Assembly (NCBI GenBank): GCA_963668695.2
Contig: CAXXLQ010000004.1
Span: 1,440,001 to 1,504,000, forward strand
Length of the DNA: 64,000 nucleotides
Source: Vicinamibacteria bacterium
Lineage (GTDB): Bacteria > Acidobacteriota > Vicinamibacteria > Marinacidobacterales > Marinacidobacteraceae
Direction of reading: 5' to 3'
Both the position numbers and the translations under genes were made by a program. This document shows, piece by piece, positions 1 to 64,000 of this stretch. How positions within the stretch are numbered: position 1 is the stretch's first letter; every line of letters begins with the position of its first letter. The notes under the pieces are model-generated. The model was given only the letters and a program-made list of their open reading frames with translations, searched no databases and had not been told where the DNA came from.

Positions 1-234
1 ACTGGGCCTCACCGGCCTCGGCGCTCACGTGGGTTCCACCACCGGCTGTTCACCGCGTCGCTTCGCGCCGCTCATCGTTGCGTTTCGGTCGGAATACACC
101 CGGGCCAGTTCTCCCGGTGGGGGCTCCTCCCTCGCGCGCCTTGTCAGCCGGGCCCCCACCGGGAGGACTGGCCCCACCGGGAGAACTGGGCCTCGCCGCT
201 CTCGGCGCTCACCCGGGTTCCACCACCGGCTGTT
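1..234. mobile_element. MITE-like repeat family 1, copy 1 (truncated by the window start, partly tandem-duplicated)
   Basis: Same backbone as the other copies (cgttgcgtttcggtcg-aatac...gcgccttgtcagcc...gggttccaccaccggctg); three full 17-nt modules. Confidence 0.8.
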
Positions 235-295
235 GCGTCGCCGGTGCTCGATACCGCCGGTCCCTGGCTCGTTTACAGGCTGCTAGGCTTCTGCC

Positions 296-904
296 ATGCC
301 TCTTCCGCCGCCCGCTCCAGCCATCCGCATCCGGGCCGAGCCGCGCGACAATTCCACCTGCCGTTTTGTGATGGACCGCCCGGTCCTTCCCGGCGGCTCG
401 GTCTATTTCGATTCCCCTGCCGATGCCATTCGTTCGCCGATGGCGCGGGAGATTCTTGGGATTCCCGGGGTTTCGGGCGTTGTGATCCAGGAGAACCTGA
501 TTACGGTCACTGCCGAAACCGAGGGCAATTGGATGCCCGTCGCCCGCGAGGTCGGAAAAAGGATCCGGAGCGTTCTCGAAGGTCAGGACCTGGCCGTGGA
601 CCCCACTGTGCTTGAGAACCTTCCGGCGCCGGAGGCCATCCGGGACCGGGTTGAGGCGGTGCTGCGGGAGGAAATCAACCCGGCCGTAGCCTCACATGGC
701 GGCTACATCGATCTGGTGGGCGTCGAACAGAACCAGGTCTTCCTTCGCATGGGAGGAGGCTGCCAGGGATGCGGGATGGCTACCGCCACCCTGCGCCAGG
801 GAGTCGAAAAGATTCTGCGCCGGGCGGTTCCGGAGATTGGCGCCATCCTGGACACTACCGACCACGCTGCCGGAACGAACCCGTACTACGAAGCGGCGCG
901 GTAG
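296..904 (+). CDS. nfuA: NifU/Nfu-type Fe-S cluster carrier (Nfu N-terminal domain + NifU C-terminal domain)
   Basis: INPAVASHGG...MGGGCQGC...DTTDH motifs typical of NfuA. Confidence 0.85.
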   Translation: MPLPPPAPAIRIRAEPRDNSTCRFVMDRPVLPGGSVYFDSPADAIRSPMAREILGIPGVSGVVIQENLITVTAETEGNWMPVAREVGKRIRSVLEGQDLAVDPTVLENLPAPEAIRDRVEAVLREEINPAVASHGGYIDLVGVEQNQVFLRMGGGCQGCGMATATLRQGVEKILRRAVPEIGAILDTTDHAAGTNPYYEAAR

Positions 905-953
905 GAAACCCCGCGTTCCGTCTGTGGGCGGGCGCCGGGACGAGAATCCCACC

Positions 954-3233
954 GTGACTCCCCGAATACGACCTGCGGTTCGCGCGGATCACCGCCGGTT
1001 GCACGCAGGAAGCGCACTCCTTCTATGCACTCTGGGGTTATCCGCTGTGTCTGAGGGCGGCCCTCTCCGATTCGGGCAGCAGCGCAACCGGCAAGAAAGG
1101 GAGCAGCCTCCGGTGGCCTGGAGCCACGACCCACCGCCCGCGGGGACCATGATCACGCGCGCGGAGCACGTCACTCGTGAGGGTTCGCGGGTCGTGCTTG
1201 ACGGCTATGCCCAGGTGGCCTACGCAGGACTTCGGATCCAGGCCGACCGCATCGAGATCGACGAGGAAGAACTGCGGGTTCGGGCGGAAGGCAACGTCGT
1301 ATTCGAACGCCGCGACGAAAAGGTGGTGGCGGAATCCATGGAGGGAAGCCTCGCAGACGGCACCGCGATCTTTCGCAATGCCCGGGGGATCCTGGGGCAG
1401 GACTTTCACTTCGTCGCCGAGACTCTCGAAGAGCTGGAAGACGGAGCGTTCGCGATCGAACGGGGAGCGTTCACCACCTGCGCCCAGCCGAATCCCCGCT
1501 GGAACTTCACCGCCAGCCGCGCCGTCGTACGGCCCCAAAAACACGTCTGGTTGCGCAACGTGTCGTTCCGCGTCAAGAACGTGCCGGTGACCTATTTCCC
1601 GGTGCTCTATTACCCCCTCGAGGAAGACGGCCGGCAGACCGGTCTTCTCATTCCGCGCTACAGCCGTTCCGACCTCCGGGGCCACCTCATCAGCCAGGGG
1701 TTTTACTGGGCCCTCAACCGCTCGATGGACGCGACATTCAGCGTGGACCATTTCACGGTGTCCGGAACCGGTCTCGGCATGGACTACCGCTACCGCGGGG
1801 ACAGCGGTTCCCGCGGCGAGGCGGAGGGGTTCATCATCAACGACAAGACCACCGAAAACCGCGAGTACTCGCTCAGCTTCAACGTGGCGCAGCGCCTGCC
1901 GGCCCGGTTCCGGCTGAGCGCGGCCGGCGACATGTTCTCCAGTTTCGACTTCAGCCGGCGCTTCCAGGATTCTTTTTCGCGTTCCACGCGCCGGTACCAG
2001 CGGGCCAAAGTCGACCTGAACGGTCAGCTCTTCGGCCACCGTCTCAAGTTCAAGATCGACCGCAAGGACACGCAGTATTCGACGAGGAATAGCCGCCGCC
2101 AGACGATGCCGCAGCTTTCGATTAGGCGGCGCAGCCTGAATCTGCTGGGCAACTTCGTGCAGCTTGGCTACGAAGCCGACTACGTGCGGGTCGGCCGGTC
2201 GCGCCGGGACGACTTCGAGGAATGGAACCGGCTCTTCGTCGGACCCACTCTCGGGATTTCGATGCCGGAAGTGCCGTTCCTCGAACTGCGCGCCGAAGTT
2301 GACGCGGGGTACCTGCGGTACGGCGGATCGAAGGACCCCGAGACCGACGAGTTCAATCCGGAGCTGGGATTGTCGCGGCGGTTCTACGGAACCACCGTGC
2401 AGATGGCCGGACCCAAGCTGGAACGGATCTTCGAAACCCCCGGGGGCTTCTACGCCGCCCGCTACAAGCACCTCGTCGAGCCCGAGGCGTCCTGGGACTA
2501 CCGCAAGAGCGACGACAAGTTCGATCTGGTGAATCGTTTCGACCGCTACGACAGCTCGGCGCAGGACAACCAGATCAGCTTTGGCCTGGTGAACCGTTTG
2601 CTGGCGAAGCGCTACCGGGACGGAGTCGAGGAGTCGTCGGCGACGGATGTCATCACCTGGCGCATTCAGCAGACGTGGTACTTCGATCCGACTTCCGGGT
2701 CGTTCGATTCCCGTTACGTTTCCTCCTCGTTCGAGGACAGCGAGGTGGAGGTGCGGAAGTCCCCGATCCGCTCGGACTTCCGCTTCACTCCGGACCAGAG
2801 CGTGAATGGCGACTGGACCATGGAGTGGGACCCGGACGAACGGCTGTTCACCTCGATTCGGGCAGGCGTCCGGGTTGGTGGCCGTCTGTCGAACCGCCGG
2901 TTCAACTTCAACTGGTCCCGCCGTGCCCGCCGGATTGGCGGCGAGGACAGCGAAGAGGTGAGGGTGAAGAGCTATCTCCGGGCCGGAACCGACTTCTTCC
3001 CCACCGAGGTGATTCGTACCGGCCTCGACATCAACTACGACATCACCGAGCGGCGCATGTCCAACATTCGCCTGCGCGCCGATTTCCTGCTCCAGTGCTG
3101 CGGGCTGAACGTCGAATGGATCCGCTACAACCTCACGCGCCGGAACGAGAACATCTTCCACTTCGGCATCACGCTGGGCGGGATCACGAGTTTCGGGTTC
3201 GGGACCGGCGGCGCTAACGACCGCTACTATTGA
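954..3233 (+). CDS. lptD: LPS-assembly outer-membrane protein LptD (start uncertain, GTG 954 chosen)
   Basis: N-terminal OstA-like jellyroll (IQADRIE, FTTCAQPNPRW), RQTGLLIP, FYWALNRSMDAT, C-terminal beta-barrel with LQCCG. Confidence 0.85.
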   Translation: MTPRIRPAVRADHRRLHAGSALLLCTLGLSAVSEGGPLRFGQQRNRQEREQPPVAWSHDPPPAGTMITRAEHVTREGSRVVLDGYAQVAYAGLRIQADRIEIDEEELRVRAEGNVVFERRDEKVVAESMEGSLADGTAIFRNARGILGQDFHFVAETLEELEDGAFAIERGAFTTCAQPNPRWNFTASRAVVRPQKHVWLRNVSFRVKNVPVTYFPVLYYPLEEDGRQTGLLIPRYSRSDLRGHLISQGFYWALNRSMDATFSVDHFTVSGTGLGMDYRYRGDSGSRGEAEGFIINDKTTENREYSLSFNVAQRLPARFRLSAAGDMFSSFDFSRRFQDSFSRSTRRYQRAKVDLNGQLFGHRLKFKIDRKDTQYSTRNSRRQTMPQLSIRRRSLNLLGNFVQLGYEADYVRVGRSRRDDFEEWNRLFVGPTLGISMPEVPFLELRAEVDAGYLRYGGSKDPETDEFNPELGLSRRFYGTTVQMAGPKLERIFETPGGFYAARYKHLVEPEASWDYRKSDDKFDLVNRFDRYDSSAQDNQISFGLVNRLLAKRYRDGVEESSATDVITWRIQQTWYFDPTSGSFDSRYVSSSFEDSEVEVRKSPIRSDFRFTPDQSVNGDWTMEWDPDERLFTSIRAGVRVGGRLSNRRFNFNWSRRARRIGGEDSEEVRVKSYLRAGTDFFPTEVIRTGLDINYDITERRMSNIRLRADFLLQCCGLNVEWIRYNLTRRNENIFHFGITLGGITSFGFGTGGANDRYY

Positions 3234-3266
3234 GAAATTCGCCCTCAATCGGAGAGACATCGCCCA

Positions 3267-3476
3267 ATGAACTACTGGGTGAATGAAGACAAGCCTGACA
3301 CCAAAGTCACGGTTCACAAGGACTCGTGCCCGCACGGAGTAAACCTGCCCAAGCAACCCAAGGATGGTTGCTGGCACGGACCCTTCGACACGAAGGAGGA
3401 GGCGACATCGGTGGCAAGGGCGATCGGTCTCAACTATCACGAATGCAAGAAGTGCTTCGGCCTACCAAAGCGATAA
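3267..3476 (+). CDS. Small Cys/His-rich hypothetical protein, possibly metal-binding
   Basis: GGAGA ribosome-binding site at 3251; HxxxC...WHGPF...CxxC; GC visibly lower than flanking genes. Confidence 0.65.
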   Translation: MNYWVNEDKPDTKVTVHKDSCPHGVNLPKQPKDGCWHGPFDTKEEATSVARAIGLNYHECKKCFGLPKR

Positions 3477-3525
3477 ACGGAAGCCGCGTGAGAACGAGGG
3501 CGGCGGACAGCGCGGAGGCGCGTTC

Positions 3526-4236
3526 TTGCTCCTTCTCCTGATCCTGAACGCGGCCCTCGCGCTCGCCGGTTGGCGGCTCCGAACAGTGAACGGGTCGGGA
3601 GCAATCGCGGGGTTCGTGGTCGGCGGCACGGTTGCTGTGAGCCTGGGCTGGTCCGGCTACCTGGTGCTGCTCCTTTACTTTGCTTTGGGCGCCTTGGCGA
3701 CGCGCATCGGTTGGAGCCGCAAGCGGGCCCTTGGAATCGCGGAAGCCCGGGGCGGCGCCCGAGGGCCCAGGCAGGTGATCGCGAATGGTGGACCGCCGGT
3801 GCTCTTCTGCACGCTGGCGGGCCTGCTGCCCGTCAGCTGGATCCTGCCGGCCGCCGCCGCGTTCGTCGGCTCGCTCGCCACCGCGGCAGCGGACACGGTG
3901 TCTTCCGAAGTCGGGAAAACCCTGGGGGGACCGGTGCGGCGGCTTCCGGATCTCTCACGAGCGCCCGTTGGCACGCCGGGCGGAATCAGCATCGCGGGTT
4001 CGGTCGCTGGGCTCTTCGCCTCTCTGGTGATCTGTGCCGTTGCCGCGGGCGGCGATCTCATTTCGCCGGCATGGCTCCTTCCCGTGGCGGGGGCTGGCTT
4101 CATCGCCGCCCTGCTCGAGGGTCTGCTCTCCCCGCTCGAGGCGCGCGGGACACTCGACAATGACGGAGTGAACGCCGTTTCCGTGCTGGCGGGCGGACTC
4201 CTGGCGTTCGGATGGGGTTGGCTGGTGTCCGGATGA
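3526..4236 (+). CDS. DUF92/TMEM19 family membrane protein
   Basis: GGAGG-7nt-TTG start; RGPRQVIANG, ATAAADTVSSEVG, GTPGGISIAGS and LDNDGVN motifs. Confidence 0.85.
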   Translation: MLLLLILNAALALAGWRLRTVNGSGAIAGFVVGGTVAVSLGWSGYLVLLLYFALGALATRIGWSRKRALGIAEARGGARGPRQVIANGGPPVLFCTLAGLLPVSWILPAAAAFVGSLATAAADTVSSEVGKTLGGPVRRLPDLSRAPVGTPGGISIAGSVAGLFASLVICAVAAGGDLISPAWLLPVAGAGFIAALLEGLLSPLEARGTLDNDGVNAVSVLAGGLLAFGWGWLVSG

Positions 4237-5150
4237 TCCGATCCGTTGCACAGCGGCTCGCGCTCTACTGCGAGTTCTCGCGGCCATTCACCCTCCTTCC
4301 GCCCCTGATCGGCTTCCTGAGCGGCAGCGCTACGGCGTTCGGAGCGCCTCCGGCACTCGAGATCGTCCCCTGGATCTATCCCGTCCTCGGAGCGGTGATG
4401 GCTGCCACTCTGAACGCGGCGAGTAACGCCCTCAACCAGATCTGCGACCTCGAGATCGACCGGATCACCAAGCCGGGCCGGCCCCTCCCTTCCGGCCGGT
4501 TGGGACTCGCCGAAGCGTGGTGGTTCACGGCCGTCTGCTGGGCCCTGGCGCTCGCCGCCGCCTGGTTCGTGAGTCCCGGTGGCCGTCGCGAGTGTTTCTT
4601 GATCGTGGTGGCGGCGAGCGTCTTCGTCTGGATGTACTCCGCGTTGCCGTTCAGGACGAAGCGGCTCGGGATGCTTGCCAACCTCACGGTCGCGATCCCC
4701 CGCGGCCTGCTGCTCAAGGTTGCCGGCTGGTCGGCTCTCAAGACGGTGCTTGACCCCGAACCCTGGTTCATCGGCCTCATCTTCGGCCTGTTCCTTTTGG
4801 GCGCCACCACGACCAAGGACTTCTCGGACATAGCCGGAGATCGCGCCGGAGGCTGCCGGACGCTTCCGGTGGTGCATGGCTCGCGGGGCGCGGCCTGGCG
4901 GATCGCACCCTTCTTCGTTTTGCCCTTCATCCTCATTCCGCTAGGCGTGCGAATGGACCTGTTGACCGGGAACCCGGTGCTGCTGGACGCGCTCGGCGCC
5001 GCATTGGTGCTCTACGGGATCTTCACGGCGTGGCTCATGCTGCGCCGTCCGGACGAACTGGCGACCGACAGCAACCATGTGTCGTGGCGCCACATGTACC
5101 TCATGATGATGGTGGCCCAACTCGGGTTCGCGGCCGCGTACGTCATGTGA
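4233..5150 (+). CDS. UbiA-superfamily prenyltransferase (DGGGP synthase/chlorophyll synthase-like)
   Basis: NQICDLEIDRITKPGRPLPSG and KDFSDIAGD Asp-rich motifs; ATGA overlap with the DUF92 gene. Confidence 0.85.
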   Translation: MIRSVAQRLALYCEFSRPFTLLPPLIGFLSGSATAFGAPPALEIVPWIYPVLGAVMAATLNAASNALNQICDLEIDRITKPGRPLPSGRLGLAEAWWFTAVCWALALAAAWFVSPGGRRECFLIVVAASVFVWMYSALPFRTKRLGMLANLTVAIPRGLLLKVAGWSALKTVLDPEPWFIGLIFGLFLLGATTTKDFSDIAGDRAGGCRTLPVVHGSRGAAWRIAPFFVLPFILIPLGVRMDLLTGNPVLLDALGAALVLYGIFTAWLMLRRPDELATDSNHVSWRHMYLMMMVAQLGFAAAYVM

Positions 5151-5188
5151 TCCGGGCGCTCTGCCTGCCCAAGGGCCGCCGCCGGTCC

Positions 5189-5194
5189 TATACT
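5189..5194 (+). promoter_or_regulatory. Putative -10 box (TATACT) of glyA
   Basis: Consensus-like hexamer in GC-rich DNA, 9 nt before GTG 5204; no Shine-Dalgarno sequence. Confidence 0.45.
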
Positions 5195-5203
5195 GGCGTT
5201 CCC

Positions 5204-6484
5204 GTGAATAGTTCCTTTGCCCGCCGCAATTTCGGTCCGAGCCTCGCCGAACGGGACCCCGAAATCGCCGCCGCCATCCGGGCCGAAGAGATCCGCCAGT
5301 CACAGGGTCTCGAACTGATCGCGTCCGAGAACTTCGCGAGCGACGCGATCATGGAAGCCACCGGCTCCGTGATGACCAACAAGTATGCGGAAGGCTACCC
5401 GGGCCGGCGCTACTACGGAGGCTGCGTCCATGTGGACGAGGCGGAACGGCTGGCCAGAAACCGCGCCAAGGAACTCTTCGGCTGCCACTACGCGAACGTC
5501 CAGCCGCACAGTGGTTCCCAGGCCAACATGGTCGCCTACCAAGCACTTCTGGAACCCGGCGACGCCTTCCTGGGCATGGCCCTCGACCAGGGGGGGCACC
5601 TGACCCACGGCCATCCGCTGAACTTCTCCGGGCAGTTCTACCGGCCGGTGGCTTATGGGGTGCGCCGGGAGGACGAGCGAATCGATCTCGACGAGTTGCA
5701 GCGGCTCGCCCGGGAGCACCGGCCGAAGATGATCATCGTGGGTGCGAGTGCGTATCCACGCCTCTACCCCAGCGAGGAAATCCGCCAGATCGCGGACGAG
5801 GTCGGGGCGAAAGTGGTCACCGACATTGCCCACGTCGCCGGCCTGATCGCCGGCCGCGCAATCCCGAATCCGGTGCCCCACTCGGACATCGTCACCGCTA
5901 CGACCCACAAAACGCTCCGGGGTCCGCGCGGGGGGCTCATCCTCTGGAATGAGAAGAGCTACGGGAAGGCCATCAACCGGATCACTTTCCCGGGGATCCA
6001 GGGCGGGCCGATGATGCACACGATCGCCGCGAAGGCGGTGTGTTTCCGGGAGGCGCTGGCACCGGCCTTCGCTGAATACGCGCACCAGATCGTCCGAAAC
6101 GCCAAGGCGCTTGCCGAAGCACTCGTGGGGTTTGGATTCCGGCTGGTTTCCGGTGGCACCGACAACCACCTGGTGCTGGTGGACGTGGGCGCCCGTGGCA
6201 CCACTGGTCGCGATGCCGAGGTGGCAATGGAGGCTGCCGGAATCACCGCGAACAAGAACACCATCCCCTTCGATCCCCAAAAGCCGATGATCGCGAGTGG
6301 TATCCGGTTGGGTACGGCGGCGCTCACCACCCGGGGAATGCGGGAAGCCGAGATGGTCGAGGTCGCGCGCCTGATGGATGCGGCGCTCCGCTCGGCGGGC
6401 GACGAGGCAGGACTCGCCCGGATCGCCGGCGAGGTTGCCGAACTTGCCTCGGGATTCCCGCTCTACGTATCACCAGCGGCGTGA
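5204..6484 (+). CDS. glyA: Serine hydroxymethyltransferase
   Basis: LELIASENF, NKYAEGYPGRRYYGG, TTHKTLRGPRGG (PLP lysine). Confidence 0.97.
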   Translation: MNSSFARRNFGPSLAERDPEIAAAIRAEEIRQSQGLELIASENFASDAIMEATGSVMTNKYAEGYPGRRYYGGCVHVDEAERLARNRAKELFGCHYANVQPHSGSQANMVAYQALLEPGDAFLGMALDQGGHLTHGHPLNFSGQFYRPVAYGVRREDERIDLDELQRLAREHRPKMIIVGASAYPRLYPSEEIRQIADEVGAKVVTDIAHVAGLIAGRAIPNPVPHSDIVTATTHKTLRGPRGGLILWNEKSYGKAINRITFPGIQGGPMMHTIAAKAVCFREALAPAFAEYAHQIVRNAKALAEALVGFGFRLVSGGTDNHLVLVDVGARGTTGRDAEVAMEAAGITANKNTIPFDPQKPMIASGIRLGTAALTTRGMREAEMVEVARLMDAALRSAGDEAGLARIAGEVAELASGFPLYVSPAA

Positions 6485-6499
6485 ACGCGGCGGGTACGA

Positions 6500-6548
6500 G
6501 GAGCGCCGGTCTTCGGACCGGCATCGCCGCCGAAGGCGGCGAAACTCC
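6500..6548. repeat. REP-like double hairpin (family 2 unit)
   Basis: gagcgccggtcttcggaccggcatcgccgccgaaggcggcgaaac resembles 21474-21516 and 45592-45635. Confidence 0.6.
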
Positions 6549-6635
6549 CACGGCTGATCACCCTGACGGTGCGCATCCCGGTGCACCAAGCGGGGCCCAA
6601 CCCCGGGAGCACCCACTCGCGCGGAGGCAGCGGGG

Positions 6636-8642
6636 ATGAGTCGGTCGGCCGATTTTCTCGGTCCCCGCGGGGCACTCTCCGAATCGCTCCCCGGCTTCGA
6701 GCACCGCGCCGGCCAGGTGGAGATGGCCGCGCGGGTCGAAGAGGCGTTGAACGGCGACGGCGCGCTGATGATCGAGGCGGGAACCGGTATCGGCAAATCG
6801 TTCGCTTACCTCATCCCGGCTCTGCTGTGCGGGGAGCGGGTCGTGATTTCCACCGCAACCAAGAACCTTCAGGATCAGCTCTTCGAGAAGGATTTGCCCC
6901 AACTGCAGCGCATTCTGGGAAGCCGGGTTCCCGTGGCCCGCATGAAGGGACGCGAAAACTACCTGTGCCGGCTGGAATGGCAGAAATTCCAGACGGAGCC
7001 GGATCTGAAACTCGACTCCCGGCCAAAAGCGGATCTCAGGCGGATCGCTGCCTGGGCGGAAAAAACCAGGACGGGAGACCGCGATGAGATCCGCGGACTC
7101 CAGGGGCCGATCGATTTCTGGCGTGGAATCTCCACCGTTTCCGAGAACTGCATTGGTCGCCGCTGCCCTCATTACGAGGAGTGCCACCTGACGACCCTGC
7201 GGAAACAGGCTCACGCCAGTCAGATCCTGATCGTGAACCATCACCTGCTCATTGCGGATCTGATCGTGCGCCAGACCGATTTCGGCGAGGTGCTGCCCGA
7301 ATACGACCACCTGATAGTGGACGAAGCCCACCGGCTCGAAGATGCCGCCACGCACGGTTTTTCGAGCACGCTCGCTTCAACGGCGGCCGACCGGCTTGCC
7401 GCCGATCTCACCCGTTTCCTCAGGAGGGCGGCCCCCAGCCTCGCATCCCCCCCGGCTCTCAGGAAGCTCAAGCGTTCTTACCGCGAACTCTTCGAAATAC
7501 TCGCTCCCGAACACGATGACCGGCCGCGCCTGTTCGATCCGGACACCCTTCCGGCTGAGGCGAAGGATCACGAAGAGTCGGCGTCTTTACAACTCGGGGA
7601 ACTCGAGAGCCATCTTCAGAAGGTCCGGGAGGCTTTCAGAGAGAACCCACCGCCCGATGGAAGCGACGGCGAGACCGGCGCCGATCGGTTCCTGAAGCGC
7701 GTCACCGAGTTCCGTTCCGAGTTGGGGGCGCTGCTCGCGCCGCGCTCCGACTACGTCCACTGGAGCGTTTTCCGTGGAGACGGCGAGCGTTGGGAGAGCG
7801 GGAAGGGAAGGTCCGCGAACCGGGGCGGGCGTACCTGCTTCGCGAGTGCGGCCCCGGTGCATCCCGGCGGCGAACTGCGACAGGGGTTGTTCCGCCCCCT
7901 GAAATCCTGCGTCCTGACTTCCGCGACGCTGGCGCTCGACGGTGGCTTCGACTATGCCGCCGATGCCCTCGGCGTGACGAAGACGGCGGGGAGCGTCGTT
8001 CCTTCACCCTTCCGGTTTGAGGATCAGGCGCGGCTCTACGTCCCGCGCGATCTGGTGGATCCCCGCCATCCGGGGTTTCAGGATGCCGCTGCCGAGCGGA
8101 TTCTCCATTTGATAGGCGCCAGTCGGGGTCGGGCCCTCATCCTGTTCACGAGTTGGGGCAACCTCGAGCGGGTCGGCCGAGTGCTCAGCGGAGCCTGTCC
8201 CTTCCCCGTGTTGCGGCAACAGCGGGGCGGCGGACACGCTGGCTTGGTGGACACCTTCCGGAAGACACCGAATGCGGTGCTGCTGGGGGTACGCTCGCTT
8301 TGGGAGGGGGTGGATATCCCGGGAGAAGCACTCACCCTGCTCGTGATCGACAAGTTGCCATTCCCCGTTCCGTCGGATCCGCTGCAAAAGGCGCGCGCCG
8401 ACCGGGCCGAAGCGGCCACCGGCGACGGATTCACCAATTATTCGGTGCCACAGGCGGCGCTCACCCTGAAGCAGGGGCTCGGCCGGCTCATCCGGACGCA
8501 ACAGGATGTTGGGCTCGCCGCCGTGCTGGACTCCCGCCTGCTGCGCATGGGCTACGGTCGCCGCCTGCTGCGGAGCCTGCCCCCCTTCCCGTTAACGACG
8601 AGTCTCGAAGAAGCGACCGCTTTCCTGGAGTCCCTGCCGTGA
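6636..8642 (+). CDS. dinG: DinG/YoaA-family ATP-dependent Fe-S DNA helicase
   Basis: [44 protein letters not shown]. Confidence 0.92.
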
Positions 8643-9349
8643 ATCTTCCCCCGCTCGCCGAGCGCATTGCCGCGGTGCGCGACCGGATGTCCGAGAGTTG
8701 CCGCCGGGCCGGTCGGGATCCGGCGGGTGTCCGACTGGTAGCCGTCTCGAAGACGCGGCCGGCTTCGGACATCGAAGCGGCGGCTGCACTCGGAATTGCC
8801 GACTTTGGAGAGAATCGGATTCAGGAGGCGGCCTCCAAACTGCCGACCCTCCAGGTTTCGATTACCCCACACCTGATCGGGCATCTCCAGCGCAACAAGG
8901 CGCGGCAGGCGGCGGGACTGTTTCCCGTAATCCAGTCCGTGGACAGCGTCTCCCTGGCCACCCGGTTGAGCGGAATGGTGGCCCAGGGGGTCGTGCCGCC
9001 TGGAGGCCCCCCGATTCGTGTTCTGGCTCAGGTGGATCTCGCCAAGGAGTCCACCAAATCCGGAATCCCGGAGCCGGACCTGCCTCGCTCTCTGGAGGCG
9101 CTGTCCGGATTGGCGGGACTTCGGCTCGCCGGGCTCATGTTGATTCCCCCGTACGATCCCGACCCGGATGCCGCTCGCCCGTGGTTTGTCCGCCTTCGGG
9201 AACTCGGGCGGCGGTTTGCGGAGGCGGGGCTGTTACCTCGCGACCCCGAGCTTTCGATGGGTATGAGTCACGACTACGAGGCGGCAATCGCCGAGGGCGC
9301 CACCACGATCCGCGTCGGGACAGCGATCTTCGGCCCCCGGAACACCTGA
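8639..9349 (+). CDS. yggS: PLP homeostasis protein YggS
   Basis: [41 protein letters not shown]; GTGA overlap with dinG. Confidence 0.95.
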
Positions 9350-9377
9350 ATCGCGGGCGCCGCCTACCGGCGGGTTC

Positions 9378-9721
9378 AACAGCCTGTGGTGAAACCCACG
9401 CGGCCCAGTTCTCCCGGTGGGGGCTCGGCCAGCGATCCATCCCGGCCAAACAACCGGTAGCGAAACCCACGCGGCGTTTGGCCGGCGATCCATCCCGGCC
9501 AAACAGCCTGTGATGAAACCCACGCGGCGTTCGGCCGGCGATCCATCCCGGCTGAACCGCGTCGCTGCGCGCCGCTCATCGTTGCGTTTCGGTCGAAATA
9601 CGCTCGGGCCAGTTCTCCCGGTGGGGGCTCCTCCCTCACGCGCCTTGTCAGCCGGACCCCCACCGGGAGAACTGGGCCTCGCCGGCCTCGGCGCTCACGC
9701 GGGTTCCACCACAGGCTGTTA
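9378..9721. mobile_element. MITE-like family 1, copy 2 (one terminal ~50-70 bp segment triplicated)
   Basis: TIRs cagcctgtggtgaaaccc / gggttccaccacaggctg; three 17-nt modules; lies between convergent yggS and lepB. Confidence 0.8.
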
Positions 9722-9730
9722 ACAGCCCGC

Positions 9731-10390
9731 CTACCGGACCGGGGTGAAGAAACGGTCCCAGCGGGTCCGGGAGAAGAACCTCACCGGCAGCAGGAGCAGA
9801 TCCACAAACCGCTGGGAGAGTCTGGTCTCGAGGTATTCCTCGCGCGGCGCCCCGTAGGACCAGTAGATGAAGAGACCCTTGCCCTTGACGTTCTCGGCGG
9901 GGAGTGCGCCCCAGTAGCGGCTGTCGTGGCTGTTGTCCCGATTGTCTCCCATCATGAAATAGTGCCCTTCCGGGACTCGGTACTCGCGCATTGCCGGCTG
10001 GCCGCCGTGAACGAACCTCGTGTAGTCCTCGGGCAGGGGATCCCCGTCGACGAGAACTTGCCGCCTTCCGATCTGGAGTGTCTCGCCCGGGAGTCCCACG
10101 ACCCGCTTGATGAAATCCCGATCCGGTTCCTCGGGGAACTTGAACACGACCACATCGCCCCGTTCTATGTCGCGCGACGGCAGCAGTCTGGTGCCGCCGT
10201 CGTGGTACAGCATCTTGTTGACCATCAGGTGATCGCCGATCAGCAGGTTGTCCTGCATGGAGCCGGTTGGGATCTTGAACGCCTGGAAAACGAACGTGCG
10301 GACAAACAGCGCGAGGATCACCGCGGCGCAGATCGACTCGAAGTACTCGCGGGTTGACGAACGCTGGCGGGCGGCAGCAGGATCGGACAT
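9731..10390 (-). CDS. lepB: Signal peptidase I
   Basis: IPTGSM (Ser), FIKRVVGLPG (Lys), MGDNRDNSHDSRYWG. Confidence 0.96.
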   Translation of the reverse strand: MSDPAAARQRSSTREYFESICAAVILALFVRTFVFQAFKIPTGSMQDNLLIGDHLMVNKMLYHDGGTRLLPSRDIERGDVVVFKFPEEPDRDFIKRVVGLPGETLQIGRRQVLVDGDPLPEDYTRFVHGGQPAMREYRVPEGHYFMMGDNRDNSHDSRYWGALPAENVKGKGLFIYWSYGAPREEYLETRLSQRFVDLLLLPVRFFSRTRWDRFFTPVR

Positions 10391-10400
10391 GACTGCCTGG

Positions 10401-11615
10401 TCAGCTTCCGTCCGGGCAGCCTGTGGGCGAGGTGGCGTGAGCGCCGAGAGCGGTGAGGCCCAGTTCTCCCGGTGGGGGTCCGGCTGACGAGGCGCGCGAG
10501 GGAGGAGCCCCCACCGGGAGAACTGGCCCGGGTGTATTTCGACCGAAGCGCAACGCTGAGCGACGCGAAGCGGCGCGGCTCAGCCGGGATGAATCGCCGC
10601 TCGAGCCCCCACCGGGAGAACTGGGCCGCGCGACTTCGTCCATAGGCTGCCACGACGGAGTCGTCGTCTCTTCCGGGGAACCGACCACCGTGGTAACCGT
10701 CTCGGGGTCGAAGGAAACGAGGCCGATCGCAGCGTCCGGAGCCTCCGGGAAGAGCAACTGGGGAACGATTTCGTAGATGCCGGCCTCTAGCCCCGCGCAG
10801 GAAACTACGGCGAAGAGATTGGATTCGTTCACCTGGCCCAACATGCTCTCGGGGATGCGCACGGTGGCGGCGATTTCACTGATGCTCGGTTGGCAGGCCG
10901 GCTCTTCGGTTACGCCCGGCGCGAGCCAGACGGCAAGGCGCAAATCACGCGGCTCCCTCGCTTCGCCGATGACGAGGCGAACGTCCACGCGCCGGACGCT
11001 GGGCCGAAGGGCGGGGTCGAGTTCGATCTGCAGCCGCTGCCCGTAGGTCTCCCGAAGCCCCTGGGCGGATATCGGCTCGGTCGTGATCTGCGCCGTGTCG
11101 AGGAGCAGCGATTCCGGCCCTTCCACGGCGAGTTCAAGCGGGTCGATTTCGACGCTATGGATCTCGAAACCGGTCGCGGGCTGACCGAGTACGCGCGGAC
11201 TCACCCGCACGGTACTGGTCAAGGTGCGGTCAAGGCGCAAGACGACCTGGGAAGGATCCACGCGCATGACCTGCACGCCTGAAGGGGCTTCGACCGCCTC
11301 CGTTCCGAGAAACCAGGTGCGCTCGCCCGGGGCTTCTCCCGTGAGATCCAGCCGCGCACGGAGTCCCTGGAGGGGTGCGTCGCGCAGTTGGCCGGACGCC
11401 CCGCGAAGTCGCACGTCCACCTCCTGGACCGATTGGTCCACGACCTCGAGTCCGGAAGGGACGTTGACGAGCTCGAGGGGTGTCGAAACGAGAACTTCGG
11501 TGCCCTGCTCGTCCGCGACAAAGAACCAAAGACCGAAGGCGAGCCCGAGCGCCGCGATTCCCCGCAACATTTCGACCGCACGAAAGGGTCCGGGTCCGGT
11601 AACGGACTTGCTCAT
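10401..11615 (-). CDS. cdaR: CdaR/YbbR-domain regulator; last ~83 codons are repeat-derived
   Basis: N-terminal TM helix (ALGLAFGLWFFV) followed by YbbR repeats; directly downstream of cdaA with an overlap. Confidence 0.85.
   Translation of the reverse strand: MSKSVTGPGPFRAVEMLRGIAALGLAFGLWFFVADEQGTEVLVSTPLELVNVPSGLEVVDQSVQEVDVRLRGASGQLRDAPLQGLRARLDLTGEAPGERTWFLGTEAVEAPSGVQVMRVDPSQVVLRLDRTLTSTVRVSPRVLGQPATGFEIHSVEIDPLELAVEGPESLLLDTAQITTEPISAQGLRETYGQRLQIELDPALRPSVRRVDVRLVIGEAREPRDLRLAVWLAPGVTEEPACQPSISEIAATVRIPESMLGQVNESNLFAVVSCAGLEAGIYEIVPQLLFPEAPDAAIGLVSFDPETVTTVVGSPEETTTPSWQPMDEVARPSSPGGGSSGDSSRLSRAASRRSALRFGRNTPGPVLPVGAPPSRASSAGPPPGELGLTALGAHATSPTGCPDGS
10415..10652. mobile_element. MITE-like family 1, copy 3 (type II TIRs), overlapping the 3' end of cdaR
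   Basis: gcagcctgtgggcgagg...cttcgtccataggctgc; three modules. Confidence 0.8.
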
Positions 11616-12463
11616 CGGACTATTTCCGGACTCGAAAGGCGCTGGGCGGGCGCGGGTGGGGAGGCGCCCCCCGACGAGGCCGGACGCGACCTCGTCAGCT
11701 CCGCCTCCAGATCGGCGCGATCGGCAACGGGAACGATCCGGCCGCTGGACACCACGCTTGCCTGTCCGGTCTCCTCGGACACAACGAGCACCGTGGCGTC
11801 CGCCTCTTCGGTGAGGCCGAGGGCGGCGCGGTGGCGGGTGCCGCCCACGCTTTCTTCGGCGTCGTGCCGCGAAAGGGGCAGGACGCAGCGGGCTGCGACG
11901 ATCCGGCCGCCACTCACGATGGCGGCCCCGTCGTGAAGCGGGGAGGTGGGCTGAAAGAGCGAGACGAGCAATTCCGAACTGAGCTTCGCATCAAGCGGCA
12001 TGCCGGAATCGGCGTAGCTCTTGAGGCCGATATTTCCCTGCCAAACGACGATGGCCCCGACCCGATGACGAGACAGTTCGGTGGCTGCTTCGACCAGTGT
12101 TGCGATGGTTGCGCGCTGTGGGTCCAGGTCCCGGCGCCGCCCACGCAGGAAACCGCCGCCACCGACCTGGGCCAGACCGGTTCTGATTTCTGCCTGGTAG
12201 AGGACGATGATCGCGATTCCCAGGTAGGGGAGTGTGTTGCGCACGATCCATTGGACGGTGGTGAGCCCGAGCTGGTTCGACCCGGTGAGTAGCAGCAGGC
12301 CGCCAACAATCACGGTGCCGAAGGCCATCTGAGAAGCGCGCCGGCCCTCGATGAGCTTCAGTAACACGTAGATTGCGCCGGCCACCAGGACGATGTCCAG
12401 GACATCGGTCCAGGACATGCGCGCCGCGAGCGTCTCGGCCAGGTCGAGGATCGTCTCGGTCAA
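11612..12463 (-). CDS. cdaA: Membrane diadenylate cyclase
   Basis: Three TM helices, then PLHDGA and GTRHRAALG motifs, VVSEETG. Confidence 0.95.
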   Translation of the reverse strand: MTETILDLAETLAARMSWTDVLDIVLVAGAIYVLLKLIEGRRASQMAFGTVIVGGLLLLTGSNQLGLTTVQWIVRNTLPYLGIAIIVLYQAEIRTGLAQVGGGGFLRGRRRDLDPQRATIATLVEAATELSRHRVGAIVVWQGNIGLKSYADSGMPLDAKLSSELLVSLFQPTSPLHDGAAIVSGGRIVAARCVLPLSRHDAEESVGGTRHRAALGLTEEADATVLVVSEETGQASVVSSGRIVPVADRADLEAELTRSRPASSGGASPPAPAQRLSSPEIVR

Positions 12464-12496
12464 TCTGGGGAACTACCGGCGCCAGGAGCCCGCCGT

Positions 12497-12753
12497 TAGC
12501 AGCCGGTGGTGGAATCCGGGTGAGCGCCGAGGCCGGTGAGGCCCAGTTCTCCCGGTGGGGCCAGTTCTCCCGGTGGGGGCCCGGCTGACAAGGCGCGTGA
12601 GGGAGGAGCCCCCACCGGGAGAACTGGCCCGGGTGTATTCCGACCGAAACGCAACGATGAGCGGCGCGCAGCGACGCGGTTCAGCCGGGATGGATCGCCG
12701 GCCGAGCCCCCACCGGGAGAACTGGGCCGCGCGGGTTTCACCACAGGCTGTTA
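12497..12753. mobile_element. MITE-like family 1, copy 4
   Basis: TIRs flanked by TA; four modules (slot 1 doubled). Confidence 0.85.
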
Positions 12754-12757
12754 GCAC

Positions 12758-14680
12758 CTAGGTTGCGCCGCCGGGTTCAGGCACCAGCGGAGGAGTGATG
12801 GCAACCCGTCCGGGTACTGTCTTCGGGGCGGGACTCGGGGACTCCACGTCGGGCGCCGCCGGAGCGGGCGCGGGTTCGGGAAGGGTTTTTCCTTCGAGGA
12901 CGAGCTGGACTTCCGTGGAATTCAACACTTCGCGCTCAAGGAGCGCCTCGGCCACCGCCGCCAGCCGGTCGCGGTTTTTCTCGAGAAGTTCCTTCGCGCG
13001 GTGGTAGGCGTCGTCCACGATGCGGTGCACTTCCGCATCGATCGCCTTGGCCGTGCTCTCGCTGTAGTCCTTTCGGGCTGCAAGGTCGCGACCCAGGAAC
13101 ACTTCGTGGCCCGTTCGGTCAAACGAAACTGGTCCGAGGACTTCGCTCATGCCCCACTCGCAGACCATGCGTCGCGCCAGGTCGGTTGCCTTCTGGATAT
13201 CGTCAGACGCTCCGGTCGTGACCTGGCCCAGGAAGATCTCCTCGGCCAGTCGGCCACCCATCTTCACCGCGATCATTGCCTCGACGTAATCCCGGTCGTG
13301 GGTGCGCCGATCACCCTCGGGCAGCAGCATCGTGACTCCCATCGCCATCCCGCGCGGAATGATGCTCACCTTGTGCACGGGGTCGGCTTTTTCGAGCAGC
13401 GCCGCCACTACCGCGTGTCCGGCCTCGTGATACGCAGTGGTGCGCTTTTCGTCCGGAGTCATGATGACCGACCGGCGTTCCGCTCCCATGAGGACCTTGT
13501 CCTTCGCCTGCTCAAAATCCTCCATGCGCACGTTTTTCTGGGAATGGCGCGCGGCGCTCAGGGCTGCCTCGTTCACCAGGTTGGCGAGGTCCGCTCCGGA
13601 GAAACCGGGAGTGCCGCGGGCGATGATGCTGAGGTCAACATCGGATGCGAAGGGAACGCGGGCGCTGTGGACTTTGAGAATTCCCTCGCGACCCCTGACG
13701 TCGGGGAGGGACACCACGATCCGTCGATCGAATCGCCCCGGGCGCAGCAGCGCCGGATCGAGAACGTCCGGCCGGTTCGTGGAAGCGATCAGGATGACGC
13801 CCTCGTTGGACGCGAAGCCGTCCATCTCGACCAGCAACTGGTTCAGAGTCTGCTCGCGCTCGTCGTGTCCACCACCGAGACCCGCCCCCCGCTGGCGCCC
13901 GACGGCGTCGATCTCGTCGATGAAAACGATGCAGGGGGCGTTCTTCTTGCCCTGTTCGAACAGGTCGCGAACCCGACTCGCCCCAACTCCCACGAACATC
14001 TCGACGAAATCCGAGCCGCTGATCGTGAAGAAGGGGACACTGGCCTCCCCGGAGATGGCGCGGGCCAGGAGTGTCTTCCCGGTCCCGGGAGGCCCCATGA
14101 GCAGTACACCCTTGGGAATCCGCCCACCGAGTCGCTGGAATTTCTGAGGTTCCTTCAGGAAATCGATGATCTCCTGCAGCTCTTCTTTCGGCTCGTCGAC
14201 GCCGGCCACATCCTTGAAGGTGACCTTCTTCTGCTGGTTGGAAGTCAGCTTGGCGCGACTGCGCCCGAACGACATGGCGCGGTTTCCCGGCGCCTGCATC
14301 TGGCGGATGAGGAAGAAGAACAGGCCGACGATAAGCAGGATCGGCAGCCAACTCAGCAGCGTCACGATCCATGGGGTGCGGCTGCCGTCATCGGCCTCCA
14401 CATTGATTCCGCGTTCCAGCAGGGTAGAGACCAGGCCCTCCATTTCGGGCGCGAAGGTCCGAAACGATTTGCCGTCGACGCCGGTTCCGGTGATCTCGCT
14501 CCCGGCGCCGGTGCCGCTGATCCGAACATCGGCGATCTTGTCCTCCTCCACCCGCTGCATGAACTGGGTGAAGGAGAGTTCGTTCTCCTGCTCGGAGATA
14601 CGGCTCGAGACGTTCCAGAACAGGATCAGAACGAGCGAGGCCGTCAGCCAGAACATGAGGTTCTTCATCGTCGAACTCAT
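12758..14680 (-). CDS. ftsH: ATP-dependent zinc metalloprotease FtsH
   Basis: Two TM helices, [29 protein letters not shown]. Confidence 0.98.
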
Positions 14681-14702
14681 CCCGATCTCAGCGCCCCGGC
14701 AT

Positions 14703-14887
14703 TAACAGCCTGTGGTGAAACCCACGTGAGCGCCGAGACGGGCGAGGCGCCCGGCTGACAAGGCGCGCGAGGGAGGAATACCGGGTGTATTTCGACCGAA
14801 ACGCAACGGGGAGCCCCGCGAAGCGGGGCGGTTCAGCCGGGATGCATCGCCGCTCGAACGCCGCCTGGGTTTCACCACCGGCTGTTT
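14703..14887. mobile_element. MITE-like family 1, copy 5 (module-free backbone)
   Basis: Full TIRs and backbone, no CCCACCGGGAGAACTGG module. Confidence 0.8.
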
Positions 14888-14921
14888 GTTCTGGTCTGTC
14901 ATACGAAGGAAGTCCGGGCAA

Positions 14922-14927
14922 ATTATA
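14922..14927 (-). promoter_or_regulatory. Putative -10 box (TATAAT) for ftsH
   Basis: Perfect consensus on the minus strand in the tilS-ftsH gap; no clear -35 box. Confidence 0.55.
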
Positions 14928-15006
14928 GGTTGCGCCCGGCCCCGGACCGGTACCGTGCCCCAGACGCGGATCGCGATCCGCGGCCACGCCGTCAAATCGG
15001 CGTGGC

Positions 15007-16137
15007 TCAAGCTGCTTCGGGGCCACTCGTGCTCGTGGTTTCGGCCGGGGAAACGGTCAACACCCGGTGTTTCAAACGCACGACCACCCCCGGCAGATCC
15101 AGCGAGGATCCTCCGCGCCCGGCGCGGACCAGGCGCAGCACCGCTTCGATGTGGACGGCGCCGATGCGGCGCAGGTTCCCCCGGGCGATCCGAAGTCCTT
15201 CGCGAACGAGGCGGCGCGCCAGCGCCGGATGGGCTGCCGCAAGTTCGGCGATCGGAAACCGCACCTCGGCGGATCTCCCGCGCCTCACGACGTCGGCGAC
15301 GTCGGTGAAACGGCGGGAGGTGATTTCGCTCAGCCATTCTTCGTCCTCCCTGAGGAGCGAGGCCGTCCGGCCCAGCGCGGCTTCCACCTGTGGGTTCACG
15401 GAGTCCTTGAGGACTGGGAGGACCTGGTGCCGGATTCGGTTCCTCGCGAATTCGTCAAACTCGTTCGATGGATCGGTATAGAACGGCCAACCTTCCTCCC
15501 GCACGACCTTGGCGATCATCGTCCGGGAGACCGAAAGCAGCGGCCGGACGATCGCGAGGCCTCTTTCGTCCCCGCGGATGGGCGCCATGGCGCCGAGTCC
15601 CAGAGTCCCGGCGCCCCGCACCAGTTGCAGCAGTACGGTTTCGGCCTGGTCGGTAAGCGTGTGCCCGAGGAGGACCGCGCATACCTCCCGTTCCCGGCCG
15701 ATTTCAGCGAAGAAGTCAAGCCTTTCGAGCCTGCCGGCTTCTTCGAGTGAGCGGCCCTCCCGTTTTGCGCGGGCGCCGACATCCCGCCGGGCGCTGCAGA
15801 AGTCCATCCCGAGCGAGGCCGCCACGGTTCTTGCGAACTCGGCCTGTTCCGCGGAGTCCGGCCGCAGCGAGTGGTCGAGGTGTGCCACAACAAGCTGCGG
15901 TCCGCCGGTTCTACCGCAGAGGCCGCCAGGCGCCCCGAGCAGATGGAGGAGTGCCGTTGAGTCCACACCTCCGGAAAACCCAACGAGGACGGACCGGTTC
16001 CCGGCGTCGTCCGGAAACCAATCCAGAGCGGCGTCGAGCGCATCCCGGAGGGACCGCAGAACACGGTCGCGCGACCCTCGCGCCCCCGAAGGGGACTTCC
16101 CGGCGACCCCGGGATCAGGATTCGCTGGAGCCTCCAT
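15007..16137 (-). CDS. tilS: tRNA(Ile)-lysidine synthetase
   Basis: GFSGGVDS, AHLDHSLR, HTLTDQAET, RPLL, DPSN, RNRIR. Confidence 0.93.
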   Translation of the reverse strand: MEAPANPDPGVAGKSPSGARGSRDRVLRSLRDALDAALDWFPDDAGNRSVLVGFSGGVDSTALLHLLGAPGGLCGRTGGPQLVVAHLDHSLRPDSAEQAEFARTVAASLGMDFCSARRDVGARAKREGRSLEEAGRLERLDFFAEIGREREVCAVLLGHTLTDQAETVLLQLVRGAGTLGLGAMAPIRGDERGLAIVRPLLSVSRTMIAKVVREEGWPFYTDPSNEFDEFARNRIRHQVLPVLKDSVNPQVEAALGRTASLLREDEEWLSEITSRRFTDVADVVRRGRSAEVRFPIAELAAAHPALARRLVREGLRIARGNLRRIGAVHIEAVLRLVRAGRGGSSLDLPGVVVRLKHRVLTVSPAETTSTSGPEAA

Positions 16138-17443
16138 CCTTTTTCTCTTTTGGCTCCTGCGGCTCTGGAGGAAGCGGTTCGATGCGCAGGCGGGTAATCC
16201 GGTGGCGCTCCACGGCCATTACCCGGAGTGCGGCCCCGGGGATCGGGACGGTCTCCCCCTCCTTCGGAATCCGGCCGGTGTGCGCGAGAACGAATCCCGC
16301 CACCGTGTCGTAGTCGTCCCCCTGCGGGATCTCGATCCTTTCGTGCAAGCCGTCCGGACCAGCTCCATGACCAGCTCCATGCTGGGCGAGCTCGGCGTTG
16401 GCCTCGGAAACGGTCAGGGTGCCGTCGAACACGAAGCTGCCTCCCGGGCCCGGCGCGTTCTCTCCGGGCCACGGGCCACGGATGGCTTCAAGGAGTGAGC
16501 TCGAAGTAACCAGCCCCTCGACGCCCCCATGTTCATCCACCACGATCAGCATGCGGCAGGATTGTTCGCGCATCTGGACGAGCGCCTGGGCGAGGGTCGC
16601 GGTCCCGGGAGAGAAGCGGGCCGCCGCCAGATGATTCTCCACCCGGAAGTCAGCCCCGGCCTCGAGAGCCGGGAGAACTTCACGAAGATCCATGACGCCC
16701 CGAATATCGTCGAGGGTGTTTCCTACTACCGGAAGCCGGGTGTGCCCATGCTGGCGAAAGAGCCGCATGGTGTCCGAAACGCCCGCATCGGAGGAGACTG
16801 CCACGATGGCCCGCCTGGGTGTCATGACCTCGGTGAGCCGCCGTCCGGTGGCATCGGCAAGTCGCACCAATACCTGCTTTTCCACGACATCGGTGTCCGG
16901 GGGCCCGAAACGAAGGCTCTCTCGCATCTCGGCTGCGCTGATGGTTGCTTCCCGCGCTGGCCGCGAGATGCCGAAGACCCCCAGGAGCTTCGTTACCAGC
17001 CAGGACAGCGCGGCAGCAATGGGGCCGAGAAGCCATAGCAGCCCCTGCACCGGGCGAACCATGCTCAGCGACCACCTCTCGGAGTGGCGGGAGGCGATGC
17101 TCTTCGGCAACATCTCGCCGAAAACGAGGAGTGCGGCTCCGACGAGGAGTGTCGCGAGGGTTGCCGCGCGAGCCCGCTCCTCGTTCGTTTCTGCTCCCGC
17201 GGAAAGAACCACCGTGGCCAGCACTCCTGCGAGCACGTTGGCGAAGACGTTGCCCGTCAGAACCGCTCCCAAAAACCGCTCTGGATGCTCGGCAACCCGA
17301 ATCACGGCGGCTGCCTTCCGGTTTCGCACTGCCATGACGCGCAGTCGGTGCAACCGCACCGCCATGAAGGCGGTTTCCGATCCCGAAAAGAAGGCCGAAA
17401 GGACCAGTACTCCGAGGAGCGCCGCCGCGAGGGCCCAGGTCAC
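16115..17443 (-). CDS. CNNM/HlyC-CorC family transporter (DUF21 + CBS pair + CorC domain)
   Basis: SAFFSGSETA, FGEMLPKSIA, VMTPR, VVDEHGG, YDTVAGF. Confidence 0.9.
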   Translation of the reverse strand: MTWALAAALLGVLVLSAFFSGSETAFMAVRLHRLRVMAVRNRKAAAVIRVAEHPERFLGAVLTGNVFANVLAGVLATVVLSAGAETNEERARAATLATLLVGAALLVFGEMLPKSIASRHSERWSLSMVRPVQGLLWLLGPIAAALSWLVTKLLGVFGISRPAREATISAAEMRESLRFGPPDTDVVEKQVLVRLADATGRRLTEVMTPRRAIVAVSSDAGVSDTMRLFRQHGHTRLPVVGNTLDDIRGVMDLREVLPALEAGADFRVENHLAAARFSPGTATLAQALVQMREQSCRMLIVVDEHGGVEGLVTSSSLLEAIRGPWPGENAPGPGGSFVFDGTLTVSEANAELAQHGAGHGAGPDGLHERIEIPQGDDYDTVAGFVLAHTGRIPKEGETVPIPGAALRVMAVERHRITRLRIEPLPPEPQEPKEKKDGGSSES

Positions 17444-17450
17444 GAGCGGC

Positions 17451-17728
17451 TAGCAGCTTGTGGTGAAACCCACGTGAGCGCCGAGACCGGCGAGGCGCGC
17501 GGCTGACAAGGCGCGTGAGGGAGGAGCCCCCACCGGGAGAACTGGCCCGGGTGTATTCCGACTGAAACGCAACGATGAGCGGCGCGCAGCGACGCGGTGA
17601 ACAGCCTGTGGATGGATCGCCGGCCGAGCCCCCACCGGGAGAACTGGGCCGCGTGGGTTTCATCACCGGTTGTTTGGCCGGGATGGATCGCCGGTCGAAC
17701 GCCGTGTGGGTTTTGCCACAGGCTGCTA
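17451..17728. mobile_element. MITE-like family 1, copy 6 (right end duplicated)
   Basis: CTAG at both ends; two modules. Confidence 0.8.
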
Positions 17729-17757
17729 GGTCCCGTGATCCTGACAGGCCAGGCTAC

Positions 17758-18864
17758 TCAAGTGGGAGCCCCGGCCGTCTCTCCCGGCCGCAAGACGCGG
17801 TACCTGGTGTCCCGTTGAACCGGAGTAAAACCGGCCTCCCTGATCAGAACCTGCACTTCGTCAATGCTCGTCCGGTTGATGAAACCGGTGCAAGCGTGGA
17901 CGTTTTCTTCGAGCAGGGTGCCCCCGAAGTCGTCGGCGCCCCAGTGAAGGCCGACCTGGCCGGCTTTTTTGCCCTCGCTGAACCAGGATGCCTGGATGTG
18001 ATCGAAGTTGTCCAGCACGAGGCGTGCGACCCCGAGGATCCGGAGGTAGTCGTTCGGTCCCGCGTAGTGGGGAATCTTCCGGACCAGGGGAGTATTTCCG
18101 GGTTTGAAGCTCCAGGGCACGAACGCCGTGAATCCATGGAACTCATCCTGCAACTCGCGGATGCTCAACAGGTGCGTGACGATGTCTTCGTTCGTCTCTA
18201 CGTGGCCGTACATCATGGTTGCAGTGCTCACGAACCCGACGGCGTGAGCCTCCCGATGGACGTCGAGCCAGGCGCCGGCTCTTCCCTTCTTGTGCGACAC
18301 CTTCCGCCGAACCCGGTCGCTCAGAATCTCGGCGCCTCCCCCCGGCAGCGTGTCCTGGCCCGCCTCCTTGAGCCTGGTCAGAACTTCACGAATGCTGAGG
18401 CCGCTGACTTTCGCCATGCCTTCGATTTCAACAGCCGACCAGTAGTGCGGCGTCACGCCCGGAAACCGATCTCGCGTTCCGCGGACAAGGTCCAGGTAGT
18501 AGTCGAGCGGCAAAGACTCGTTCACCCCGCCCTGGAGGAGCACCGTCGTGGCTCCCCGCTCGACGGACGTGCCGATTCGATCCAGCATCTCCTCGACGGA
18601 GTATGTATAGGCCTCCGCATGCCCTGGGGGTCGGTAGAAGGCGCAGAACGTGCAATCCACTTCACAGACATTCGTGTAGTTGGGATTCGTATCCACCACG
18701 AAGGTAACTTCGCGCTCAGAGTGCCGGCGAAAGCGGTCGTGATTCGCAAGTTCTCCGAGAAAGAGAAGAGGAGCCTCGTCCATCAACCAGATGGCATCGG
18801 TTTCCGAGAGGCGCTCGCGGCATTCGGTCTTGCGCCGGATCCGGTCCATCGCACTGTTCAACAT
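17758..18864 (-). CDS. mqnC: Cyclic dehypoxanthine futalosine synthase (radical SAM)
   Basis: NYTNVCEVDCTFCAFYR, LLQGG, PGGGAEIL, GADDFGGTLLEENV. Confidence 0.9.
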   Translation of the reverse strand: MLNSAMDRIRRKTECRERLSETDAIWLMDEAPLLFLGELANHDRFRRHSEREVTFVVDTNPNYTNVCEVDCTFCAFYRPPGHAEAYTYSVEEMLDRIGTSVERGATTVLLQGGVNESLPLDYYLDLVRGTRDRFPGVTPHYWSAVEIEGMAKVSGLSIREVLTRLKEAGQDTLPGGGAEILSDRVRRKVSHKKGRAGAWLDVHREAHAVGFVSTATMMYGHVETNEDIVTHLLSIRELQDEFHGFTAFVPWSFKPGNTPLVRKIPHYAGPNDYLRILGVARLVLDNFDHIQASWFSEGKKAGQVGLHWGADDFGGTLLEENVHACTGFINRTSIDEVQVLIREAGFTPVQRDTRYRVLRPGETAGAPT

Positions 18865-18883
18865 GATGCGCCGTTTGTCTCCT

Positions 18884-18938
18884 TGGCAGCCTGTGGATAG
18901 GGTGAGGTGGGCCGCGTCACTTTGTTCACCGGCTGCTA
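18884..18938. mobile_element. Minimal family 1 derivative (TIRs only, ~55 bp)
   Basis: gcagcctgtggata...ttgttcaccggctgcta; its end supplies the mqnA TAG stop. Confidence 0.65.
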
Positions 18939-19712
18939 TGCCTCCGAAGAGGGAATCAGATTGCTTTCACTTACAAGTCGCCGGAAGGTTTCGAAACCTC
19001 GACGTTCCGATTCACCAAACCGGTAGGTGAAATCGGAGAGATACCGGGCGATGGCCGCCCGATCGCCCAGCGGCCCCGCCGCCTCGACGGCAATTTCCGG
19101 GATCCTCTCGATGCCCCGCCCGAGGGATTTGGCGATCGTTTCGTAGAGCTGCGACCGCTTGGCCGAAGTCAATGACTTTCTGGCGCTCCAGATCGCGAAC
19201 ACGAAGGGAAGACCGGTCCATTCCTGCCAGCAGGACGCAAGGTCGAAACGGAAGGGGAATCTTGGGTCGGGCTGTTCCCGCTCCCGAAGCGCCGCGTCAC
19301 CGATCAGAAGCAGGGCGTCGTGCTCCCGAGTTACCCCCGAGCGGTACTCGGGTAGCTCGATGGCAAGTCGTTCCTCCAACCAGAGGCGGAGAAGCAATAC
19401 CGAAGTCGAAGTCTCCTTTGTGATTTCGACGACCTTTCCCCCGAGCTGCTCTGGCGGACACCGGGAGAGCAGGAACACGCTTCCCGCCTGCTTGCGGCAA
19501 GCGATCCCGAAGGCGCCCCGCGCGTCCCCGAGCGGCGAATACTGCTTTTCATTGCGGAGCAGATCCCCTACCGAAAGCAGTCCGGCGTCGAGCTCGGAGG
19601 CTGTCGCCAGGCGCCCGATCTCCGACGGAGAGGCCCGGAAGACACGAAGGCCCGGAAAGGGCTCAAAGGGCTGGGTGTTCAGGTAGGCGAGTTGCCCGAG
19701 CAGCAGGCGCAC
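18936..19712 (-). CDS. mqnA: Chorismate dehydratase
   Basis: AYLNTQP, TSTSVLLL, LLIGDAAL, DLASCWQEWTGLPFVFAIW. Confidence 0.9.
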   Translation of the reverse strand: MRLLLGQLAYLNTQPFEPFPGLRVFRASPSEIGRLATASELDAGLLSVGDLLRNEKQYSPLGDARGAFGIACRKQAGSVFLLSRCPPEQLGGKVVEITKETSTSVLLLRLWLEERLAIELPEYRSGVTREHDALLLIGDAALREREQPDPRFPFRFDLASCWQEWTGLPFVFAIWSARKSLTSAKRSQLYETIAKSLGRGIERIPEIAVEAAGPLGDRAAIARYLSDFTYRFGESERRGFETFRRLVSESNLIPSSEA

Positions 19713-19842
19713 TACGGAGCGGATGACGGGGGACTTTGTCCGAACCGGCCCGCAGTCGGATACCGCGTGGTTCCGGGTCGGTATCCAGCGCCAGAGTGCG
19801 GCGTAGGCTGGCGGGACACGGCGGATCGGATTGCCACCGCTG

Positions 19843-20955
19843 TCAGGCAGCCTCCCAGACTTGCACCACGTTGTACAGGGCGTCGCGCTCCACGGGAGTC
19901 TTCCCGGCGTCTCGAATCATCCGGACCAATCGCTCACGGGCCAGGCCAACGGGACTCGTCGCCTGCGCGAAGTGGGCGATCTTTTCTTCGCCGATCGTCC
20001 CATCGAGGTCACTCGCTCCGAAGTTCAGCGCCATTCCCGCCGAGTCCTCACCCAGCATCACCCAGTAGGCCTTGATGTGGGGGAAGTTGTCGAGGAGCAG
20101 GCGGGAGCACGCGACGGTTCGGAGATCCTCGAGTACCGACGCCTGACGCTCGGCGAGCCCCGTGTTCCCCGGTTGGAGCGCGAGCGGGATAAACGATTGA
20201 AAACCGGCATCGGACGGGCCGCGGTCGTCCTGTGCTTCCCGGAGCTGGATCATGTGATCCACGCGCTCCCCGAGCGTCTCGATGTGCCCGTACAGCAGGG
20301 TCGCGTTCGTCATGATCCCCAAACGATGAGCGGCCCGGTGGACTTCGAACCACTTTCCCCGACCGATCTTGGTCTTGAACGTTTCCTTGCGGACCCGGTC
20401 TGAGAACACCTCGGCCCCCCCACCGGGAAGGGCGTTGAGGCCCGCCTCCTGCAGCCGGATCAGGATGTCCTCGATGGTGGTTTTCTCCAATCGGGCGAAC
20501 CAGTCGATTTCCACGGCTGTCCACGCCTTGATCTGGACCCTCGGAAACTGACGGTGAATCTCGCTAACGATCTCGAGATACCGGGCGAAGGGCCACTTGG
20601 GGTGCAGGCCGCCGACGATATGAACCTCCGAGAGCTCCTCGGACACTTGGGCGAGGACTTCCTCGAGGGACTGCTCGTAGGCGTGCGCATCGCCCGGTTT
20701 CGCGGCGAAATCACAGAAGACGCAGGACAGTACGCACAGGTTGGTCGGGTTGATCTGCCGGTTCACGACAAACTGGACCCGGTCGCCATTGCGCGCTCTG
20801 GCGGCATGGTCGGCCATCCGCGCCAGCGCCGGCAGATCAACGGTCTGGAGCAGTGTGATTCCGTCGTCGAAGGCGAGGCGGTCGCCGGCGAGCACCTTCT
20901 CCCAGATGGGGACCAGGGCTCGGTCGCGAAACGCGACGCCTTCGGCAAGCAACAC
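19843..20955 (-). CDS. mqnE: Aminofutalosine synthase (radical SAM)
   Basis: INPTNLCVLSCVFCDF, HIVGGLHP, HIKAYWVMLG, DGTIGEEKIAH; GGAG before GTG 20955. Confidence 0.9.
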   Translation of the reverse strand: MLLAEGVAFRDRALVPIWEKVLAGDRLAFDDGITLLQTVDLPALARMADHAARARNGDRVQFVVNRQINPTNLCVLSCVFCDFAAKPGDAHAYEQSLEEVLAQVSEELSEVHIVGGLHPKWPFARYLEIVSEIHRQFPRVQIKAWTAVEIDWFARLEKTTIEDILIRLQEAGLNALPGGGAEVFSDRVRKETFKTKIGRGKWFEVHRAAHRLGIMTNATLLYGHIETLGERVDHMIQLREAQDDRGPSDAGFQSFIPLALQPGNTGLAERQASVLEDLRTVACSRLLLDNFPHIKAYWVMLGEDSAGMALNFGASDLDGTIGEEKIAHFAQATSPVGLARERLVRMIRDAGKTPVERDALYNVVQVWEAA

Positions 20956-21124
20956 AGGAGATCTCCAAAGCGAAACGCTCGGGAAAGAGGCCGGGTGCCT
21001 TGGGCATCCCGGGCTCAAACGGGCCTCAATGGCGGACAGAAAATCGTAGCACGCGAGGTCGAGCGGTCCGGAAGCGGGGGCACATTGCTGGACCTGTCCG
21101 GGTTTTCAAGTGGGAAGGGTGTTG

Positions 21125-21298
21125 CCCCCCCTCCCGAACCGCCCGGCGCTCCGCGCCGGCAATCGAAACTTCCTCGCCCGCCTCCGGCGGGCTGCGGCAA
21201 GTTCCGATTGGTCGTTGTTGATTGTGAAAGGAGGGCGAGCCCCCCTTTCACACTTTCCCCCCGGACACGCAGACGGCGAACCTCCGGTTCGCCGCCAT
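21125..21298. repeat. Structured repeat family 3 (uninterrupted copy)
   Basis: Collinear with the reverse complement of 32705-33055 once the 2x90-bp array is removed; contains a tgtgaaagg...cctttcaca hairpin. Confidence 0.7.
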
Positions 21299-21347
21299 TT
21301 CTCTGGCCCGGTCAGCTATGCGCCGCCACACGTTTTTACGGCACACG

Positions 21348-21558
21348 GGCAAGGGAACGCCGGACCTCCGGTCGGCACAGCGGCCCGCAGGGCCGCGGCG
21401 GCAGAGACCCCAACCGTCGGAAAGGCTCCCTTCTCGGCCCGTACCCCTCAAGGGCCGGATGGCGCGCGACAGCGGAGCGCCGGTCTCTGACCGGCATCGC
21501 GCGGGAGCGCGAAACCTGCGGCTATGACGCCGGGCCCGACCAGCGTCAGTGCCACACC
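21348..21558. repeat. Composite REP-like repeat family 2
   Basis: Collinear with 45467-45678; two GCCG-stem-CGGCA hairpin units ~120 bp apart. Confidence 0.65.
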
Positions 21559-21779
21559 ACCTTTTTGATGCGGGCGGGGTGAACGGGCCGACCCGATCAT
21601 GTGGGTTTCTCCCGGTGGGGCCCGGCACAGCGGCCCGCAGGGCCGCGGGCGGTTCATTGCCGTCCGCCTTCACGGGGTGCAGGCACGGGGCCCGCTGCGC
21701 TGCGAACGGTGTCTGCCACTCCAATGTACGGATCACGCCGAACGCTGGGATTCCCGCCGAGAAGGGATCACCTCGGAAC

Positions 21780-22000
21780 TAGCGGCCTGTGGTGGAACCC
21801 GGGTGAGCGCCGAGAGCGGTGAGGCCCAGTTCTCCCGGTGGGGGTCCGCCTGACAAGGCGCGTGAGGGAGGAATACCGAGTGTATTTCGACCGAAACGCA
21901 ACGCAGAGCGCCGCAAAGCGCCAGTTCTCCCGGTGGGGGGGCGGCTCAGGCGGGATGGATCGCCGCTCGAACGCCGCGTGGGTTTCACCACAGGCTGCTA
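21780..22000. mobile_element. MITE-like family 1, copy 7
   Basis: CTAG at both ends; modules in slots 1 and 3. Confidence 0.85.
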
Positions 22001-22253
22001 GGGGTCCTTCCCGCCGCCCGCCTCCGGCGGGCTGTGCCGACCGCAGGTCGGCGTTCCCGTGCGGCCGTCACCACCTTGCACCTCCGGCGTTCCGCGTCTG
22101 CGCCTTTTCATCACGGGCGGGGGTGTGCAGGAGGACCCCATCATGAGGGTTTCTCCCGGTGGGGCCCGGCACAGCTCGCCGGAGGGGGGCGGCACGCGTA
22201 CCGCCGACCGAGAAGAAGTGGGGCTCGGCTTTCCGACTTTGCCCCGGTGCGGC

Positions 22254-22805
22254 CTAGCGGGTTTCTTCCTCGCGCCACCCGGGGGCGTCGCCGAGCCCGA
22301 GCACGCCGAGCACCTTGTCACAAAAGCCGTCCACGACCTCAGACATCGTGCCTGGATTTCGATACCAGGGCGGCGCCACCGGCATCACGATTCCCCCCGC
22401 TTCAGAGACCGCGAGCGCGTTGCGCAACGTGATGGTGGACCAAGGGGTTTCGCGCACGCAGAGCACAAGGCGCATGCGTTCCTTGAGGGCGACCTGGGCC
22501 GCACGAGTAATCAGGGTGTCGGCGATGCCGTTCGCCACTTTGCCGAGCGTCGAGAGGCTGCATGGGATGAGGACCAGTGCGTCGTAGCGGTTGGAACCCG
22601 ACGACCACGGCGCCGCGAGATCGGAGTCCCGATGGACACGTCGCACATCTCCTTTCAGGTCGTTCAATGTGAGGCCCATCTCGAGCCGCAGTACCTCCTC
22701 ACCCCATTGGGAGACGATCAGGTGTTTTTCTCCGGGGCAGCGCTTCAGGAAGCGAACGCCGTACACCGCCCCCGAGGAGCCCGAGATTCCTACGACAATT
22801 CTCAT
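22254..22805 (-). CDS. ubiX: Flavin prenyltransferase UbiX (MqnM-like)
   Basis: VGISGSSGAVYG, SSGS, PCSLSTL, LITRAAQVALKER, VRETP. Confidence 0.93.
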   Translation of the reverse strand: MRIVVGISGSSGAVYGVRFLKRCPGEKHLIVSQWGEEVLRLEMGLTLNDLKGDVRRVHRDSDLAAPWSSGSNRYDALVLIPCSLSTLGKVANGIADTLITRAAQVALKERMRLVLCVRETPWSTITLRNALAVSEAGGIVMPVAPPWYRNPGTMSEVVDGFCDKVLGVLGLGDAPGWREEETR

Positions 22806-23686
22806 GATCCGGCAATGGGAGGACGAGAGAACAGTACGCCCAGAAAGACGACGCCCCCGAGAATCGAGTTCGCCTGAAAGAACGCGAAATTCACGTGGTT
22901 CCGGAGCCGATGCTGCGCGACGAAGAGAATCCCGGCGAGGACAAAGAAAATACCTGACAAGACGCCGTGAAGCGACGTGGAGAAGAGAATGATGAGGGTG
23001 CAGAAGGCAAAGGCGTGCAGCCCGGCGGCAACCCGCAGGGCGCGGCGACTTCCGATGGCCGCCGGCAGGGAGAAGACGCCGGTCTTCCGGTCAGAGTCTT
23101 CGTCCAGAGTCGCATACAGAATGTCGAAACCGGCAGACCAGAATGCGGTAAAGGCAGCCAGCGCCACGATCGGAAAGAGGCCCCGCCATTCGAGGGCCAC
23201 GGCGTAAAAGCCGCAGAGCGGGCCCAGCGTGAGCGTGAGGCCGAGACCAAGATGCGCCCACTTGGTGAAACGCTTCAGCAGTGGATAACCAAAGAAAGCC
23301 AACAGCGGAACGGGGCTGATCAGGAGACAGCGCGGGGAAATGGCCCATGCGGCCGCGAGGGACACGGCAAACGAAAGGGCGGCGACCAGCACCGCGCCCC
23401 CGAGCGTGATCTTTCCGGTCGGCAGCGCTCGCGTCGCGGTGCGCGGATTCTGCGCATCAAGGTGGCGATCCAGAATTCGATTGAGCCCCATCGCCGTTGT
23501 GCGCGCCCCGGTGGCGGCCACCAGAATCAACACCGCGGTACGAAGGGTCAGTGGGGGTTCAGCCAACAGTGCGCCAGCGTAAATGAGAGGTACCGAAAAC
23601 AGCGTATGTTCGATCTTGAGATAGTCGGCCCATACCCTGATCCGGTTCACGGTGGCGTCTCGCAGGTTATCCGGAGCGCTCGACAC
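22802..23686 (-). CDS. mqnP: Futalosine-pathway UbiA-like polyprenyltransferase
   Basis: KIEHTLFSVP, ARTTAMGLNRILDRHLDAQNPRT, GFDILYA; adjacent to ubiX and mqn genes. Confidence 0.8.
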   Translation of the reverse strand: MSSAPDNLRDATVNRIRVWADYLKIEHTLFSVPLIYAGALLAEPPLTLRTAVLILVAATGARTTAMGLNRILDRHLDAQNPRTATRALPTGKITLGGAVLVAALSFAVSLAAAWAISPRCLLISPVPLLAFFGYPLLKRFTKWAHLGLGLTLTLGPLCGFYAVALEWRGLFPIVALAAFTAFWSAGFDILYATLDEDSDRKTGVFSLPAAIGSRRALRVAAGLHAFAFCTLIILFSTSLHGVLSGIFFVLAGILFVAQHRLRNHVNFAFFQANSILGGVVFLGVLFSRPPIAGS

Positions 23687-23736
23687 GAGTTTGTTCCTGA
23701 TACTGGCTGAAAGATGAGCGAAGTGGTCAGACAGAC

Positions 23737-24038
23737 TAACAGCCGGTGGTGGAACCCGGGTGAGCGCCGAGGCCGGGGAGGCCCAGTTCTCCCGGTGGGG
23801 GTCCGGCTGACAAGGCGCGTGAGGGAGGAATACCGGGTGTATTGCGACCGAAACGCAACGATGAGCGGCGCAAAGCGACGCGGTTCAGCCAGGATGGATC
23901 GCTGGCCGAGCCCCCACCGGGAGAACTGGGCCGCCTGGGTTTCGCCACCGGCTGTTGACAGCCGGTGGACAAAGTGGCGTGAGCGCCTGGGCCCCCAGCG
24001 GGAGAACGGGGCCGCGTGAATTCGTCCATAGGCTGCCA
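23737..24038. mobile_element. MITE-like family 1, copy 8 (23737-23957) abutted by an internally deleted type II copy (23958-24038)
   Basis: Two TIR pairs in tandem. Confidence 0.8.
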
Positions 24039-24213
24039 GCAGGTCATTCGTCCCATCTCTTGATGCTGCGTTGTGTCCTCTACAACGGCTATCGGTAAGG
24101 TTGACCGAGATTCGGAGGTAGTGCTACGCTGCGTTTGCGGGATGCGCAGCGGCGGCGTCTCGCCGCCTTGTTTCCATCCGTTGGAATTCTCGCGAAAGGT
24201 GAATAGGCCCGTA

Positions 24214-25530
24214 ATGAAGAAAAAGACCAGGCGGTCAGCAAAGAAAGCTACGCGCAAGAAAGCGGCGGTGCGTGTGACGTCGCGCAGCAAAGCCACGCGG
24301 AAGAAGGTCGCCCGGAAGAAGGTCGCCCGGAAGAAGACTGCCGCGCGCGGGAGTGCCTCACGGCTGTCGGCAGTGAGGAAGGCGACACGCAAGAAAGCAA
24401 CACGGAAACGACTGACCGGCAAGGCGCCAGCGCGCAAGAAAGCCACGCGCAAGAAGGTGACCCGTAAGGCGGCCACCCGGAAGAAGGTGACGCGCAAGAA
24501 AGTCGCCCGGAAGAAGACAACCCGGAAGAAGACGACCCGGAAGGTGGCGACCCGGAAGAAGGTGACGCGCAAGAAGGCCGCTCGGAAGAAGACGACCCGT
24601 AAGGCGGCCACCCGGAAGAAGGTGACGCGCAAGAAAGTCGCCCGGAAGAAGACGACCCGTAGGGTGGCCACCCGGAAGAAGGTGACGCGGAAGAAGACAA
24701 CCCGGAAGAAGACAACCCGGAAGAAGACGACCCGTAAGGCAGCCACCCGGAAGAAGGTGACGCGCAAGAAAGTCGCCCGGAAGAAGACGACCCGTAGGGT
24801 GGCCACCCGGAAGAAGGTGACGCGGAAGAAGACAACCCGGAAGAAGACGACCCGTAGGGTGGCCACCCGGAAGAAGGTGACGCGCAAGAAGGTCGCCCGG
24901 AAGAAGACGACCCGTAAGGTGGCGACCCGGAAGAAGGTGACGCGCAAGAAGGTTGCCCGGAAGAAGACGACCCGTAAGGTGGCGACCCGGAAGAAGGTGA
25001 CGCGCAAGAAGGTTGCCCGGAAGAAGACGACCCGGAAGGTGGCGACCCGGAAAAAGGTGACGCGCAAGAAGGTGACGCGGAAGAAGGCGACCCGGAAGGT
25101 GGCGACCCGGAAGAAGGTGACGCGCAAGAAGGTCGCCCGAAAGAAGGCGACGCGAAAGAAGGCGACCCGATCCGCGGAAGCGCCTTCTCCGCCTCCGGCG
25201 GAAGCGCCTTCTCCGCCTCCGGCGGAAGCGCCTTCTCCGCCTCCGGCGGAAGCGCCTTCTCCGCCTCCGGCGGAAGCGCCTTCTCCACCTCCGGCGGAAG
25301 CGCCTTCTCCGCCTCCGGCGGAAGCGCCTTCTCCACCTCCGGCGGAAGCGCCTTCTCCGCCTCCGGCGGAAGCGCCTTCTCCACCTCCGGCGGAAGCGCC
25401 TTCTCCGCCTCCGGCGGAAGCGCCTTCTCCACCTCCGGCGGAAGCGCCTTCTCCGCCTCCGGCGGAAGCGCCTTCTCCGCCTCCGGCGGAAGCGCCGCCC
25501 GCCGAACCCAAGGCGCCTGCTTCGCCATAG
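24214..25530 (+). CDS. Histone H1-like Lys/Arg-rich repeat protein with a Pro/Ala/Glu C-terminal tail
   Basis: ~320 aa of (V/T/A)(T/A)RKK pentapeptides with synonymous codon variation, then 13x AEAPSPPP. Confidence 0.75.
   Translation: MKKKTRRSAKKATRKKAAVRVTSRSKATRKKVARKKVARKKTAARGSASRLSAVRKATRKKATRKRLTGKAPARKKATRKKVTRKAATRKKVTRKKVARKKTTRKKTTRKVATRKKVTRKKAARKKTTRKAATRKKVTRKKVARKKTTRRVATRKKVTRKKTTRKKTTRKKTTRKAATRKKVTRKKVARKKTTRRVATRKKVTRKKTTRKKTTRRVATRKKVTRKKVARKKTTRKVATRKKVTRKKVARKKTTRKVATRKKVTRKKVARKKTTRKVATRKKVTRKKVTRKKATRKVATRKKVTRKKVARKKATRKKATRSAEAPSPPPAEAPSPPPAEAPSPPPAEAPSPPPAEAPSPPPAEAPSPPPAEAPSPPPAEAPSPPPAEAPSPPPAEAPSPPPAEAPSPPPAEAPSPPPAEAPSPPPAEAPPAEPKAPASP
25174..25485 (+). repeat. 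13 x 24-bp coding tandem repeat (gcggaagcgccttctcc[g/a]cctccg)
   Basis: Counted directly from the sequence. Confidence 0.95.
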
Positions 25531-25881
25531 CGGACCTTTCCATCACGGGCCGCGGCGCGCCCCGCGACAGTCGGTCCCCCAGACAGCCGATGGAAACCGC
25601 GGTGTGAGAGTCAGGGTTCCAGGGAGCCAAACGGAGAACCGCCGGCCGAACCCCGCGCCTTCTTACCGGCTGCCTGCCCTTGGCCTTCTTCCGAAGCGGG
25701 TTTCGCTCCGGAGGCTCTTCCGGCTGCCCGCTTCGGTCAGGATGCGGGGAGTCGTGCGCGGGGCGCCGCCGGATTCTCCGCCTTCCCGGGATCGTTCCGA
25801 CCCCGGTCCCTATGTTAAATTCCCCGGTCCGCCTTACGCGATTCCCATAACTTCCACTGCTTTGGGGAGGAGACTTCCGCC

Positions 25882-27270
25882 GTGCGCTTCCATTGTCCGC
25901 CATCCGCCAAGGGCGCCAGCCGCTGGCGTCGCCGCTTCTTCGCCACTGGACTCTCCCTGGCCCTTTTCGCCGGTGCCTGCGGCGGGACGGACATTGGTGT
26001 CACGGGGGATGAGATCCGATTGGGCAGTTTTGCTCCCCTGACGGGTCCCTATGCGGCGCTTGGCAATGTCGGCCGCTCGATGGCTGCTTACTTTGAGTGG
26101 CTCAACGATCAGGGGGGCGTCCACGGCCGCATGGTCCGTTTGAGCCTCAAGGACGATCAGGGAGATCCGGAGAAGACTCCTGCCCTCGTTGATCAACTGC
26201 TGCGCGAGGAGCAGGTCTTCGCGATGGTGGGCGGGATGAGCAGCGCCAACAGCCTCGCGGTCAGGGACGCGGTGGGGTTGCGACTGGTGCCCTGGGTGAA
26301 TCCCGGTTCCAGCGCGCGGGAATGGACGGAACCGCTCGACGCCTACATCTTTTCCATTCTTCCCACTTCCATTACCGCGGCGCAGGTCCTAGCGCGCTAC
26401 GCGCTTTCCGAACTCGGCGTCGATCGGATTGCTTCGCTCGCCGAGGACACCCCCTTTGGGATTCAGGGGCAGGAGGGCTACCGGCTCGGCGTCCGGCGCT
26501 TTTACGAGCAGGTGGCAGCCGCTCTTCCGGAAGGCGTGGACGTTCGCTACGCGCGGATTTCCAGCCGTCCCCGGCGCCCGCGGACCGATGACCCCACCAG
26601 TGAGGGATGGCACGAGTACCCGACCGGAGGCGAGGGGGTTTTGTGGCGGGTCCAGCGGGTTGATGGCGGCAGTTGGGGCCGGCCCGAGGCTGCTCCCGAA
26701 GACGTCGGAATGCGGCGCAGCCCCAAGGACGGAGCCGACCTCGAAGTGGCCCTTGCGGAGTTCAAGGAGAAACAGGCGGGCGCGATTCTCATTTGGGGAG
26801 TTGCTGAGTACGGAGCCGAGGTAGCGAAGGCGATCGCCGCTGATCCTGACTGGAATCCGATCCTGCTCGGTGGGTTTGCGATGGCGGATCCGCTGATGAT
26901 CGATCTTGCCGGTGATGCCGTCGAAGGCATGATCGTGGCGTCAACAACTCCTGACCTTTCCATTGACTCGGACGCCACCCGCTTGGTGAAAGAAATTCTC
27001 AGCGACTACGCGCCCGAAGTGCCGTTCGGGGACTACGCGATGCTGGGAATGGCCTGGGCTCAGCTCGCTGCCGAGGGGATGGAGCGTGCGGGACCCGATC
27101 TCAGGCGGATCAACCTAATCCGCGGGCTCGAAACCATCGACAACTGGCAGGGCCTGATGGGTCATCCCGTGACGTTCTCCGAGCAGAGTCACCTTGGTTT
27201 CGACGCCGTGACGCTGAAGCACGTCGAGAACGGCGAGTTCGTCGCCATCACCGGCTGGCTCTCGGAGTAG
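25882..27270 (+). CDS. Branched-chain amino acid type (Peripla_BP_6) ABC substrate-binding lipoprotein with an internal insertion
   Basis: FAGAC lipobox, IGVTGDEIRLG, PLTGP, GGVHGR, DDQGDP. Confidence 0.8.
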   Translation: MRFHCPPSAKGASRWRRRFFATGLSLALFAGACGGTDIGVTGDEIRLGSFAPLTGPYAALGNVGRSMAAYFEWLNDQGGVHGRMVRLSLKDDQGDPEKTPALVDQLLREEQVFAMVGGMSSANSLAVRDAVGLRLVPWVNPGSSAREWTEPLDAYIFSILPTSITAAQVLARYALSELGVDRIASLAEDTPFGIQGQEGYRLGVRRFYEQVAAALPEGVDVRYARISSRPRRPRTDDPTSEGWHEYPTGGEGVLWRVQRVDGGSWGRPEAAPEDVGMRRSPKDGADLEVALAEFKEKQAGAILIWGVAEYGAEVAKAIAADPDWNPILLGGFAMADPLMIDLAGDAVEGMIVASTTPDLSIDSDATRLVKEILSDYAPEVPFGDYAMLGMAWAQLAAEGMERAGPDLRRINLIRGLETIDNWQGLMGHPVTFSEQSHLGFDAVTLKHVENGEFVAITGWLSE

Positions 27271-27344
27271 TCTCCGATAGCTGCTGCGGTCGGCCTGCCC
27301 GGCCAACCGACGGCCGACCGACGGGGGCGGGGAGCCGGCCCCGC

Positions 27345-28088
27345 TCAGGCGCCGGGATTCCCGCTGTCTGCGGTTCTTCCGAGATAGGCCCGTCGCACCT
27401 CGGGATCGTCGAGGAGTTCCGCTCCGCTTCCCTGACGGACGACTTTCCCGCCTTCGAGCACGTAGCCGCGCTCCGCGATCTCGAGCGCTCGCATCACGTT
27501 CTGCTCTACGAGCAGCACCGCGACTCCCTCCTTGCGGATGGCCTGGATCGTGTCGAACACAGTGTCCACCACGCGGGGCGAGAGCCCCAGCGATGGTTCG
27601 TCCATGAGCAGCAGTGCCGGAGAAGCCATCAGCGCCCGCCCGATCGCGGCCATTTGGCGCTCTCCTCCGGAAAGAGTGCCTGCCAACTGCCCCGCACGTT
27701 CGGCGAGCCGAGGCAAGAGCTCGAGAATGGCCTCCAACCGTCGGGCTACCGAGCCCTTCCGCCGAACGGCGTAGGCGCCGAGCCTCAGATTCTCGAGCAC
27801 CGTCATTTCGGGCCAGATACGGCTTCCTTCAGGCACGTGCGCAATGCCGGCCTCGACTACGCGGGCTGATCCGATGCCCACGATGGAACGTCCCTCGAAC
27901 CGGATCTCTCCCGCTTCGGGTTTGGAGAGGTCGCTGATCGCCCGCAGCGTGGTTGTCTTGCCGGCGCCGTTCGCTCCCAAAAGAGCCACCACCTCCCGCC
28001 GGCCCACCTCGAGGGTCACGCCGCGGAGCGCAGGTATGCCGCCCCGGCGTACCTGCAGATCCCGAATCTCGAGAAGACTCATCGACAT
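27345..28088 (-). CDS. livF: HAAT ABC transporter ATPase
   Basis: GANGAGKT, LSGGERQM, LMDEPSLGL, VEQN. Confidence 0.9.
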   Translation of the reverse strand: MSMSLLEIRDLQVRRGGIPALRGVTLEVGRREVVALLGANGAGKTTTLRAISDLSKPEAGEIRFEGRSIVGIGSARVVEAGIAHVPEGSRIWPEMTVLENLRLGAYAVRRKGSVARRLEAILELLPRLAERAGQLAGTLSGGERQMAAIGRALMASPALLLMDEPSLGLSPRVVDTVFDTIQAIRKEGVAVLLVEQNVMRALEIAERGYVLEGGKVVRQGSGAELLDDPEVRRAYLGRTADSGNPGA

Positions 28089-28095
28089 TCTCCTC

Positions 28096-28314
28096 TAGCA
28101 GCCGGTGGTGGAACCCGGGTGAGCGCCGAGCCCGGTGGGGGCCCGGCTGACAAGGCGCGTGAGGGAGGAGCCCCCACCGGGAGAACTGGCCCGAGTGTAT
28201 TTCGACCGAAACGCAACGCAGAACGGAGCGAAGCGGAGTGGTTCAGCCGGGATGGATCGCCGGCCGAGCCCCCACCGGGAGAACTGGGCCGCGTGGGTTT
28301 CACCACCGGCTGCT
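28096..28314. mobile_element. MITE-like family 1, copy 9 (inside the liv operon)
   Basis: TIRs; slot 1 module partly deleted, slots 2 and 4 filled. Confidence 0.8.
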
Positions 28315-28407
28315 CGGGGCGCGGATCCCGGCGGATGGGAAAAGCCGTGGAGGAGACGCCTGGCTGGCGGCTCTTCGGCGGACCGTCATGGTCTTCGACA
28401 CGCTTCC

Positions 28408-29154
28408 TCAGGATCCGGCCGACCGGCCGAGATACGCCTCGATCACGGCGGGATTCCGCGTTATTTCTTCGGGGGTTCCGATCGCGATCGTGGCGCCGTG
28501 GTCGAGCACGTGAACACGATGGGAGATATCCAGCACCGCTTCCATCACATGTTCGACGTAGATGATGCCGATACCGCTCGCGTGGACCTCCCTCAAGATC
28601 CCCACGGTTTCGCGCACTTCGGTGGGATTGAGGCCCGCTGCCACCTCGTCGACCAGGAGAACCCGGGGTCTGGTCGCGAGGGCACGCGCGAGGTCGAGTC
28701 GCTTCCGTTCGGCCAGATTCAAGAAATGGACGGGCGCCTCGCGACGGGATCCGAGCCGGGTCAGGGAAAGGCATGCCTCCGCCGTGTCAGAAGGGGAAAC
28801 TCCCGAGACGCGCCGGCCGAACTGCGCGCCGACCAGGACGCTTTCGAACACCGTCATGGCCAGGAAGGGGCGCGGGACCTGAAAGGTGCGCGCGAGCCCC
28901 AGCCGGCAGATCCGGTGGGACGGAAGGTGCTGGATTTCCCGGCCAAGCAAGCGGATCTGTCCGGCGTCGGGGGGGAATTGGCCGCTCAGCAGGTTGAAGA
29001 GAGTTGTCTTGCCCGCGCCATTCGGGCCGATGAGGCCCAAGATCTCGCCTTCCCGAAGGGTCAGATCAAGGCGGTGCACGGCCGTGAGGCCACCGAAGCG
29101 CTTCACGACTCCTCTCGCTTCGACCAGGGCGGATCCGGCGGCCGGACGGCTCAT
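28408..29154 (-). CDS. livG: HAAT ABC transporter ATPase
   Basis: KRFGGLTAV, GPNGAGKT, RTFQ, LVDEVAAG, VIEAYLG. Confidence 0.9.
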   Translation of the reverse strand: MSRPAAGSALVEARGVVKRFGGLTAVHRLDLTLREGEILGLIGPNGAGKTTLFNLLSGQFPPDAGQIRLLGREIQHLPSHRICRLGLARTFQVPRPFLAMTVFESVLVGAQFGRRVSGVSPSDTAEACLSLTRLGSRREAPVHFLNLAERKRLDLARALATRPRVLLVDEVAAGLNPTEVRETVGILREVHASGIGIIYVEHVMEAVLDISHRVHVLDHGATIAIGTPEEITRNPAVIEAYLGRSAGS

Positions 29155-30125
29155 CCCGTTCTCCTGCGTATCAGCGCCACGAGTTGGGCGAGGCGCGGCG
29201 CGACTCCGCGAGGCTCCAGCAGGATGATGAAAATCAGCAGCGCTCCGAACGCCGCGAGGTGTACGTTCGGGAGGCTTACCAGCACGAACTGCTCGAGGAA
29301 GAGGAAGATCGCCGCCCCCAGGATCGGTCCCATCACCGTGCCGATTCCCCCCACCAGCACCATGAGCACGAGGCTGATTGAGAGATCGAAGCCGAACACC
29401 TTCTCGGGAACCACGTAGAGGGTGAACAGGGCGTAGTAGCCGCCCCCGAGCCCGGTTAGCGCGGCGGCGATGGCGAAAACGGTGACCTGTTGCCGGGCAA
29501 TGTCCACGCCGGAGGCAGCGGCCGCCCGCGCGTCCTCCCGGAGTGCGATCAATCCCAGGCCGAGGCGCGAACGCCTCACCGCGGAACTCAGGAGCACCGC
29601 GGTCACCGCGAGGGCGGCGCCCAGACCGTAAAGCAACACCGGTCCCAGATCCTCCTCGAGTGGAAGCGTCAAGCCCGAGGCCCCGCCAGCGGCTTCGACC
29701 TGATTCACCACGATCCGTGTCGCCTCCGCTACGCCGATCGTGGCGATCGCGAAGTAGGGCCCGCGGAGTCGAAGGCAGGGCCATCCCCAGGCCACTCCGA
29801 ACAGGGCTGCGAGCAGGGCGGCCACGGGCATGGTCAGGAAGGGATGAACACCGGCAAGCCACAGCATGGAGGTGGCGTAGGCGCCGACACCGAAGAGCGA
29901 GGAATTGCCGAACGAAATCTGTCCGGCGAAACCCCCCACCAGATTCCAGGCGCTCGCCAGCAGAATGTTGAGAAACAGAAGCTGAGCGAGTCGGGAGGCG
30001 TACGGGTTGGCGATCAGTAGCGGACCGACTGCCGCTACCGCGGCCACCGAGGCAGCGCCAAGCAGGAGGCGCCGGCGCTGGGAAGAAGGCTCCACGGCTA
30101 GCAGCCTCTGGCGAACGCTGCCCAT
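29151..30125 (-). CDS. livM: HAAT ABC transporter permease (start approximate)
   Basis: WNLVGGFAGQISFG, LRLRGPYFAIAT, VLVGGIGTVMGP. Confidence 0.88.
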   Translation of the reverse strand: MGSVRQRLLAVEPSSQRRRLLLGAASVAAVAAVGPLLIANPYASRLAQLLFLNILLASAWNLVGGFAGQISFGNSSLFGVGAYATSMLWLAGVHPFLTMPVAALLAALFGVAWGWPCLRLRGPYFAIATIGVAEATRIVVNQVEAAGGASGLTLPLEEDLGPVLLYGLGAALAVTAVLLSSAVRRSRLGLGLIALREDARAAAASGVDIARQQVTVFAIAAALTGLGGGYYALFTLYVVPEKVFGFDLSISLVLMVLVGGIGTVMGPILGAAIFLFLEQFVLVSLPNVHLAAFGALLIFIILLEPRGVAPRLAQLVALIRRRTG

Positions 30126-30161
30126 CGTGACTCCGCGGCGCGGAGCGCCGTGGGGGTGGGG

Positions 30162-30325
30162 TGTGGGGAGGGGTGTCCCCTCCCCACGAAGAACGGTGGA
30201 GGGAATCGCGTAGCGATTCCCTCCACCATCCCGTGGAGAAGGCGCCCCGCATCGGAAAGACTTCGTGGCGTGCATGCGGATCGTGCGGTGGGCGCGATGC
30301 GGGGTGCTTTTTCCACGGGCTGCTA
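30162..30325. repeat. Hairpin cluster plus a small TIR element between livH and livM
   Basis: gtggggagggg/cccctccccac hairpin; perfect 15-bp stem at 30195-30227; imperfect TIR catcccgtggagaaggcgccccgcatc / gatgcggggtgctttttccacgggctg. Confidence 0.65.
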
Positions 30326-31177
30326 GTTGTCCGCGTCGGCGCGGCGCGCCACGAGAGCGGCGGTCAGGACCAGGAAGCTCACCACGTCCCGGTAGCCGGT
30401 GTGCACATAGAAGGCGGTCAGGTCCTCGGCGATTCCGAGCCCGATGCCGGCGATGAGGATTCCGCCGATGTTGGTGAGTCCTCCCAGCACGACGACGCAA
30501 AAGCTCTTCAGGAGGAACCGGGCGCCAAATTCGGGAGTCACGGAGTAAAACAGCGACATCAGGCTTCCCGCGGACATCGCCAGTGCGGAGCCGATTCCGA
30601 AGGCGATCGCCCATACCCGGTTTACCGGCACTCCGGAGAGAGCGGCGGCCTCGCGATCCTGGGCGACGGCGCGCAGCGCCAGGCCCGCCCAGCTTCGTTT
30701 CAGCAACAGGGCCAGGACCACGAAACCGAGCAACGAAAAGCCGGCCACGATGAGCCGCGAGATGCTGATTGTCAGAGGCCCAACGGCCACCGACTCGAGG
30801 GAATAGGACGTCAGGAGCGCCCGGTCGGCTCCGCCAAATATCAGATACAGCAAGTTGCGGACGATCAGCCACACTCCAAACAGCAGGAGCAGCGTGGTGA
30901 CCGGGGGGCTGTCCCGGAGGCGAAACACCAGCGTCCGCTCCACGGTGGCCCCCAGCGCAAAGCCGAGGGGAACCGTGATCAGGATGGAAACGAGCGGATC
31001 GATTCCGAACGTGGTGTTGAGCCACCAGGTCACGTACACGCCGAGGGTCAGGAAGGCCCCGTGCGCGAGATTGACGACCCGCAGGACACCGTAGATGAGG
31101 CCGAGCCCGTACGCCATGTAGGCGTACACCGTGCCCACCAGAATCCCGGAGGCCAGGATCGAGAAGAGATCAACCAC
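30323..31177 (-). CDS. livH: HAAT ABC transporter permease
   Basis: GLGLIYGVLRVVNLAHG, LRAVAQD, VVVLGGL. Confidence 0.9.
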   Translation of the reverse strand: MVDLFSILASGILVGTVYAYMAYGLGLIYGVLRVVNLAHGAFLTLGVYVTWWLNTTFGIDPLVSILITVPLGFALGATVERTLVFRLRDSPPVTTLLLLFGVWLIVRNLLYLIFGGADRALLTSYSLESVAVGPLTISISRLIVAGFSLLGFVVLALLLKRSWAGLALRAVAQDREAAALSGVPVNRVWAIAFGIGSALAMSAGSLMSLFYSVTPEFGARFLLKSFCVVVLGGLTNIGGILIAGIGLGIAEDLTAFYVHTGYRDVVSFLVLTAALVARRADADN

Positions 31178-31342
31178 GGCCCGGCCCGCCTGACATTTCT
31201 AGCAGCCTGCCCGCGAGACTTAGGTCGCAGCCTCGCCCCATCGCAAATCGGCTCGGGGCGCCACGCGGAGCGACTACCCCGCGAACTCGGGGCAGAGACC
31301 AGCTGTTGAAGTCTTTCGCATGGGCTGCAGGACGGATCCGCC

Positions 31343-32569
31343 TCAGCTTCCCAAAAAGGAGGGTCCCTCCGCCGCTTCGGGCGGGTAGATGATGCGGACT
31401 CCCCCGTCTGGCTGGTTCTGCACGATGACGCAGCGGTTCTGGATTTGGTACCGGCTTTCCGCCGGGAAGTAGAGGCGCCCTCCGGGAAGGAGCGAGTCAG
31501 TGAGTTCGAGAGACTGGAGTGCGTCGCGAATTGCTTCGGGTTCCGTAGCCCCCGCGTTCCCGATGGCGGTAATAAGGGCCCTTGCCGCTTCGTAAGCGAC
31601 CGCCGGGTAGTACTCGGTCACCGGTCCCCCGAACTGCGACTCGTACTGTTCGATGAAGCTGTGGGATCTCGCGTAGGGCAGCGCCCGGGTCCACCACTGC
31701 GCCGAAACGAGGTGGGAAACTGCTTCGCCGAGACCCGCGCGAACCGAGCGCTCCGGGCCCCGGGCTCCGTAGCTCACCGCGATGTGCCCAAGTCCCTGCT
31801 CCACGTAGGCGCGATGTTGCAGGAGGAAATCGGGCTCGTGGGCGTCCGAAAGAAAGACATCTGCAGCGACCGAACGCACCTTGACGATTAGCGAGGTGTG
31901 ATCGCTCGACAGGTGCTCGAACGATTCGTCAAGGACCAGTTCGAATCGGTCCGGATTCGCTTCGACAGTGTTCCCAACACCCGTCCGGTACTCGCGGCCG
32001 TGGTCCGTGTTCTGCCACACCATCGCCACCCGAAGCGGTTGGCGAAGGCGATCCTGGTCCTGTTCCCACATCAGCCATTCGAGCGTCGTGCTGGCGAGCG
32101 CCTCCACGGGACTGAGCGCGCCGAAAACCCACTGGTTGCCTTCGCGGAAAATCGATTTCGAGGCTCCGCCGGCATTCACGAATGGAATTCCGCGACGCAT
32201 CGGCACGATGACCTGCGCCTGAACCAGCGGGGTCGAATAGCCCGAAAGGAGTGCGACGGCGCCGTCAACGGCGATCAGCCGTTCCAACAGGCTCGGGGAG
32301 ATGGAGGCGTCGCTCTTGTCGTCGTAGACGCGCAACTCAATCGGGCGCCGAACGCCGTCGATTTCCACGCCGCCCTGAGCATTGGCCTCCTGGACGGCCA
32401 GTTGGTATCCGTCCCGGAAGAACCCGCCAACGTTTGCGTGTTTCCCACTCAGCGGGAGAGCGGCTCCGATCCGGATTGCGTTGCTGTCTCCACCCGAGCA
32501 CGCCGGAAGGCCGACGAACAGCCCAAGAACGAGCGAGAGGAGCCAGCGGGTGCGGTGGTCAGTGGACAT
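31343..32569 (-). CDS. HAAT ABC substrate-binding lipoprotein (LivK-like)
   Basis: LPAC lipobox, IRIGAALPLSG, DDKSD; first gene of the liv operon. Confidence 0.85.
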   Translation of the reverse strand: MSTDHRTRWLLSLVLGLFVGLPACSGGDSNAIRIGAALPLSGKHANVGGFFRDGYQLAVQEANAQGGVEIDGVRRPIELRVYDDKSDASISPSLLERLIAVDGAVALLSGYSTPLVQAQVIVPMRRGIPFVNAGGASKSIFREGNQWVFGALSPVEALASTTLEWLMWEQDQDRLRQPLRVAMVWQNTDHGREYRTGVGNTVEANPDRFELVLDESFEHLSSDHTSLIVKVRSVAADVFLSDAHEPDFLLQHRAYVEQGLGHIAVSYGARGPERSVRAGLGEAVSHLVSAQWWTRALPYARSHSFIEQYESQFGGPVTEYYPAVAYEAARALITAIGNAGATEPEAIRDALQSLELTDSLLPGGRLYFPAESRYQIQNRCVIVQNQPDGGVRIIYPPEAAEGPSFLGS

Positions 32570-32704
32570 AGGGAGAAGCCGCAGTGGGCAACCCGAAATT
32601 CTACCAAGACCACGCTGGGACAGAGCAGCAACTTGCCGGACTCTTCCGATCGGCGTTCCCGGCCGTGCAGGGCCATCTCACGTACTGCGGAACGACCGAA
32701 ACTG

Positions 32705-33055
32705 ATGGCGGCGAACCTTGTTCGCCACCTGCGTGATCGGGGGGAAAGTGTGAAAGGGGGGCTCCCGCCCCCCTTTCACAAGAATGTACGACGAATCGGA
32801 ACTCGCCGAAGCGCGCGGAGGCGCGCGACGGAGTTGCGATTCCCGAGCCAGGAGCGGCTGGGAGTCGGGTTCCCCGACCCCAGCCACTCCCGCTCCGGGG
32901 TCTCCGTGCGGCTCTCGCCGCACTTCGGAAGCCCGAGCCAGGAGCGGCTGGGAGTCGGGTTCCCCGACCCCACCCACTCCCGCTCCGGGGTCTCCGTGCG
33001 GCTCTCGCCGCACTTCGGAAGCCCGGCGCGAAGCGCCGGGCGGTTCGGAAGGGAG
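32705..33055. repeat. Family 3 repeat interrupted by a 2 x 90-bp tandem array (32842-33021)
   Basis: Flanks match 21125-21298 in reverse orientation; unit runs cccgagccag...ccgctccggggtctccg...cggaag. Confidence 0.75.
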
Positions 33056-33137
33056 GCGCACCGTTGGACAAGCCAACGACGAGTTACGCCCTGACCCGGC
33101 GCCCCCTTCTGGACCGCTCGATGTCCGGAAGCGACTC

Positions 33138-33143
33138 TACAAT
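33138..33143 (+). promoter_or_regulatory. Putative -10 box (TACAAT)
   Basis: 9 nt before GTG 33153, the same geometry as at glyA. Confidence 0.4.
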
Positions 33144-33152
33144 CGCGGCCCC

Positions 33153-33992
33153 GTGTCCAGTCTTGGCGAACAACTCCCGGAAACCGGGATTCCGGTTATG
33201 GAAGTCCTGCCGGTCAGGGATATCCGCTTTCACGAAGAAGTCGATCTGGCCAGGGTCGCGGCCCTGATCGAACGCCTCGGCACCGACGGCGTCCTCCGGA
33301 ATCCGCCGATCGTCGCGCGATTGCCCGGACGAACTCGGCTGCTGCTGGACGGAGCGAATCGTATTGAGGCTCTGTCGCGCATGGGAATCCGGCACGCGTT
33401 GGTGCAGACGGAGGAATTCGGAGACCCCGCACTGGATCTATCGCACTGGAACCACGTGATCCGCGCCCGCGAGGCTGCCGCCATCGTCAAAGATCCCCCG
33501 GCCAACACCCGGATTCAGCTCCCGGCGCCCCGGCAGGAGACACCGGGCGGTGGCCCCATCTGCCGTCTGGTGCTTCCGGGCGGTGACGAAACGGTGTTTC
33601 TGGCTCCGTCCGAGCCATCGAAGCGCGCGGCGGCGCTCCGGGACCTTTGTGCCCGATACACCCACCCGCGCGCCAGGCTCGCGCGTATTCCCCACGGCGA
33701 CCTCGATCAGGTGCGATCTGCGTATCCCGGTTTCGGGGGCATGCTCGAGTACGCCGGCATCTCGAAGGAAGAGGTGCTCGCAATTGCCGAGGCGGGCGAA
33801 CGGCTGCCGTCCGGGATTACGAGATTTCTGGTTCCCCGGCGCGTCCTGGGCTTCAACCTGCCGCTTTCGTTTCTTGAAATGAACCTCCCTCTCGACGAAA
33901 AGCGAAGGCGCCTCGAAGACCTCGTTGCCGACCGCTTCGACTCCGGCCGCGTTCGCTACTACGCGGAACCGGCGTTCGTGTTCGACGACTAG
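33153..33992 (+). CDS. ParB/Srx-fold protein resembling the free L-serine kinases SbnI/SerK
   Basis: IRFHEE, LRNPPIV, LLDGANR, LSHWNH, GERLPSGITRF, RVLGFNLPL and RYYAEPAFVFD parallel the recalled SbnI sequence along its length. Confidence 0.7.
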   Translation: MSSLGEQLPETGIPVMEVLPVRDIRFHEEVDLARVAALIERLGTDGVLRNPPIVARLPGRTRLLLDGANRIEALSRMGIRHALVQTEEFGDPALDLSHWNHVIRAREAAAIVKDPPANTRIQLPAPRQETPGGGPICRLVLPGGDETVFLAPSEPSKRAAALRDLCARYTHPRARLARIPHGDLDQVRSAYPGFGGMLEYAGISKEEVLAIAEAGERLPSGITRFLVPRRVLGFNLPLSFLEMNLPLDEKRRRLEDLVADRFDSGRVRYYAEPAFVFDD

Positions 33993-34270
33993 TCGCCCGT
34001 GGGGAAGGGTCCCCCAGGCGCAGAGCGCCGGGGACGGACGCCGGCAGAGTTTCGCCACCACCGGCCAGGCGGAGCGAACTGGGGCGGTGGGACGCCAGCT
34101 TCGGGTGTCCGGCGCCGGGATGGCCGAGGCCCTGCCGGACGGAGCGCTCGCCGCCGGTTGGGTTACGATTTTCGGAGGCCTGCTCGGCGGCAGCGCTCGC
34201 CGGAGTCTCTCGGTGACGGACGTTCGGGAGCGAGGATCGGACCGGAAGGGGCCAATAGGAGAAACGGTCG

Positions 34271-35020
34271 TTGTCGGGACACAGCAAATGGCACTCGATC
34301 CGCCACAAGAAGGCGATCGTGGACGCGAAGCGCGGCAAGGCGTTCACCCGGCTCCTCAAGGAGGTCACGATGGCCGCCCGCATCGGCGGTGGCGGCCAGC
34401 AGTTCAATCCACGGCTGCGGTTGGCCGTCGACAAGGCGAAGGCCGGAAATGTCCCGCGCGACAACATTGATCGCGCGATCAAGAAGGGCACCGGCGACCT
34501 CCCCGGTTTTCGGATCGAAGAAGCGAGCTATGAGGGCTATGCCGCCGGCGGAGTGGCGGTCTTCGTTCAGGTGGCGACTGACAACCGAAACCGCACGGTC
34601 AGCGACGTTCGCCACCTGTTCTCCAAGTACGGGGGGAACCTCGGAGAAAACGGATCGGTCAACTGGATGTTCGAAAAGGCCGGACAGTTCCTGGTGCCCA
34701 GGGATCAGGCTTCCGAAGACGATCTGATTGACATCGTCCTGTCGAGCGGCGGCAGTGACGTGCTCGAGGACGGCGAGCATTGGGACCTGCGCTGCCCTCC
34801 GGAGGTCTTCGCCGCCGTAAGGGACGCGCTGGGATCGAGCGGGATCCGGTGTGACAGCGAAGAGATCGCAATGCTCGCCACTCAGCATGTACGGGTCGTC
34901 GGGGGTGAGGCCCAGCGAGTCCTCAAGCTCATGGACGCGCTTGAGGATCACGAGGACGTAATTGGCGTCTGGGCGAACTTCGACATGGACGACGAAGAGC
35001 TGGACGTCGCGGCGTCCTGA
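34271..35020 (+). CDS. yebC: YebC/PmpR family protein
   Basis: MSGHSKWHSIRHKK, YEGYAAGG, TDNRNRT. Confidence 0.96.
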   Translation: MSGHSKWHSIRHKKAIVDAKRGKAFTRLLKEVTMAARIGGGGQQFNPRLRLAVDKAKAGNVPRDNIDRAIKKGTGDLPGFRIEEASYEGYAAGGVAVFVQVATDNRNRTVSDVRHLFSKYGGNLGENGSVNWMFEKAGQFLVPRDQASEDDLIDIVLSSGGSDVLEDGEHWDLRCPPEVFAAVRDALGSSGIRCDSEEIAMLATQHVRVVGGEAQRVLKLMDALEDHEDVIGVWANFDMDDEELDVAAS

Positions 35021-35025
35021 CGGCC

Positions 35026-35624
35026 AAGCAGCCTGTGGACAAAGTTACGCGGTATTCCCGAGCCAGAAGGGATGGTGGTCGGGTGACCCCGCCCCCCGTC
35101 CCTTCCGCTCCGGGGTCTCCGCGGTGCTGGCGCCCCGCTCCGGAAGCCCGAGCCAGAAGGGATGGTGGTCGGGTGACCCCGCCCCCCGTCCCTTCCGCTC
35201 CGGGGTCTCCGCGGTGCTGGCGCCCCGCTCCGGAAGCCCGAGCCAGAAGGGATGGTGGTCGGGTGACCCCGCCCCCCGTCCCTTCCGCTCCGGGGTCTCC
35301 GCGGTGCTGGCGCCCCGCTCCGGAAGCCCGAGCCAGAAGGGATGGTGGTCGGGTGACGACGCCCCCCGTCCCTTCCGCTCCGGGGTCTCCGCGGTGCTCG
35401 CGCCCCGCTCCGGAAGCGACCGGCGATGCATCCCGGCTGAACCGTGACGCTTCGCGTCGCTCATCGTTGCGCTTCGGTCGAAATACGCTCGGGCCAGTTC
35501 TCCCGGTGGGGGCTCCTCCCTCGCGCGCCTTGTCAGCCGGGCCCCCACCGGGAGGACTGGCCCCACCGGGAGAACTGGGCCTCACCGGTCTCGGTACTCA
35601 CGTCCCCTTATCCACAGGCTGCTG
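35026..35624. mobile_element. MITE-like family 1, copy 10 (type II TIRs) carrying a 4 x 90-bp array at 35057-35416
   Basis: TIRs gcagcctgtggacaaag / ttatccacaggctgc; four near-identical 90-bp units. Confidence 0.85.
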
Positions 35625-35630
35625 ACCCTC

Positions 35631-36194
35631 TTGCATCCGTCGAAGGCCGCTGGCGAGCCCGGGATTCCGCCTGGGATTCGGCCTGGGATTCGGGTCGTCG
35701 GGCTCGATCCCGGCTCGCGGATCACCGGCTGGGGAGCGGTGGAGGAGACGGAGGGCAGGCTCCGGGTCGTGGACTACGGGACCGTGCGGTGCTCACCCCG
35801 TGCCCCGCTTGTGCTGCGCCTCCAAACGCTCCATCGGGAAATCGGGGAAGTCATCAGGCGGCTTCATCCCGATGAAGTCGCCGTGGAGACGGTCTTCAGC
35901 GCGGTGAGCGCCGGCGCGGCTCTCACCCTCGGACACGCCCGTGGCGCTGTCCTGGTGACTGCGGCGGATCTGCCCGTCGCCGAATACAGCCCGCGCTCTG
36001 TCAAACAGGCGCTTACCGGATACGGAGCGGCCGGCAAGGGTTCGGTGGCCAGCATGGTGGCCCGGCGACTCGGGATGGCCGACCCGCCGGCCTCGGAGGA
36101 CGCGGCGGACGCGCTCGCCGTCGCCATTTGCCATCTGGACGCCCGGCGGGCCAAGGCCCGTCTGGCCCGTGCCACCCAGGGACGATCCGGGTGA
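35631..36194 (+). CDS. ruvC: Holliday junction resolvase (start uncertain)
   Basis: GLDPGS, VAVE, LGHARG, EYSP, DAADALAVA. Confidence 0.93.
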   Translation: MHPSKAAGEPGIPPGIRPGIRVVGLDPGSRITGWGAVEETEGRLRVVDYGTVRCSPRAPLVLRLQTLHREIGEVIRRLHPDEVAVETVFSAVSAGAALTLGHARGAVLVTAADLPVAEYSPRSVKQALTGYGAAGKGSVASMVARRLGMADPPASEDAADALAVAICHLDARRAKARLARATQGRSG

Positions 36195-36793
36195 TCGAGC
36201 GCCTCGCCGGCAGGCTGCTTGCGACTGGCGAAGGCCATGTCGTGCTTGACGTCCATGGGATCGGTTTCCGGCTGCAGGTATCGACGGGCACCGCGTCGCG
36301 CCTTGGAGTTCCGGGAGACGAGATATCGCTCACCGTCCGGATGTTGCTGCATCGCGAGGAGACCGTTCAGCTCTACGGATTCCGAGAGACTGAAGAAGCG
36401 GTCCTCTTCGACCAGCTCCGGGGAGTCAGTGGGGTGGGCCCTTCCGTGGCCCTGAATCTCCTGTCGCTGTCCGTTCCGCGGCTGCGCCAGGCCATCCGGG
36501 ACAAGGAAGTGAAGCTGCTCCAGGCAGCTCCGGGAGTGGGCGCAAAACTGGCGCGCCGCCTCATTACGGAACTTGCGGAGGCGCTGCCGGAGGAGGAAAG
36601 CCCGGCAGCGCCGGCGGTCGAGGCGCGAGATCCGGTGCGCGAGGCGTTGGTCACCGCCTTCACCAACCTGCAGTTCACCGACCGGCGCCGCATCGAGGAA
36701 GTCGTGCAATCCGTCCGGGCCGAAAAGCCCGACGCCGACCTGCAGGATCTCTTCAAGGTGGCTCTCAGTCGCCTGTCCGCTCGAGGATCCTGA
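36191..36793 (+). CDS. ruvA: Holliday junction branch-migration protein
   Basis: VLDVHGIG, LYGF, VSGVGP, PGVGAKLARRL. Confidence 0.93.
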   Translation: MIERLAGRLLATGEGHVVLDVHGIGFRLQVSTGTASRLGVPGDEISLTVRMLLHREETVQLYGFRETEEAVLFDQLRGVSGVGPSVALNLLSLSVPRLRQAIRDKEVKLLQAAPGVGAKLARRLITELAEALPEEESPAAPAVEARDPVREALVTAFTNLQFTDRRRIEEVVQSVRAEKPDADLQDLFKVALSRLSARGS

Positions 36794-37066
36794 GCAGCCT
36801 GTGAACAAAGTCACGCGGCCCAGTTCTCCCGGTGGGGGCTCGAGCGGCGATCCATCCCGGCTGAACCGCCCCCCCACCGGGAGAACTGGCGCTTCGCTTC
36901 GCTTATCGTTGCGCTTCGGTCGAAATACACTCGGGCCAGTTCTCCCGGTGCGGGCTCCTCCCTCGCGCGCCTTGTCAGCCGGGCCCCCACCGGGAGAACT
37001 GGCCCCACCGGGAGAACTGGGCCTCGCAGCTCTCGGCGCTCACGCCACTTTGTCCACCGGCTGCCA
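36792..37066. mobile_element. MITE-like family 1, copy 11 (type II TIRs, all four slots filled, five modules)
   Basis: Fills the whole gap between the ruvA stop and the next ATG. Confidence 0.85.
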
Positions 37067-39067
37067 ATGATCGCCCCTTCGCCCGCAGATACCAACGAGT
37101 TCTGGGACCGCGCCCACGCCCGGCTGAGAGAGGCATCCACGCTGCTCGGGCGGGTCCGCCGGATCTCGACGGGTCGATTGGCAGTCGTCGTGGTAGCACT
37201 CGCTTTGGCGCTTGGAGCCGGTGAGGCCGGGCTCTGGTCCCATTGGTGGATCGTCATCCCCTGCGGGTCGTTCGTCTGGCTGGCGTTCGTGCACGAGCGC
37301 CTCTGGAACCGGGCGCGCGGAGCGCAACACATCGCCCAGCTTTACCATCGGGCTGCGCTCCGGGTAGATCGCGATACCGAAGGAGAACCGGGCAGTCCCG
37401 ACACGCCGGCGGCGGCCATCCGAAGGGGCGGGCCCCCGGCTCATCGAAATACGGTCGACGAAGACCACCGCCTGGCGCATCGGCGCCACCGGATCTCGGA
37501 GCTTGCGGACGGCCAACTGGGAGACCATCTCGACCTCTTCGGATCCGGCGGGCTCTTCGAACGGCTCGCCGATTGGCGGACCGATGCCGGTGGAGAAACG
37601 CTGGCCGGATGGTTACTCCAACCCGCTCCTCCCGCGGAGGTGGCGTCCCGTCAGATTGCCATCCGGGAGCTCGCATCCCGAATCGAGATCCAGGAAACCC
37701 TGGCGGCTTCCGGCTGCCTCGAACCGTGGCCGAACGCTCGATCATCGGTGGTGCTGGATTGGTTGGGGCCGGGCGGTGCCGCCCGCGACGGGACACGACC
37801 GCCTCCGGCGGAAGAGGGTGAGGAAGGCTCCGAACCTGCCGGCCGCAAGACGGAAGTACTGCTCGGAGGTTTGGCAGTCCTCCTCAGCGTGGTCAACATG
37901 TTGGGGTTGTTCCGGTGGATGTACGTGGGCGATGCGTCCTTGTTCCTGGGCGCGGTGGCCCTGTCCGCGGCGCTGGGTCTGTGGCTCCGAGTGCGGGTTC
38001 GGGAACTAGAAGCCGCTCTGAGCCTGATGGAATCGGAGATCGCGGGCATCCGGCAGATCGCCCTGTCGGTGACCTCGGAGGGTTTCGATTCCCCGCTTCT
38101 TAGGGCACTTTCAAAGCGGCTCGCGCGCGCCCACGCGGCGCTCGGGAAGCTCGAACGACTGCAGCTTCGGCTGCGAGCCCGTCGCAACCTGCTCTTTGCG
38201 CCGGTAGCCGCGCTCTTGTTCTGGGGGACGCATCACACCTGGGCCATCGACCGTTGGCGTCGTCGGTACCAGCGGGAGGCGCGGGAGTGGATCCGAGCCG
38301 CAGGCGAGTTCGACGCACTCCTGGCGCTGGCGCAGTACGCCATCGAGCGTCCCGGGCACGTGTTCCCCGAGTTCGACGCCCTGCCGGGGTTCGAAGCAAA
38401 AGGTCTCGGCCATCCGTTGATCCCGGAAGTCCGTCTCCAGCGCAATGACGTTCGCCTCGGACGCGGAGAAGCGGATGTGCTGATCGTCACGGGTTCCAAC
38501 ATGTCCGGCAAGAGCACTCTGCTTCGGACCATCGGCGCCAATTTCGTCCTCGCGCGCATGGGTGCGCCGGTCACCGCTACCACCCTTCGGCTCGGGCCGC
38601 TCGCACTCGGCGCCTCGATCGCCGTCCATGACTCACTCCAGGACGGGGTCTCCCGCTTCCTGGCCGAACTCCTGGCGTTGAAGGCGGTACTGGATACCGG
38701 CTCAGCCGAGGAACCGCTGGTCTTCCTGCTGGACGAAGTGCTGCAGGGGACGAACTCGGATGACCGTAGAGCGGCCGCGGCTGCCTTGCTGCGCGAACTC
38801 GGCAGGCGTTCCGCCATCGGCGTGATGACCACCCACGATCTTTCGCTCACGGAGCTGGCCCACGAACTCCCGGGTCGGGTCCGTAACATGCATTTCACCG
38901 AACGGGTGGTGGACGGCGCCATGGAGTTCGACTATCAGCTTCGGGACGGCGTCCTCGCGCGCGGCAACGCCCTCGATCTGATGCGCATGCTCAATTTGCC
39001 CGTGCCCGAGGGGGAAGTGGCCGAGTTCACTTCACTTCCTGCCCCGGGTCCGGGGAGAGAGCACTGA
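37067..39067 (+). CDS. Membrane-anchored MutS domain V-only ATPase
   Basis: N-terminal TM segments; HPLI, TGSNMSGKST, SRFLAEL, LLDEVLQGTNS, TTHD. Confidence 0.85.
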   Translation: MIAPSPADTNEFWDRAHARLREASTLLGRVRRISTGRLAVVVVALALALGAGEAGLWSHWWIVIPCGSFVWLAFVHERLWNRARGAQHIAQLYHRAALRVDRDTEGEPGSPDTPAAAIRRGGPPAHRNTVDEDHRLAHRRHRISELADGQLGDHLDLFGSGGLFERLADWRTDAGGETLAGWLLQPAPPAEVASRQIAIRELASRIEIQETLAASGCLEPWPNARSSVVLDWLGPGGAARDGTRPPPAEEGEEGSEPAGRKTEVLLGGLAVLLSVVNMLGLFRWMYVGDASLFLGAVALSAALGLWLRVRVRELEAALSLMESEIAGIRQIALSVTSEGFDSPLLRALSKRLARAHAALGKLERLQLRLRARRNLLFAPVAALLFWGTHHTWAIDRWRRRYQREAREWIRAAGEFDALLALAQYAIERPGHVFPEFDALPGFEAKGLGHPLIPEVRLQRNDVRLGRGEADVLIVTGSNMSGKSTLLRTIGANFVLARMGAPVTATTLRLGPLALGASIAVHDSLQDGVSRFLAELLALKAVLDTGSAEEPLVFLLDEVLQGTNSDDRRAAAAALLRELGRRSAIGVMTTHDLSLTELAHELPGRVRNMHFTERVVDGAMEFDYQLRDGVLARGNALDLMRMLNLPVPEGEVAEFTSLPAPGPGREH

Positions 39068-40093
39068 ATGGGTGCGCCGAAGGCTCCGCCCGGCTACCCG
39101 GACGAAGAGTTCCACCAGAGCCTGCGGCCCCGGGACTTTGGGGAGTACGTGGGCCAGGGCGCGGTGCTCGAACAACTCGAGATCAGCGTCAGCGCCGCCC
39201 GGGCCCGGGGCGAGCCCCTCGATCACGTGCTCCTGCACGGGCCTCCGGGACTTGGCAAGACGTCGCTGGCCGCGGTGCTCGCCCGGGAACTCGATGTTCC
39301 CATGCACACTTCATCAGGACCGCTCGTACCCCGTACCGGCGACATGGTCGCGCTGCTCAGCTCGCTGGCGCGCAACGAGATCCTGTTCATTGACGAGATC
39401 CATCGTCTCGCTCCCGCCGTCGCCGAAGTCCTCTACCCGGCGATGGAGGACCACTACGTGGACATCATGGTCGGCGAGAAGATGGGAGCTCACAGCCTCC
39501 GAATCGATTTGCGGCCCTTCACGCTGATTGGGGCTACTACCCGCGCCGACCTGTTGACCGGCCCCCTCCGGGATCGATTTCCGCTCGTCCACCAGCTCGA
39601 GTTTTATTCCATCGCGGAGGTGGAGAGGGTTCTGGCGCGCGCCGCGCTGGTTCTGGGGGTACACCTGGAGCCGGACGCCGGACGGGACATCGCATCCCGG
39701 GCGCGTGGAACGCCCCGGGTCGCCAACAACCTGCTGCGCCGCGTGCGGGATTACGTCGAGGTGCGCAGCGATGGAACGATTCGCCGGGATACGGCGCTCG
39801 CGCTACTCGAGATTGCCCAGGTGGACGAGGAGGGGCTGGACCGCTTCGACCGCAAGATTTTGGCGAGCCTGCTCGACAACTTTTCCGGCGGGCCGGTGGG
39901 AGTGGCCAACCTCGCCGCCACGCTCGGCATGGACAACCGAACCCTGGAAGAGGTGCATGAGCCGTATCTCATCTACCGCGGCTTCCTGAGGCGGACAGGA
40001 AAAGGACGCATGATCACCGATCGGGGCGCGCGGCATCTGAGACGCGCGGCATCGGGAACGCTCTTTCCCGGTTCGCCGGCCGTCAAACAATGA
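39068..40093 (+). CDS. ruvB: Holliday junction branch-migration ATPase
   Basis: LRPRDF, GPPGLGKT, FIDEIHRL, GATTR, RGTPR, EPYL. Confidence 0.97.
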   Translation: MGAPKAPPGYPDEEFHQSLRPRDFGEYVGQGAVLEQLEISVSAARARGEPLDHVLLHGPPGLGKTSLAAVLARELDVPMHTSSGPLVPRTGDMVALLSSLARNEILFIDEIHRLAPAVAEVLYPAMEDHYVDIMVGEKMGAHSLRIDLRPFTLIGATTRADLLTGPLRDRFPLVHQLEFYSIAEVERVLARAALVLGVHLEPDAGRDIASRARGTPRVANNLLRRVRDYVEVRSDGTIRRDTALALLEIAQVDEEGLDRFDRKILASLLDNFSGGPVGVANLAATLGMDNRTLEEVHEPYLIYRGFLRRTGKGRMITDRGARHLRRAASGTLFPGSPAVKQ

Positions 40094-40138
40094 GGGACCC
40101 CGGCGGCGGGTGACACCCCGGGTCTCCCGGACCTGATT

Positions 40139-40613
40139 TAGCAGCCTGTGGTGAAACCTGCGCGGCCCAGTTCTCCCGGTGGGGGCTCGGCCGGCGATCC
40201 ATCCCAGCCAAACAGCCTGTGATGAAACCCACGCGGCCCAGTTCTCCCGGTGGGGGCTCGGCCGGCGATCCATCCCGGCTGATCGCGTCGCGTCGCGTCG
40301 CTCATCGTTGCGTTTCGGTCGAAATACACCAGGTATTCCTCCCTCACGCGCCTTGTCAGCCGGGCCCCCACCGGGAGGACTGGCCCCACCGGGAGAACTG
40401 GGCCTTACCGGCCTCGGCGCTCACGCGGGTTCCACCACCGGCTGTTCACCGCGTCGCTGCGCGGCGCTCATCGTTGCGTTTCGGTCGAAATACACCAGGT
40501 ATTCCTCCCTCACGCGCCTTGTCAGCCGGGCCCCCACCGGGAGAACTGGCCCCACCGGGAGAACTGGGCCTCACCGGCCTCGGCGCTCACCCGGGTTCCA
40601 CTACCGGCTGCTA
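40139..40613. mobile_element. MITE-like family 1, copy 12 (terminal and core segments duplicated, six modules)
   Basis: TA-flanked TIRs; ends immediately before the queA GTG. Confidence 0.85.
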
Positions 40614-41681
40614 GTGCGGACATCCGACTTCGCGTTCGACCTGCCCGCGGAACTCGTCGCCCAGGAACCGCCCACCGCGCGAAGCGACGCCCGCCTGCTG
40701 CACCTCGGCGCAGGTGGCCGGGCGGCGCACCGGAGATTTCCGGACCTTCCGGCGCTGCTACGGCCGGGGGACCTCCTGGTCCGGAACGTCACGCGGGTGA
40801 TTCCCGCGCGCGTTCCGGCCCACAAAGAGGTTGGCGGCGGGGGCGTCGAAGTGCTGATCCTTCCGGAGGAGGCAGCTCCGCGCGACCTTTTTCGCGCCCT
40901 GACCCGGCCGGCGCTCCGCCCGGGCGTGCGGCTCGTTGCTGGCGAAGGGGAAACCGTGCGTCTCGAGGTCGGTGAGGACCTTGGGGGCGGGCAGCGCCGG
41001 ATCCGGATTCTTTCGGGGGCGAAAGACCTGTTCGAGCTCGCCGGCAAGGTGGGCCGTACTCCGCTGCCGCCCTACATCCGCCGGGATCCACCGGGTTCGG
41101 AAGCACCGGGCGGCACCGACCGGGAGCGGTATCAGACGGTGTACGCTCGTTCCCCCGGTTCGGTCGCCGCTCCGACCGCCGGACTTCATTTCGATCTGCC
41201 CATGTTCGGGCGGCTGCAGGAGCGCGGGATAGCGGTGGCGGACCTCGTGCTGCATGTGGGGTACGGCACGTTCGCACCGGTGCGCGTGGAGGATCCTCGG
41301 GAACACGTATTGGCGGCCGAACGATTCTCGGTTCCGCCGGAGACCAGCCACGCCGTCCTTTCCCAACTGGCTGAGGGGCGGCGCGTCGTCGCAGTGGGGA
41401 CCACGACGGTGCGGGTGCTGGAGACGCCCGGGGTGCTCGAGCGCGGCGCGGGCGCCGGCGAGACCTCCCTGCTCATCCTTCCGGGTCACCGCTTCCGCGT
41501 GGTGTCCGCGATGCTGACCAACTTCCATCTGCCCGAGAGTTCGCTTCTCATGCTGGTCGCCGCGTTCGGCGGGACCGAAGCGGTGCTCGACGCCTATCGC
41601 GAGGCGGTCCGGGAGCGGTACCGCTTTTACTCCTACGGCGATGCCATGTTCGTGGAGAAGGGCGCGGCCGGGCCCCCGTAG
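40614..41681 (+). CDS. queA: S-adenosylmethionine:tRNA ribosyltransferase-isomerase
   Basis: DFAFDLP, PLPPYI, RYQTVYA, SVAAPTAGLHF, TNFHLP, FYSYGDAM. Confidence 0.97.
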   Translation: MRTSDFAFDLPAELVAQEPPTARSDARLLHLGAGGRAAHRRFPDLPALLRPGDLLVRNVTRVIPARVPAHKEVGGGGVEVLILPEEAAPRDLFRALTRPALRPGVRLVAGEGETVRLEVGEDLGGGQRRIRILSGAKDLFELAGKVGRTPLPPYIRRDPPGSEAPGGTDRERYQTVYARSPGSVAAPTAGLHFDLPMFGRLQERGIAVADLVLHVGYGTFAPVRVEDPREHVLAAERFSVPPETSHAVLSQLAEGRRVVAVGTTTVRVLETPGVLERGAGAGETSLLILPGHRFRVVSAMLTNFHLPESSLLMLVAAFGGTEAVLDAYREAVRERYRFYSYGDAMFVEKGAAGPP

Positions 41682-41762
41682 AATTTGGCCGAGCATCATT
41701 GCCCGGGGAACGTCGCCAGGTCTCGGAGCGCCCCTGGGCCCAGCCGGGACGAGGGCCTTCCA

Positions 41763-42164
41763 ATGAAACGTTTACGAGTCGGCAGTGGGGTCTCGTGGGA
41801 GACCGAATTCGGCTACTCCCGGGCGACCAGGGTGGGCGACCGCATCCTCGTTTCGGGAACGACCGCGACCGGACCCGATGGGCCGGTGGCAATCGGCGAC
41901 CCGGAGGCCCAGACGCGATTCGCGCTGGAGAAGGTCCGCACCGCGGTCGAGGCGCTCGGCGGCAGTCTCGATGAGGTGGTGCGAACCCGGATCCATGTGA
42001 AACCGGGGGTCGATTGGGAAGCCGTGGCCAAAGTCCACGGGGAGTTCTTCGCGGCCGTCCGTCCGGCTTGCACGCTCACCTACGCGGATCTGGTCGGGGA
42101 GGAATACCTTGTCGAAATCGAGGTGGAAGCGGTGGTCGGCTGCGCCGCTCCGGAGGACGTATGA
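41763..42164 (+). CDS. RidA/YjgF family protein
   Basis: WETEFGYSRA, VSGTTA, VVRTR, RPACT, LVEIE. Confidence 0.9.
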   Translation: MKRLRVGSGVSWETEFGYSRATRVGDRILVSGTTATGPDGPVAIGDPEAQTRFALEKVRTAVEALGGSLDEVVRTRIHVKPGVDWEAVAKVHGEFFAAVRPACTLTYADLVGEEYLVEIEVEAVVGCAAPEDV

Positions 42165-45100
42165 CGCTCGCGTGTCCGGAAGCGTCGCCGGGGCGGCCGG
42201 CGGCGCGATGCCGCCCGGTTCACCTCGCGCCGGGCATCCTGGTTTTGTTGGCGATGGCGGCGGCCTCCGCCGCGGCGCAGGGGCCGGTGCGCAGAGCGGA
42301 GGTTCCCGAGGGATTTGGGGTGCCCGCCCAGGTTCTCGAGGACATTGATTTCCGGATGGTGGGGCCCGCGCGCGGCGGGCGAGTGACGACGGTCACCGGG
42401 ATCCCGGACGAGCCCCACGTGTTCTACCTGGGCTCGACCGGTGGCGGGGTGTGGAAGACGGTGAACGCCGGAGTCTCGTGGACGAACCTTTCCGATGACG
42501 ACTTCGCGGTCGGCTCCATCGGCGCGGTGGCTGTTGCGCCTTCCGATTCCAACGTCATCTACGTCGGGACCGGCTCCGCCTGCCCGCGGGGCAACATCTC
42601 GGTCGGCAACGGCGTCTACCGCAGCACCGACGGCGGAAGGTCCTGGGCCCATGCGGGGCTTGAGGCCGCCGGACTCATCGGCCGGATCGTGGTGGACCCG
42701 GACGATCCGGATCGGGCCTTCGTGGCTGTTCTCGGTCAGATTTTCGGCCGTTCACCGGAGCGGGGGGTCTATCGCACCGAGGATGGAGGGAGCACCTGGT
42801 CCGCGGTGCTCCAGATTTCCGATGCGACGGGAGCGGTGGAGCTTGCGATGAACCCGGCGAATCCGCGGGAGTTGTTCGCCGCCATGTGGCAAGCCGAGCG
42901 GAAACCGTGGACCCTCATTGACGGCGGCGCGGAGGGCGGCCTCTACCGAACCCGGGACGGCGGAGATTCGTGGGAACTGGTTGGAGGCGGGCTTCCGGAG
43001 GCTTCCGAGGACACCCCGGTGGGCCGCATCGGAGTGTCCATCGCCGCTTCGGACCCCCGTCGCGTGTACGCGCTCGTCACCGCCGCGGAGGAGCGGGGCG
43101 GTCTCTACCGGAGCGACGACGGCGGGGACACCTGGACGCGGGTGAACGGGGACCGCCGCTTCCGGGCGCGCGGCTGGTACTACAGCCACGTGGTCGCCGA
43201 CCCCACGGATCCGGACACGGTGTACGTCCTCAACGCTCCGTTCCTGAAGTCGGTGGACGCGGGCAAGTCTTTCGAGTCCGTCCGCGTTCCGCACGGGGAC
43301 AACCACGACCTGTGGATCAATCCGAACGACTCCCGGATCATGGTGGAGGCGAACGACGGGGGCGCGGTGGTCACGCTCGACGGGGGTGAGAACTGGTCCT
43401 CCATCCGCAACCAGCCCACCGCCGAGTTCTATCGCCTCACCGTGGATGAGGAGTTCCCCCGGCGGCTCTACGGAGCTCAGCAGGACAACTCGACCATCAG
43501 CGTGCCCGCGTGGAGCGACAGCGGTCTCTCACCCGAGGCCCACTGGCTGGACGTGGCCGGAGGCGAGAGCGGGCACATCGCCGTGACCCCGGGCAGACCC
43601 GAGCTGACCTACGCCGGGAACTACATCGGGCAGATCGACCGGCAGGACCGTGAGGAGGCCGGGGCCCGGAACGTGATCGTTTATCCCGAGATGGCCGACG
43701 GGGTGGCCCCGCGGGACCTGAACTACCGTTTCCAGTGGAACGCTCCCATTCTGGTGTCCCGGCACGACCCCGAGGTCGTGTTCCACACCTCCAACTACGT
43801 CCATCGAACCAGTGATGGCGGCCTGTCGTGGGTGACCGTTTCGCCCGACCTGACCGTGGGCGATCCCGAAAAGGGGGCGCTGCCGGGGGGGCCGGTGCAG
43901 CATGACCACACCGGCGTCGAGGTGTACGGGACGGTCTTCGCGCTAGCCGAATCTCCCCGAGTGGCCGGAGTGCTGTGGGCCGGAACCGACGACGGCCGGG
44001 TCCACCTCTCCGGGAACGGAGGCGACGCCTGGACCGAAGTGACTCCGCCCGAGATGCCCGAGGGCGGCACGGTGAACAGTGTGGACGCCTCTATGCACCA
44101 CGACGGCGGCGCGCTGCTCGCCGTCCAGCGATACCGGGAGAACGACTTCGAGCCGTACGTCTTCCGCACCACGGATCTGGGGGCGACGTGGACGCGCCTT
44201 GGAGGCGACGGTGGGATACCGGCTGGTCACTCGGTGCGCGTCGTCCGGGAGGATCCCCAGAGCGAGAGCATCCTCTATCTGGGCACCGAATTCGGGCTCT
44301 TCCTGAGTCTGGACGGGGGCGCCCGCTTCGTCCCTTTCGGGGACCTGCCGGCGACCCCCATCACGGACCTGCAAGTGGCCGGTGACGAGTTGCTGGTCGC
44401 CACGCAGGGCCGCTCCTTCTGGGTGCTCGACGACCTCACGCCGGTGCGGGCGCTGGCGGGCCGCTCCTGGGACGCCTCCGCGCTACTACCGGCAGGAACG
44501 GCGGTACGACTGGCTACCGGCGGGGGTCGGCCCTTTCGCGGTCCGGGGGCTCCGGAGAACCGTCCGTCGGGGGCGCTCCTTCACTATTTCCTGCCCGACG
44601 ATCTTGAAGACGGCGACGAGCTCCGCGTCACGGTTCGGGACGCGGGCGGCCACGTGGTCCGGGAGTTGGTGCGGAAGCCGGCGCCGGGCGCGGAGCGCGA
44701 CAGGTCCCCGGATGAGCGTCCGACTCCCGACGCCGTACTGGAAGGCGAATCCGGGCTTCACCGGATCGCCTGGGATCTGAAGTACCGGCGTCCCGAGCTG
44801 CTGAAGGGCGCGGTCATGTCCATTTCCTATACGGGTGGCGCGTTCGTCCAGCCGGGGACCTACACCGCCTCGCTGTCCTTCCAGAAGGACGGCGGCGACG
44901 TTGCCGGCGGCGAAGTGGCCGGCGGCGATCCCGTCCGGTTCGAGGTGCTGAAGGACCCCCGCGTGACCGCCACGGACGACGATCTTCGCCAACAGCACGA
45001 TCTCGTGCGTCAGGCGCAAGCGCTTCTCGAACGGGTGCACGAGCGCATCGGCGCGCTCCGGGATGCCCGCGACCAGTTGGAAGCGGTCGAAAAACGGGCG

Positions 45101-45451
45101 CGGCAGCCGGACCTCTGGACCGATGCTCTGGAGGAGCAGGCCGAGGCCCTGAGCAAAGGTCTGACCGAGGTCGAGGAGGAACTGATCCAGCCGAAGAACG
45201 AGTCCGGTCAGGACCCCATCAACTTCCCCCCGAAGCTGGACAACCAGATCGCCTATCTCTACGGGCACGTCGCGCGGAACTACGGCCGCCCCACCGGAGG
45301 CTCATTCGAGCGCTTCCGGGACCTGGAAGAGGAAGCGGCACCGCATCTCGAACGGCTCGCGTCCCTCCTCGGCGCGGGGGTGGCCGACCTGAACCGGGCG
45401 CTTGAAGAAGCGGGAGTGACGGGGGCGATTCTCGCCGCGCCACCCCGTTGA
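42161..45451 (+). CDS. Secreted VPS10/BNR-repeat double beta-propeller (GH74/sortilin-like) protein
   Basis: Signal-like N-terminus; many S/T-x-D-G-G-x-T/S-W Asp-boxes; GPARGGR; coiled-coil C-terminus. Confidence 0.85.
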   Translation: MTLACPEASPGRPAARCRPVHLAPGILVLLAMAAASAAAQGPVRRAEVPEGFGVPAQVLEDIDFRMVGPARGGRVTTVTGIPDEPHVFYLGSTGGGVWKTVNAGVSWTNLSDDDFAVGSIGAVAVAPSDSNVIYVGTGSACPRGNISVGNGVYRSTDGGRSWAHAGLEAAGLIGRIVVDPDDPDRAFVAVLGQIFGRSPERGVYRTEDGGSTWSAVLQISDATGAVELAMNPANPRELFAAMWQAERKPWTLIDGGAEGGLYRTRDGGDSWELVGGGLPEASEDTPVGRIGVSIAASDPRRVYALVTAAEERGGLYRSDDGGDTWTRVNGDRRFRARGWYYSHVVADPTDPDTVYVLNAPFLKSVDAGKSFESVRVPHGDNHDLWINPNDSRIMVEANDGGAVVTLDGGENWSSIRNQPTAEFYRLTVDEEFPRRLYGAQQDNSTISVPAWSDSGLSPEAHWLDVAGGESGHIAVTPGRPELTYAGNYIGQIDRQDREEAGARNVIVYPEMADGVAPRDLNYRFQWNAPILVSRHDPEVVFHTSNYVHRTSDGGLSWVTVSPDLTVGDPEKGALPGGPVQHDHTGVEVYGTVFALAESPRVAGVLWAGTDDGRVHLSGNGGDAWTEVTPPEMPEGGTVNSVDASMHHDGGALLAVQRYRENDFEPYVFRTTDLGATWTRLGGDGGIPAGHSVRVVREDPQSESILYLGTEFGLFLSLDGGARFVPFGDLPATPITDLQVAGDELLVATQGRSFWVLDDLTPVRALAGRSWDASALLPAGTAVRLATGGGRPFRGPGAPENRPSGALLHYFLPDDLEDGDELRVTVRDAGGHVVRELVRKPAPGAERDRSPDERPTPDAVLEGESGLHRIAWDLKYRRPELLKGAVMSISYTGGAFVQPGTYTASLSFQKDGGDVAGGEVAGGDPVRFEVLKDPRVTATDDDLRQQHDLVRQAQALLERVHERIGALRDARDQLEAVEKRARQPDLWTDALEEQAEALSKGLTEVEEELIQPKNESGQDPINFPPKLDNQIAYLYGHVARNYGRPTGGSFERFRDLEEEAAPHLERLASLLGAGVADLNRALEEAGVTGAILAAPPR

Positions 45452-45466
45452 CCTGGGCGAACGCGG

Positions 45467-45678
45467 GGCAAGGGACCGCCGACCTCCAGGTCGGCACCGC
45501 GGCCCGCGGGGCCGCGAGACGGCGCAGTGCCGTAATCCTGGATGGTTCCCGTGTCGGCGTGCTCTCAGTGGGCGGGGTGGCGCGCAGGCCAGGGACCGCC
45601 GGTCTCCGACCGGCATCGCGCGGGAGCGCGAAACCAGCGCCGATGACACTGCGCCATACCAACGTGAGTGCCGCACCC
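45467..45678. repeat. Composite REP-like repeat family 2
   Basis: Collinear with 21348-21558; a further inverted unit at 45897-45922. Confidence 0.65.
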
Positions 45679-45683
45679 TCTCC

Positions 45684-45757
45684 AATGACCATGGTTGTGG
45701 GCGCAATGACCATGGCTTCCCAATTGACCATGGCTCCGAGCCGAAATGACCATGGCT
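45684..45757. repeat. Four direct repeats of TGACCATGG
   Basis: Starts at 45686, 45707, 45725 and 45747. Confidence 0.8.
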
Positions 45758-45933
45758 CGTGGCCGCAGGGACCGGATTTCCGCCCGCAGGCAACAGATCG
45801 GCCACCTTCGGACCAGAGGCGCAGATAGGTCACTCACGGCGCTCCACCCTTCCCCCACGGGCCATGACTTTCGCCGCCCTAGCCTAGCGGGCGGCGGTGC
45901 CGGTCTGAAGACCGGCGGTCCCTGTCCGGCGGG

Positions 45934-47094
45934 TCATTCGTCCGTCGGATCCGGCAGGTCCTCCAGCAAGCCCTCGCGGTAGGGGAAGAGGGCCGGGGTG
46001 CCGCCGGTGTGGAGGAAGACGACGGTGTCGTCAGCGCTGAAACGGCCGCTCTCAATGAGGTCCAGGAGTCCGGTCATCGCCTTCCCGGTATAGACCGGAT
46101 CGAGCAGGATGCCCTCGGTGCGGGCGGTCAGCGCGATGGCTTCCACGACTCCCGGGTTCAGGATTCCGTACCCCTCGCCGAAGTACTCGTCGTGGACCAC
46201 CACGTCCCCGGGCCCGATCTCCACGTCGAGTCCCATCGCCTGGACCGTCTCCCGGGCGATGGCAAGGACGTTCTCTTCTCCGACGGCCTTGCTGCGGCCG
46301 GTGCTGATCCCGATGATCCGGACCTCGGGGGCGAGCGCCTTGGCTCCGACCACGAGTCCGGCCTGGGTGCTGCCCGAGCCGGAGGCGTGAACGACATGGG
46401 TGATCGTCACGCCGGCTTCGCGAGCCTGTGCCAGCAACTCCCGGAAACCGTCGGCGTAGGCGATGGATCCCAGCGGAAGTCCCATGGAGCCCCCGGTATG
46501 GGAGCCGCCGACCGAGACCACGTAGGGATTCCGCCCGGACTCACGTTCCGCGGCGGCGATCTCCGCGACCATCGCTTCCTGGTCTTCGTCCGGTTCGATG
46601 ATGCGCACGTCCGCGCCCAGGATCCGGTCGAGCAGCAGATTCCCGTCCGCCGGTGCGATCGACTGATCCTCTCGCCGCTGCAGGACGAGGATGGGATCCA
46701 TTCCCAGCCGCCGGGAGCCGGCGGCGGTCATCCGCGCCCAGTTGGACTGCACTCCCGCCCAGGTGATGACGCTGTCGCTGCCCTTGGCGACCGCGTCGGC
46801 GAGGATGAAGTCGAGTTTTCGCGCTTTGTTGCCGCCGAAGGCGAGCCCCGTCTGGTCGTCCCGCTTGACGAAGAGGCGGGGCCCGCCGAGTTCGGCGGCG
46901 AGGGTCGGCATCTCCTCGAACGGAGTCGGCAGGTGGGCGAGCGGCTGCCGCTCGAACTGGCTCAGTGCCTCGTCGAAGACGGTCATGGGGTCGGTCGTGT
47001 CTCCTTCCAGGTCGCCGGCGCCGCCGCATGATGCGAGGACGACAGCTGAGAGTGCGGCAACGGCGGCAAGAACGGAAAAACGGAGTGCGTTCAT
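45934..47094 (-). CDS. D-cysteine desulfhydrase-family PLP enzyme with a lipoprotein signal peptide
   Basis: LPTP, KRDD, GGNKARKL, QSNWAR, DPVYTGK, HTGG; N-terminal VVLASC lipobox; GGAGG ribosome-binding site. Confidence 0.85.
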   Translation of the reverse strand: MNALRFSVLAAVAALSAVVLASCGGAGDLEGDTTDPMTVFDEALSQFERQPLAHLPTPFEEMPTLAAELGGPRLFVKRDDQTGLAFGGNKARKLDFILADAVAKGSDSVITWAGVQSNWARMTAAGSRRLGMDPILVLQRREDQSIAPADGNLLLDRILGADVRIIEPDEDQEAMVAEIAAAERESGRNPYVVSVGGSHTGGSMGLPLGSIAYADGFRELLAQAREAGVTITHVVHASGSGSTQAGLVVGAKALAPEVRIIGISTGRSKAVGEENVLAIARETVQAMGLDVEIGPGDVVVHDEYFGEGYGILNPGVVEAIALTARTEGILLDPVYTGKAMTGLLDLIESGRFSADDTVVFLHTGGTPALFPYREGLLEDLPDPTDE

Positions 47095-47246
47095 GGGCGA
47101 GCCTCCAGAACGGGCGAGTTTATGGCCGGGAGCCGGCGACGGCCGCGGGATTGTTGCTAGTAGCAATAACCGGGTCTGCCCCTGCGAACTGGGGGCGATC
47201 CGCCGGTTTTCGGACTGCTACTAGGTGCTCTGGCCGGGTCGGTGGG

Positions 47247-47264
47247 ACTGCTACTAGTAGCAGT
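47247..47264. promoter_or_regulatory. Perfect 18-bp palindrome ACTGCTACTAGTAGCAGT (operator-like)
   Basis: Half-sites recur at ~47157-47168 and ~47215-47224, in a divergent intergenic region. Confidence 0.45.
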
Positions 47265-47280
47265 AACCGGGTCTGCTGCT

Positions 47281-47684
47281 CCGGAACTGGGTGCGATAAC
47301 CGGCTCGGCTGGCCGGAACTGGGTGCGATAACCGGCTCGGCTGGCCGGAACTGGGTGCGATAACCGGCTCGGCTGGCCGGAACTGGGTGCGATAACCGGC
47401 TCGGCTGGCCGGAACTGGGTGCGATAACCGGCTCGGCTGGCCGGAACTGGGTGCGATAACCGGCTCGGCTGGCCGGAACTGGGTGCGATAACCGGCTCGG
47501 CTGGCCGGAACTGGGTGCGATAACCGGCTCGGCTGGCCGGAACTGGGTGCGATAACCGGCTCGGCTGGCCGGAACTGGGTGCGATAACCGGCTCGGCTGG
47601 CCGGAACTGGGTGCGATAACCGGTTCGGCTGGCCGGAACTGGGTGCGATAACCGGCTCGGCTGGCCGGAACTGGGTGCGCTAAC
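47281..47684. repeat. 12.6 x 32-bp tandem repeat ccggaactgggtgcgataaccggctcggctgg
   Basis: Near-perfect head-to-tail copies with no spacers. Confidence 0.95.
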
Positions 47685-47767
47685 GGAGTCTGCTGGAGTC
47701 GTCGTGTCGCTCGCGGCGGTCGGCGCTCGAGCCCTCACTAGAATCATGCCGTTTCAGGAACCTCTGT

Positions 47768-49375
47768 TTGGCCCGGCTCAAATCCCACATCTCGACGGAA
47801 TCCGACGAATTCCGGGCCAACGAGGCCCACAACCGCCAGCTCTCAGAGACCCTGCAGGCCCGGATGGCCGAAGCCCGCAAGGGTGGCAGCGGCCGGGCGC
47901 GGACGCGCCATGCGGAACAGGGAAAGCTCTTTGTCCGCGAGCGAATCGAACGGCTCTCCGATCCGGATTCACCGTTCCTCGAGATCGGGCCGCTCGCCGC
48001 CCACGAATGCTACGACGCCCCCACCCCGGCCGCCGGTCTGGTGGCGGGAGTGGCTTCGATTTCGGGACGGCTCGCCATGGTGGTCGCGAACGATGCCACC
48101 GTGAAGGGTGGGACCTACTACCCGCTCACGGTCAAAAAACACCTCCGCGCCCAGGAAATCGCGGCCCGCTGCGAACTCCCGTGCGTGTATCTGGTGGATA
48201 GCGGCGGGGCGTTCCTGCCCCTCCAGGCCGAGGTCTTCCCCGACCGGGATCACTTCGGGCGGATCTTTCGCAACCAGGCGGTGATGAGCGCCCGGGGCAT
48301 TCCGCAGTTCGCGGCAGTCATGGGCATGTGCACGGCGGGCGGTGCCTACGTCCCGGCGATGAGCGACGAAGCGGTGATCGTCTCGGGAACGGGGACCATC
48401 TACCTTGGAGGTCCGCCGCTCGTGAAGGCCGCGACCGGCGAGGAGGTGAGCCCCGAGGAACTCGGAGGCGCCCGGATCCACACCGAACGCTCCGGGGTGG
48501 CCGACCATCTTGCGGAGGATGATCACGCGGCGATCCGGCTTCTCCGCGAATCGGTCGGGCGACTGCCCATCGGGTCCCAAGAGCCGATCCGCGACGCCGA
48601 TCCCGAACTACCCGACTACCCGGAAGAGGAAATCCTGGGCATCTGGCCCCGGGACCGCCGGGTCCGGGTGGACATTCGCGAAACCCTCGCCCGGCTGCTC
48701 GATGGCAGCCGCCTCGATGAGTTCAAGGCGCGCTACGGCACGACGCTGGTGACGGGGTTCGGCCGGATCGAAGGCATCACCGTAGGGGTCGTGGCCAGTA
48801 ACGGTGTCCTCTTCAGCGAGAGCGGCCTGAAGGGCGCCCACTTCGTTCAGCTCTGCGCTCGCGAGGGCTTGCCGCTGCTCTTCGTCCAGGACATCACCGG
48901 GTTCATGGTCGGGGCGCGCTATGAGCAGGGTGGGATCGCCAAGGACGGGGCCAAGATGGTGAACGCGGTGGCGACCGCGGAGGTCCCGAAGATCACCCTG
49001 ATCGCCGGTGGAAGCTTCGGGGCGGGCAACTACGCCATGTGCGGGCGCGCCTACGATCCGACCTTCGTCTGGTCGTGGCCATCGAGCCGCATTTCGGTGA
49101 TGGGCGGCGAACAGGCCGCGTCCGTCCTGGTCCAGGTCAAGCGCGACCAGCGCGAGCGCGCCGGGGAGCAGTTGACAAGCGCCGAGGCCGAGGAGATTGC
49201 CGCCCCCGTGCGCGAAAAGTACGAGCGCGAGGGCAGCCCCTACTACGCGACGGCGCGCCTTTGGGACGACGGCTTGGTGGACATGCGGAACACGCGCCGG
49301 ACGCTCGCTCTGAGCCTGGCGGCCGCCGCGAATGCGCCCGTGCCGCAATCCCGGCACGGCATCTTCCGGATGTAG
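47768..49375 (+). CDS. liuB: Acyl-CoA carboxylase carboxyltransferase subunit (methylcrotonyl/geranyl-CoA type)
   Basis: [46 protein letters not shown]; TAGAAT at 47739. Confidence 0.85.
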
Positions 49376-49415
49376 GCGTCCGGGAACGCGTGGCACCGGC
49401 ATCGTGAAGCCGCCA

Positions 49416-51314
49416 ATGCGGAAGAGAAACGTTCGGGTCGGCAACGCCGGCGGGTACTGGGGAGACGACCCGCGGGCGCTCCGGTCTCAGGTGCTCGGTC
49501 CGGAACCGCCCGAATTCGTGACCGCGGACTTTCTGGCCGAGATCACGATGAGCATTCTGCAAAAGCAGCGCTCCCGGGATCCCTCCGCCGGATACGCCCG
49601 GGATTTCGTGGACCAGATCGCCCCCCTGCTTCCGGCCATCCGGGAACGCGGGATCACGGTGATCACGAACGCGGGAGGGGTGAACCCCACGGGCTGCGCG
49701 CAGGCGGTGCTCCGGGCGGCGGTTCGGGCAGGAGTCGGGTTGACGGTCGCGGTGGTCGAGGGCGATGACCTGCTGGATCGGCTCGACCCCTTGTTGGCCG
49801 AAGGGGTCCGCTTCGACAACCTGGAAACCGGGGCCGCGTTCGCACCGCGCCGCGCGGATGTCCTGTCGGCGAACGCCTATTTCGGGGCCGAGCCGATCGT
49901 CCGGGCCCTCGCCCACCGGCCGGACGTGGTGGTCACCGGACGCGTCACGGACACCGGAATCACGCTCGCGCCCATTCGGCACGCCTTCGGCTGGGATCCC
50001 GACGACTGGGACCGGGTCGCGGGCGGAATCGTGGCCGGGCACCTGATCGAGTGCGGCGTGCAGGCCACCGGGGGGAACTTCACCGACTGGGAGCGGGTCC
50101 CGGGACTGGGCAGGGAGGGTTTTCCGGTCGTCGAGGTGGAAGAGGACGGCCGTTTCGTGCTCACGAAGCAGTCGGGATCCGGAGGGCTGGTGTCTCCTGC
50201 GGTGGCTCGGGAGCAACTGCTCTATGAAATTGGAGATCCGGAGTGCTATCTCTGCCCGGACGCGACCGTGGACTTTTCGGGACTCGGCGTCGTCGCCGTC
50301 GGAGAGGACCGGGTGCTTGTCGAGGGGGCGCGCGGCGGGCCGCCTCCGCCCGACCTCAAGGTAAGCGCTTCGGTCCGGGGCGGCTTCAGCGTGCGGGGCA
50401 GCCTGGTGGTCGGTGGCCCGGATGTCCGAAAGAAGGCGGGGGCGCTCGAGACTGCGTTCCGGGAGCGGCTCGGGGTCGACTGCGAAGCGGCGGGCGTTCC
50501 TTTTCCGGTGGAACTGCGGGTAGACCTCGCGGGTGCCGACGCGGCGCAGCGCGGCCTTGCCGATGCATCGCGCCTCGATCCCTCGGAGGGACTCGTCCGG
50601 TTCGCCGCCTGGAGCCCGGCCCGGGAGCCGCTGCAGGTCTTCCGCAAGCTGCTCCCGAGCTTCATCCTGAGCGGGCCGGCGGGCCTCGCCGTCACAGGGG
50701 GCGCGCCCGCGATTTCCGAAGTGGTCGGCTATTGGCCGGCGCTCGTCCCGCGGGACCGGGTTGTGGCCACGGTTTCGGTGATCCGGATGGCCGCCGACGG
50801 AACGGAGGAACTGGTCGCCGAAGAGCGCGTGCCCTTCGAGGGCCCGACCTCCCCCGCGGCCGGCAACCGGCCGCCGCGCGCCGAACGGCGTCCGGCTCCC
50901 GACTCTCCCGGGTCCGGCCCCGTCGTCGAGGCGCCCCTCGGGGCGGTGGCGCACGCGCGGAGCGGGGACAAGGGAGACGCCGCCAACATCGGGATCATCG
51001 GGCGGAGCGCCGCCTGCTATGAGTGGCTCCGGGAGCACCTCTCGGGTCCGGTCGTCGCGCAGTGGGTTCGGGAGGTGACCGACGGGCCCGTTACGCGCTA
51101 CGAGGTGCCGGGCCTCTGGGCGCTCAACTTCATTCTGGAGCGGGCGCTCGGGGGCGGCGGAACCCGCAGCCTGCTGCTCGATCCGCAGGGGAAGACACTC
51201 GCGCAGGGGCTGCTCCGCCAGCGGGTGCGGGTCCCGGCCGCCCTCCTTTCTACTATTCCTCCCGAGAATCGACCGCTCTCCGCAGCGTTCGCTTCCCCCT
51301 CGCCCGCACCATGA
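49416..51314 (+). CDS. AtuA family (DUF1446) acyclic terpene utilisation protein
   Basis: GNAGGYWGD, DFLAEITM, NAGGVNP, GHLIECG, EQLLYEIGDP, ARSGDKG, DPQGK. Confidence 0.88.
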   Translation: MRKRNVRVGNAGGYWGDDPRALRSQVLGPEPPEFVTADFLAEITMSILQKQRSRDPSAGYARDFVDQIAPLLPAIRERGITVITNAGGVNPTGCAQAVLRAAVRAGVGLTVAVVEGDDLLDRLDPLLAEGVRFDNLETGAAFAPRRADVLSANAYFGAEPIVRALAHRPDVVVTGRVTDTGITLAPIRHAFGWDPDDWDRVAGGIVAGHLIECGVQATGGNFTDWERVPGLGREGFPVVEVEEDGRFVLTKQSGSGGLVSPAVAREQLLYEIGDPECYLCPDATVDFSGLGVVAVGEDRVLVEGARGGPPPPDLKVSASVRGGFSVRGSLVVGGPDVRKKAGALETAFRERLGVDCEAAGVPFPVELRVDLAGADAAQRGLADASRLDPSEGLVRFAAWSPAREPLQVFRKLLPSFILSGPAGLAVTGGAPAISEVVGYWPALVPRDRVVATVSVIRMAADGTEELVAEERVPFEGPTSPAAGNRPPRAERRPAPDSPGSGPVVEAPLGAVAHARSGDKGDAANIGIIGRSAACYEWLREHLSGPVVAQWVREVTDGPVTRYEVPGLWALNFILERALGGGGTRSLLLDPQGKTLAQGLLRQRVRVPAALLSTIPPENRPLSAAFASPSPAP

Positions 51315-52132
51315 GTTCCCCGCATCTCCAGCTCGATTTCGAGGCGCACGGCGTGGTCCGTCTCACGCTCCGGCGACCCGAGGCGCGAAATGCCCTGACC
51401 CCGGAGATGGTCGCGGGAATTCCGGCGCTGCTGGCGGAGCTATCCGCTTCGCCGGCGGAGGAGTGCCGGGTGGTGGTGTTGCAGGGGGAGGGGAGGGTTT
51501 TCTGCGCGGGGGCCGATCTGAAAGCGATGCGGGAGTCGGGACAGGCGAGCGAGGAAGAAAACCGCCACGACGCGCGGCGCTTTGCGACTCTTTTCCGATC
51601 GGTTGCCGCGTTCCCGGCGCCGGTCATTGCGGCGGTGCAGGGAGCGGCGCTCGGAGGCGGCTTCGGACTCGCGGTGTGTGCCGATCACGTCCTCGCCGAG
51701 GAAGCCGCCCGCTTCGGAACCCCCGAGGCGCGCCTCGGGCTCGTTCCGGCGGTCATCTCCCCCTACGTGGTGCGGCGCCTCGGCCCCGGCCGCGCCGGTC
51801 CCTTCCTGCTCGGGGGGGCGGTGGCAAGGGGGCAGGCTGCCCTTGCCGCCGGCATCGTGCACGAGCTGACTCCGGTCGGCGGCCTCTCCGATGTGCTCGG
51901 GGTGACGCTCGCGCGTTTCCTCGAGAGCGCTCCGCGGGCGGTGCGCCAGGCGAAGGCGCTCATGCTGCGGGAGGCTCCACTGCCCCCGCCGGACATCGAG
52001 GAGCTGACCATTCGTACGATCGCTGCCGCCCGGGCCTCCGACGAAGGGCAGGCGGGCACGGCCGCCTTCTTCACCAAATCGCCGCCGCCGTGGGCCCCCG
52101 GGTCAAAGTCCTCGGGTGGCGCGACCCGCTAA
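51311..52132 (+). CDS. liuC: Enoyl-CoA hydratase/isomerase (methylglutaconyl-CoA hydratase-like)
   Basis: RNAL, FCAGADL, ALGGGFGL, PEARLGLVPAVISPYV. Confidence 0.8.
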   Translation: MSSPHLQLDFEAHGVVRLTLRRPEARNALTPEMVAGIPALLAELSASPAEECRVVVLQGEGRVFCAGADLKAMRESGQASEEENRHDARRFATLFRSVAAFPAPVIAAVQGAALGGGFGLAVCADHVLAEEAARFGTPEARLGLVPAVISPYVVRRLGPGRAGPFLLGGAVARGQAALAAGIVHELTPVGGLSDVLGVTLARFLESAPRAVRQAKALMLREAPLPPPDIEELTIRTIAAARASDEGQAGTAAFFTKSPPPWAPGSKSSGGATR

Positions 52133-52141
52133 CGGTCCTTC

Positions 52142-54127
52142 GTGTCCTCTGCGCCGCCGCGGCTGCTGATCGCCAACCGGGGCGAGATCGCGCGGCGGAT
52201 CCTCCGCTCGGCGCGTGGGCGCGGCTCCCCGGTTGCGGTGGTTTCGACTTCCGCCGACCGCGGGGCGCCGGTTCGGGCGGAGGCTGACCAGGTCTTCGAA
52301 GTTCCGGACTTTCTGGATGGGCCGGCCGTGATCGCGGCGGCGGAGCGCTTTCGGGCGGATCTGCTGCACCCGGGATACGGCTTTTTGTCGGAGAGTCCCT
52401 CGTTTGCCGCTGCGGTAGAAGCTGCCGGTATCGGTTTCGTGGGACCGACCGCCGAGGCGATGCGCCGACTCGGTGACAAGGAATCCGCGCGGCAAACCGC
52501 GATCGCGGCGGGCGTTGAGGTGCTCCCCTCGCTGTCTTCGGAGGGGCTCGCCGCCACCGGGGACGGCGTGCGGGAGGCGAAGCGGGCAGGGCTCGACTTC
52601 CCCTGTGCGGTCAAGGCGGCGGCGGGCGGTGGGGGCATCGGGATCCGCGTCGTCCGCCGCCCGGAGGATCTGGCCGGCGCCCTGGCGTCGGCGTCCGCCG
52701 AAGCCCAAGCGGCCTTCGGCGATGGCCGGGTGTTTCTCGAACGCTGGCTCGACCGGCCGCGGCACGTCGAGATTCAGGTCTTCGGCGACGGACGGGGCGG
52801 CGGGGTCCACCTCGGCGAGCGGGAGTGTTCGGTCCAGCGTCGCCGGCAGAAGCTCGTGGAGTGGTCTCCCGGATTCGGAATCTCGGAGGATCTCCGCGCG
52901 CGGATGGGGCAGGCGGCGCTGCGGCTGGTGATCGAAAGCCGCTACCGGGGTGCGGGGACGGTGGAGTTCCTCCTGGACCCGGATGGGGGTTTCTTCTTTC
53001 TTGAAGTGAACACCCGGCTGCAGGTCGAGCACCCGGTGACGGAGGAGGTGTACGGGGTGGACCTGGTGGATGCGCAGTTGTCGCTCGCCGCCGGCGTTTG
53101 GCCCGATTCCCTGCCGCCGCCCGTATCCCGGCCCGGGACGTTTCGGCCGCTCACGCCCCGGGGAGCGGCGATGGAGGCGCGGGTCCTCGCCGAATCGCCC
53201 CGGAACGCGTTCGCCCCGAGCCCCGGGCGGCTCCGCCGCTACCGCGAGCCGCAGGGAGAAGACATCCGGGTGGACTCCGGAGTGGTCGAGGGCGCTGCCG
53301 TTCCTCCGGGTTTCGATTCCCTGCTCGCCAAGGTCATCGCCCGGGCCGAGACTCCGGCGGCGGCGGCCGCCCGGCTCGTCGCGGCGCTCGAGGACACGGT
53401 CATTCACGGAGTGGAGACCAACGTGTCCCTATTGATCTCGATTCTCCAGCATCCGGAGTTCCTCGCGGGGAACCCCCACACCGGCTGGGTCGAGGAGCGG
53501 GTCGAAGAACTGGTGGTGTCGCGACTGCCGGGCCCACTCGAGACGCTCCTCCGCCGCGAGCGGGTTGCCGAAGCGCTCTCGGCGGCGGCGCTGCGGCCGC
53601 GGCGAGCGGCGACCGCCGACATATTCCGATCGCTCGGGAGCGAGGCGGACTTTCCCCGACTGGATCCAGGGAGCCGGCCGGGGGAAGTTCTACTCTCCGG
53701 CGACGCCGTCAGAGACGCGGGAGTCCCGGAGCCGCTGCGGGCGACGGCGACTCCCCTCCCGGGCGGTCGCGAGGTGGCCGTCACCGTAGCCGGGGAAACT
53801 CTCGTCCTCGGGCTTTCCGGAGGCGGAGAGAAAGCCGGAGTCGCGAGCCGGGAGGGCGAGGTCCAGGCGCCCCTCGCCGGTGTGGTGGTGAGCGTGGTGG
53901 ACTCCGGCAGCAGCGTGGCGGAGGGCGAGGTCGTCGCGGTGATCGAGTCCATGAAGATGCACTGGGAAATCCGCGCTCCGGTGGGCGGATCTGTCGCAGA
54001 CGTCGCCGCGGGAGTCGGAGACGCCGTCGCCGCCGGGGCCCTCCTGTTCCGGATTGTCGCTCCGACCGCCGGGGATCCCGGACCTTCTCTGCGAGCGGGT
54101 TCTAACAGTGCTAGTGTGTGCTCATAG
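52142..54127 (+). CDS. liuD: Biotin carboxylase + biotin-carrier subunit of the acyl-CoA carboxylase
   Basis: LIANRGEIA, HPGYGFLSE, ERECSVQRR, EVNTRLQVEHPVTE, ESMKM. Confidence 0.85.
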   Translation: MSSAPPRLLIANRGEIARRILRSARGRGSPVAVVSTSADRGAPVRAEADQVFEVPDFLDGPAVIAAAERFRADLLHPGYGFLSESPSFAAAVEAAGIGFVGPTAEAMRRLGDKESARQTAIAAGVEVLPSLSSEGLAATGDGVREAKRAGLDFPCAVKAAAGGGGIGIRVVRRPEDLAGALASASAEAQAAFGDGRVFLERWLDRPRHVEIQVFGDGRGGGVHLGERECSVQRRRQKLVEWSPGFGISEDLRARMGQAALRLVIESRYRGAGTVEFLLDPDGGFFFLEVNTRLQVEHPVTEEVYGVDLVDAQLSLAAGVWPDSLPPPVSRPGTFRPLTPRGAAMEARVLAESPRNAFAPSPGRLRRYREPQGEDIRVDSGVVEGAAVPPGFDSLLAKVIARAETPAAAAARLVAALEDTVIHGVETNVSLLISILQHPEFLAGNPHTGWVEERVEELVVSRLPGPLETLLRRERVAEALSAAALRPRRAATADIFRSLGSEADFPRLDPGSRPGEVLLSGDAVRDAGVPEPLRATATPLPGGREVAVTVAGETLVLGLSGGGEKAGVASREGEVQAPLAGVVVSVVDSGSSVAEGEVVAVIESMKMHWEIRAPVGGSVADVAAGVGDAVAAGALLFRIVAPTAGDPGPSLRAGSNSASVCS

Positions 54128-54130
54128 GGG

Positions 54131-54721
54131 ATGCTGCCCATGACACCCGTCGAGCACTACCTGACCTCCCGAGGTCTCCGGGAATCCGACCCGGAGGTCT
54201 TGAACCGCGCCCTGGTCGCGGTGCTGGATCGGATGGAGCCCCTGGCGTACGGCGATGCCGCGGACGGCCTGCCGGCAGCCGAGCAGGCCGTGCTGCGCAC
54301 CGGTGGCCTCGATCTGGAGCCGCATCCCGGCCCCGACCCTCTCGCGATGACCGCCGTCAAGTACGCCGCCATCGTGCACCGGAGCCTCACTTCAAGGGAG
54401 GTGAGCGAGCGGCTGGGACTCGCCGGCAGCCGGGTCCGCCAATTGGTCGCCGAGCGGTCGCTCTACAGCTTCCTGCTGGACGGCAAGCGCCGGATCCCGG
54501 GATTTCAGTTTCTGCCCGACGGCGGGTTGGTCCCGAACCTTTCGTGCGTGAACCGGGCGCTGAGCCCCGCGCTGCATCCCGTCGAGGTCTCCAACTGGCT
54601 GCACGGTCGAAATCCCGATCTGCTCGTGGACGAGGACATAGGTACCACGGTGTCCCCGCTTGACTGGCTCAAGGCCGGACACGATGCGGCGCCGGTAGCC
54701 CTGCTGGCGAATCGCTTATAG
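54131..54721 (+). CDS. Putative HTH antitoxin partner of the RES toxin
   Basis: LTSREVSERLGLAGSRVRQ helix-turn-helix, PGFQF, SPLDWL; directly upstream of the RES gene. Confidence 0.7.
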   Translation: MLPMTPVEHYLTSRGLRESDPEVLNRALVAVLDRMEPLAYGDAADGLPAAEQAVLRTGGLDLEPHPGPDPLAMTAVKYAAIVHRSLTSREVSERLGLAGSRVRQLVAERSLYSFLLDGKRRIPGFQFLPDGGLVPNLSCVNRALSPALHPVEVSNWLHGRNPDLLVDEDIGTTVSPLDWLKAGHDAAPVALLANRL

Positions 54722-54727
54722 GGCTCG

Positions 54728-55381
54728 GTGCCGAAACTCCCGAACACCCCCGATCTCGATCGCCTGCGGGCGCGGGAGCCTGTCCTCATTTCGATTCCTC
54801 GCGGCTCGGTCGTCCACCGCGTGTACCGGCGGGGTGGGGCTTACCCCACGCTTTGGAACGCGTTTCGTTTCTTCGGCCCCACCTCGGCGAGGTTCGATCA
54901 CCAGCTTCCGGACGAAGGCGGAGGTCCGTCAGCGCAGCAGCGCGGCGTGCTGTATGCGGCGACCGACATCGTCACCGCCCTTGCCGAGGCCTTTCAACAA
55001 GGACGGACCGTCAACCGACTCGCGAATCGGCCGTGGCTCGTGTCGTTCGCCTTGGCCAGTGAACTCACGCTGCTCGATCTGACCGGTACCTTCCCTATCA
55101 GCGTCGGAGCCTCCATGAAGCTGGCCAGTGGCCCCACCCTCTATTCGCAGAACTGGTCTCGCGGCTTCTACGAGTGTTCCCCCGGGGTCCACGGGCTCTA
55201 CTACTTTGGTTCGCTGACGAATCGCCCGGTAATGGCGCTCTACGAACGGGCGCTCGACGAACGGGCGCTCGACGCGGGTGTGTTTCCGGCGACTCCAAGT
55301 GTGCACCGGTCGCTGGACGACCCCCTGCTGATCGAACCGCTCCGCAATGCCTGTCGGACGGTCGGCTACGACTTCCTCTGA
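54728..55381 (+). CDS. RES-domain toxin (NAD+-consuming family)
   Basis: HRVYR, ARFDH, VLYAA, ALAEAF, LLDLT, GLYYFGS. Confidence 0.8.
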   Translation: MPKLPNTPDLDRLRAREPVLISIPRGSVVHRVYRRGGAYPTLWNAFRFFGPTSARFDHQLPDEGGGPSAQQRGVLYAATDIVTALAEAFQQGRTVNRLANRPWLVSFALASELTLLDLTGTFPISVGASMKLASGPTLYSQNWSRGFYECSPGVHGLYYFGSLTNRPVMALYERALDERALDAGVFPATPSVHRSLDDPLLIEPLRNACRTVGYDFL

Positions 55382-55431
55382 CGGTTTCCGGCGCGGCAGC
55401 CCTCCGCAGTCGGCCGCCCGGACTGCCACCA

Positions 55432-55558
55432 GTCTCCGCGTCCGCCGGCATCTTCGGGCTCATGGCATTCGTTACCGGTGCTCGCCGCGGCGGCGATCCT
55501 GGTTCCCGCGCTCCGGGGGGCGCGGGTCAGCCCGACCGAGGTACTGCGCATCCAGCAG
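55432..55558 (+). pseudogene. Collapsed remnant of an ADOP/MacB-FtsX ABC permease C-terminus
   Basis: SASAGIFGLMAFV, then in another frame VLAAAAILVPALRGARVSPTEVLRIQ. Confidence 0.55.
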
Positions 55559-55632
55559 GGCGCGGGATCGCTCGGCAGCAGGCCGGGGCGCACCTGGCGA
55601 TCTGGACGCCCGCATTGCCGGGTTCCGTGAAT

Positions 55633-55655
55633 TAGACTAGTCGAACCAGCTAGTC
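55633..55655 (+). promoter_or_regulatory. Putative vapBC promoter/operator: TAGACT -10 overlapping GACTAG-N9-CTAGTC
   Basis: Inverted repeat 14 nt upstream of the antitoxin ATG. Confidence 0.55.
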
Positions 55656-55669
55656 GGAGAGCTGCCCAC

Positions 55670-55927
55670 ATGAAGACCATTGGCGCCTACGAGGCGAAGA
55701 CCTTCCTGCCTCGGCTTCTCGACCGCGTGCAGCGCGGCGAGAGCCTCACGATCACCCGGCACGGCCGGCCCGTGGCTCGACTTGTCCCGGTGGACGTGGA
55801 CGACCGGGAGCGCGCCGCGGAGGCCGCTCGACGTATCGTGGAGCGTCGCGCTCGTCTGAAGAGAGCTGGCAAGACTGCTTCCATTGATGACCTGATCGCC
55901 ACGATCCATGAAGGGCACCGCTATTGA
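55670..55927 (+). CDS. Phd/YefM-family antitoxin
   Basis: MKTIGAYEAKT..LL....GE...ITRHGRPVARLVP. Confidence 0.92.
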   Translation: MKTIGAYEAKTFLPRLLDRVQRGESLTITRHGRPVARLVPVDVDDRERAAEAARRIVERRARLKRAGKTASIDDLIATIHEGHRY

Positions 55928-56340
55928 CCTCGTTCGTCCTCGACAATTCGGTTGTCCTCGCCTGGTGCCTCGAGGACGAGGCCCAGCCGCTGGCCGACCG
56001 CGCGATGCGCCGCGTGACTGAGGAAGGGGCCGTTGCGCCCGGAATTTGGTGGTACGAGCTGCGCAATGCGCTGATCAGCAACGAACGCCGAGGCCGTCTT
56101 TCGGCGGCAGACACTCGGGATAATCTCGTTGATCTCGCGAAAATGCACATCCTGTTAGATTCGAACCACGACGAGGCGACGATTCTTGATCTCGCCCGCC
56201 GGCACCGGTTGAGCGCGTACGACGCTGCCTATCTCGAAGTGGCCATGCGCCGGGGGCTTCCCCTGGCGTCGCTCGACCGGCGCCTCCGCGAGGCGGCAGC
56301 CGCGAATGGAATCGAAGTGCTGAACGAGAACGACTCCTGA
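55924..56340 (+). CDS. vapC: PIN-domain toxin
   Basis: FVLDNS, YELRNAL, LSAYDAAYL, LASLD. Confidence 0.92.
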   Translation: MTSFVLDNSVVLAWCLEDEAQPLADRAMRRVTEEGAVAPGIWWYELRNALISNERRGRLSAADTRDNLVDLAKMHILLDSNHDEATILDLARRHRLSAYDAAYLEVAMRRGLPLASLDRRLREAAAANGIEVLNENDS

Positions 56341-56445
56341 GGCGCCGCCCCGGGGTGCGCTCCCGACACATGCTCCGCACCAAACTGTCGTAGGCGGGGC
56401 GTTTTCTCCGAAGCCAGAAGCGGGAGTTCGCCATACCCTTGCGAG

Positions 56446-57849
56446 ATGGCGCAGGCGACGGAACGTCCGGCGGACGGCCGCCGCGGCCTCGACATCTACA
56501 TCGTCCTCTCCGCTCTGATCGCGGTAGCGGCGCTCCTTACCTGGATCATCCCGGCCGGCCGCTACGAGCGGACGGTCCTTCCCGACGGGCGGGAGGCGGT
56601 GGTGCCGGGGTCCTACCAGGTGATCGAACGGTCGCCGGCGGGGCTCATGGACGTGATCACAGCCATCCCGGACGGGCTCGTCGACGCGGCGAGCGTGGTC
56701 TTCCTCGTGTTTCTCGTCGCGGGCTCGGTGGGGGTGATCCGCCGCGCCGGAGTCCTGGATCTCGGGGTGAAGCGGCTGACCGCCGCTACCGGGCGGCGGG
56801 TCGAACTCCTGATCCCGGCGCTCATGTTCGCCTTCGCTTCGGTCTCGGCGGTGGTGGGGATGCCGGAGCTCTCCATCGCCTACCTCCCGATCGTGCTGCC
56901 CCTGCTGCAGCGCTTCGGCTGCGGGCGGGTCACCGGAACCGCGGTGGCGCTGCTGCCGACGACCCTCGGCGCGGCGTTCGGGGTGACGGTGCCGTCGACG
57001 GTGGGGATCGGGCACCTGCTGGCGGGCCTGCCGATGTATTCGGGGGCCTCCTACCGGTTCGTCTTCTTCCTCATCGTGCAGACTGTGGCGGCGGTCTTCG
57101 TGGTGCGGCGGGCGCGCCGCGAGATCCGCCGGCGAAACGGGATCGGGGAAGTTCGAGAGCCAGTTCCCGCGGTGTCTGACGGATCCGCCTCCGTTTCGTT
57201 CAGCAAGCGCCAGAAGGTGGCTGGAATCGTGGCGCTCGGCCTGTTTGCGGCGGTTGTCGTTTCGGTTCTCGTTCTGCGCCTCGGGTTCGAGGAGATTGGG
57301 GGCGCCTTCGTCGCCATGGCGGTGGTCGTCTCGTTGTTGGCGGGCCGTGGGCCGAACCAGATCTGTTCCGACTTCAACGATTCGTTCCGGGAGATTCTCG
57401 TCGGCGCTCTGGTCTGCGGCGTCGCCCGCGGCGTTTCCGTGGTGATGACCGAGGGCGCGGTGATGGACACCGTGGTCTATAGGGCCGCCCTGATGGTGTC
57501 GTCCCTGCCGCCCGCGCTCACGGCCGTCGGGGTCTTGTTCGGCCAGACCGTTTTCAACTTCCTCGTCCCTTCGGGAAGCGGACAGGCGCTCATCACCCTG
57601 CCGATCCTGGTGCCGGTCGCCGATCTCGCCGGGGTCACGCGGCAGGTCGTGGTGCTCGCCACCCAATGGGGGGACGGGATCACGAACGTCATTTTTCCCA
57701 CCTCCGGGTATTTCATGGCGACGCTCGTGATGGCGCGGGTCGGGCTGCTGCGATGGATCCGCTACTACCTGCCGCTCTTTGGGATCATTCTCCTGATCGC
57801 GACCGGCGGGCTGGTGATTGCCCAATACATCGAGCTCGGCCCGTTCTAG
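56446..57849 (+). CDS. YfcC/DcuC-like membrane transporter
   Basis: LTWIIPAGRY, NFLVPSGSGQA, QWGDGITN, FPTSG. Confidence 0.85.
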   Translation: MAQATERPADGRRGLDIYIVLSALIAVAALLTWIIPAGRYERTVLPDGREAVVPGSYQVIERSPAGLMDVITAIPDGLVDAASVVFLVFLVAGSVGVIRRAGVLDLGVKRLTAATGRRVELLIPALMFAFASVSAVVGMPELSIAYLPIVLPLLQRFGCGRVTGTAVALLPTTLGAAFGVTVPSTVGIGHLLAGLPMYSGASYRFVFFLIVQTVAAVFVVRRARREIRRRNGIGEVREPVPAVSDGSASVSFSKRQKVAGIVALGLFAAVVVSVLVLRLGFEEIGGAFVAMAVVVSLLAGRGPNQICSDFNDSFREILVGALVCGVARGVSVVMTEGAVMDTVVYRAALMVSSLPPALTAVGVLFGQTVFNFLVPSGSGQALITLPILVPVADLAGVTRQVVVLATQWGDGITNVIFPTSGYFMATLVMARVGLLRWIRYYLPLFGIILLIATGGLVIAQYIELGPF

Positions 57850-57871
57850 GGAGGCGGTCTGGAGAACACTC

Positions 57872-58363
57872 ATGCAAATCGTCAAACTCCCCATCGCGCG
57901 GATGACCGCCGAGTCCTTCGCCCCCTACGGCGAGGTCATGGAAGCGCGGGAACGACCCGCGGACGAGCGGCGGTTCTTCCCGATCGACTTCCAGATCGAC
58001 GGTCGGACGACCGTGGATGTCATCTGGCAGCCGTTTGAGGGACGGCGCTTCCGGCTCCTCGAGCGCCACTTCGCGGTGACGCAGGCGTTCATCCCGCTCG
58101 AAGGTTCTCCCGCGGTCGTCGCAGTGGCGGCGCCGACCGATCTCGAGGATCCCGACGCGATTCCACGACCCGAGGTCGTGCGCGCCTTCCTGATCGATCC
58201 GGGCAAGGGCTTCGCCTACAAGACCGGGACGTGGCATTCGCTCGACCGCTACCTGCTGAGGCCGCCGGGCGCGAGCTTCGTGATCCTGAACGTGGACCCG
58301 AACCCGACCCAGTTCGTGGACTACGCGGAACGGTTCGGGGTGGAGTTCGAGGTGGGCGGGTAG
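57872..58363 (+). CDS. allA: Ureidoglycolate lyase-like cupin
   Basis: TAESFAPYGEV, LERH, TQAFIPL, GTWH; GGAG ribosome-binding site. Confidence 0.75.
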   Translation: MQIVKLPIARMTAESFAPYGEVMEARERPADERRFFPIDFQIDGRTTVDVIWQPFEGRRFRLLERHFAVTQAFIPLEGSPAVVAVAAPTDLEDPDAIPRPEVVRAFLIDPGKGFAYKTGTWHSLDRYLLRPPGASFVILNVDPNPTQFVDYAERFGVEFEVGG

Positions 58364-58652
58364 GAGGGGCCCGTGGCCATGCGCCCTTGAGGACGGTGGG
58401 CCATTCGCGGGTTTCGCGCCCTGCGGGGGAGCGATGCCGGTGTGAACGCCCCGATCAGGACACCTGGCCAGCGTTCTCGCTGCCGCGCGCTTCACGCGGG
58501 TCGGCCGTACGCAGTTCCGCCCGCCTACGGCGGGCTGTGCCGACCGGAGGTCTAGACCCTTCGGACTTCGTTTTCTGGGCCCTCCGGTGTGAGAGGCACC
58601 GAAGGGCCCGGCGTTCCCTGACCTGCGGCGCCATCCGGGTGAGGGGCGCTCC

Positions 58653-59240
58653 TCAACGCAGAATCCGGCGTTCGGCGGCGAGGGCTTCGAGCTCCTGATT
58701 GAGTTCTTCCTGTTCGGCGCGGAGCCGGGGCGTGTCGAGCGCGCTCTGGAAGCGAGTCGGGTTGCGAGGGGCGTAGGGGAGGCCGCTGGCTCCGACGGCG
58801 GCGAGGGACGCCTCGATATCCAACAGGCGTTCCCTGATTTCGTTTTCCCGCTCGGCGATTTCGCGCCGCCGGGCCTCCAGGTTGGCGCGAACCTCTTCGT
58901 CACCCGCGCTTGCGGTGTCCTCGCCGGGGTCCCGCAGCGGAAGGTCCTCGCCGGTGATCGGGGGGTCGCGGAGCGCCTCCGTCTCGAGGGGAGCGGTCGC
59001 GCGGTCCGGCCCCGCCAAGCGCACGCCGGCGAGGTCGGCGTCGGTAAAGCGGGGCGCGGCGCCGCGCTGCTCCCGGCTCGCCTCGATCCGGGCGCGGTGC
59101 CGCCGCGCGGCTTCCGCCAGTGACGGTGGATCCTCCTGCACCGGCGTTAGCGGAAATCCGGGGCTCGCGGTGAGCAGCCCGACAACGATCGCCGCTGCCG
59201 GAACGGCGGCTCGGTGTTCAGGCCTTGATCGGATTACCAA
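58653..59240 (-). CDS. Hypothetical exported coiled-coil protein (start approximate)
   Basis: Hydrophobic N-terminus, SLAEAARR...FTDADL motif, coiled-coil C-terminal half. Confidence 0.55.
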   Translation of the reverse strand: MVIRSRPEHRAAVPAAAIVVGLLTASPGFPLTPVQEDPPSLAEAARRHRARIEASREQRGAAPRFTDADLAGVRLAGPDRATAPLETEALRDPPITGEDLPLRDPGEDTASAGDEEVRANLEARRREIAERENEIRERLLDIEASLAAVGASGLPYAPRNPTRFQSALDTPRLRAEQEELNQELEALAAERRILR

Positions 59241-60441
59241 AGCGGTCGCGGAGGACGTACGCCGGCAGGCGGTACTCCTCGTGGAACATCTGGGTGCGGA
59301 CAGAACCCGTGACATGGGACGCGATGTCTCTCCCGGTGAGCAAATAAACGACGGTGGGGCAAAGGTCGCGCCGCATCACCTGCTCGGGAAACACCGCACC
59401 CTTCCGGAAGTCGGGGCCGACCCCGAGCGTCCAGACGTTGTGTGCGTAGTAGTTCCCTTGCGAATGATGGAGCTGTCCGTACACGTTGACCTCATCGTCG
59501 CGTCCGCATTCGGGTCGAAGCAGGATCGCGGTGGTGTCGCGCAGGTACGGGTCGTTCTGAATGAAATCGTGCAGGTTGCCGATGAGCTCGTCGGTGGCCG
59601 CGATGTGCCGCCGGTACTGCTCGTAGTCGGTGTCGTAGTCCCAAAAGCCCGCGTCGCCGTGGGCATCGTCGAGAGCGAGCATCTGGATGGTGATCAGCTT
59701 CGGGCGGAAATCCCGAAGCAGATGCTTGGCGATCTCGAAGCACTGTCCGTCGCCGAGCGGCACTTCCCGGTCCACGAGCGAGGTCTTCGTCGACGCCGGA
59801 ACGTCGGTTCGCCGGGATGCCGCGTCGGCGAGCCAGTCCTCGAGATCCTTCCGGGTTTGGCGGGTGTGACCAAGCCCCGGTTCGATGTTGGCCTTCACCA
59901 ATTGCGCTGCCGACGCTTCCTGGTCGTCGTGGAACAGCTTGTTCATGGTCAGCGAATTCGCGCCGAACGGGAGCCCCCCGTCCGGGTGCGCGCTCCAGTG
60001 CTTCCGGTCGAAAACCCACGACCGGTAGTAGCTGACTCCCTGCAGCATCCAGTAGTCGTTCACCGAGCCGCCGAGTTCCTTCCGGACGGTCTCGGTCCAG
60101 GTCGGATAGAGCGGATGCTCCGAAACGGTTTCCCGGCCGGTCAGCATCTCGGTGTACATGTAGCCGTGGAGGTTCGCGGTCTCGCCAAAGTCTTCGGTGA
60201 AGACGCTCCCGGCTTCCATCATCCGCGCCATGTGCGGTGCATGCGCGGGGTCCTCGACGGTGTCCTTCTTCCGGCAACCGTTGCCGTAGAGGATGACAAC
60301 CAGGTGCTTCGTTTTCAGGCTCTGGTCGGGAACGACGGGGGCGCGCTCAGGGGTGGCGGCCAGCAGCCGGTCTGCCGCGCCGCTCAAACCGAGGGCCGCG
60401 GCGCCCGCGGCGCCCAGAAAGTGACGGCGATTCATGCTCAT
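59218..60441 (-). CDS. Tat-exported alkaline-phosphatase-superfamily / DUF1501-like protein
   Basis: MNRRHFLG twin-arginine signal; HLVVILYGNG, LDDAH, ATDELIG, LLRPECGRD, RDLCPTV. Confidence 0.7.
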   Translation of the reverse strand: MSMNRRHFLGAAGAAALGLSGAADRLLAATPERAPVVPDQSLKTKHLVVILYGNGCRKKDTVEDPAHAPHMARMMEAGSVFTEDFGETANLHGYMYTEMLTGRETVSEHPLYPTWTETVRKELGGSVNDYWMLQGVSYYRSWVFDRKHWSAHPDGGLPFGANSLTMNKLFHDDQEASAAQLVKANIEPGLGHTRQTRKDLEDWLADAASRRTDVPASTKTSLVDREVPLGDGQCFEIAKHLLRDFRPKLITIQMLALDDAHGDAGFWDYDTDYEQYRRHIAATDELIGNLHDFIQNDPYLRDTTAILLRPECGRDDEVNVYGQLHHSQGNYYAHNVWTLGVGPDFRKGAVFPEQVMRRDLCPTVVYLLTGRDIASHVTGSVRTQMFHEEYRLPAYVLRDRFGNPIKA

Positions 60442-61988
60442 TGTCGAGGCTTCTCCTTTGCCGTCGTTGCCTTTTTCTTCTCGGGGAGGAACAAGACCTC
60501 CAGGCCGCGGATCTCCTCGTCGCGCACCGGGTTGAGGTTCAGGTAGTTCTGTGCCCGGTCGGAAATGTTCACCCGGGACACCGTATAGGCGCCGCGCTCC
60601 TGCCACTCCTTGATCTTCAGGGTTCCGCGAAAGACGTTCGGTTGCGGCACCAGCGAGGGCCGGTTCAGCGGCGGGTTCTTGCTTTCGAGTTCGACCCGGA
60701 CCAGATCCGCCCCGCTCGGGCTCCGGAAGGACACGTAGACCTTGTCCACCCCACTGAGGTTGTCTTCCACGAGCGCCGCGACGGGAATGGACTCGCTGGC
60801 GAGAGCCTCCCGTTGGGGAAGTTCGACGGCGAGCAACACCGGTGCTTCGTCGTCCCGCTTTTCCGGGTTCTCCGTTACGAGAACGTTCACATCCCGAAGC
60901 ACCGGAGCGGTCGCGGCGAAGATCAGTGCGCCGTTTCGCGCCGCGTCGTAAAGCTCGACCTTCTGGATCCGCCACCTCCCGCCTTCGTACCACTCGGGAA
61001 TCGAGAAGGCACCGAGGAAACGCCCCGGGCGCCGGGAATCGCCGATGAGATCCGCCCGTACCGCCCGCCTCCCGGACGGGCTGACGAACACCGCCCGCGC
61101 CTGCGCCGGCCCCGCGAGATTGTCCTCCGCAAAGGCCTCGACCCGGATGGCCTGCCCGACGTCAACCTCCGGGGTCAGGATCTCGACGGAGCGGAGGGTG
61201 GGTGGCGTCACGTCCGCCTCCGGGTTCTTTGAGACCACGAAGTAGGCGGGACTGCCGTCCGCGGCCCGCATGACCGGGTTGAACTCGGTGGAATACGCCT
61301 TCTTGTGCCCGTGCTCGTCGGTGATCATGGTGGAGCCGACGTTGTAGCGGCCCCCGGGGTGGTGGCGGTCCACCTTGCCGCGCCCGAGGTAGAGGTTCTT
61401 GTCCTTCTCGTGCGGCTTGAAGTTCACGTAGATGACCGAGGCCCGGCCGTATTGCTGACTCCAGAACTCGGCTACGAAACGCCGTCCCTTCTCGAAGGCC
61501 GGCTCCACCTTGGCGATCGCCCGCACCGTATCTCCGGGGTCCACCTCCAGATCAATGACCCGGAACTCCGTCAGGGCGGTCGAGCGATGGTCCCCGCTGA
61601 GGTTCCGCTGGGACGGCTGGGCGCCGCGCCGGCGGTACTGGAAGACCTCCGGGATGTAATCCTCATCGGAGACTCCGAGTTGGCCGGTAACGTCGGCGCT
61701 CGCCGGTTCGGTTCCCAGGGTTACATCCTCGACGATCTCGAAGGGGTAGGCAGCCGGATCGGGGTGTTTCTCGTGGCCCTTCTCTTCTTCGGGGGTGTTC
61801 TTGCCGGGGGTCTTCTGGCCGGAAACAGCCTGTTGTTCGGCAGACGGCGACCCGGTTCCTGGAGCCATCGCCTGAGCGAACGCGGGAGACAGACCGAGCG
61901 CCGCAGCGAACAGGACGGGGAACAGGACGGGGAACAGAATGGGCCAAGCCGCCCTGCCGACGACCCGGGGGGCTGTTAACCGCAGCAT
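60438..61988 (-). CDS. Secreted protein with three Ig-like repeats
   Basis: Signal peptide ending AFA-QA; repeated D..P.L..V...EDNL.G....F.SPSG...F.G...G.(W/Y)...D.A.N units. Confidence 0.7.
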   Translation of the reverse strand: MLRLTAPRVVGRAAWPILFPVLFPVLFAAALGLSPAFAQAMAPGTGSPSAEQQAVSGQKTPGKNTPEEEKGHEKHPDPAAYPFEIVEDVTLGTEPASADVTGQLGVSDEDYIPEVFQYRRRGAQPSQRNLSGDHRSTALTEFRVIDLEVDPGDTVRAIAKVEPAFEKGRRFVAEFWSQQYGRASVIYVNFKPHEKDKNLYLGRGKVDRHHPGGRYNVGSTMITDEHGHKKAYSTEFNPVMRAADGSPAYFVVSKNPEADVTPPTLRSVEILTPEVDVGQAIRVEAFAEDNLAGPAQARAVFVSPSGRRAVRADLIGDSRRPGRFLGAFSIPEWYEGGRWRIQKVELYDAARNGALIFAATAPVLRDVNVLVTENPEKRDDEAPVLLAVELPQREALASESIPVAALVEDNLSGVDKVYVSFRSPSGADLVRVELESKNPPLNRPSLVPQPNVFRGTLKIKEWQERGAYTVSRVNISDRAQNYLNLNPVRDEEIRGLEVLFLPEKKKATTAKEKPRQ

Positions 61989-62172
61989 CGAAACACCCGC
62001 ACCTGAAGAACCCGAACCTGAAGAACCCGAATGGGGCCGCGCCAGTCAGACTCCTTGGGAGAGACGATCATCGCGGACACCCGAGAACGCGACGGGCCAA
62101 TATATCATCCGCCCCCCGACGCGCCGTCCGGCCCAGGAAGGGCGATCTCCCCGGCGCTTGCCTGAAGAAAAC

Positions 62173-63480
62173 ATGCCTCTTTTTGCCCGGCGTTTCGGCC
62201 ACATGGGTACCGAAAACGCGTTCAAGATCGGGGAAGACGTGGCCCGCGCCCGCGCCCGCGGCGTGGATGTCATTCCCTTCACCATCGGCGAACCCGACTT
62301 CGACAGCGCCCCGCACATCAACGAAGCCGGGATCGCCGCCATCCGCGCCGGGGACACCCACTACACGGACCCCGCCGGGATCGCTCCGCTCCGGGAAGCC
62401 CTGGCCAGCTACGTGTCCCGGACGCGCGGCATCGAGGTGACCGCGGATCGGATCATCGTCCTCCCGGGGGCGAAGCCGGCCATCGGCTACACGATGATGG
62501 CCTACGTGGACCCCGGCGACGAGGTCATCTATCCGAGCCCGGGGTTCCCGATTTACGAATCGTGGGTGACCTATCTCGGGGGCGTGCCGAAACCGCTCGT
62601 TCTCCGCGAAGAGCGCGGCTTCTCCTTCACGGTGGAGGATCTCGACCGGTTGCTCACGGAAAAGACGAAGGTCCTGATGCTGTGCTCCCCCTCGAATCCC
62701 ACGGGCGGGGTACTTCCGAAGAGCCTGCTCGAGGAGGTTGCCGCATTGGTGCGCGAGCGCGGCCGTCCGGACATCCGCATCTATTCGGATGAGATCTACG
62801 AGCACATCACCTTCGATGGCTTCGAACATACATCGATGGCTTCCCTTCCGGGAATGGAGGGGAACACGATCATCGCGAGCGGACACTCGAAGGGCTACGC
62901 GATGACCGGCTGGCGGCTCGGGTGGTGCGTGCTGCCCACCGTGGAGGAGGCCATCCGGTTCAAGCAGATCAACATCAACACGGTGAGCTGCGTTCCGCCC
63001 TTCATTCAGCAGGCGGCCCGCGAGGCGCTCGAGAACCCCAAGACCCTTGAGGTGGTGGGTTCGATGGTGGCGGAGTTCAAGCGGCGCCGCGACTACGTGG
63101 TGCCGGCGCTCAACGCCGTCCACGGGATCCGCTGCGCGAATCCGCTTGGCGCCTTCTACGTGTTTCCGAACATCTCGGGCGTCTGTGAATCCCTGGGCGC
63201 CACGGCGCACTTCGATTCGCTGCCGGATTCCCGGAAGGCGGGGACCAGTCCCGCAACCCTGGTGTCCCGTTTCCTCCTCTACTACCACGGGGTCGCCCTG
63301 GTGGACCGCCGCAGCTTTGGCGTCATCGGCAGCGAGGGACAGGACTTCCTCCGCCTCTCCTACGCGGCGGACATGGATTCGCTCCGGGAGGGAATCCGCC
63401 GGATCGCTGCCGGCGCGGCCGACCACGACGGGTTCCCCCGCTTCCTCGACGATCACATTGCCCTGGGAATCGCCGCATGA
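62173..63480 (+). CDS. Class I/II PLP aminotransferase (aspartate aminotransferase-like)
   Basis: IGEPDF, SPSNPTG, SDEIY, SKGYAMTGWRLG, GAFYVFP, LRLSYA. Confidence 0.92.
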   Translation: MPLFARRFGHMGTENAFKIGEDVARARARGVDVIPFTIGEPDFDSAPHINEAGIAAIRAGDTHYTDPAGIAPLREALASYVSRTRGIEVTADRIIVLPGAKPAIGYTMMAYVDPGDEVIYPSPGFPIYESWVTYLGGVPKPLVLREERGFSFTVEDLDRLLTEKTKVLMLCSPSNPTGGVLPKSLLEEVAALVRERGRPDIRIYSDEIYEHITFDGFEHTSMASLPGMEGNTIIASGHSKGYAMTGWRLGWCVLPTVEEAIRFKQININTVSCVPPFIQQAAREALENPKTLEVVGSMVAEFKRRRDYVVPALNAVHGIRCANPLGAFYVFPNISGVCESLGATAHFDSLPDSRKAGTSPATLVSRFLLYYHGVALVDRRSFGVIGSEGQDFLRLSYAADMDSLREGIRRIAAGAADHDGFPRFLDDHIALGIAA

Positions 63481-64000
63481 GCCGCATCTTCGTTACCCGC
63501 CCCATTCCGGAAGCCGGTCTCGCCGTCCTGCGCGCCGCGGCTGAGGTCGAGGTGGCGCCTACTGCCGACGGTGATTCGACCCCGCGGGACCAGGTGCTGG
63601 CCGGCGCCCGCAGCGCCGATGTTCATGTCTCCTTGTTGACCGAAGCGGTGGACCGGGAACTCATGGAATCGGCCCCGCAGTTGCTGGGGGTCGCCAACTA
63701 CGCCGTCGGTTTCAACAACGTGGACGTGCCGGCGGCTACCGAACTCGGGCTACCCATCACCAACACCCCGGGCGTCCTCACCGACACCACGGCCGACCTC
63801 GCCTGGGCGCTCCTTATGGCGGTGGCCCGACAGATCGTTCCCGCCGACGCCTACATGCGACAGGGTCGCTACCGGATCTGGGGGCCGTCGCTCATGCTGG
63901 GCGCCGACGTGAGCCCCGGGGGCGATGAGCGCCGGAAAGTTCTGGGGGTCGTCGGCTTCGGGCGGATCGGCCAGACGATGCACAAGCGGGCGCAGGGTTT
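63477..64000 (+). CDS. D-glycerate dehydrogenase/glyoxylate reductase (partial, runs off the window; absent from the ORF track)
   Basis: MSRIFVTRPIP...ANYAVGFNNVD...TNTPGVLTDTTADL...GVVGFGRIG; ATGA overlap with the aminotransferase. Confidence 0.9.
   Translation, partial: MSRIFVTRPIPEAGLAVLRAAAEVEVAPTADGDSTPRDQVLAGARSADVHVSLLTEAVDRELMESAPQLLGVANYAVGFNNVDVPAATELGLPITNTPGVLTDTTADLAWALLMAVARQIVPADAYMRQGRYRIWGPSLMLGADVSPGGDERRKVLGVVGFGRIGQTMHKRAQG

What the first reader, a model, noticed from the sequence alone, without database searches (positions are those of the whole stretch)
1..40613. Modular MITE-like family with four fixed slots variably filled by a 17-nt module
Seen: about 12 intergenic copies share TIRs (cagcc[t/g]gtggtg[a/g]aaccc) and a ~185-bp backbone, shown bare at 14703-14887. 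The module CCCACCGGGAGAACTGG (roughly 35 copies by eye) replaces a few backbone bases at four fixed slots. Slots 1 and 3 hold it in one orientation and slots 2 and 4 in the other. Occupancy of slots 1-4 differs per copy: 10415=1,1,0,1; 12497=2,1,0,1; 14703=0,0,0,0; 17451=0,1,0,1; 21780=1,0,1,0; 23737=1,0,0,1; 36792=2,1,1,1. The module is more conserved than the backbone, and the patterns look reassorted rather than nested. Inference: site-directed insertion or gene conversion of a micro-module, or selection for a protein-binding or uptake-like motif that rewires long stem-loops. I know of no named element with this combinatorial architecture.
Basis: partly seen in the sequence, partly recalled or inferred. 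Interest (0 to 1): 0.85.

Follow-up and report, generated by a model that had tools for sequence, protein, structure and literature searches.

The report
Tiny cassette shuffling inside a MITE
A high-copy hairpin transposon relic in a sponge-associated bacterium carries five fixed internal sites where a ~20-base cassette appears and disappears precisely and quickly, which gives a rare, well-documented case of very small DNA modules behaving as independent units.

Summary
The 17-mer occurs 36 times in the window (0 expected) and 1296 times exactly in the 4.1-Mb genome. It sits in a TA-duplicating hairpin MITE with a 179-nt backbone and 425 full-length loci. There are five fixed slots, not four: backbone positions 35-, 42-, 75+, 119-, 155+.

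Each fill adds 18 nt, as a ~20-nt cassette that replaces 1-3 bases. Slot states are almost independent of one another, of backbone haplotype and of the backbone tree; 30 of 32 patterns occur.

Orthologous copies in a sister species (~95% identity) differ in occupancy in 26 of 32 pairs. The differences are precise indels with unchanged flanks. So gain and loss happen in place, roughly ten times faster per slot than a base substitution per site.

Each slot has its own discrete alleles, which points to short-patch copying from the same slot of other copies.

The cassette also sits in unrelated small palindromic repeats, in both orientations. Its load varies independently of MITE load across genomes.

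Closest analogues are the Nostoc SDR modules and pneumococcal BOX elements. The enzyme is unknown. Earlier scan notes had found the MITE in this genome, but had not analysed the cassette.

The parts
1..232 (-). Composite locus cut by the window start. 1-48 is the end of one copy (TIR 31-48). 49-232 is a truncated copy with modules at 105-121 (-), 155-171 (+, A12G variant) and 173-189 (+), and a TIR at 215-232.
   Evidence: the whole locus parsed as 02101 (locus 25)
9380..9718 (-). 9380-9503 holds two tandem partial right ends, one with a module at 9405-9421. 9504-9718 is a full-length copy with occupancy 01100.
10417..10649 (+). Full-length copy with a variant TIR, occupancy 01101. The G001 orthologue also has slot 119 filled.
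   Evidence: (locus 27)
12500..12750 (+). Full-length copy, occupancy 02101 (tandem pair at slot 42), flanked by TA. The G001 orthologue is 10101. The site is empty in G004 and G008.
   Evidence: (locus 28)
14706..14884 (+). Bare 179-nt backbone, occupancy 00000. Orthologues: G001 02101, G004 00100, G008 empty site. Contigs of runs X1 and X5 join 14703 to 14888/14889, i.e. the site is empty in other strains.
   Evidence: (locus 29)
17454..17725 (+). Full-length copy 17454-17672, occupancy 00101, followed by an extra partial right end to 17725. Orthologues: G001 01101, G008 00111.
21783..21997 (+). Full-length copy, occupancy 01010, flanked by TA.
23740..24034 (+). Full-length copy 23740-23954, occupancy 01001. 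It abuts a ~78-nt internal-deletion derivative (TIR, degenerate module at 23994-24010, TIR).
   Evidence: fold
28099..28312 (+). Full-length copy, occupancy 00101. The site is empty in G001 and G004.
35440..35625 (-). Truncated copy with modules at 35494-35510 (-), 35544-35560 (+, A12G variant) and 35562-35578 (+).
   Evidence: scored 'partial'
36795..37063 (-). Full-length copy with a variant TIR, occupancy 02111 (five modules). The G004 orthologue is 00111.
40142..40610 (-). Composite locus. 40142-40212 is a partial end with a module at 40167-40183. 40213-40444 is a full copy (02001). 40445-40610 is a truncated copy with a tandem module pair at 40533-40567.

Best explanation
The backbone is a non-coding, TA-duplicating, long-hairpin MITE: 179 nt between RCAGCC...GGCTGY ends, with about 640-780 copies or pieces in this genome. 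Inside it are five fixed hypervariable slots.

At each slot a ~20-nt cassette (GCC + CCCACCGGGAGAACTGG) is either absent or present. Slot 42 can also hold a tandem pair. When present, the cassette replaces 1-3 backbone bases, for a net +18 nt.

SHOWN:
- Slot states change in place at orthologous loci, precisely to the base.
- They change independently of one another and of the surrounding backbone haplotype.
- They change about an order of magnitude faster per slot than a substitution per site.
- By parsimony, both gains and losses occur.
- Each slot has its own discrete alleles, each a flank base plus a module variant. The same alleles are present in three other species.

INFERRED MECHANISM:
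- The filled or empty allele is copied from the same slot of another copy by a very short-patch templated exchange. This would be loop-focused gene conversion or template switching at these hairpin-prone repeats, with patches of less than about 5 nt of flank.
- The original seeding of the cassette into five MITE slots and into unrelated CCGG-ended palindromic repeats, on either strand, needed an SDR-like cassette insertion into short GA/N/CCGG-like targets.

CONSEQUENCE:
- Cassettes of opposite orientation pair with each other (42 with 155 or 75). This adds 17-22 bp perfect helices and re-registers the element's long hairpin.
For: Quantised lengths. Full elements measure 179, 197, 215, 233, 251 ... 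nt.

Slots. After excising the modules there are 425 full-length loci. Modules fall at 35(-) in 135 loci, 42(-) in 144, 75(+) in 190, 119(-) in 49 and 155(+) in 179. 109 loci are bare, and 30 of 32 binary patterns are seen.

Linkage.
- Association of slot state with backbone columns is ~1 within 0-3 nt and <=0.2 beyond.
- Backbone SNPs keep haplotype structure among themselves, with 90th-percentile V of 0.4-0.97 and TIR mirror columns at 0.8-0.94.

Tree. Minimum changes for the five slots are 103/105/122/33/115, against shuffled means of 113/118/136/46/133.

Orthologues, G000 versus G001.
- Of 32 pairs in which both copies are full-length, 6 have identical occupancy, and 55 of 160 slots differ.
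- In the strict set (same orientation, backbone identity >=0.95), 5 of 17 pairs are identical and 21 of 85 slots differ, at median backbone identity 0.978.
- Alignments show precise indels with private SNPs shared between the orthologues.
- Mismatch density 5-10 nt from changed slots is 21/423, against 53/975 at unchanged slots. The earlier four-genome set gave 19/438 against 50/1083.

Polarity.
- Locus 40: G004 lacks the slot-42 pair that G000, G001 and G008 all have, so this is a loss.
- Locus 61: slots 35 and 75 are filled only in G000, so these are gains.
- Locus 29: slots 42 and 155 are filled only in G001, so these are gains.

Slot-specific alleles.
- Slot 42: single module with gACC flank 47; tandem variant + canonical 46; tandem canonical pair 40; single with gGCC flank only 2.
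- Slot 75: filled copies always carry GAGCC, empty copies always GAATA.
- The same alleles occur in G001, G004 and G008.

Other backbones.
- Palindrome CCGGTCTGAAGACCGG: about 101 empty, 72 with the cassette in one arm and 27 in the other arm in inverse orientation.
- A precise 19-nt orthologous indel lies in such a repeat (locus 71).
- The same grammar appears in another genus.

Separable loads, backbone marker / exact module count: G000 642/1296, G010 104/6, G020 52/1, G018 22/221.

Folds. Opposed modules form perfect helices (z -5.2 and -5.7). The cassette alone is unstructured (z +0.7).
Against: - No enzyme or template intermediate was identified.
- Ordinary bacterial gene conversion has far longer tracts than the <5 nt of flank seen at slot 155. 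The flanks of slots 35, 42 and 75 are nearly monomorphic, so longer tracts there would be invisible (column list).
- At slots 155 and 42, mismatches near changed slots are slightly higher, though not significantly: 8/87 against 9/165, and 8/132 against 6/156. Locus 29 shows a cluster of changes beside slot 155. Some events may therefore be ordinary conversion.
- 15 of the 32 'orthologous' pairs fall outside the strict set. These may be independent insertions or replaced copies.
- The tree rests on 179 columns and is poorly resolved.
- Read-level confirmation of the assemblies was not possible, because only contigs were served and they break inside the repeats.
Confidence: 0.5

Rival explanations
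1. A dedicated, sequence-specific machinery inserts and excises the ~20-nt cassette. This would be a nuclease or recombinase that recognises the 17-mer or the empty target. The cassette would then be a true, very small non-autonomous mobile element like the Nostoc SDRs. Slot-specific alleles would arise because break repair uses homologous copies.
For: - The exact 17-mer is conserved in 15 of 15 genomes of the genus and in 4 of 6 other genera of the family searched, while backbones diverge.
- Module load is decoupled from MITE load.
- The cassette occurs in at least three unrelated repeat contexts, and on either strand of palindromic targets at the mirror base.
- Minor extra slots exist: 34/35(+) 7, 109(-) 3, 125(-) 4.
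- Flanks stay unchanged at changed slots.
Against: - No candidate protein was found. There is no Y1/RAYT transposase in the genome.
- Variant spectra are slot-specific: the A12G variant occurs only in slots 35 and 42, and the gACC flank only with single modules. A free cassette drawn from a common pool would not produce that.
- Only 21 of 343 modules outside backbone matches have unique flanks, and most of those still carry the short second-family context. Colonisation of new sites is therefore rare.
Confidence: 0.28
2. The module is a functional site, either a binding site for a conserved protein or an RNA-level pairing element that tunes the hairpin. Locus-by-locus selection, acting on variation supplied by ordinary recombination, would then produce the mosaic.
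For: - The 17-mer is far better conserved than the backbone, within and across genera.
- Opposed modules create long perfect helices and change the fold register.
- Elements are biased in orientation relative to flanking tandem genes, 58 against 23, based on crude gene calls.
Against: - Co-occupancy is no stronger for complementary pairs (phi 0.05-0.28) than for the same-strand pair 75/155 (0.39). There is therefore no sign of selection for pairing.
- 109 of 425 copies are bare, and some genomes carry many bare MITEs.
- Selection does not by itself explain precise, repeated 18-nt changes.
- Expression was not tested.
Confidence: 0.12
3. Artefact. The slot mosaics would be consensus chimeras, made when reads from hundreds of near-identical copies were mixed during assembly or polishing of metagenome-derived genomes.
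For: - The genome comes from metagenomic material, by the run labels.
- It scores 9.3% contamination.
- Public short-read contigs break inside every element, so these repeats are hard to assemble.
Against: - Four independent assemblies show the same five slots and the same alleles.
- Orthologous copies keep private backbone SNPs next to changed slots. Read mixing would blur those.
- States are always whole alleles and never fractional.
- G000, G004 and G008 are assembled into 4, 3 and 1 contigs.
Confidence: 0.05
4. Simple descent. A few founder variants were each amplified by transposition, with no change in place.
For: There is a weak phylogenetic signal: 10-28% fewer changes on the tree than after shuffling. 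Slot 119 is partly tied to one sub-family.
Against: - 30 of 32 patterns are seen.
- Changes on the tree are close to random.
- 26 of 32 orthologous pairs differ.
Confidence: 0.02

Closest known systems
Small dispersed repeats (SDR) of Nostoc punctiforme and relatives (Elhai et al. 2008, Genome Res 18:1484)
   Same: Both are ~20-nt modules, highly iterated, found inside other repeats and inserted precisely. Papers citing Elhai et al. describe the SDRs as 'some 20 bp long ... which might be mobile' (PMC2884548, passage). [quoted passage not shown] The mechanism is unknown in both systems.
   Different: The phylum differs (Acidobacteria, by earlier scan notes, against cyanobacteria) and the sequences are unrelated. 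Here one cassette occupies five fixed slots of a single MITE in set orientations. Slot-specific alleles and turnover between sister species have been measured. The original paper is not held, so its details (size range, hairpin-forming members, nesting in MITEs) are recalled and were not checked.
BOX elements of Streptococcus pneumoniae (boxA-boxB(n)-boxC)
   Same: Both are modular MITE-like repeats with TIRs. The number of internal modules varies between orthologous loci of strains, and the modules fold largely apart from the rest of the element (PMC3049150, passages).
   Different: BOX elements have one tandem array of boxB modules at one position (the ~45-nt boxB size is recalled, not checked). 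Here there are five separate slots on both strands, mostly single-copy, with an 18-nt unit that also lives in other repeat families.
BIMEs / REP (PU) mosaics of E. coli, and REPIN-RAYT systems
   Same: All are intergenic mosaics built from short modules in alternating orientation. Inverted pairs form hairpins (REPIN concept, PMC3116915, abstract and passage; PUs 'often combined in clusters', PMC2884548).
   Different: REPs are themselves palindromic and depend on a RAYT transposase. Here the cassette alone does not fold and no Y1/RAYT gene was found in the genome.
IS630/Tc1-mariner-type bacterial MITEs (RUP, Correia/NEMIS) and ERIC with internal insertions
   Same: The backbone matches these: TA target duplication, TIRs, a long hairpin, intergenic position and insertion polymorphism between strains. 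ERIC copies with inserts at fixed internal sites, and Correia length variants, are recalled precedents for internal variants.
   Different: Those internal variants are single, larger (~50-70 nt) indels defining sub-families, as recalled. They are not a reassorting ~20-nt cassette at five slots. No IS630 copy with matching ends was found in this genome.

Membership tests
MITE of the TA-duplicating (IS630/Tc1-mariner-like) kind | Terminal inverted repeats | tested here: met
   The TIR pattern has 22 matches in the window against 0 expected. TIR-left and TIR-right columns covary at V 0.8-0.94.
MITE of the TA-duplicating (IS630/Tc1-mariner-like) kind | TA target-site duplication, and empty sites in relatives | tested here: met
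   TA lies on both sides at 183 of 425 loci and on at least one side at 319 of 425. 32 of 69 syntenic G000 loci are empty in G001. The modal interval of 56 against 239 nt implies a 181-nt element plus 2 nt.
MITE of the TA-duplicating (IS630/Tc1-mariner-like) kind | An autonomous partner transposon with matching ends | tested here: not met
   The genome has three DDE_3 (PF13358) loci. None is bounded by MITE-type ends within 1.5 kb; the only hits are an adjacent MITE. Only this genome was searched.
Small dispersed repeats (SDR, Elhai 2008) | ~20-27-nt unit, highly iterated and dispersed | tested here: met
   The core is 17 nt, the cassette ~20 nt and the net gain 18 nt. There are 1648 copies at <=2 mismatches. 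The size range of the family is recalled.
Small dispersed repeats (SDR, Elhai 2008) | Precise insertion into other conserved or repeated sequences, with evidence of mobility from orthologous comparisons | tested here: met
   Precise orthologous indels occur in the MITE and in a palindromic repeat. This criterion is taken from citing passages and from recall.
Small dispersed repeats (SDR, Elhai 2008) | Sequence or lineage relationship to the cyanobacterial SDR families | not testable with these tools
   The paper and its sequences are not held. The similarity claimed here is in behaviour only.
REP / REPIN-RAYT | The unit is itself an imperfect palindrome | tested here: not met
   The 22-nt cassette folds at -1.4 kcal/mol with z +0.70, and 153 of 200 shuffles fold at least as well.
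REP / REPIN-RAYT | A cognate RAYT (Y1 transposase, PF01797) in the genome | tested here: not met
   There are 0 matches in the own genome, which is 91.7% complete. The control search finds the family in 6 of 14 reference genomes.
BOX-type modular repeat | End modules flanking one tandem array of a variable internal module | tested here: not met
   Modules lie at five separate positions. Tandem copies occur only at slot 42: 89 doubles and one five-fold array.
BOX-type modular repeat | Module number varies between orthologous loci | tested here: met
   26 of 32 G000/G001 pairs differ. The criterion is taken from PMC3049150.
Known RNA families (Rfam 15) | A match at gathering score | tested here: not met
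   0 matches over the whole window on both strands.

The most novel reading that the evidence does not exclude
The ~20-nt cassette is a true mobile unit, the smallest class of mobile DNA. An undiscovered, sequence-specific machinery conserved across a family of sponge-associated Acidobacteria would insert and remove it. The machinery would recognise the invariant 17-mer or short GA/N/CCGG-type targets in hairpin-prone repeats. Genomes with many MITEs but almost no cassettes (G010, G007, G020) would be natural loss-of-function cases that could reveal the gene.
Probability: 0.25. Interest if true: 0.9.

Novelty: new variant of a known kind. Interest (0 to 1): 0.66.

Why it matters
How repeats of about 20 bases spread has been an open puzzle since the cyanobacterial SDRs were described. 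Too few clean before-and-after comparisons have been available.

This system supplies hundreds of homologous targets with five defined slots and discrete alleles. It also has complete or near-complete genomes of sister species in which dozens of precise gains and losses can be read directly. Natural contrasts exist between cassette-rich and cassette-poor genomes. That makes the mechanism testable by comparative genomics and long-read population data.

Practical consequences:
- The slots are hypervariable strain markers.
- They are a hazard for assembly and polishing.
- They re-register long hairpins that sit next to genes and may affect transcript ends.

Tried and rejected
1. My first slot map showed ten mirror-symmetric slots. 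This was an artefact: the backbone is ~65% self-complementary, so 187 of 425 loci aligned on both strands. Only the better strand was kept.
2. A padded global alignment over-extended into neighbouring copies and was discarded.
3. Rfam gave no match in the window.
4. PLSDB plasmids gave no match to the element.
5. No RAYT/Y1 transposase was found.
6. No IS630 copy with matching ends was found.
7. The ~32-bp satellite noted earlier in this genome does not contain the module.
8. Public runs were served only as short-read contigs, which break inside the elements. They could neither confirm nor refute slot states. They only showed an empty site at 14703/14889 in two other samples.
9. A regex for very short TIR-module-TIR derivatives found 0 because it was too strict, although one such derivative is visible at 23957-24034.
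10. The Elhai 2008 paper is not held.
11. Searches for MITEs in Acidobacteria found nothing relevant, and a search on ERIC internal insertions found no paper. 'Not described', as used here, means only these searches of the held library. Supplementary files were not consulted.
12. Template switching across the element's own hairpin was considered and rejected as the main source. Slots are not mirror partners, and bare copies gain cassettes.
13. Inversion of the segment in the second family was rejected, because the central GA keeps its orientation.
Full report
**1. Observation**

The 17-mer CCCACCGGGAGAACTGG occurs 36 times in the window at <=2 mismatches (31 exact). All copies lie between 105 and 40567, and shuffles give none. 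The stated TIR pattern occurs 22 times against 0 expected. The copy at 14706-14884 is a bare 179-nt backbone. Rfam finds nothing in the window.

**2. Genome-wide census**

The window lies in a 4.10-Mb, 67% G+C assembly of 4 contigs.
- The 17-mer occurs 1296 times exactly and 1648 times at <=2 mismatches.
- Its immediate flanks are conserved as gCC-17mer-[C/G]Cc.
- The bare backbone finds 960 BLAST pieces, about 400-780-fold cover along its length.
- Full elements have quantised lengths: 179, 197/198, 215/216, 233/234, 251 ....

I cut the 17-mer plus one base out of the genome and searched again. That gave 619 full-length matches at 425 loci.

The backbone is ~65% self-complementary, so 187 loci matched on both strands. 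This produced a false mirror set of slots, which I removed by keeping the better strand.

The true slots, in backbone coordinates and orientation, with filled loci out of 425, are 35(-) 135, 42(-) 144, 75(+) 190, 119(-) 49 and 155(+) 179. Rare extras are 34/35(+) 7, 109(-) 3 and 125(-) 4. Slot 35 is empty in every copy in this window.

Tandem copies occur only at slot 42: 89 doubles and one five-fold array.

Of the 1648 modules:
- 811 lie in the 425 full loci.
- 494 lie in partial backbone pieces.
- 343 lie outside backbone matches.
- 176 fall in crude gene calls that cover 66% of the chromosome, so the family is strongly intergenic.

**3. The backbone is a TA-duplicating MITE**

- TA flanks both ends at 183 of 425 loci and at least one end at 319 of 425.
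- Of 69 G000 loci with syntenic flanks in 1.2 Mb of the sister species G001, 32 are empty there. The modal interval implies a 181-nt element plus a 2-nt duplication.
- Contigs from two other samples join 14703 to 14888/14889, so that site is empty in those samples.
- No IS630-type transposase locus in this genome carries matching ends.
- Earlier notes of this scan had already called this a TA-duplicating hairpin MITE of marine or sponge Acidobacteria 'with unusually changeable insides'. The taxon label rests on those notes and on run labels, not on a test of mine.

**4. What exactly is exchanged**

- At slot 75, filled copies always read GAGCC-17mer-CCCGG and empty ones always GAATACCGG.
- At slot 155, filled copies read GAGCC-...-GCCG and empty ones GAACGCCG.
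- At slot 35, filled copies always have C at the base that is T, C or G in empty ones.
- At slot 42, the change is a clean 18-nt insertion, with or without one linked C>T.

So the unit is a ~20-nt cassette, GCCCCCACCGGGAGAACTGG, that replaces 1-3 bases for a net +18 nt.

**5. Not descent**

- Thirty of 32 presence/absence patterns occur, and slot-slot correlations are 0-0.39.
- Association between slot state and backbone columns is ~1 within 3 nt and <=0.2 beyond.
- Backbone polymorphisms keep clear haplotype structure among themselves: 90th-percentile V of 0.4-0.97, and TIR mirror columns at 0.8-0.94.
- I built a FastTree of the 425 backbones with the slot-linked columns removed. The minimum numbers of state changes are 103, 105, 122, 33 and 115, against shuffled means of 113, 118, 136, 46 and 133.
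- The tree rests on few columns, so this is supporting evidence only.

**6. Change in place**

G000 C4 1.28-1.67 Mb is colinear with G001 (~95-96% identity), G004 (~92%) and G008 (~88%). Alignments of orthologous copies show precise 18- or 36-nt differences, with private backbone SNPs shared between the orthologues.

Examples:
- The window's bare copy at 14706 is 02101 in G001 and 00100 in G004, and the site is empty in G008.
- The copy at 12500 is 02101 against 10101 in G001.

Over 1.2 Mb of G001:
- 32 pairs have full copies in both genomes. 6 have identical occupancy, and 55 of 160 slots differ.
- In the strict set (same orientation, backbone identity >=0.95) there are 17 pairs. 5 are identical and 21 of 85 slots differ, at median backbone identity 0.978.
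- That is roughly ten slot changes for every substitution per site.
- The other 15 pairs may include independent insertions or replaced copies.

Parsimony on loci with three or four species shows both losses and gains:
- Loss: the slot-42 pair at locus 40 is missing only in G004.
- Gains: slots 35 and 75 at locus 61 are filled only in G000. Slots 42 and 155 at locus 29 are filled only in G001.

Mismatch density 5-10 nt from changed slots equals that at unchanged slots: 21/423 against 53/975, and 19/438 against 50/1083 in the four-genome set. Slots 155 and 42 show a small, non-significant excess, and locus 29 has a cluster beside slot 155. Some events may therefore be ordinary conversion. The flanks of slots 35, 42 and 75 are nearly monomorphic, so tract length is really constrained only at slots 155 and 119.

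**7. Slot-specific alleles**

Slot 42 has three discrete alleles:
- a single module with a gACC flank, 47 loci
- a tandem A12G variant plus canonical module with a gGCC flank, 46 loci
- a tandem canonical pair, 40 loci

A single module with gGCC occurs only twice. The A12G variant is seen in slots 35 and 42 only. Slots 75, 119 and 155 are dominated by one allele each: 167 of 190, 43 of 49 and 162 of 179. The same alleles occur in G001, G004 and G008. The gain at locus 29 brought in the standard tandem allele. This argues that the template is the same slot of another copy, not a free pool of cassettes.

**8. The cassette is not confined to the MITE**

A second repeat has the form GGGAGTTTCGC, a variable GC hairpin, GCGATGCCGG...CCGGCGYTCC. 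It contains the small palindrome CCGGTCTGAAGACCGG.
- About 101 copies are empty.
- 72 carry the cassette in place of the A of the right arm.
- 27 carry its reverse complement in place of the paired T of the left arm. This is the same target read on either strand.
- One such repeat shows a precise 19-nt orthologous indel.
- In another genus (G018) the cassette sits in the palindrome CCGGACTCCAGTCCGG, in both orientations and in 44-nt tandem units.

The exact 17-mer is present in 15 of 15 genomes of the genus and in 4 of 6 other genera of the family searched. It is absent from 0 of 16 matches in the other families of the order.

Cassette load and MITE load are separable. Backbone marker against exact module counts are G000 642/1296, G010 104/6, G007 55/5, G020 52/1 and G018 22/221. 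At <=3 mismatches G020 has 28 against 22 for the reversed control.

**9. Structure**

The cassette alone does not fold (z +0.70). Opposed cassettes form perfect 17-22 bp helices (z -5.2 and -5.7). In whole elements, slot 42 pairs with 155 or 75, and the energy per base goes from -0.60 to about -0.70. Co-occupancy gives no sign that complementary pairs are favoured.

**10. Interpretation**

Shown: five slot-specific, precise, fast, backbone-independent cassette polymorphisms that change in place. The same cassette also occurs in unrelated repeats.

Inferred as most likely (about 0.5): very short-patch templated copying between equivalent slots of different copies, on top of rarer SDR-like seeding of new targets.

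Main rival (about 0.28): a dedicated cassette-specific enzyme.

Other readings: a functional-site reading, an assembly artefact and pure descent are given lower weight. Pure descent is refuted.

No RAYT exists in the genome, and no candidate enzyme was found.

**11. Comparison and novelty**

- Closest in behaviour are the SDR modules of Nostoc. I know these from citing passages and from recall, because the paper itself is not held.
- Next are the boxB modules of BOX elements (PMC3049150, passages).
- REP/RAYT membership fails on two tested features.
- Searches of the held library found no description of such elements in Acidobacteria.

I rate it a new variant of a known but unexplained kind.

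Noticed in passing
own genome, e.g. C4:444012, C4:2578645, C4:1646315 (none seen in the window): A second dispersed repeat family: GGGAGTTTCGC, a GC hairpin whose stem varies with compensating changes, GCGATGCCGG, a small CCGG-ended palindrome, then CCGGCGYTCC. It is often in tandem units of ~100 nt. About 200 palindromes carry or lack the cassette.
   Followed up: partly
window 9380-9560, 17655-17725, 40142-40230: Tandem partial right ends of the MITE (units of ~55-70 nt ending in the TIR) are stacked beside full copies, as if the ends were reiterated. Many such arrays exist genome-wide (listing).
   Followed up: no
window 23957-24034: A ~78-nt internal-deletion derivative: left TIR, one degenerate module, right TIR. 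It abuts a full copy with only TG between them.
   Followed up: no
genome-wide (425 loci): Between tandem genes (crude GC3-based calls), the element's bare-copy strand is opposite to transcription in 58 cases and the same in 23. That strand also folds 5-30 kcal/mol better as RNA than its complement.
   Followed up: partly
window 40620-64000: No module and no TIR match in the last 23 kb of the window, where G+C rises to 0.69-0.72.
   Followed up: no
module versus TIR: The cassette's 5' half (CCCCACCGG) matches the inner part of the right TIR (CACCACCGG) at 8 of 9 bases, so it is complementary to CCGGTGG of the left TIR. This could be chance in G+C-rich DNA or a hint about its origin.
   Followed up: no
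G001 locus orthologous to C4:1295844 (locus 2): Slot 42 holds a 15-nt remnant of the module with 3 nt deleted internally. Cassettes therefore also decay by small deletions.
   Followed up: no
C4:666797-667048: A MITE copy lies about 580 nt upstream of the DDE_3 domain hit of one of the three IS630-type transposase loci. The transposase locus itself has no matching ends.
   Followed up: partly
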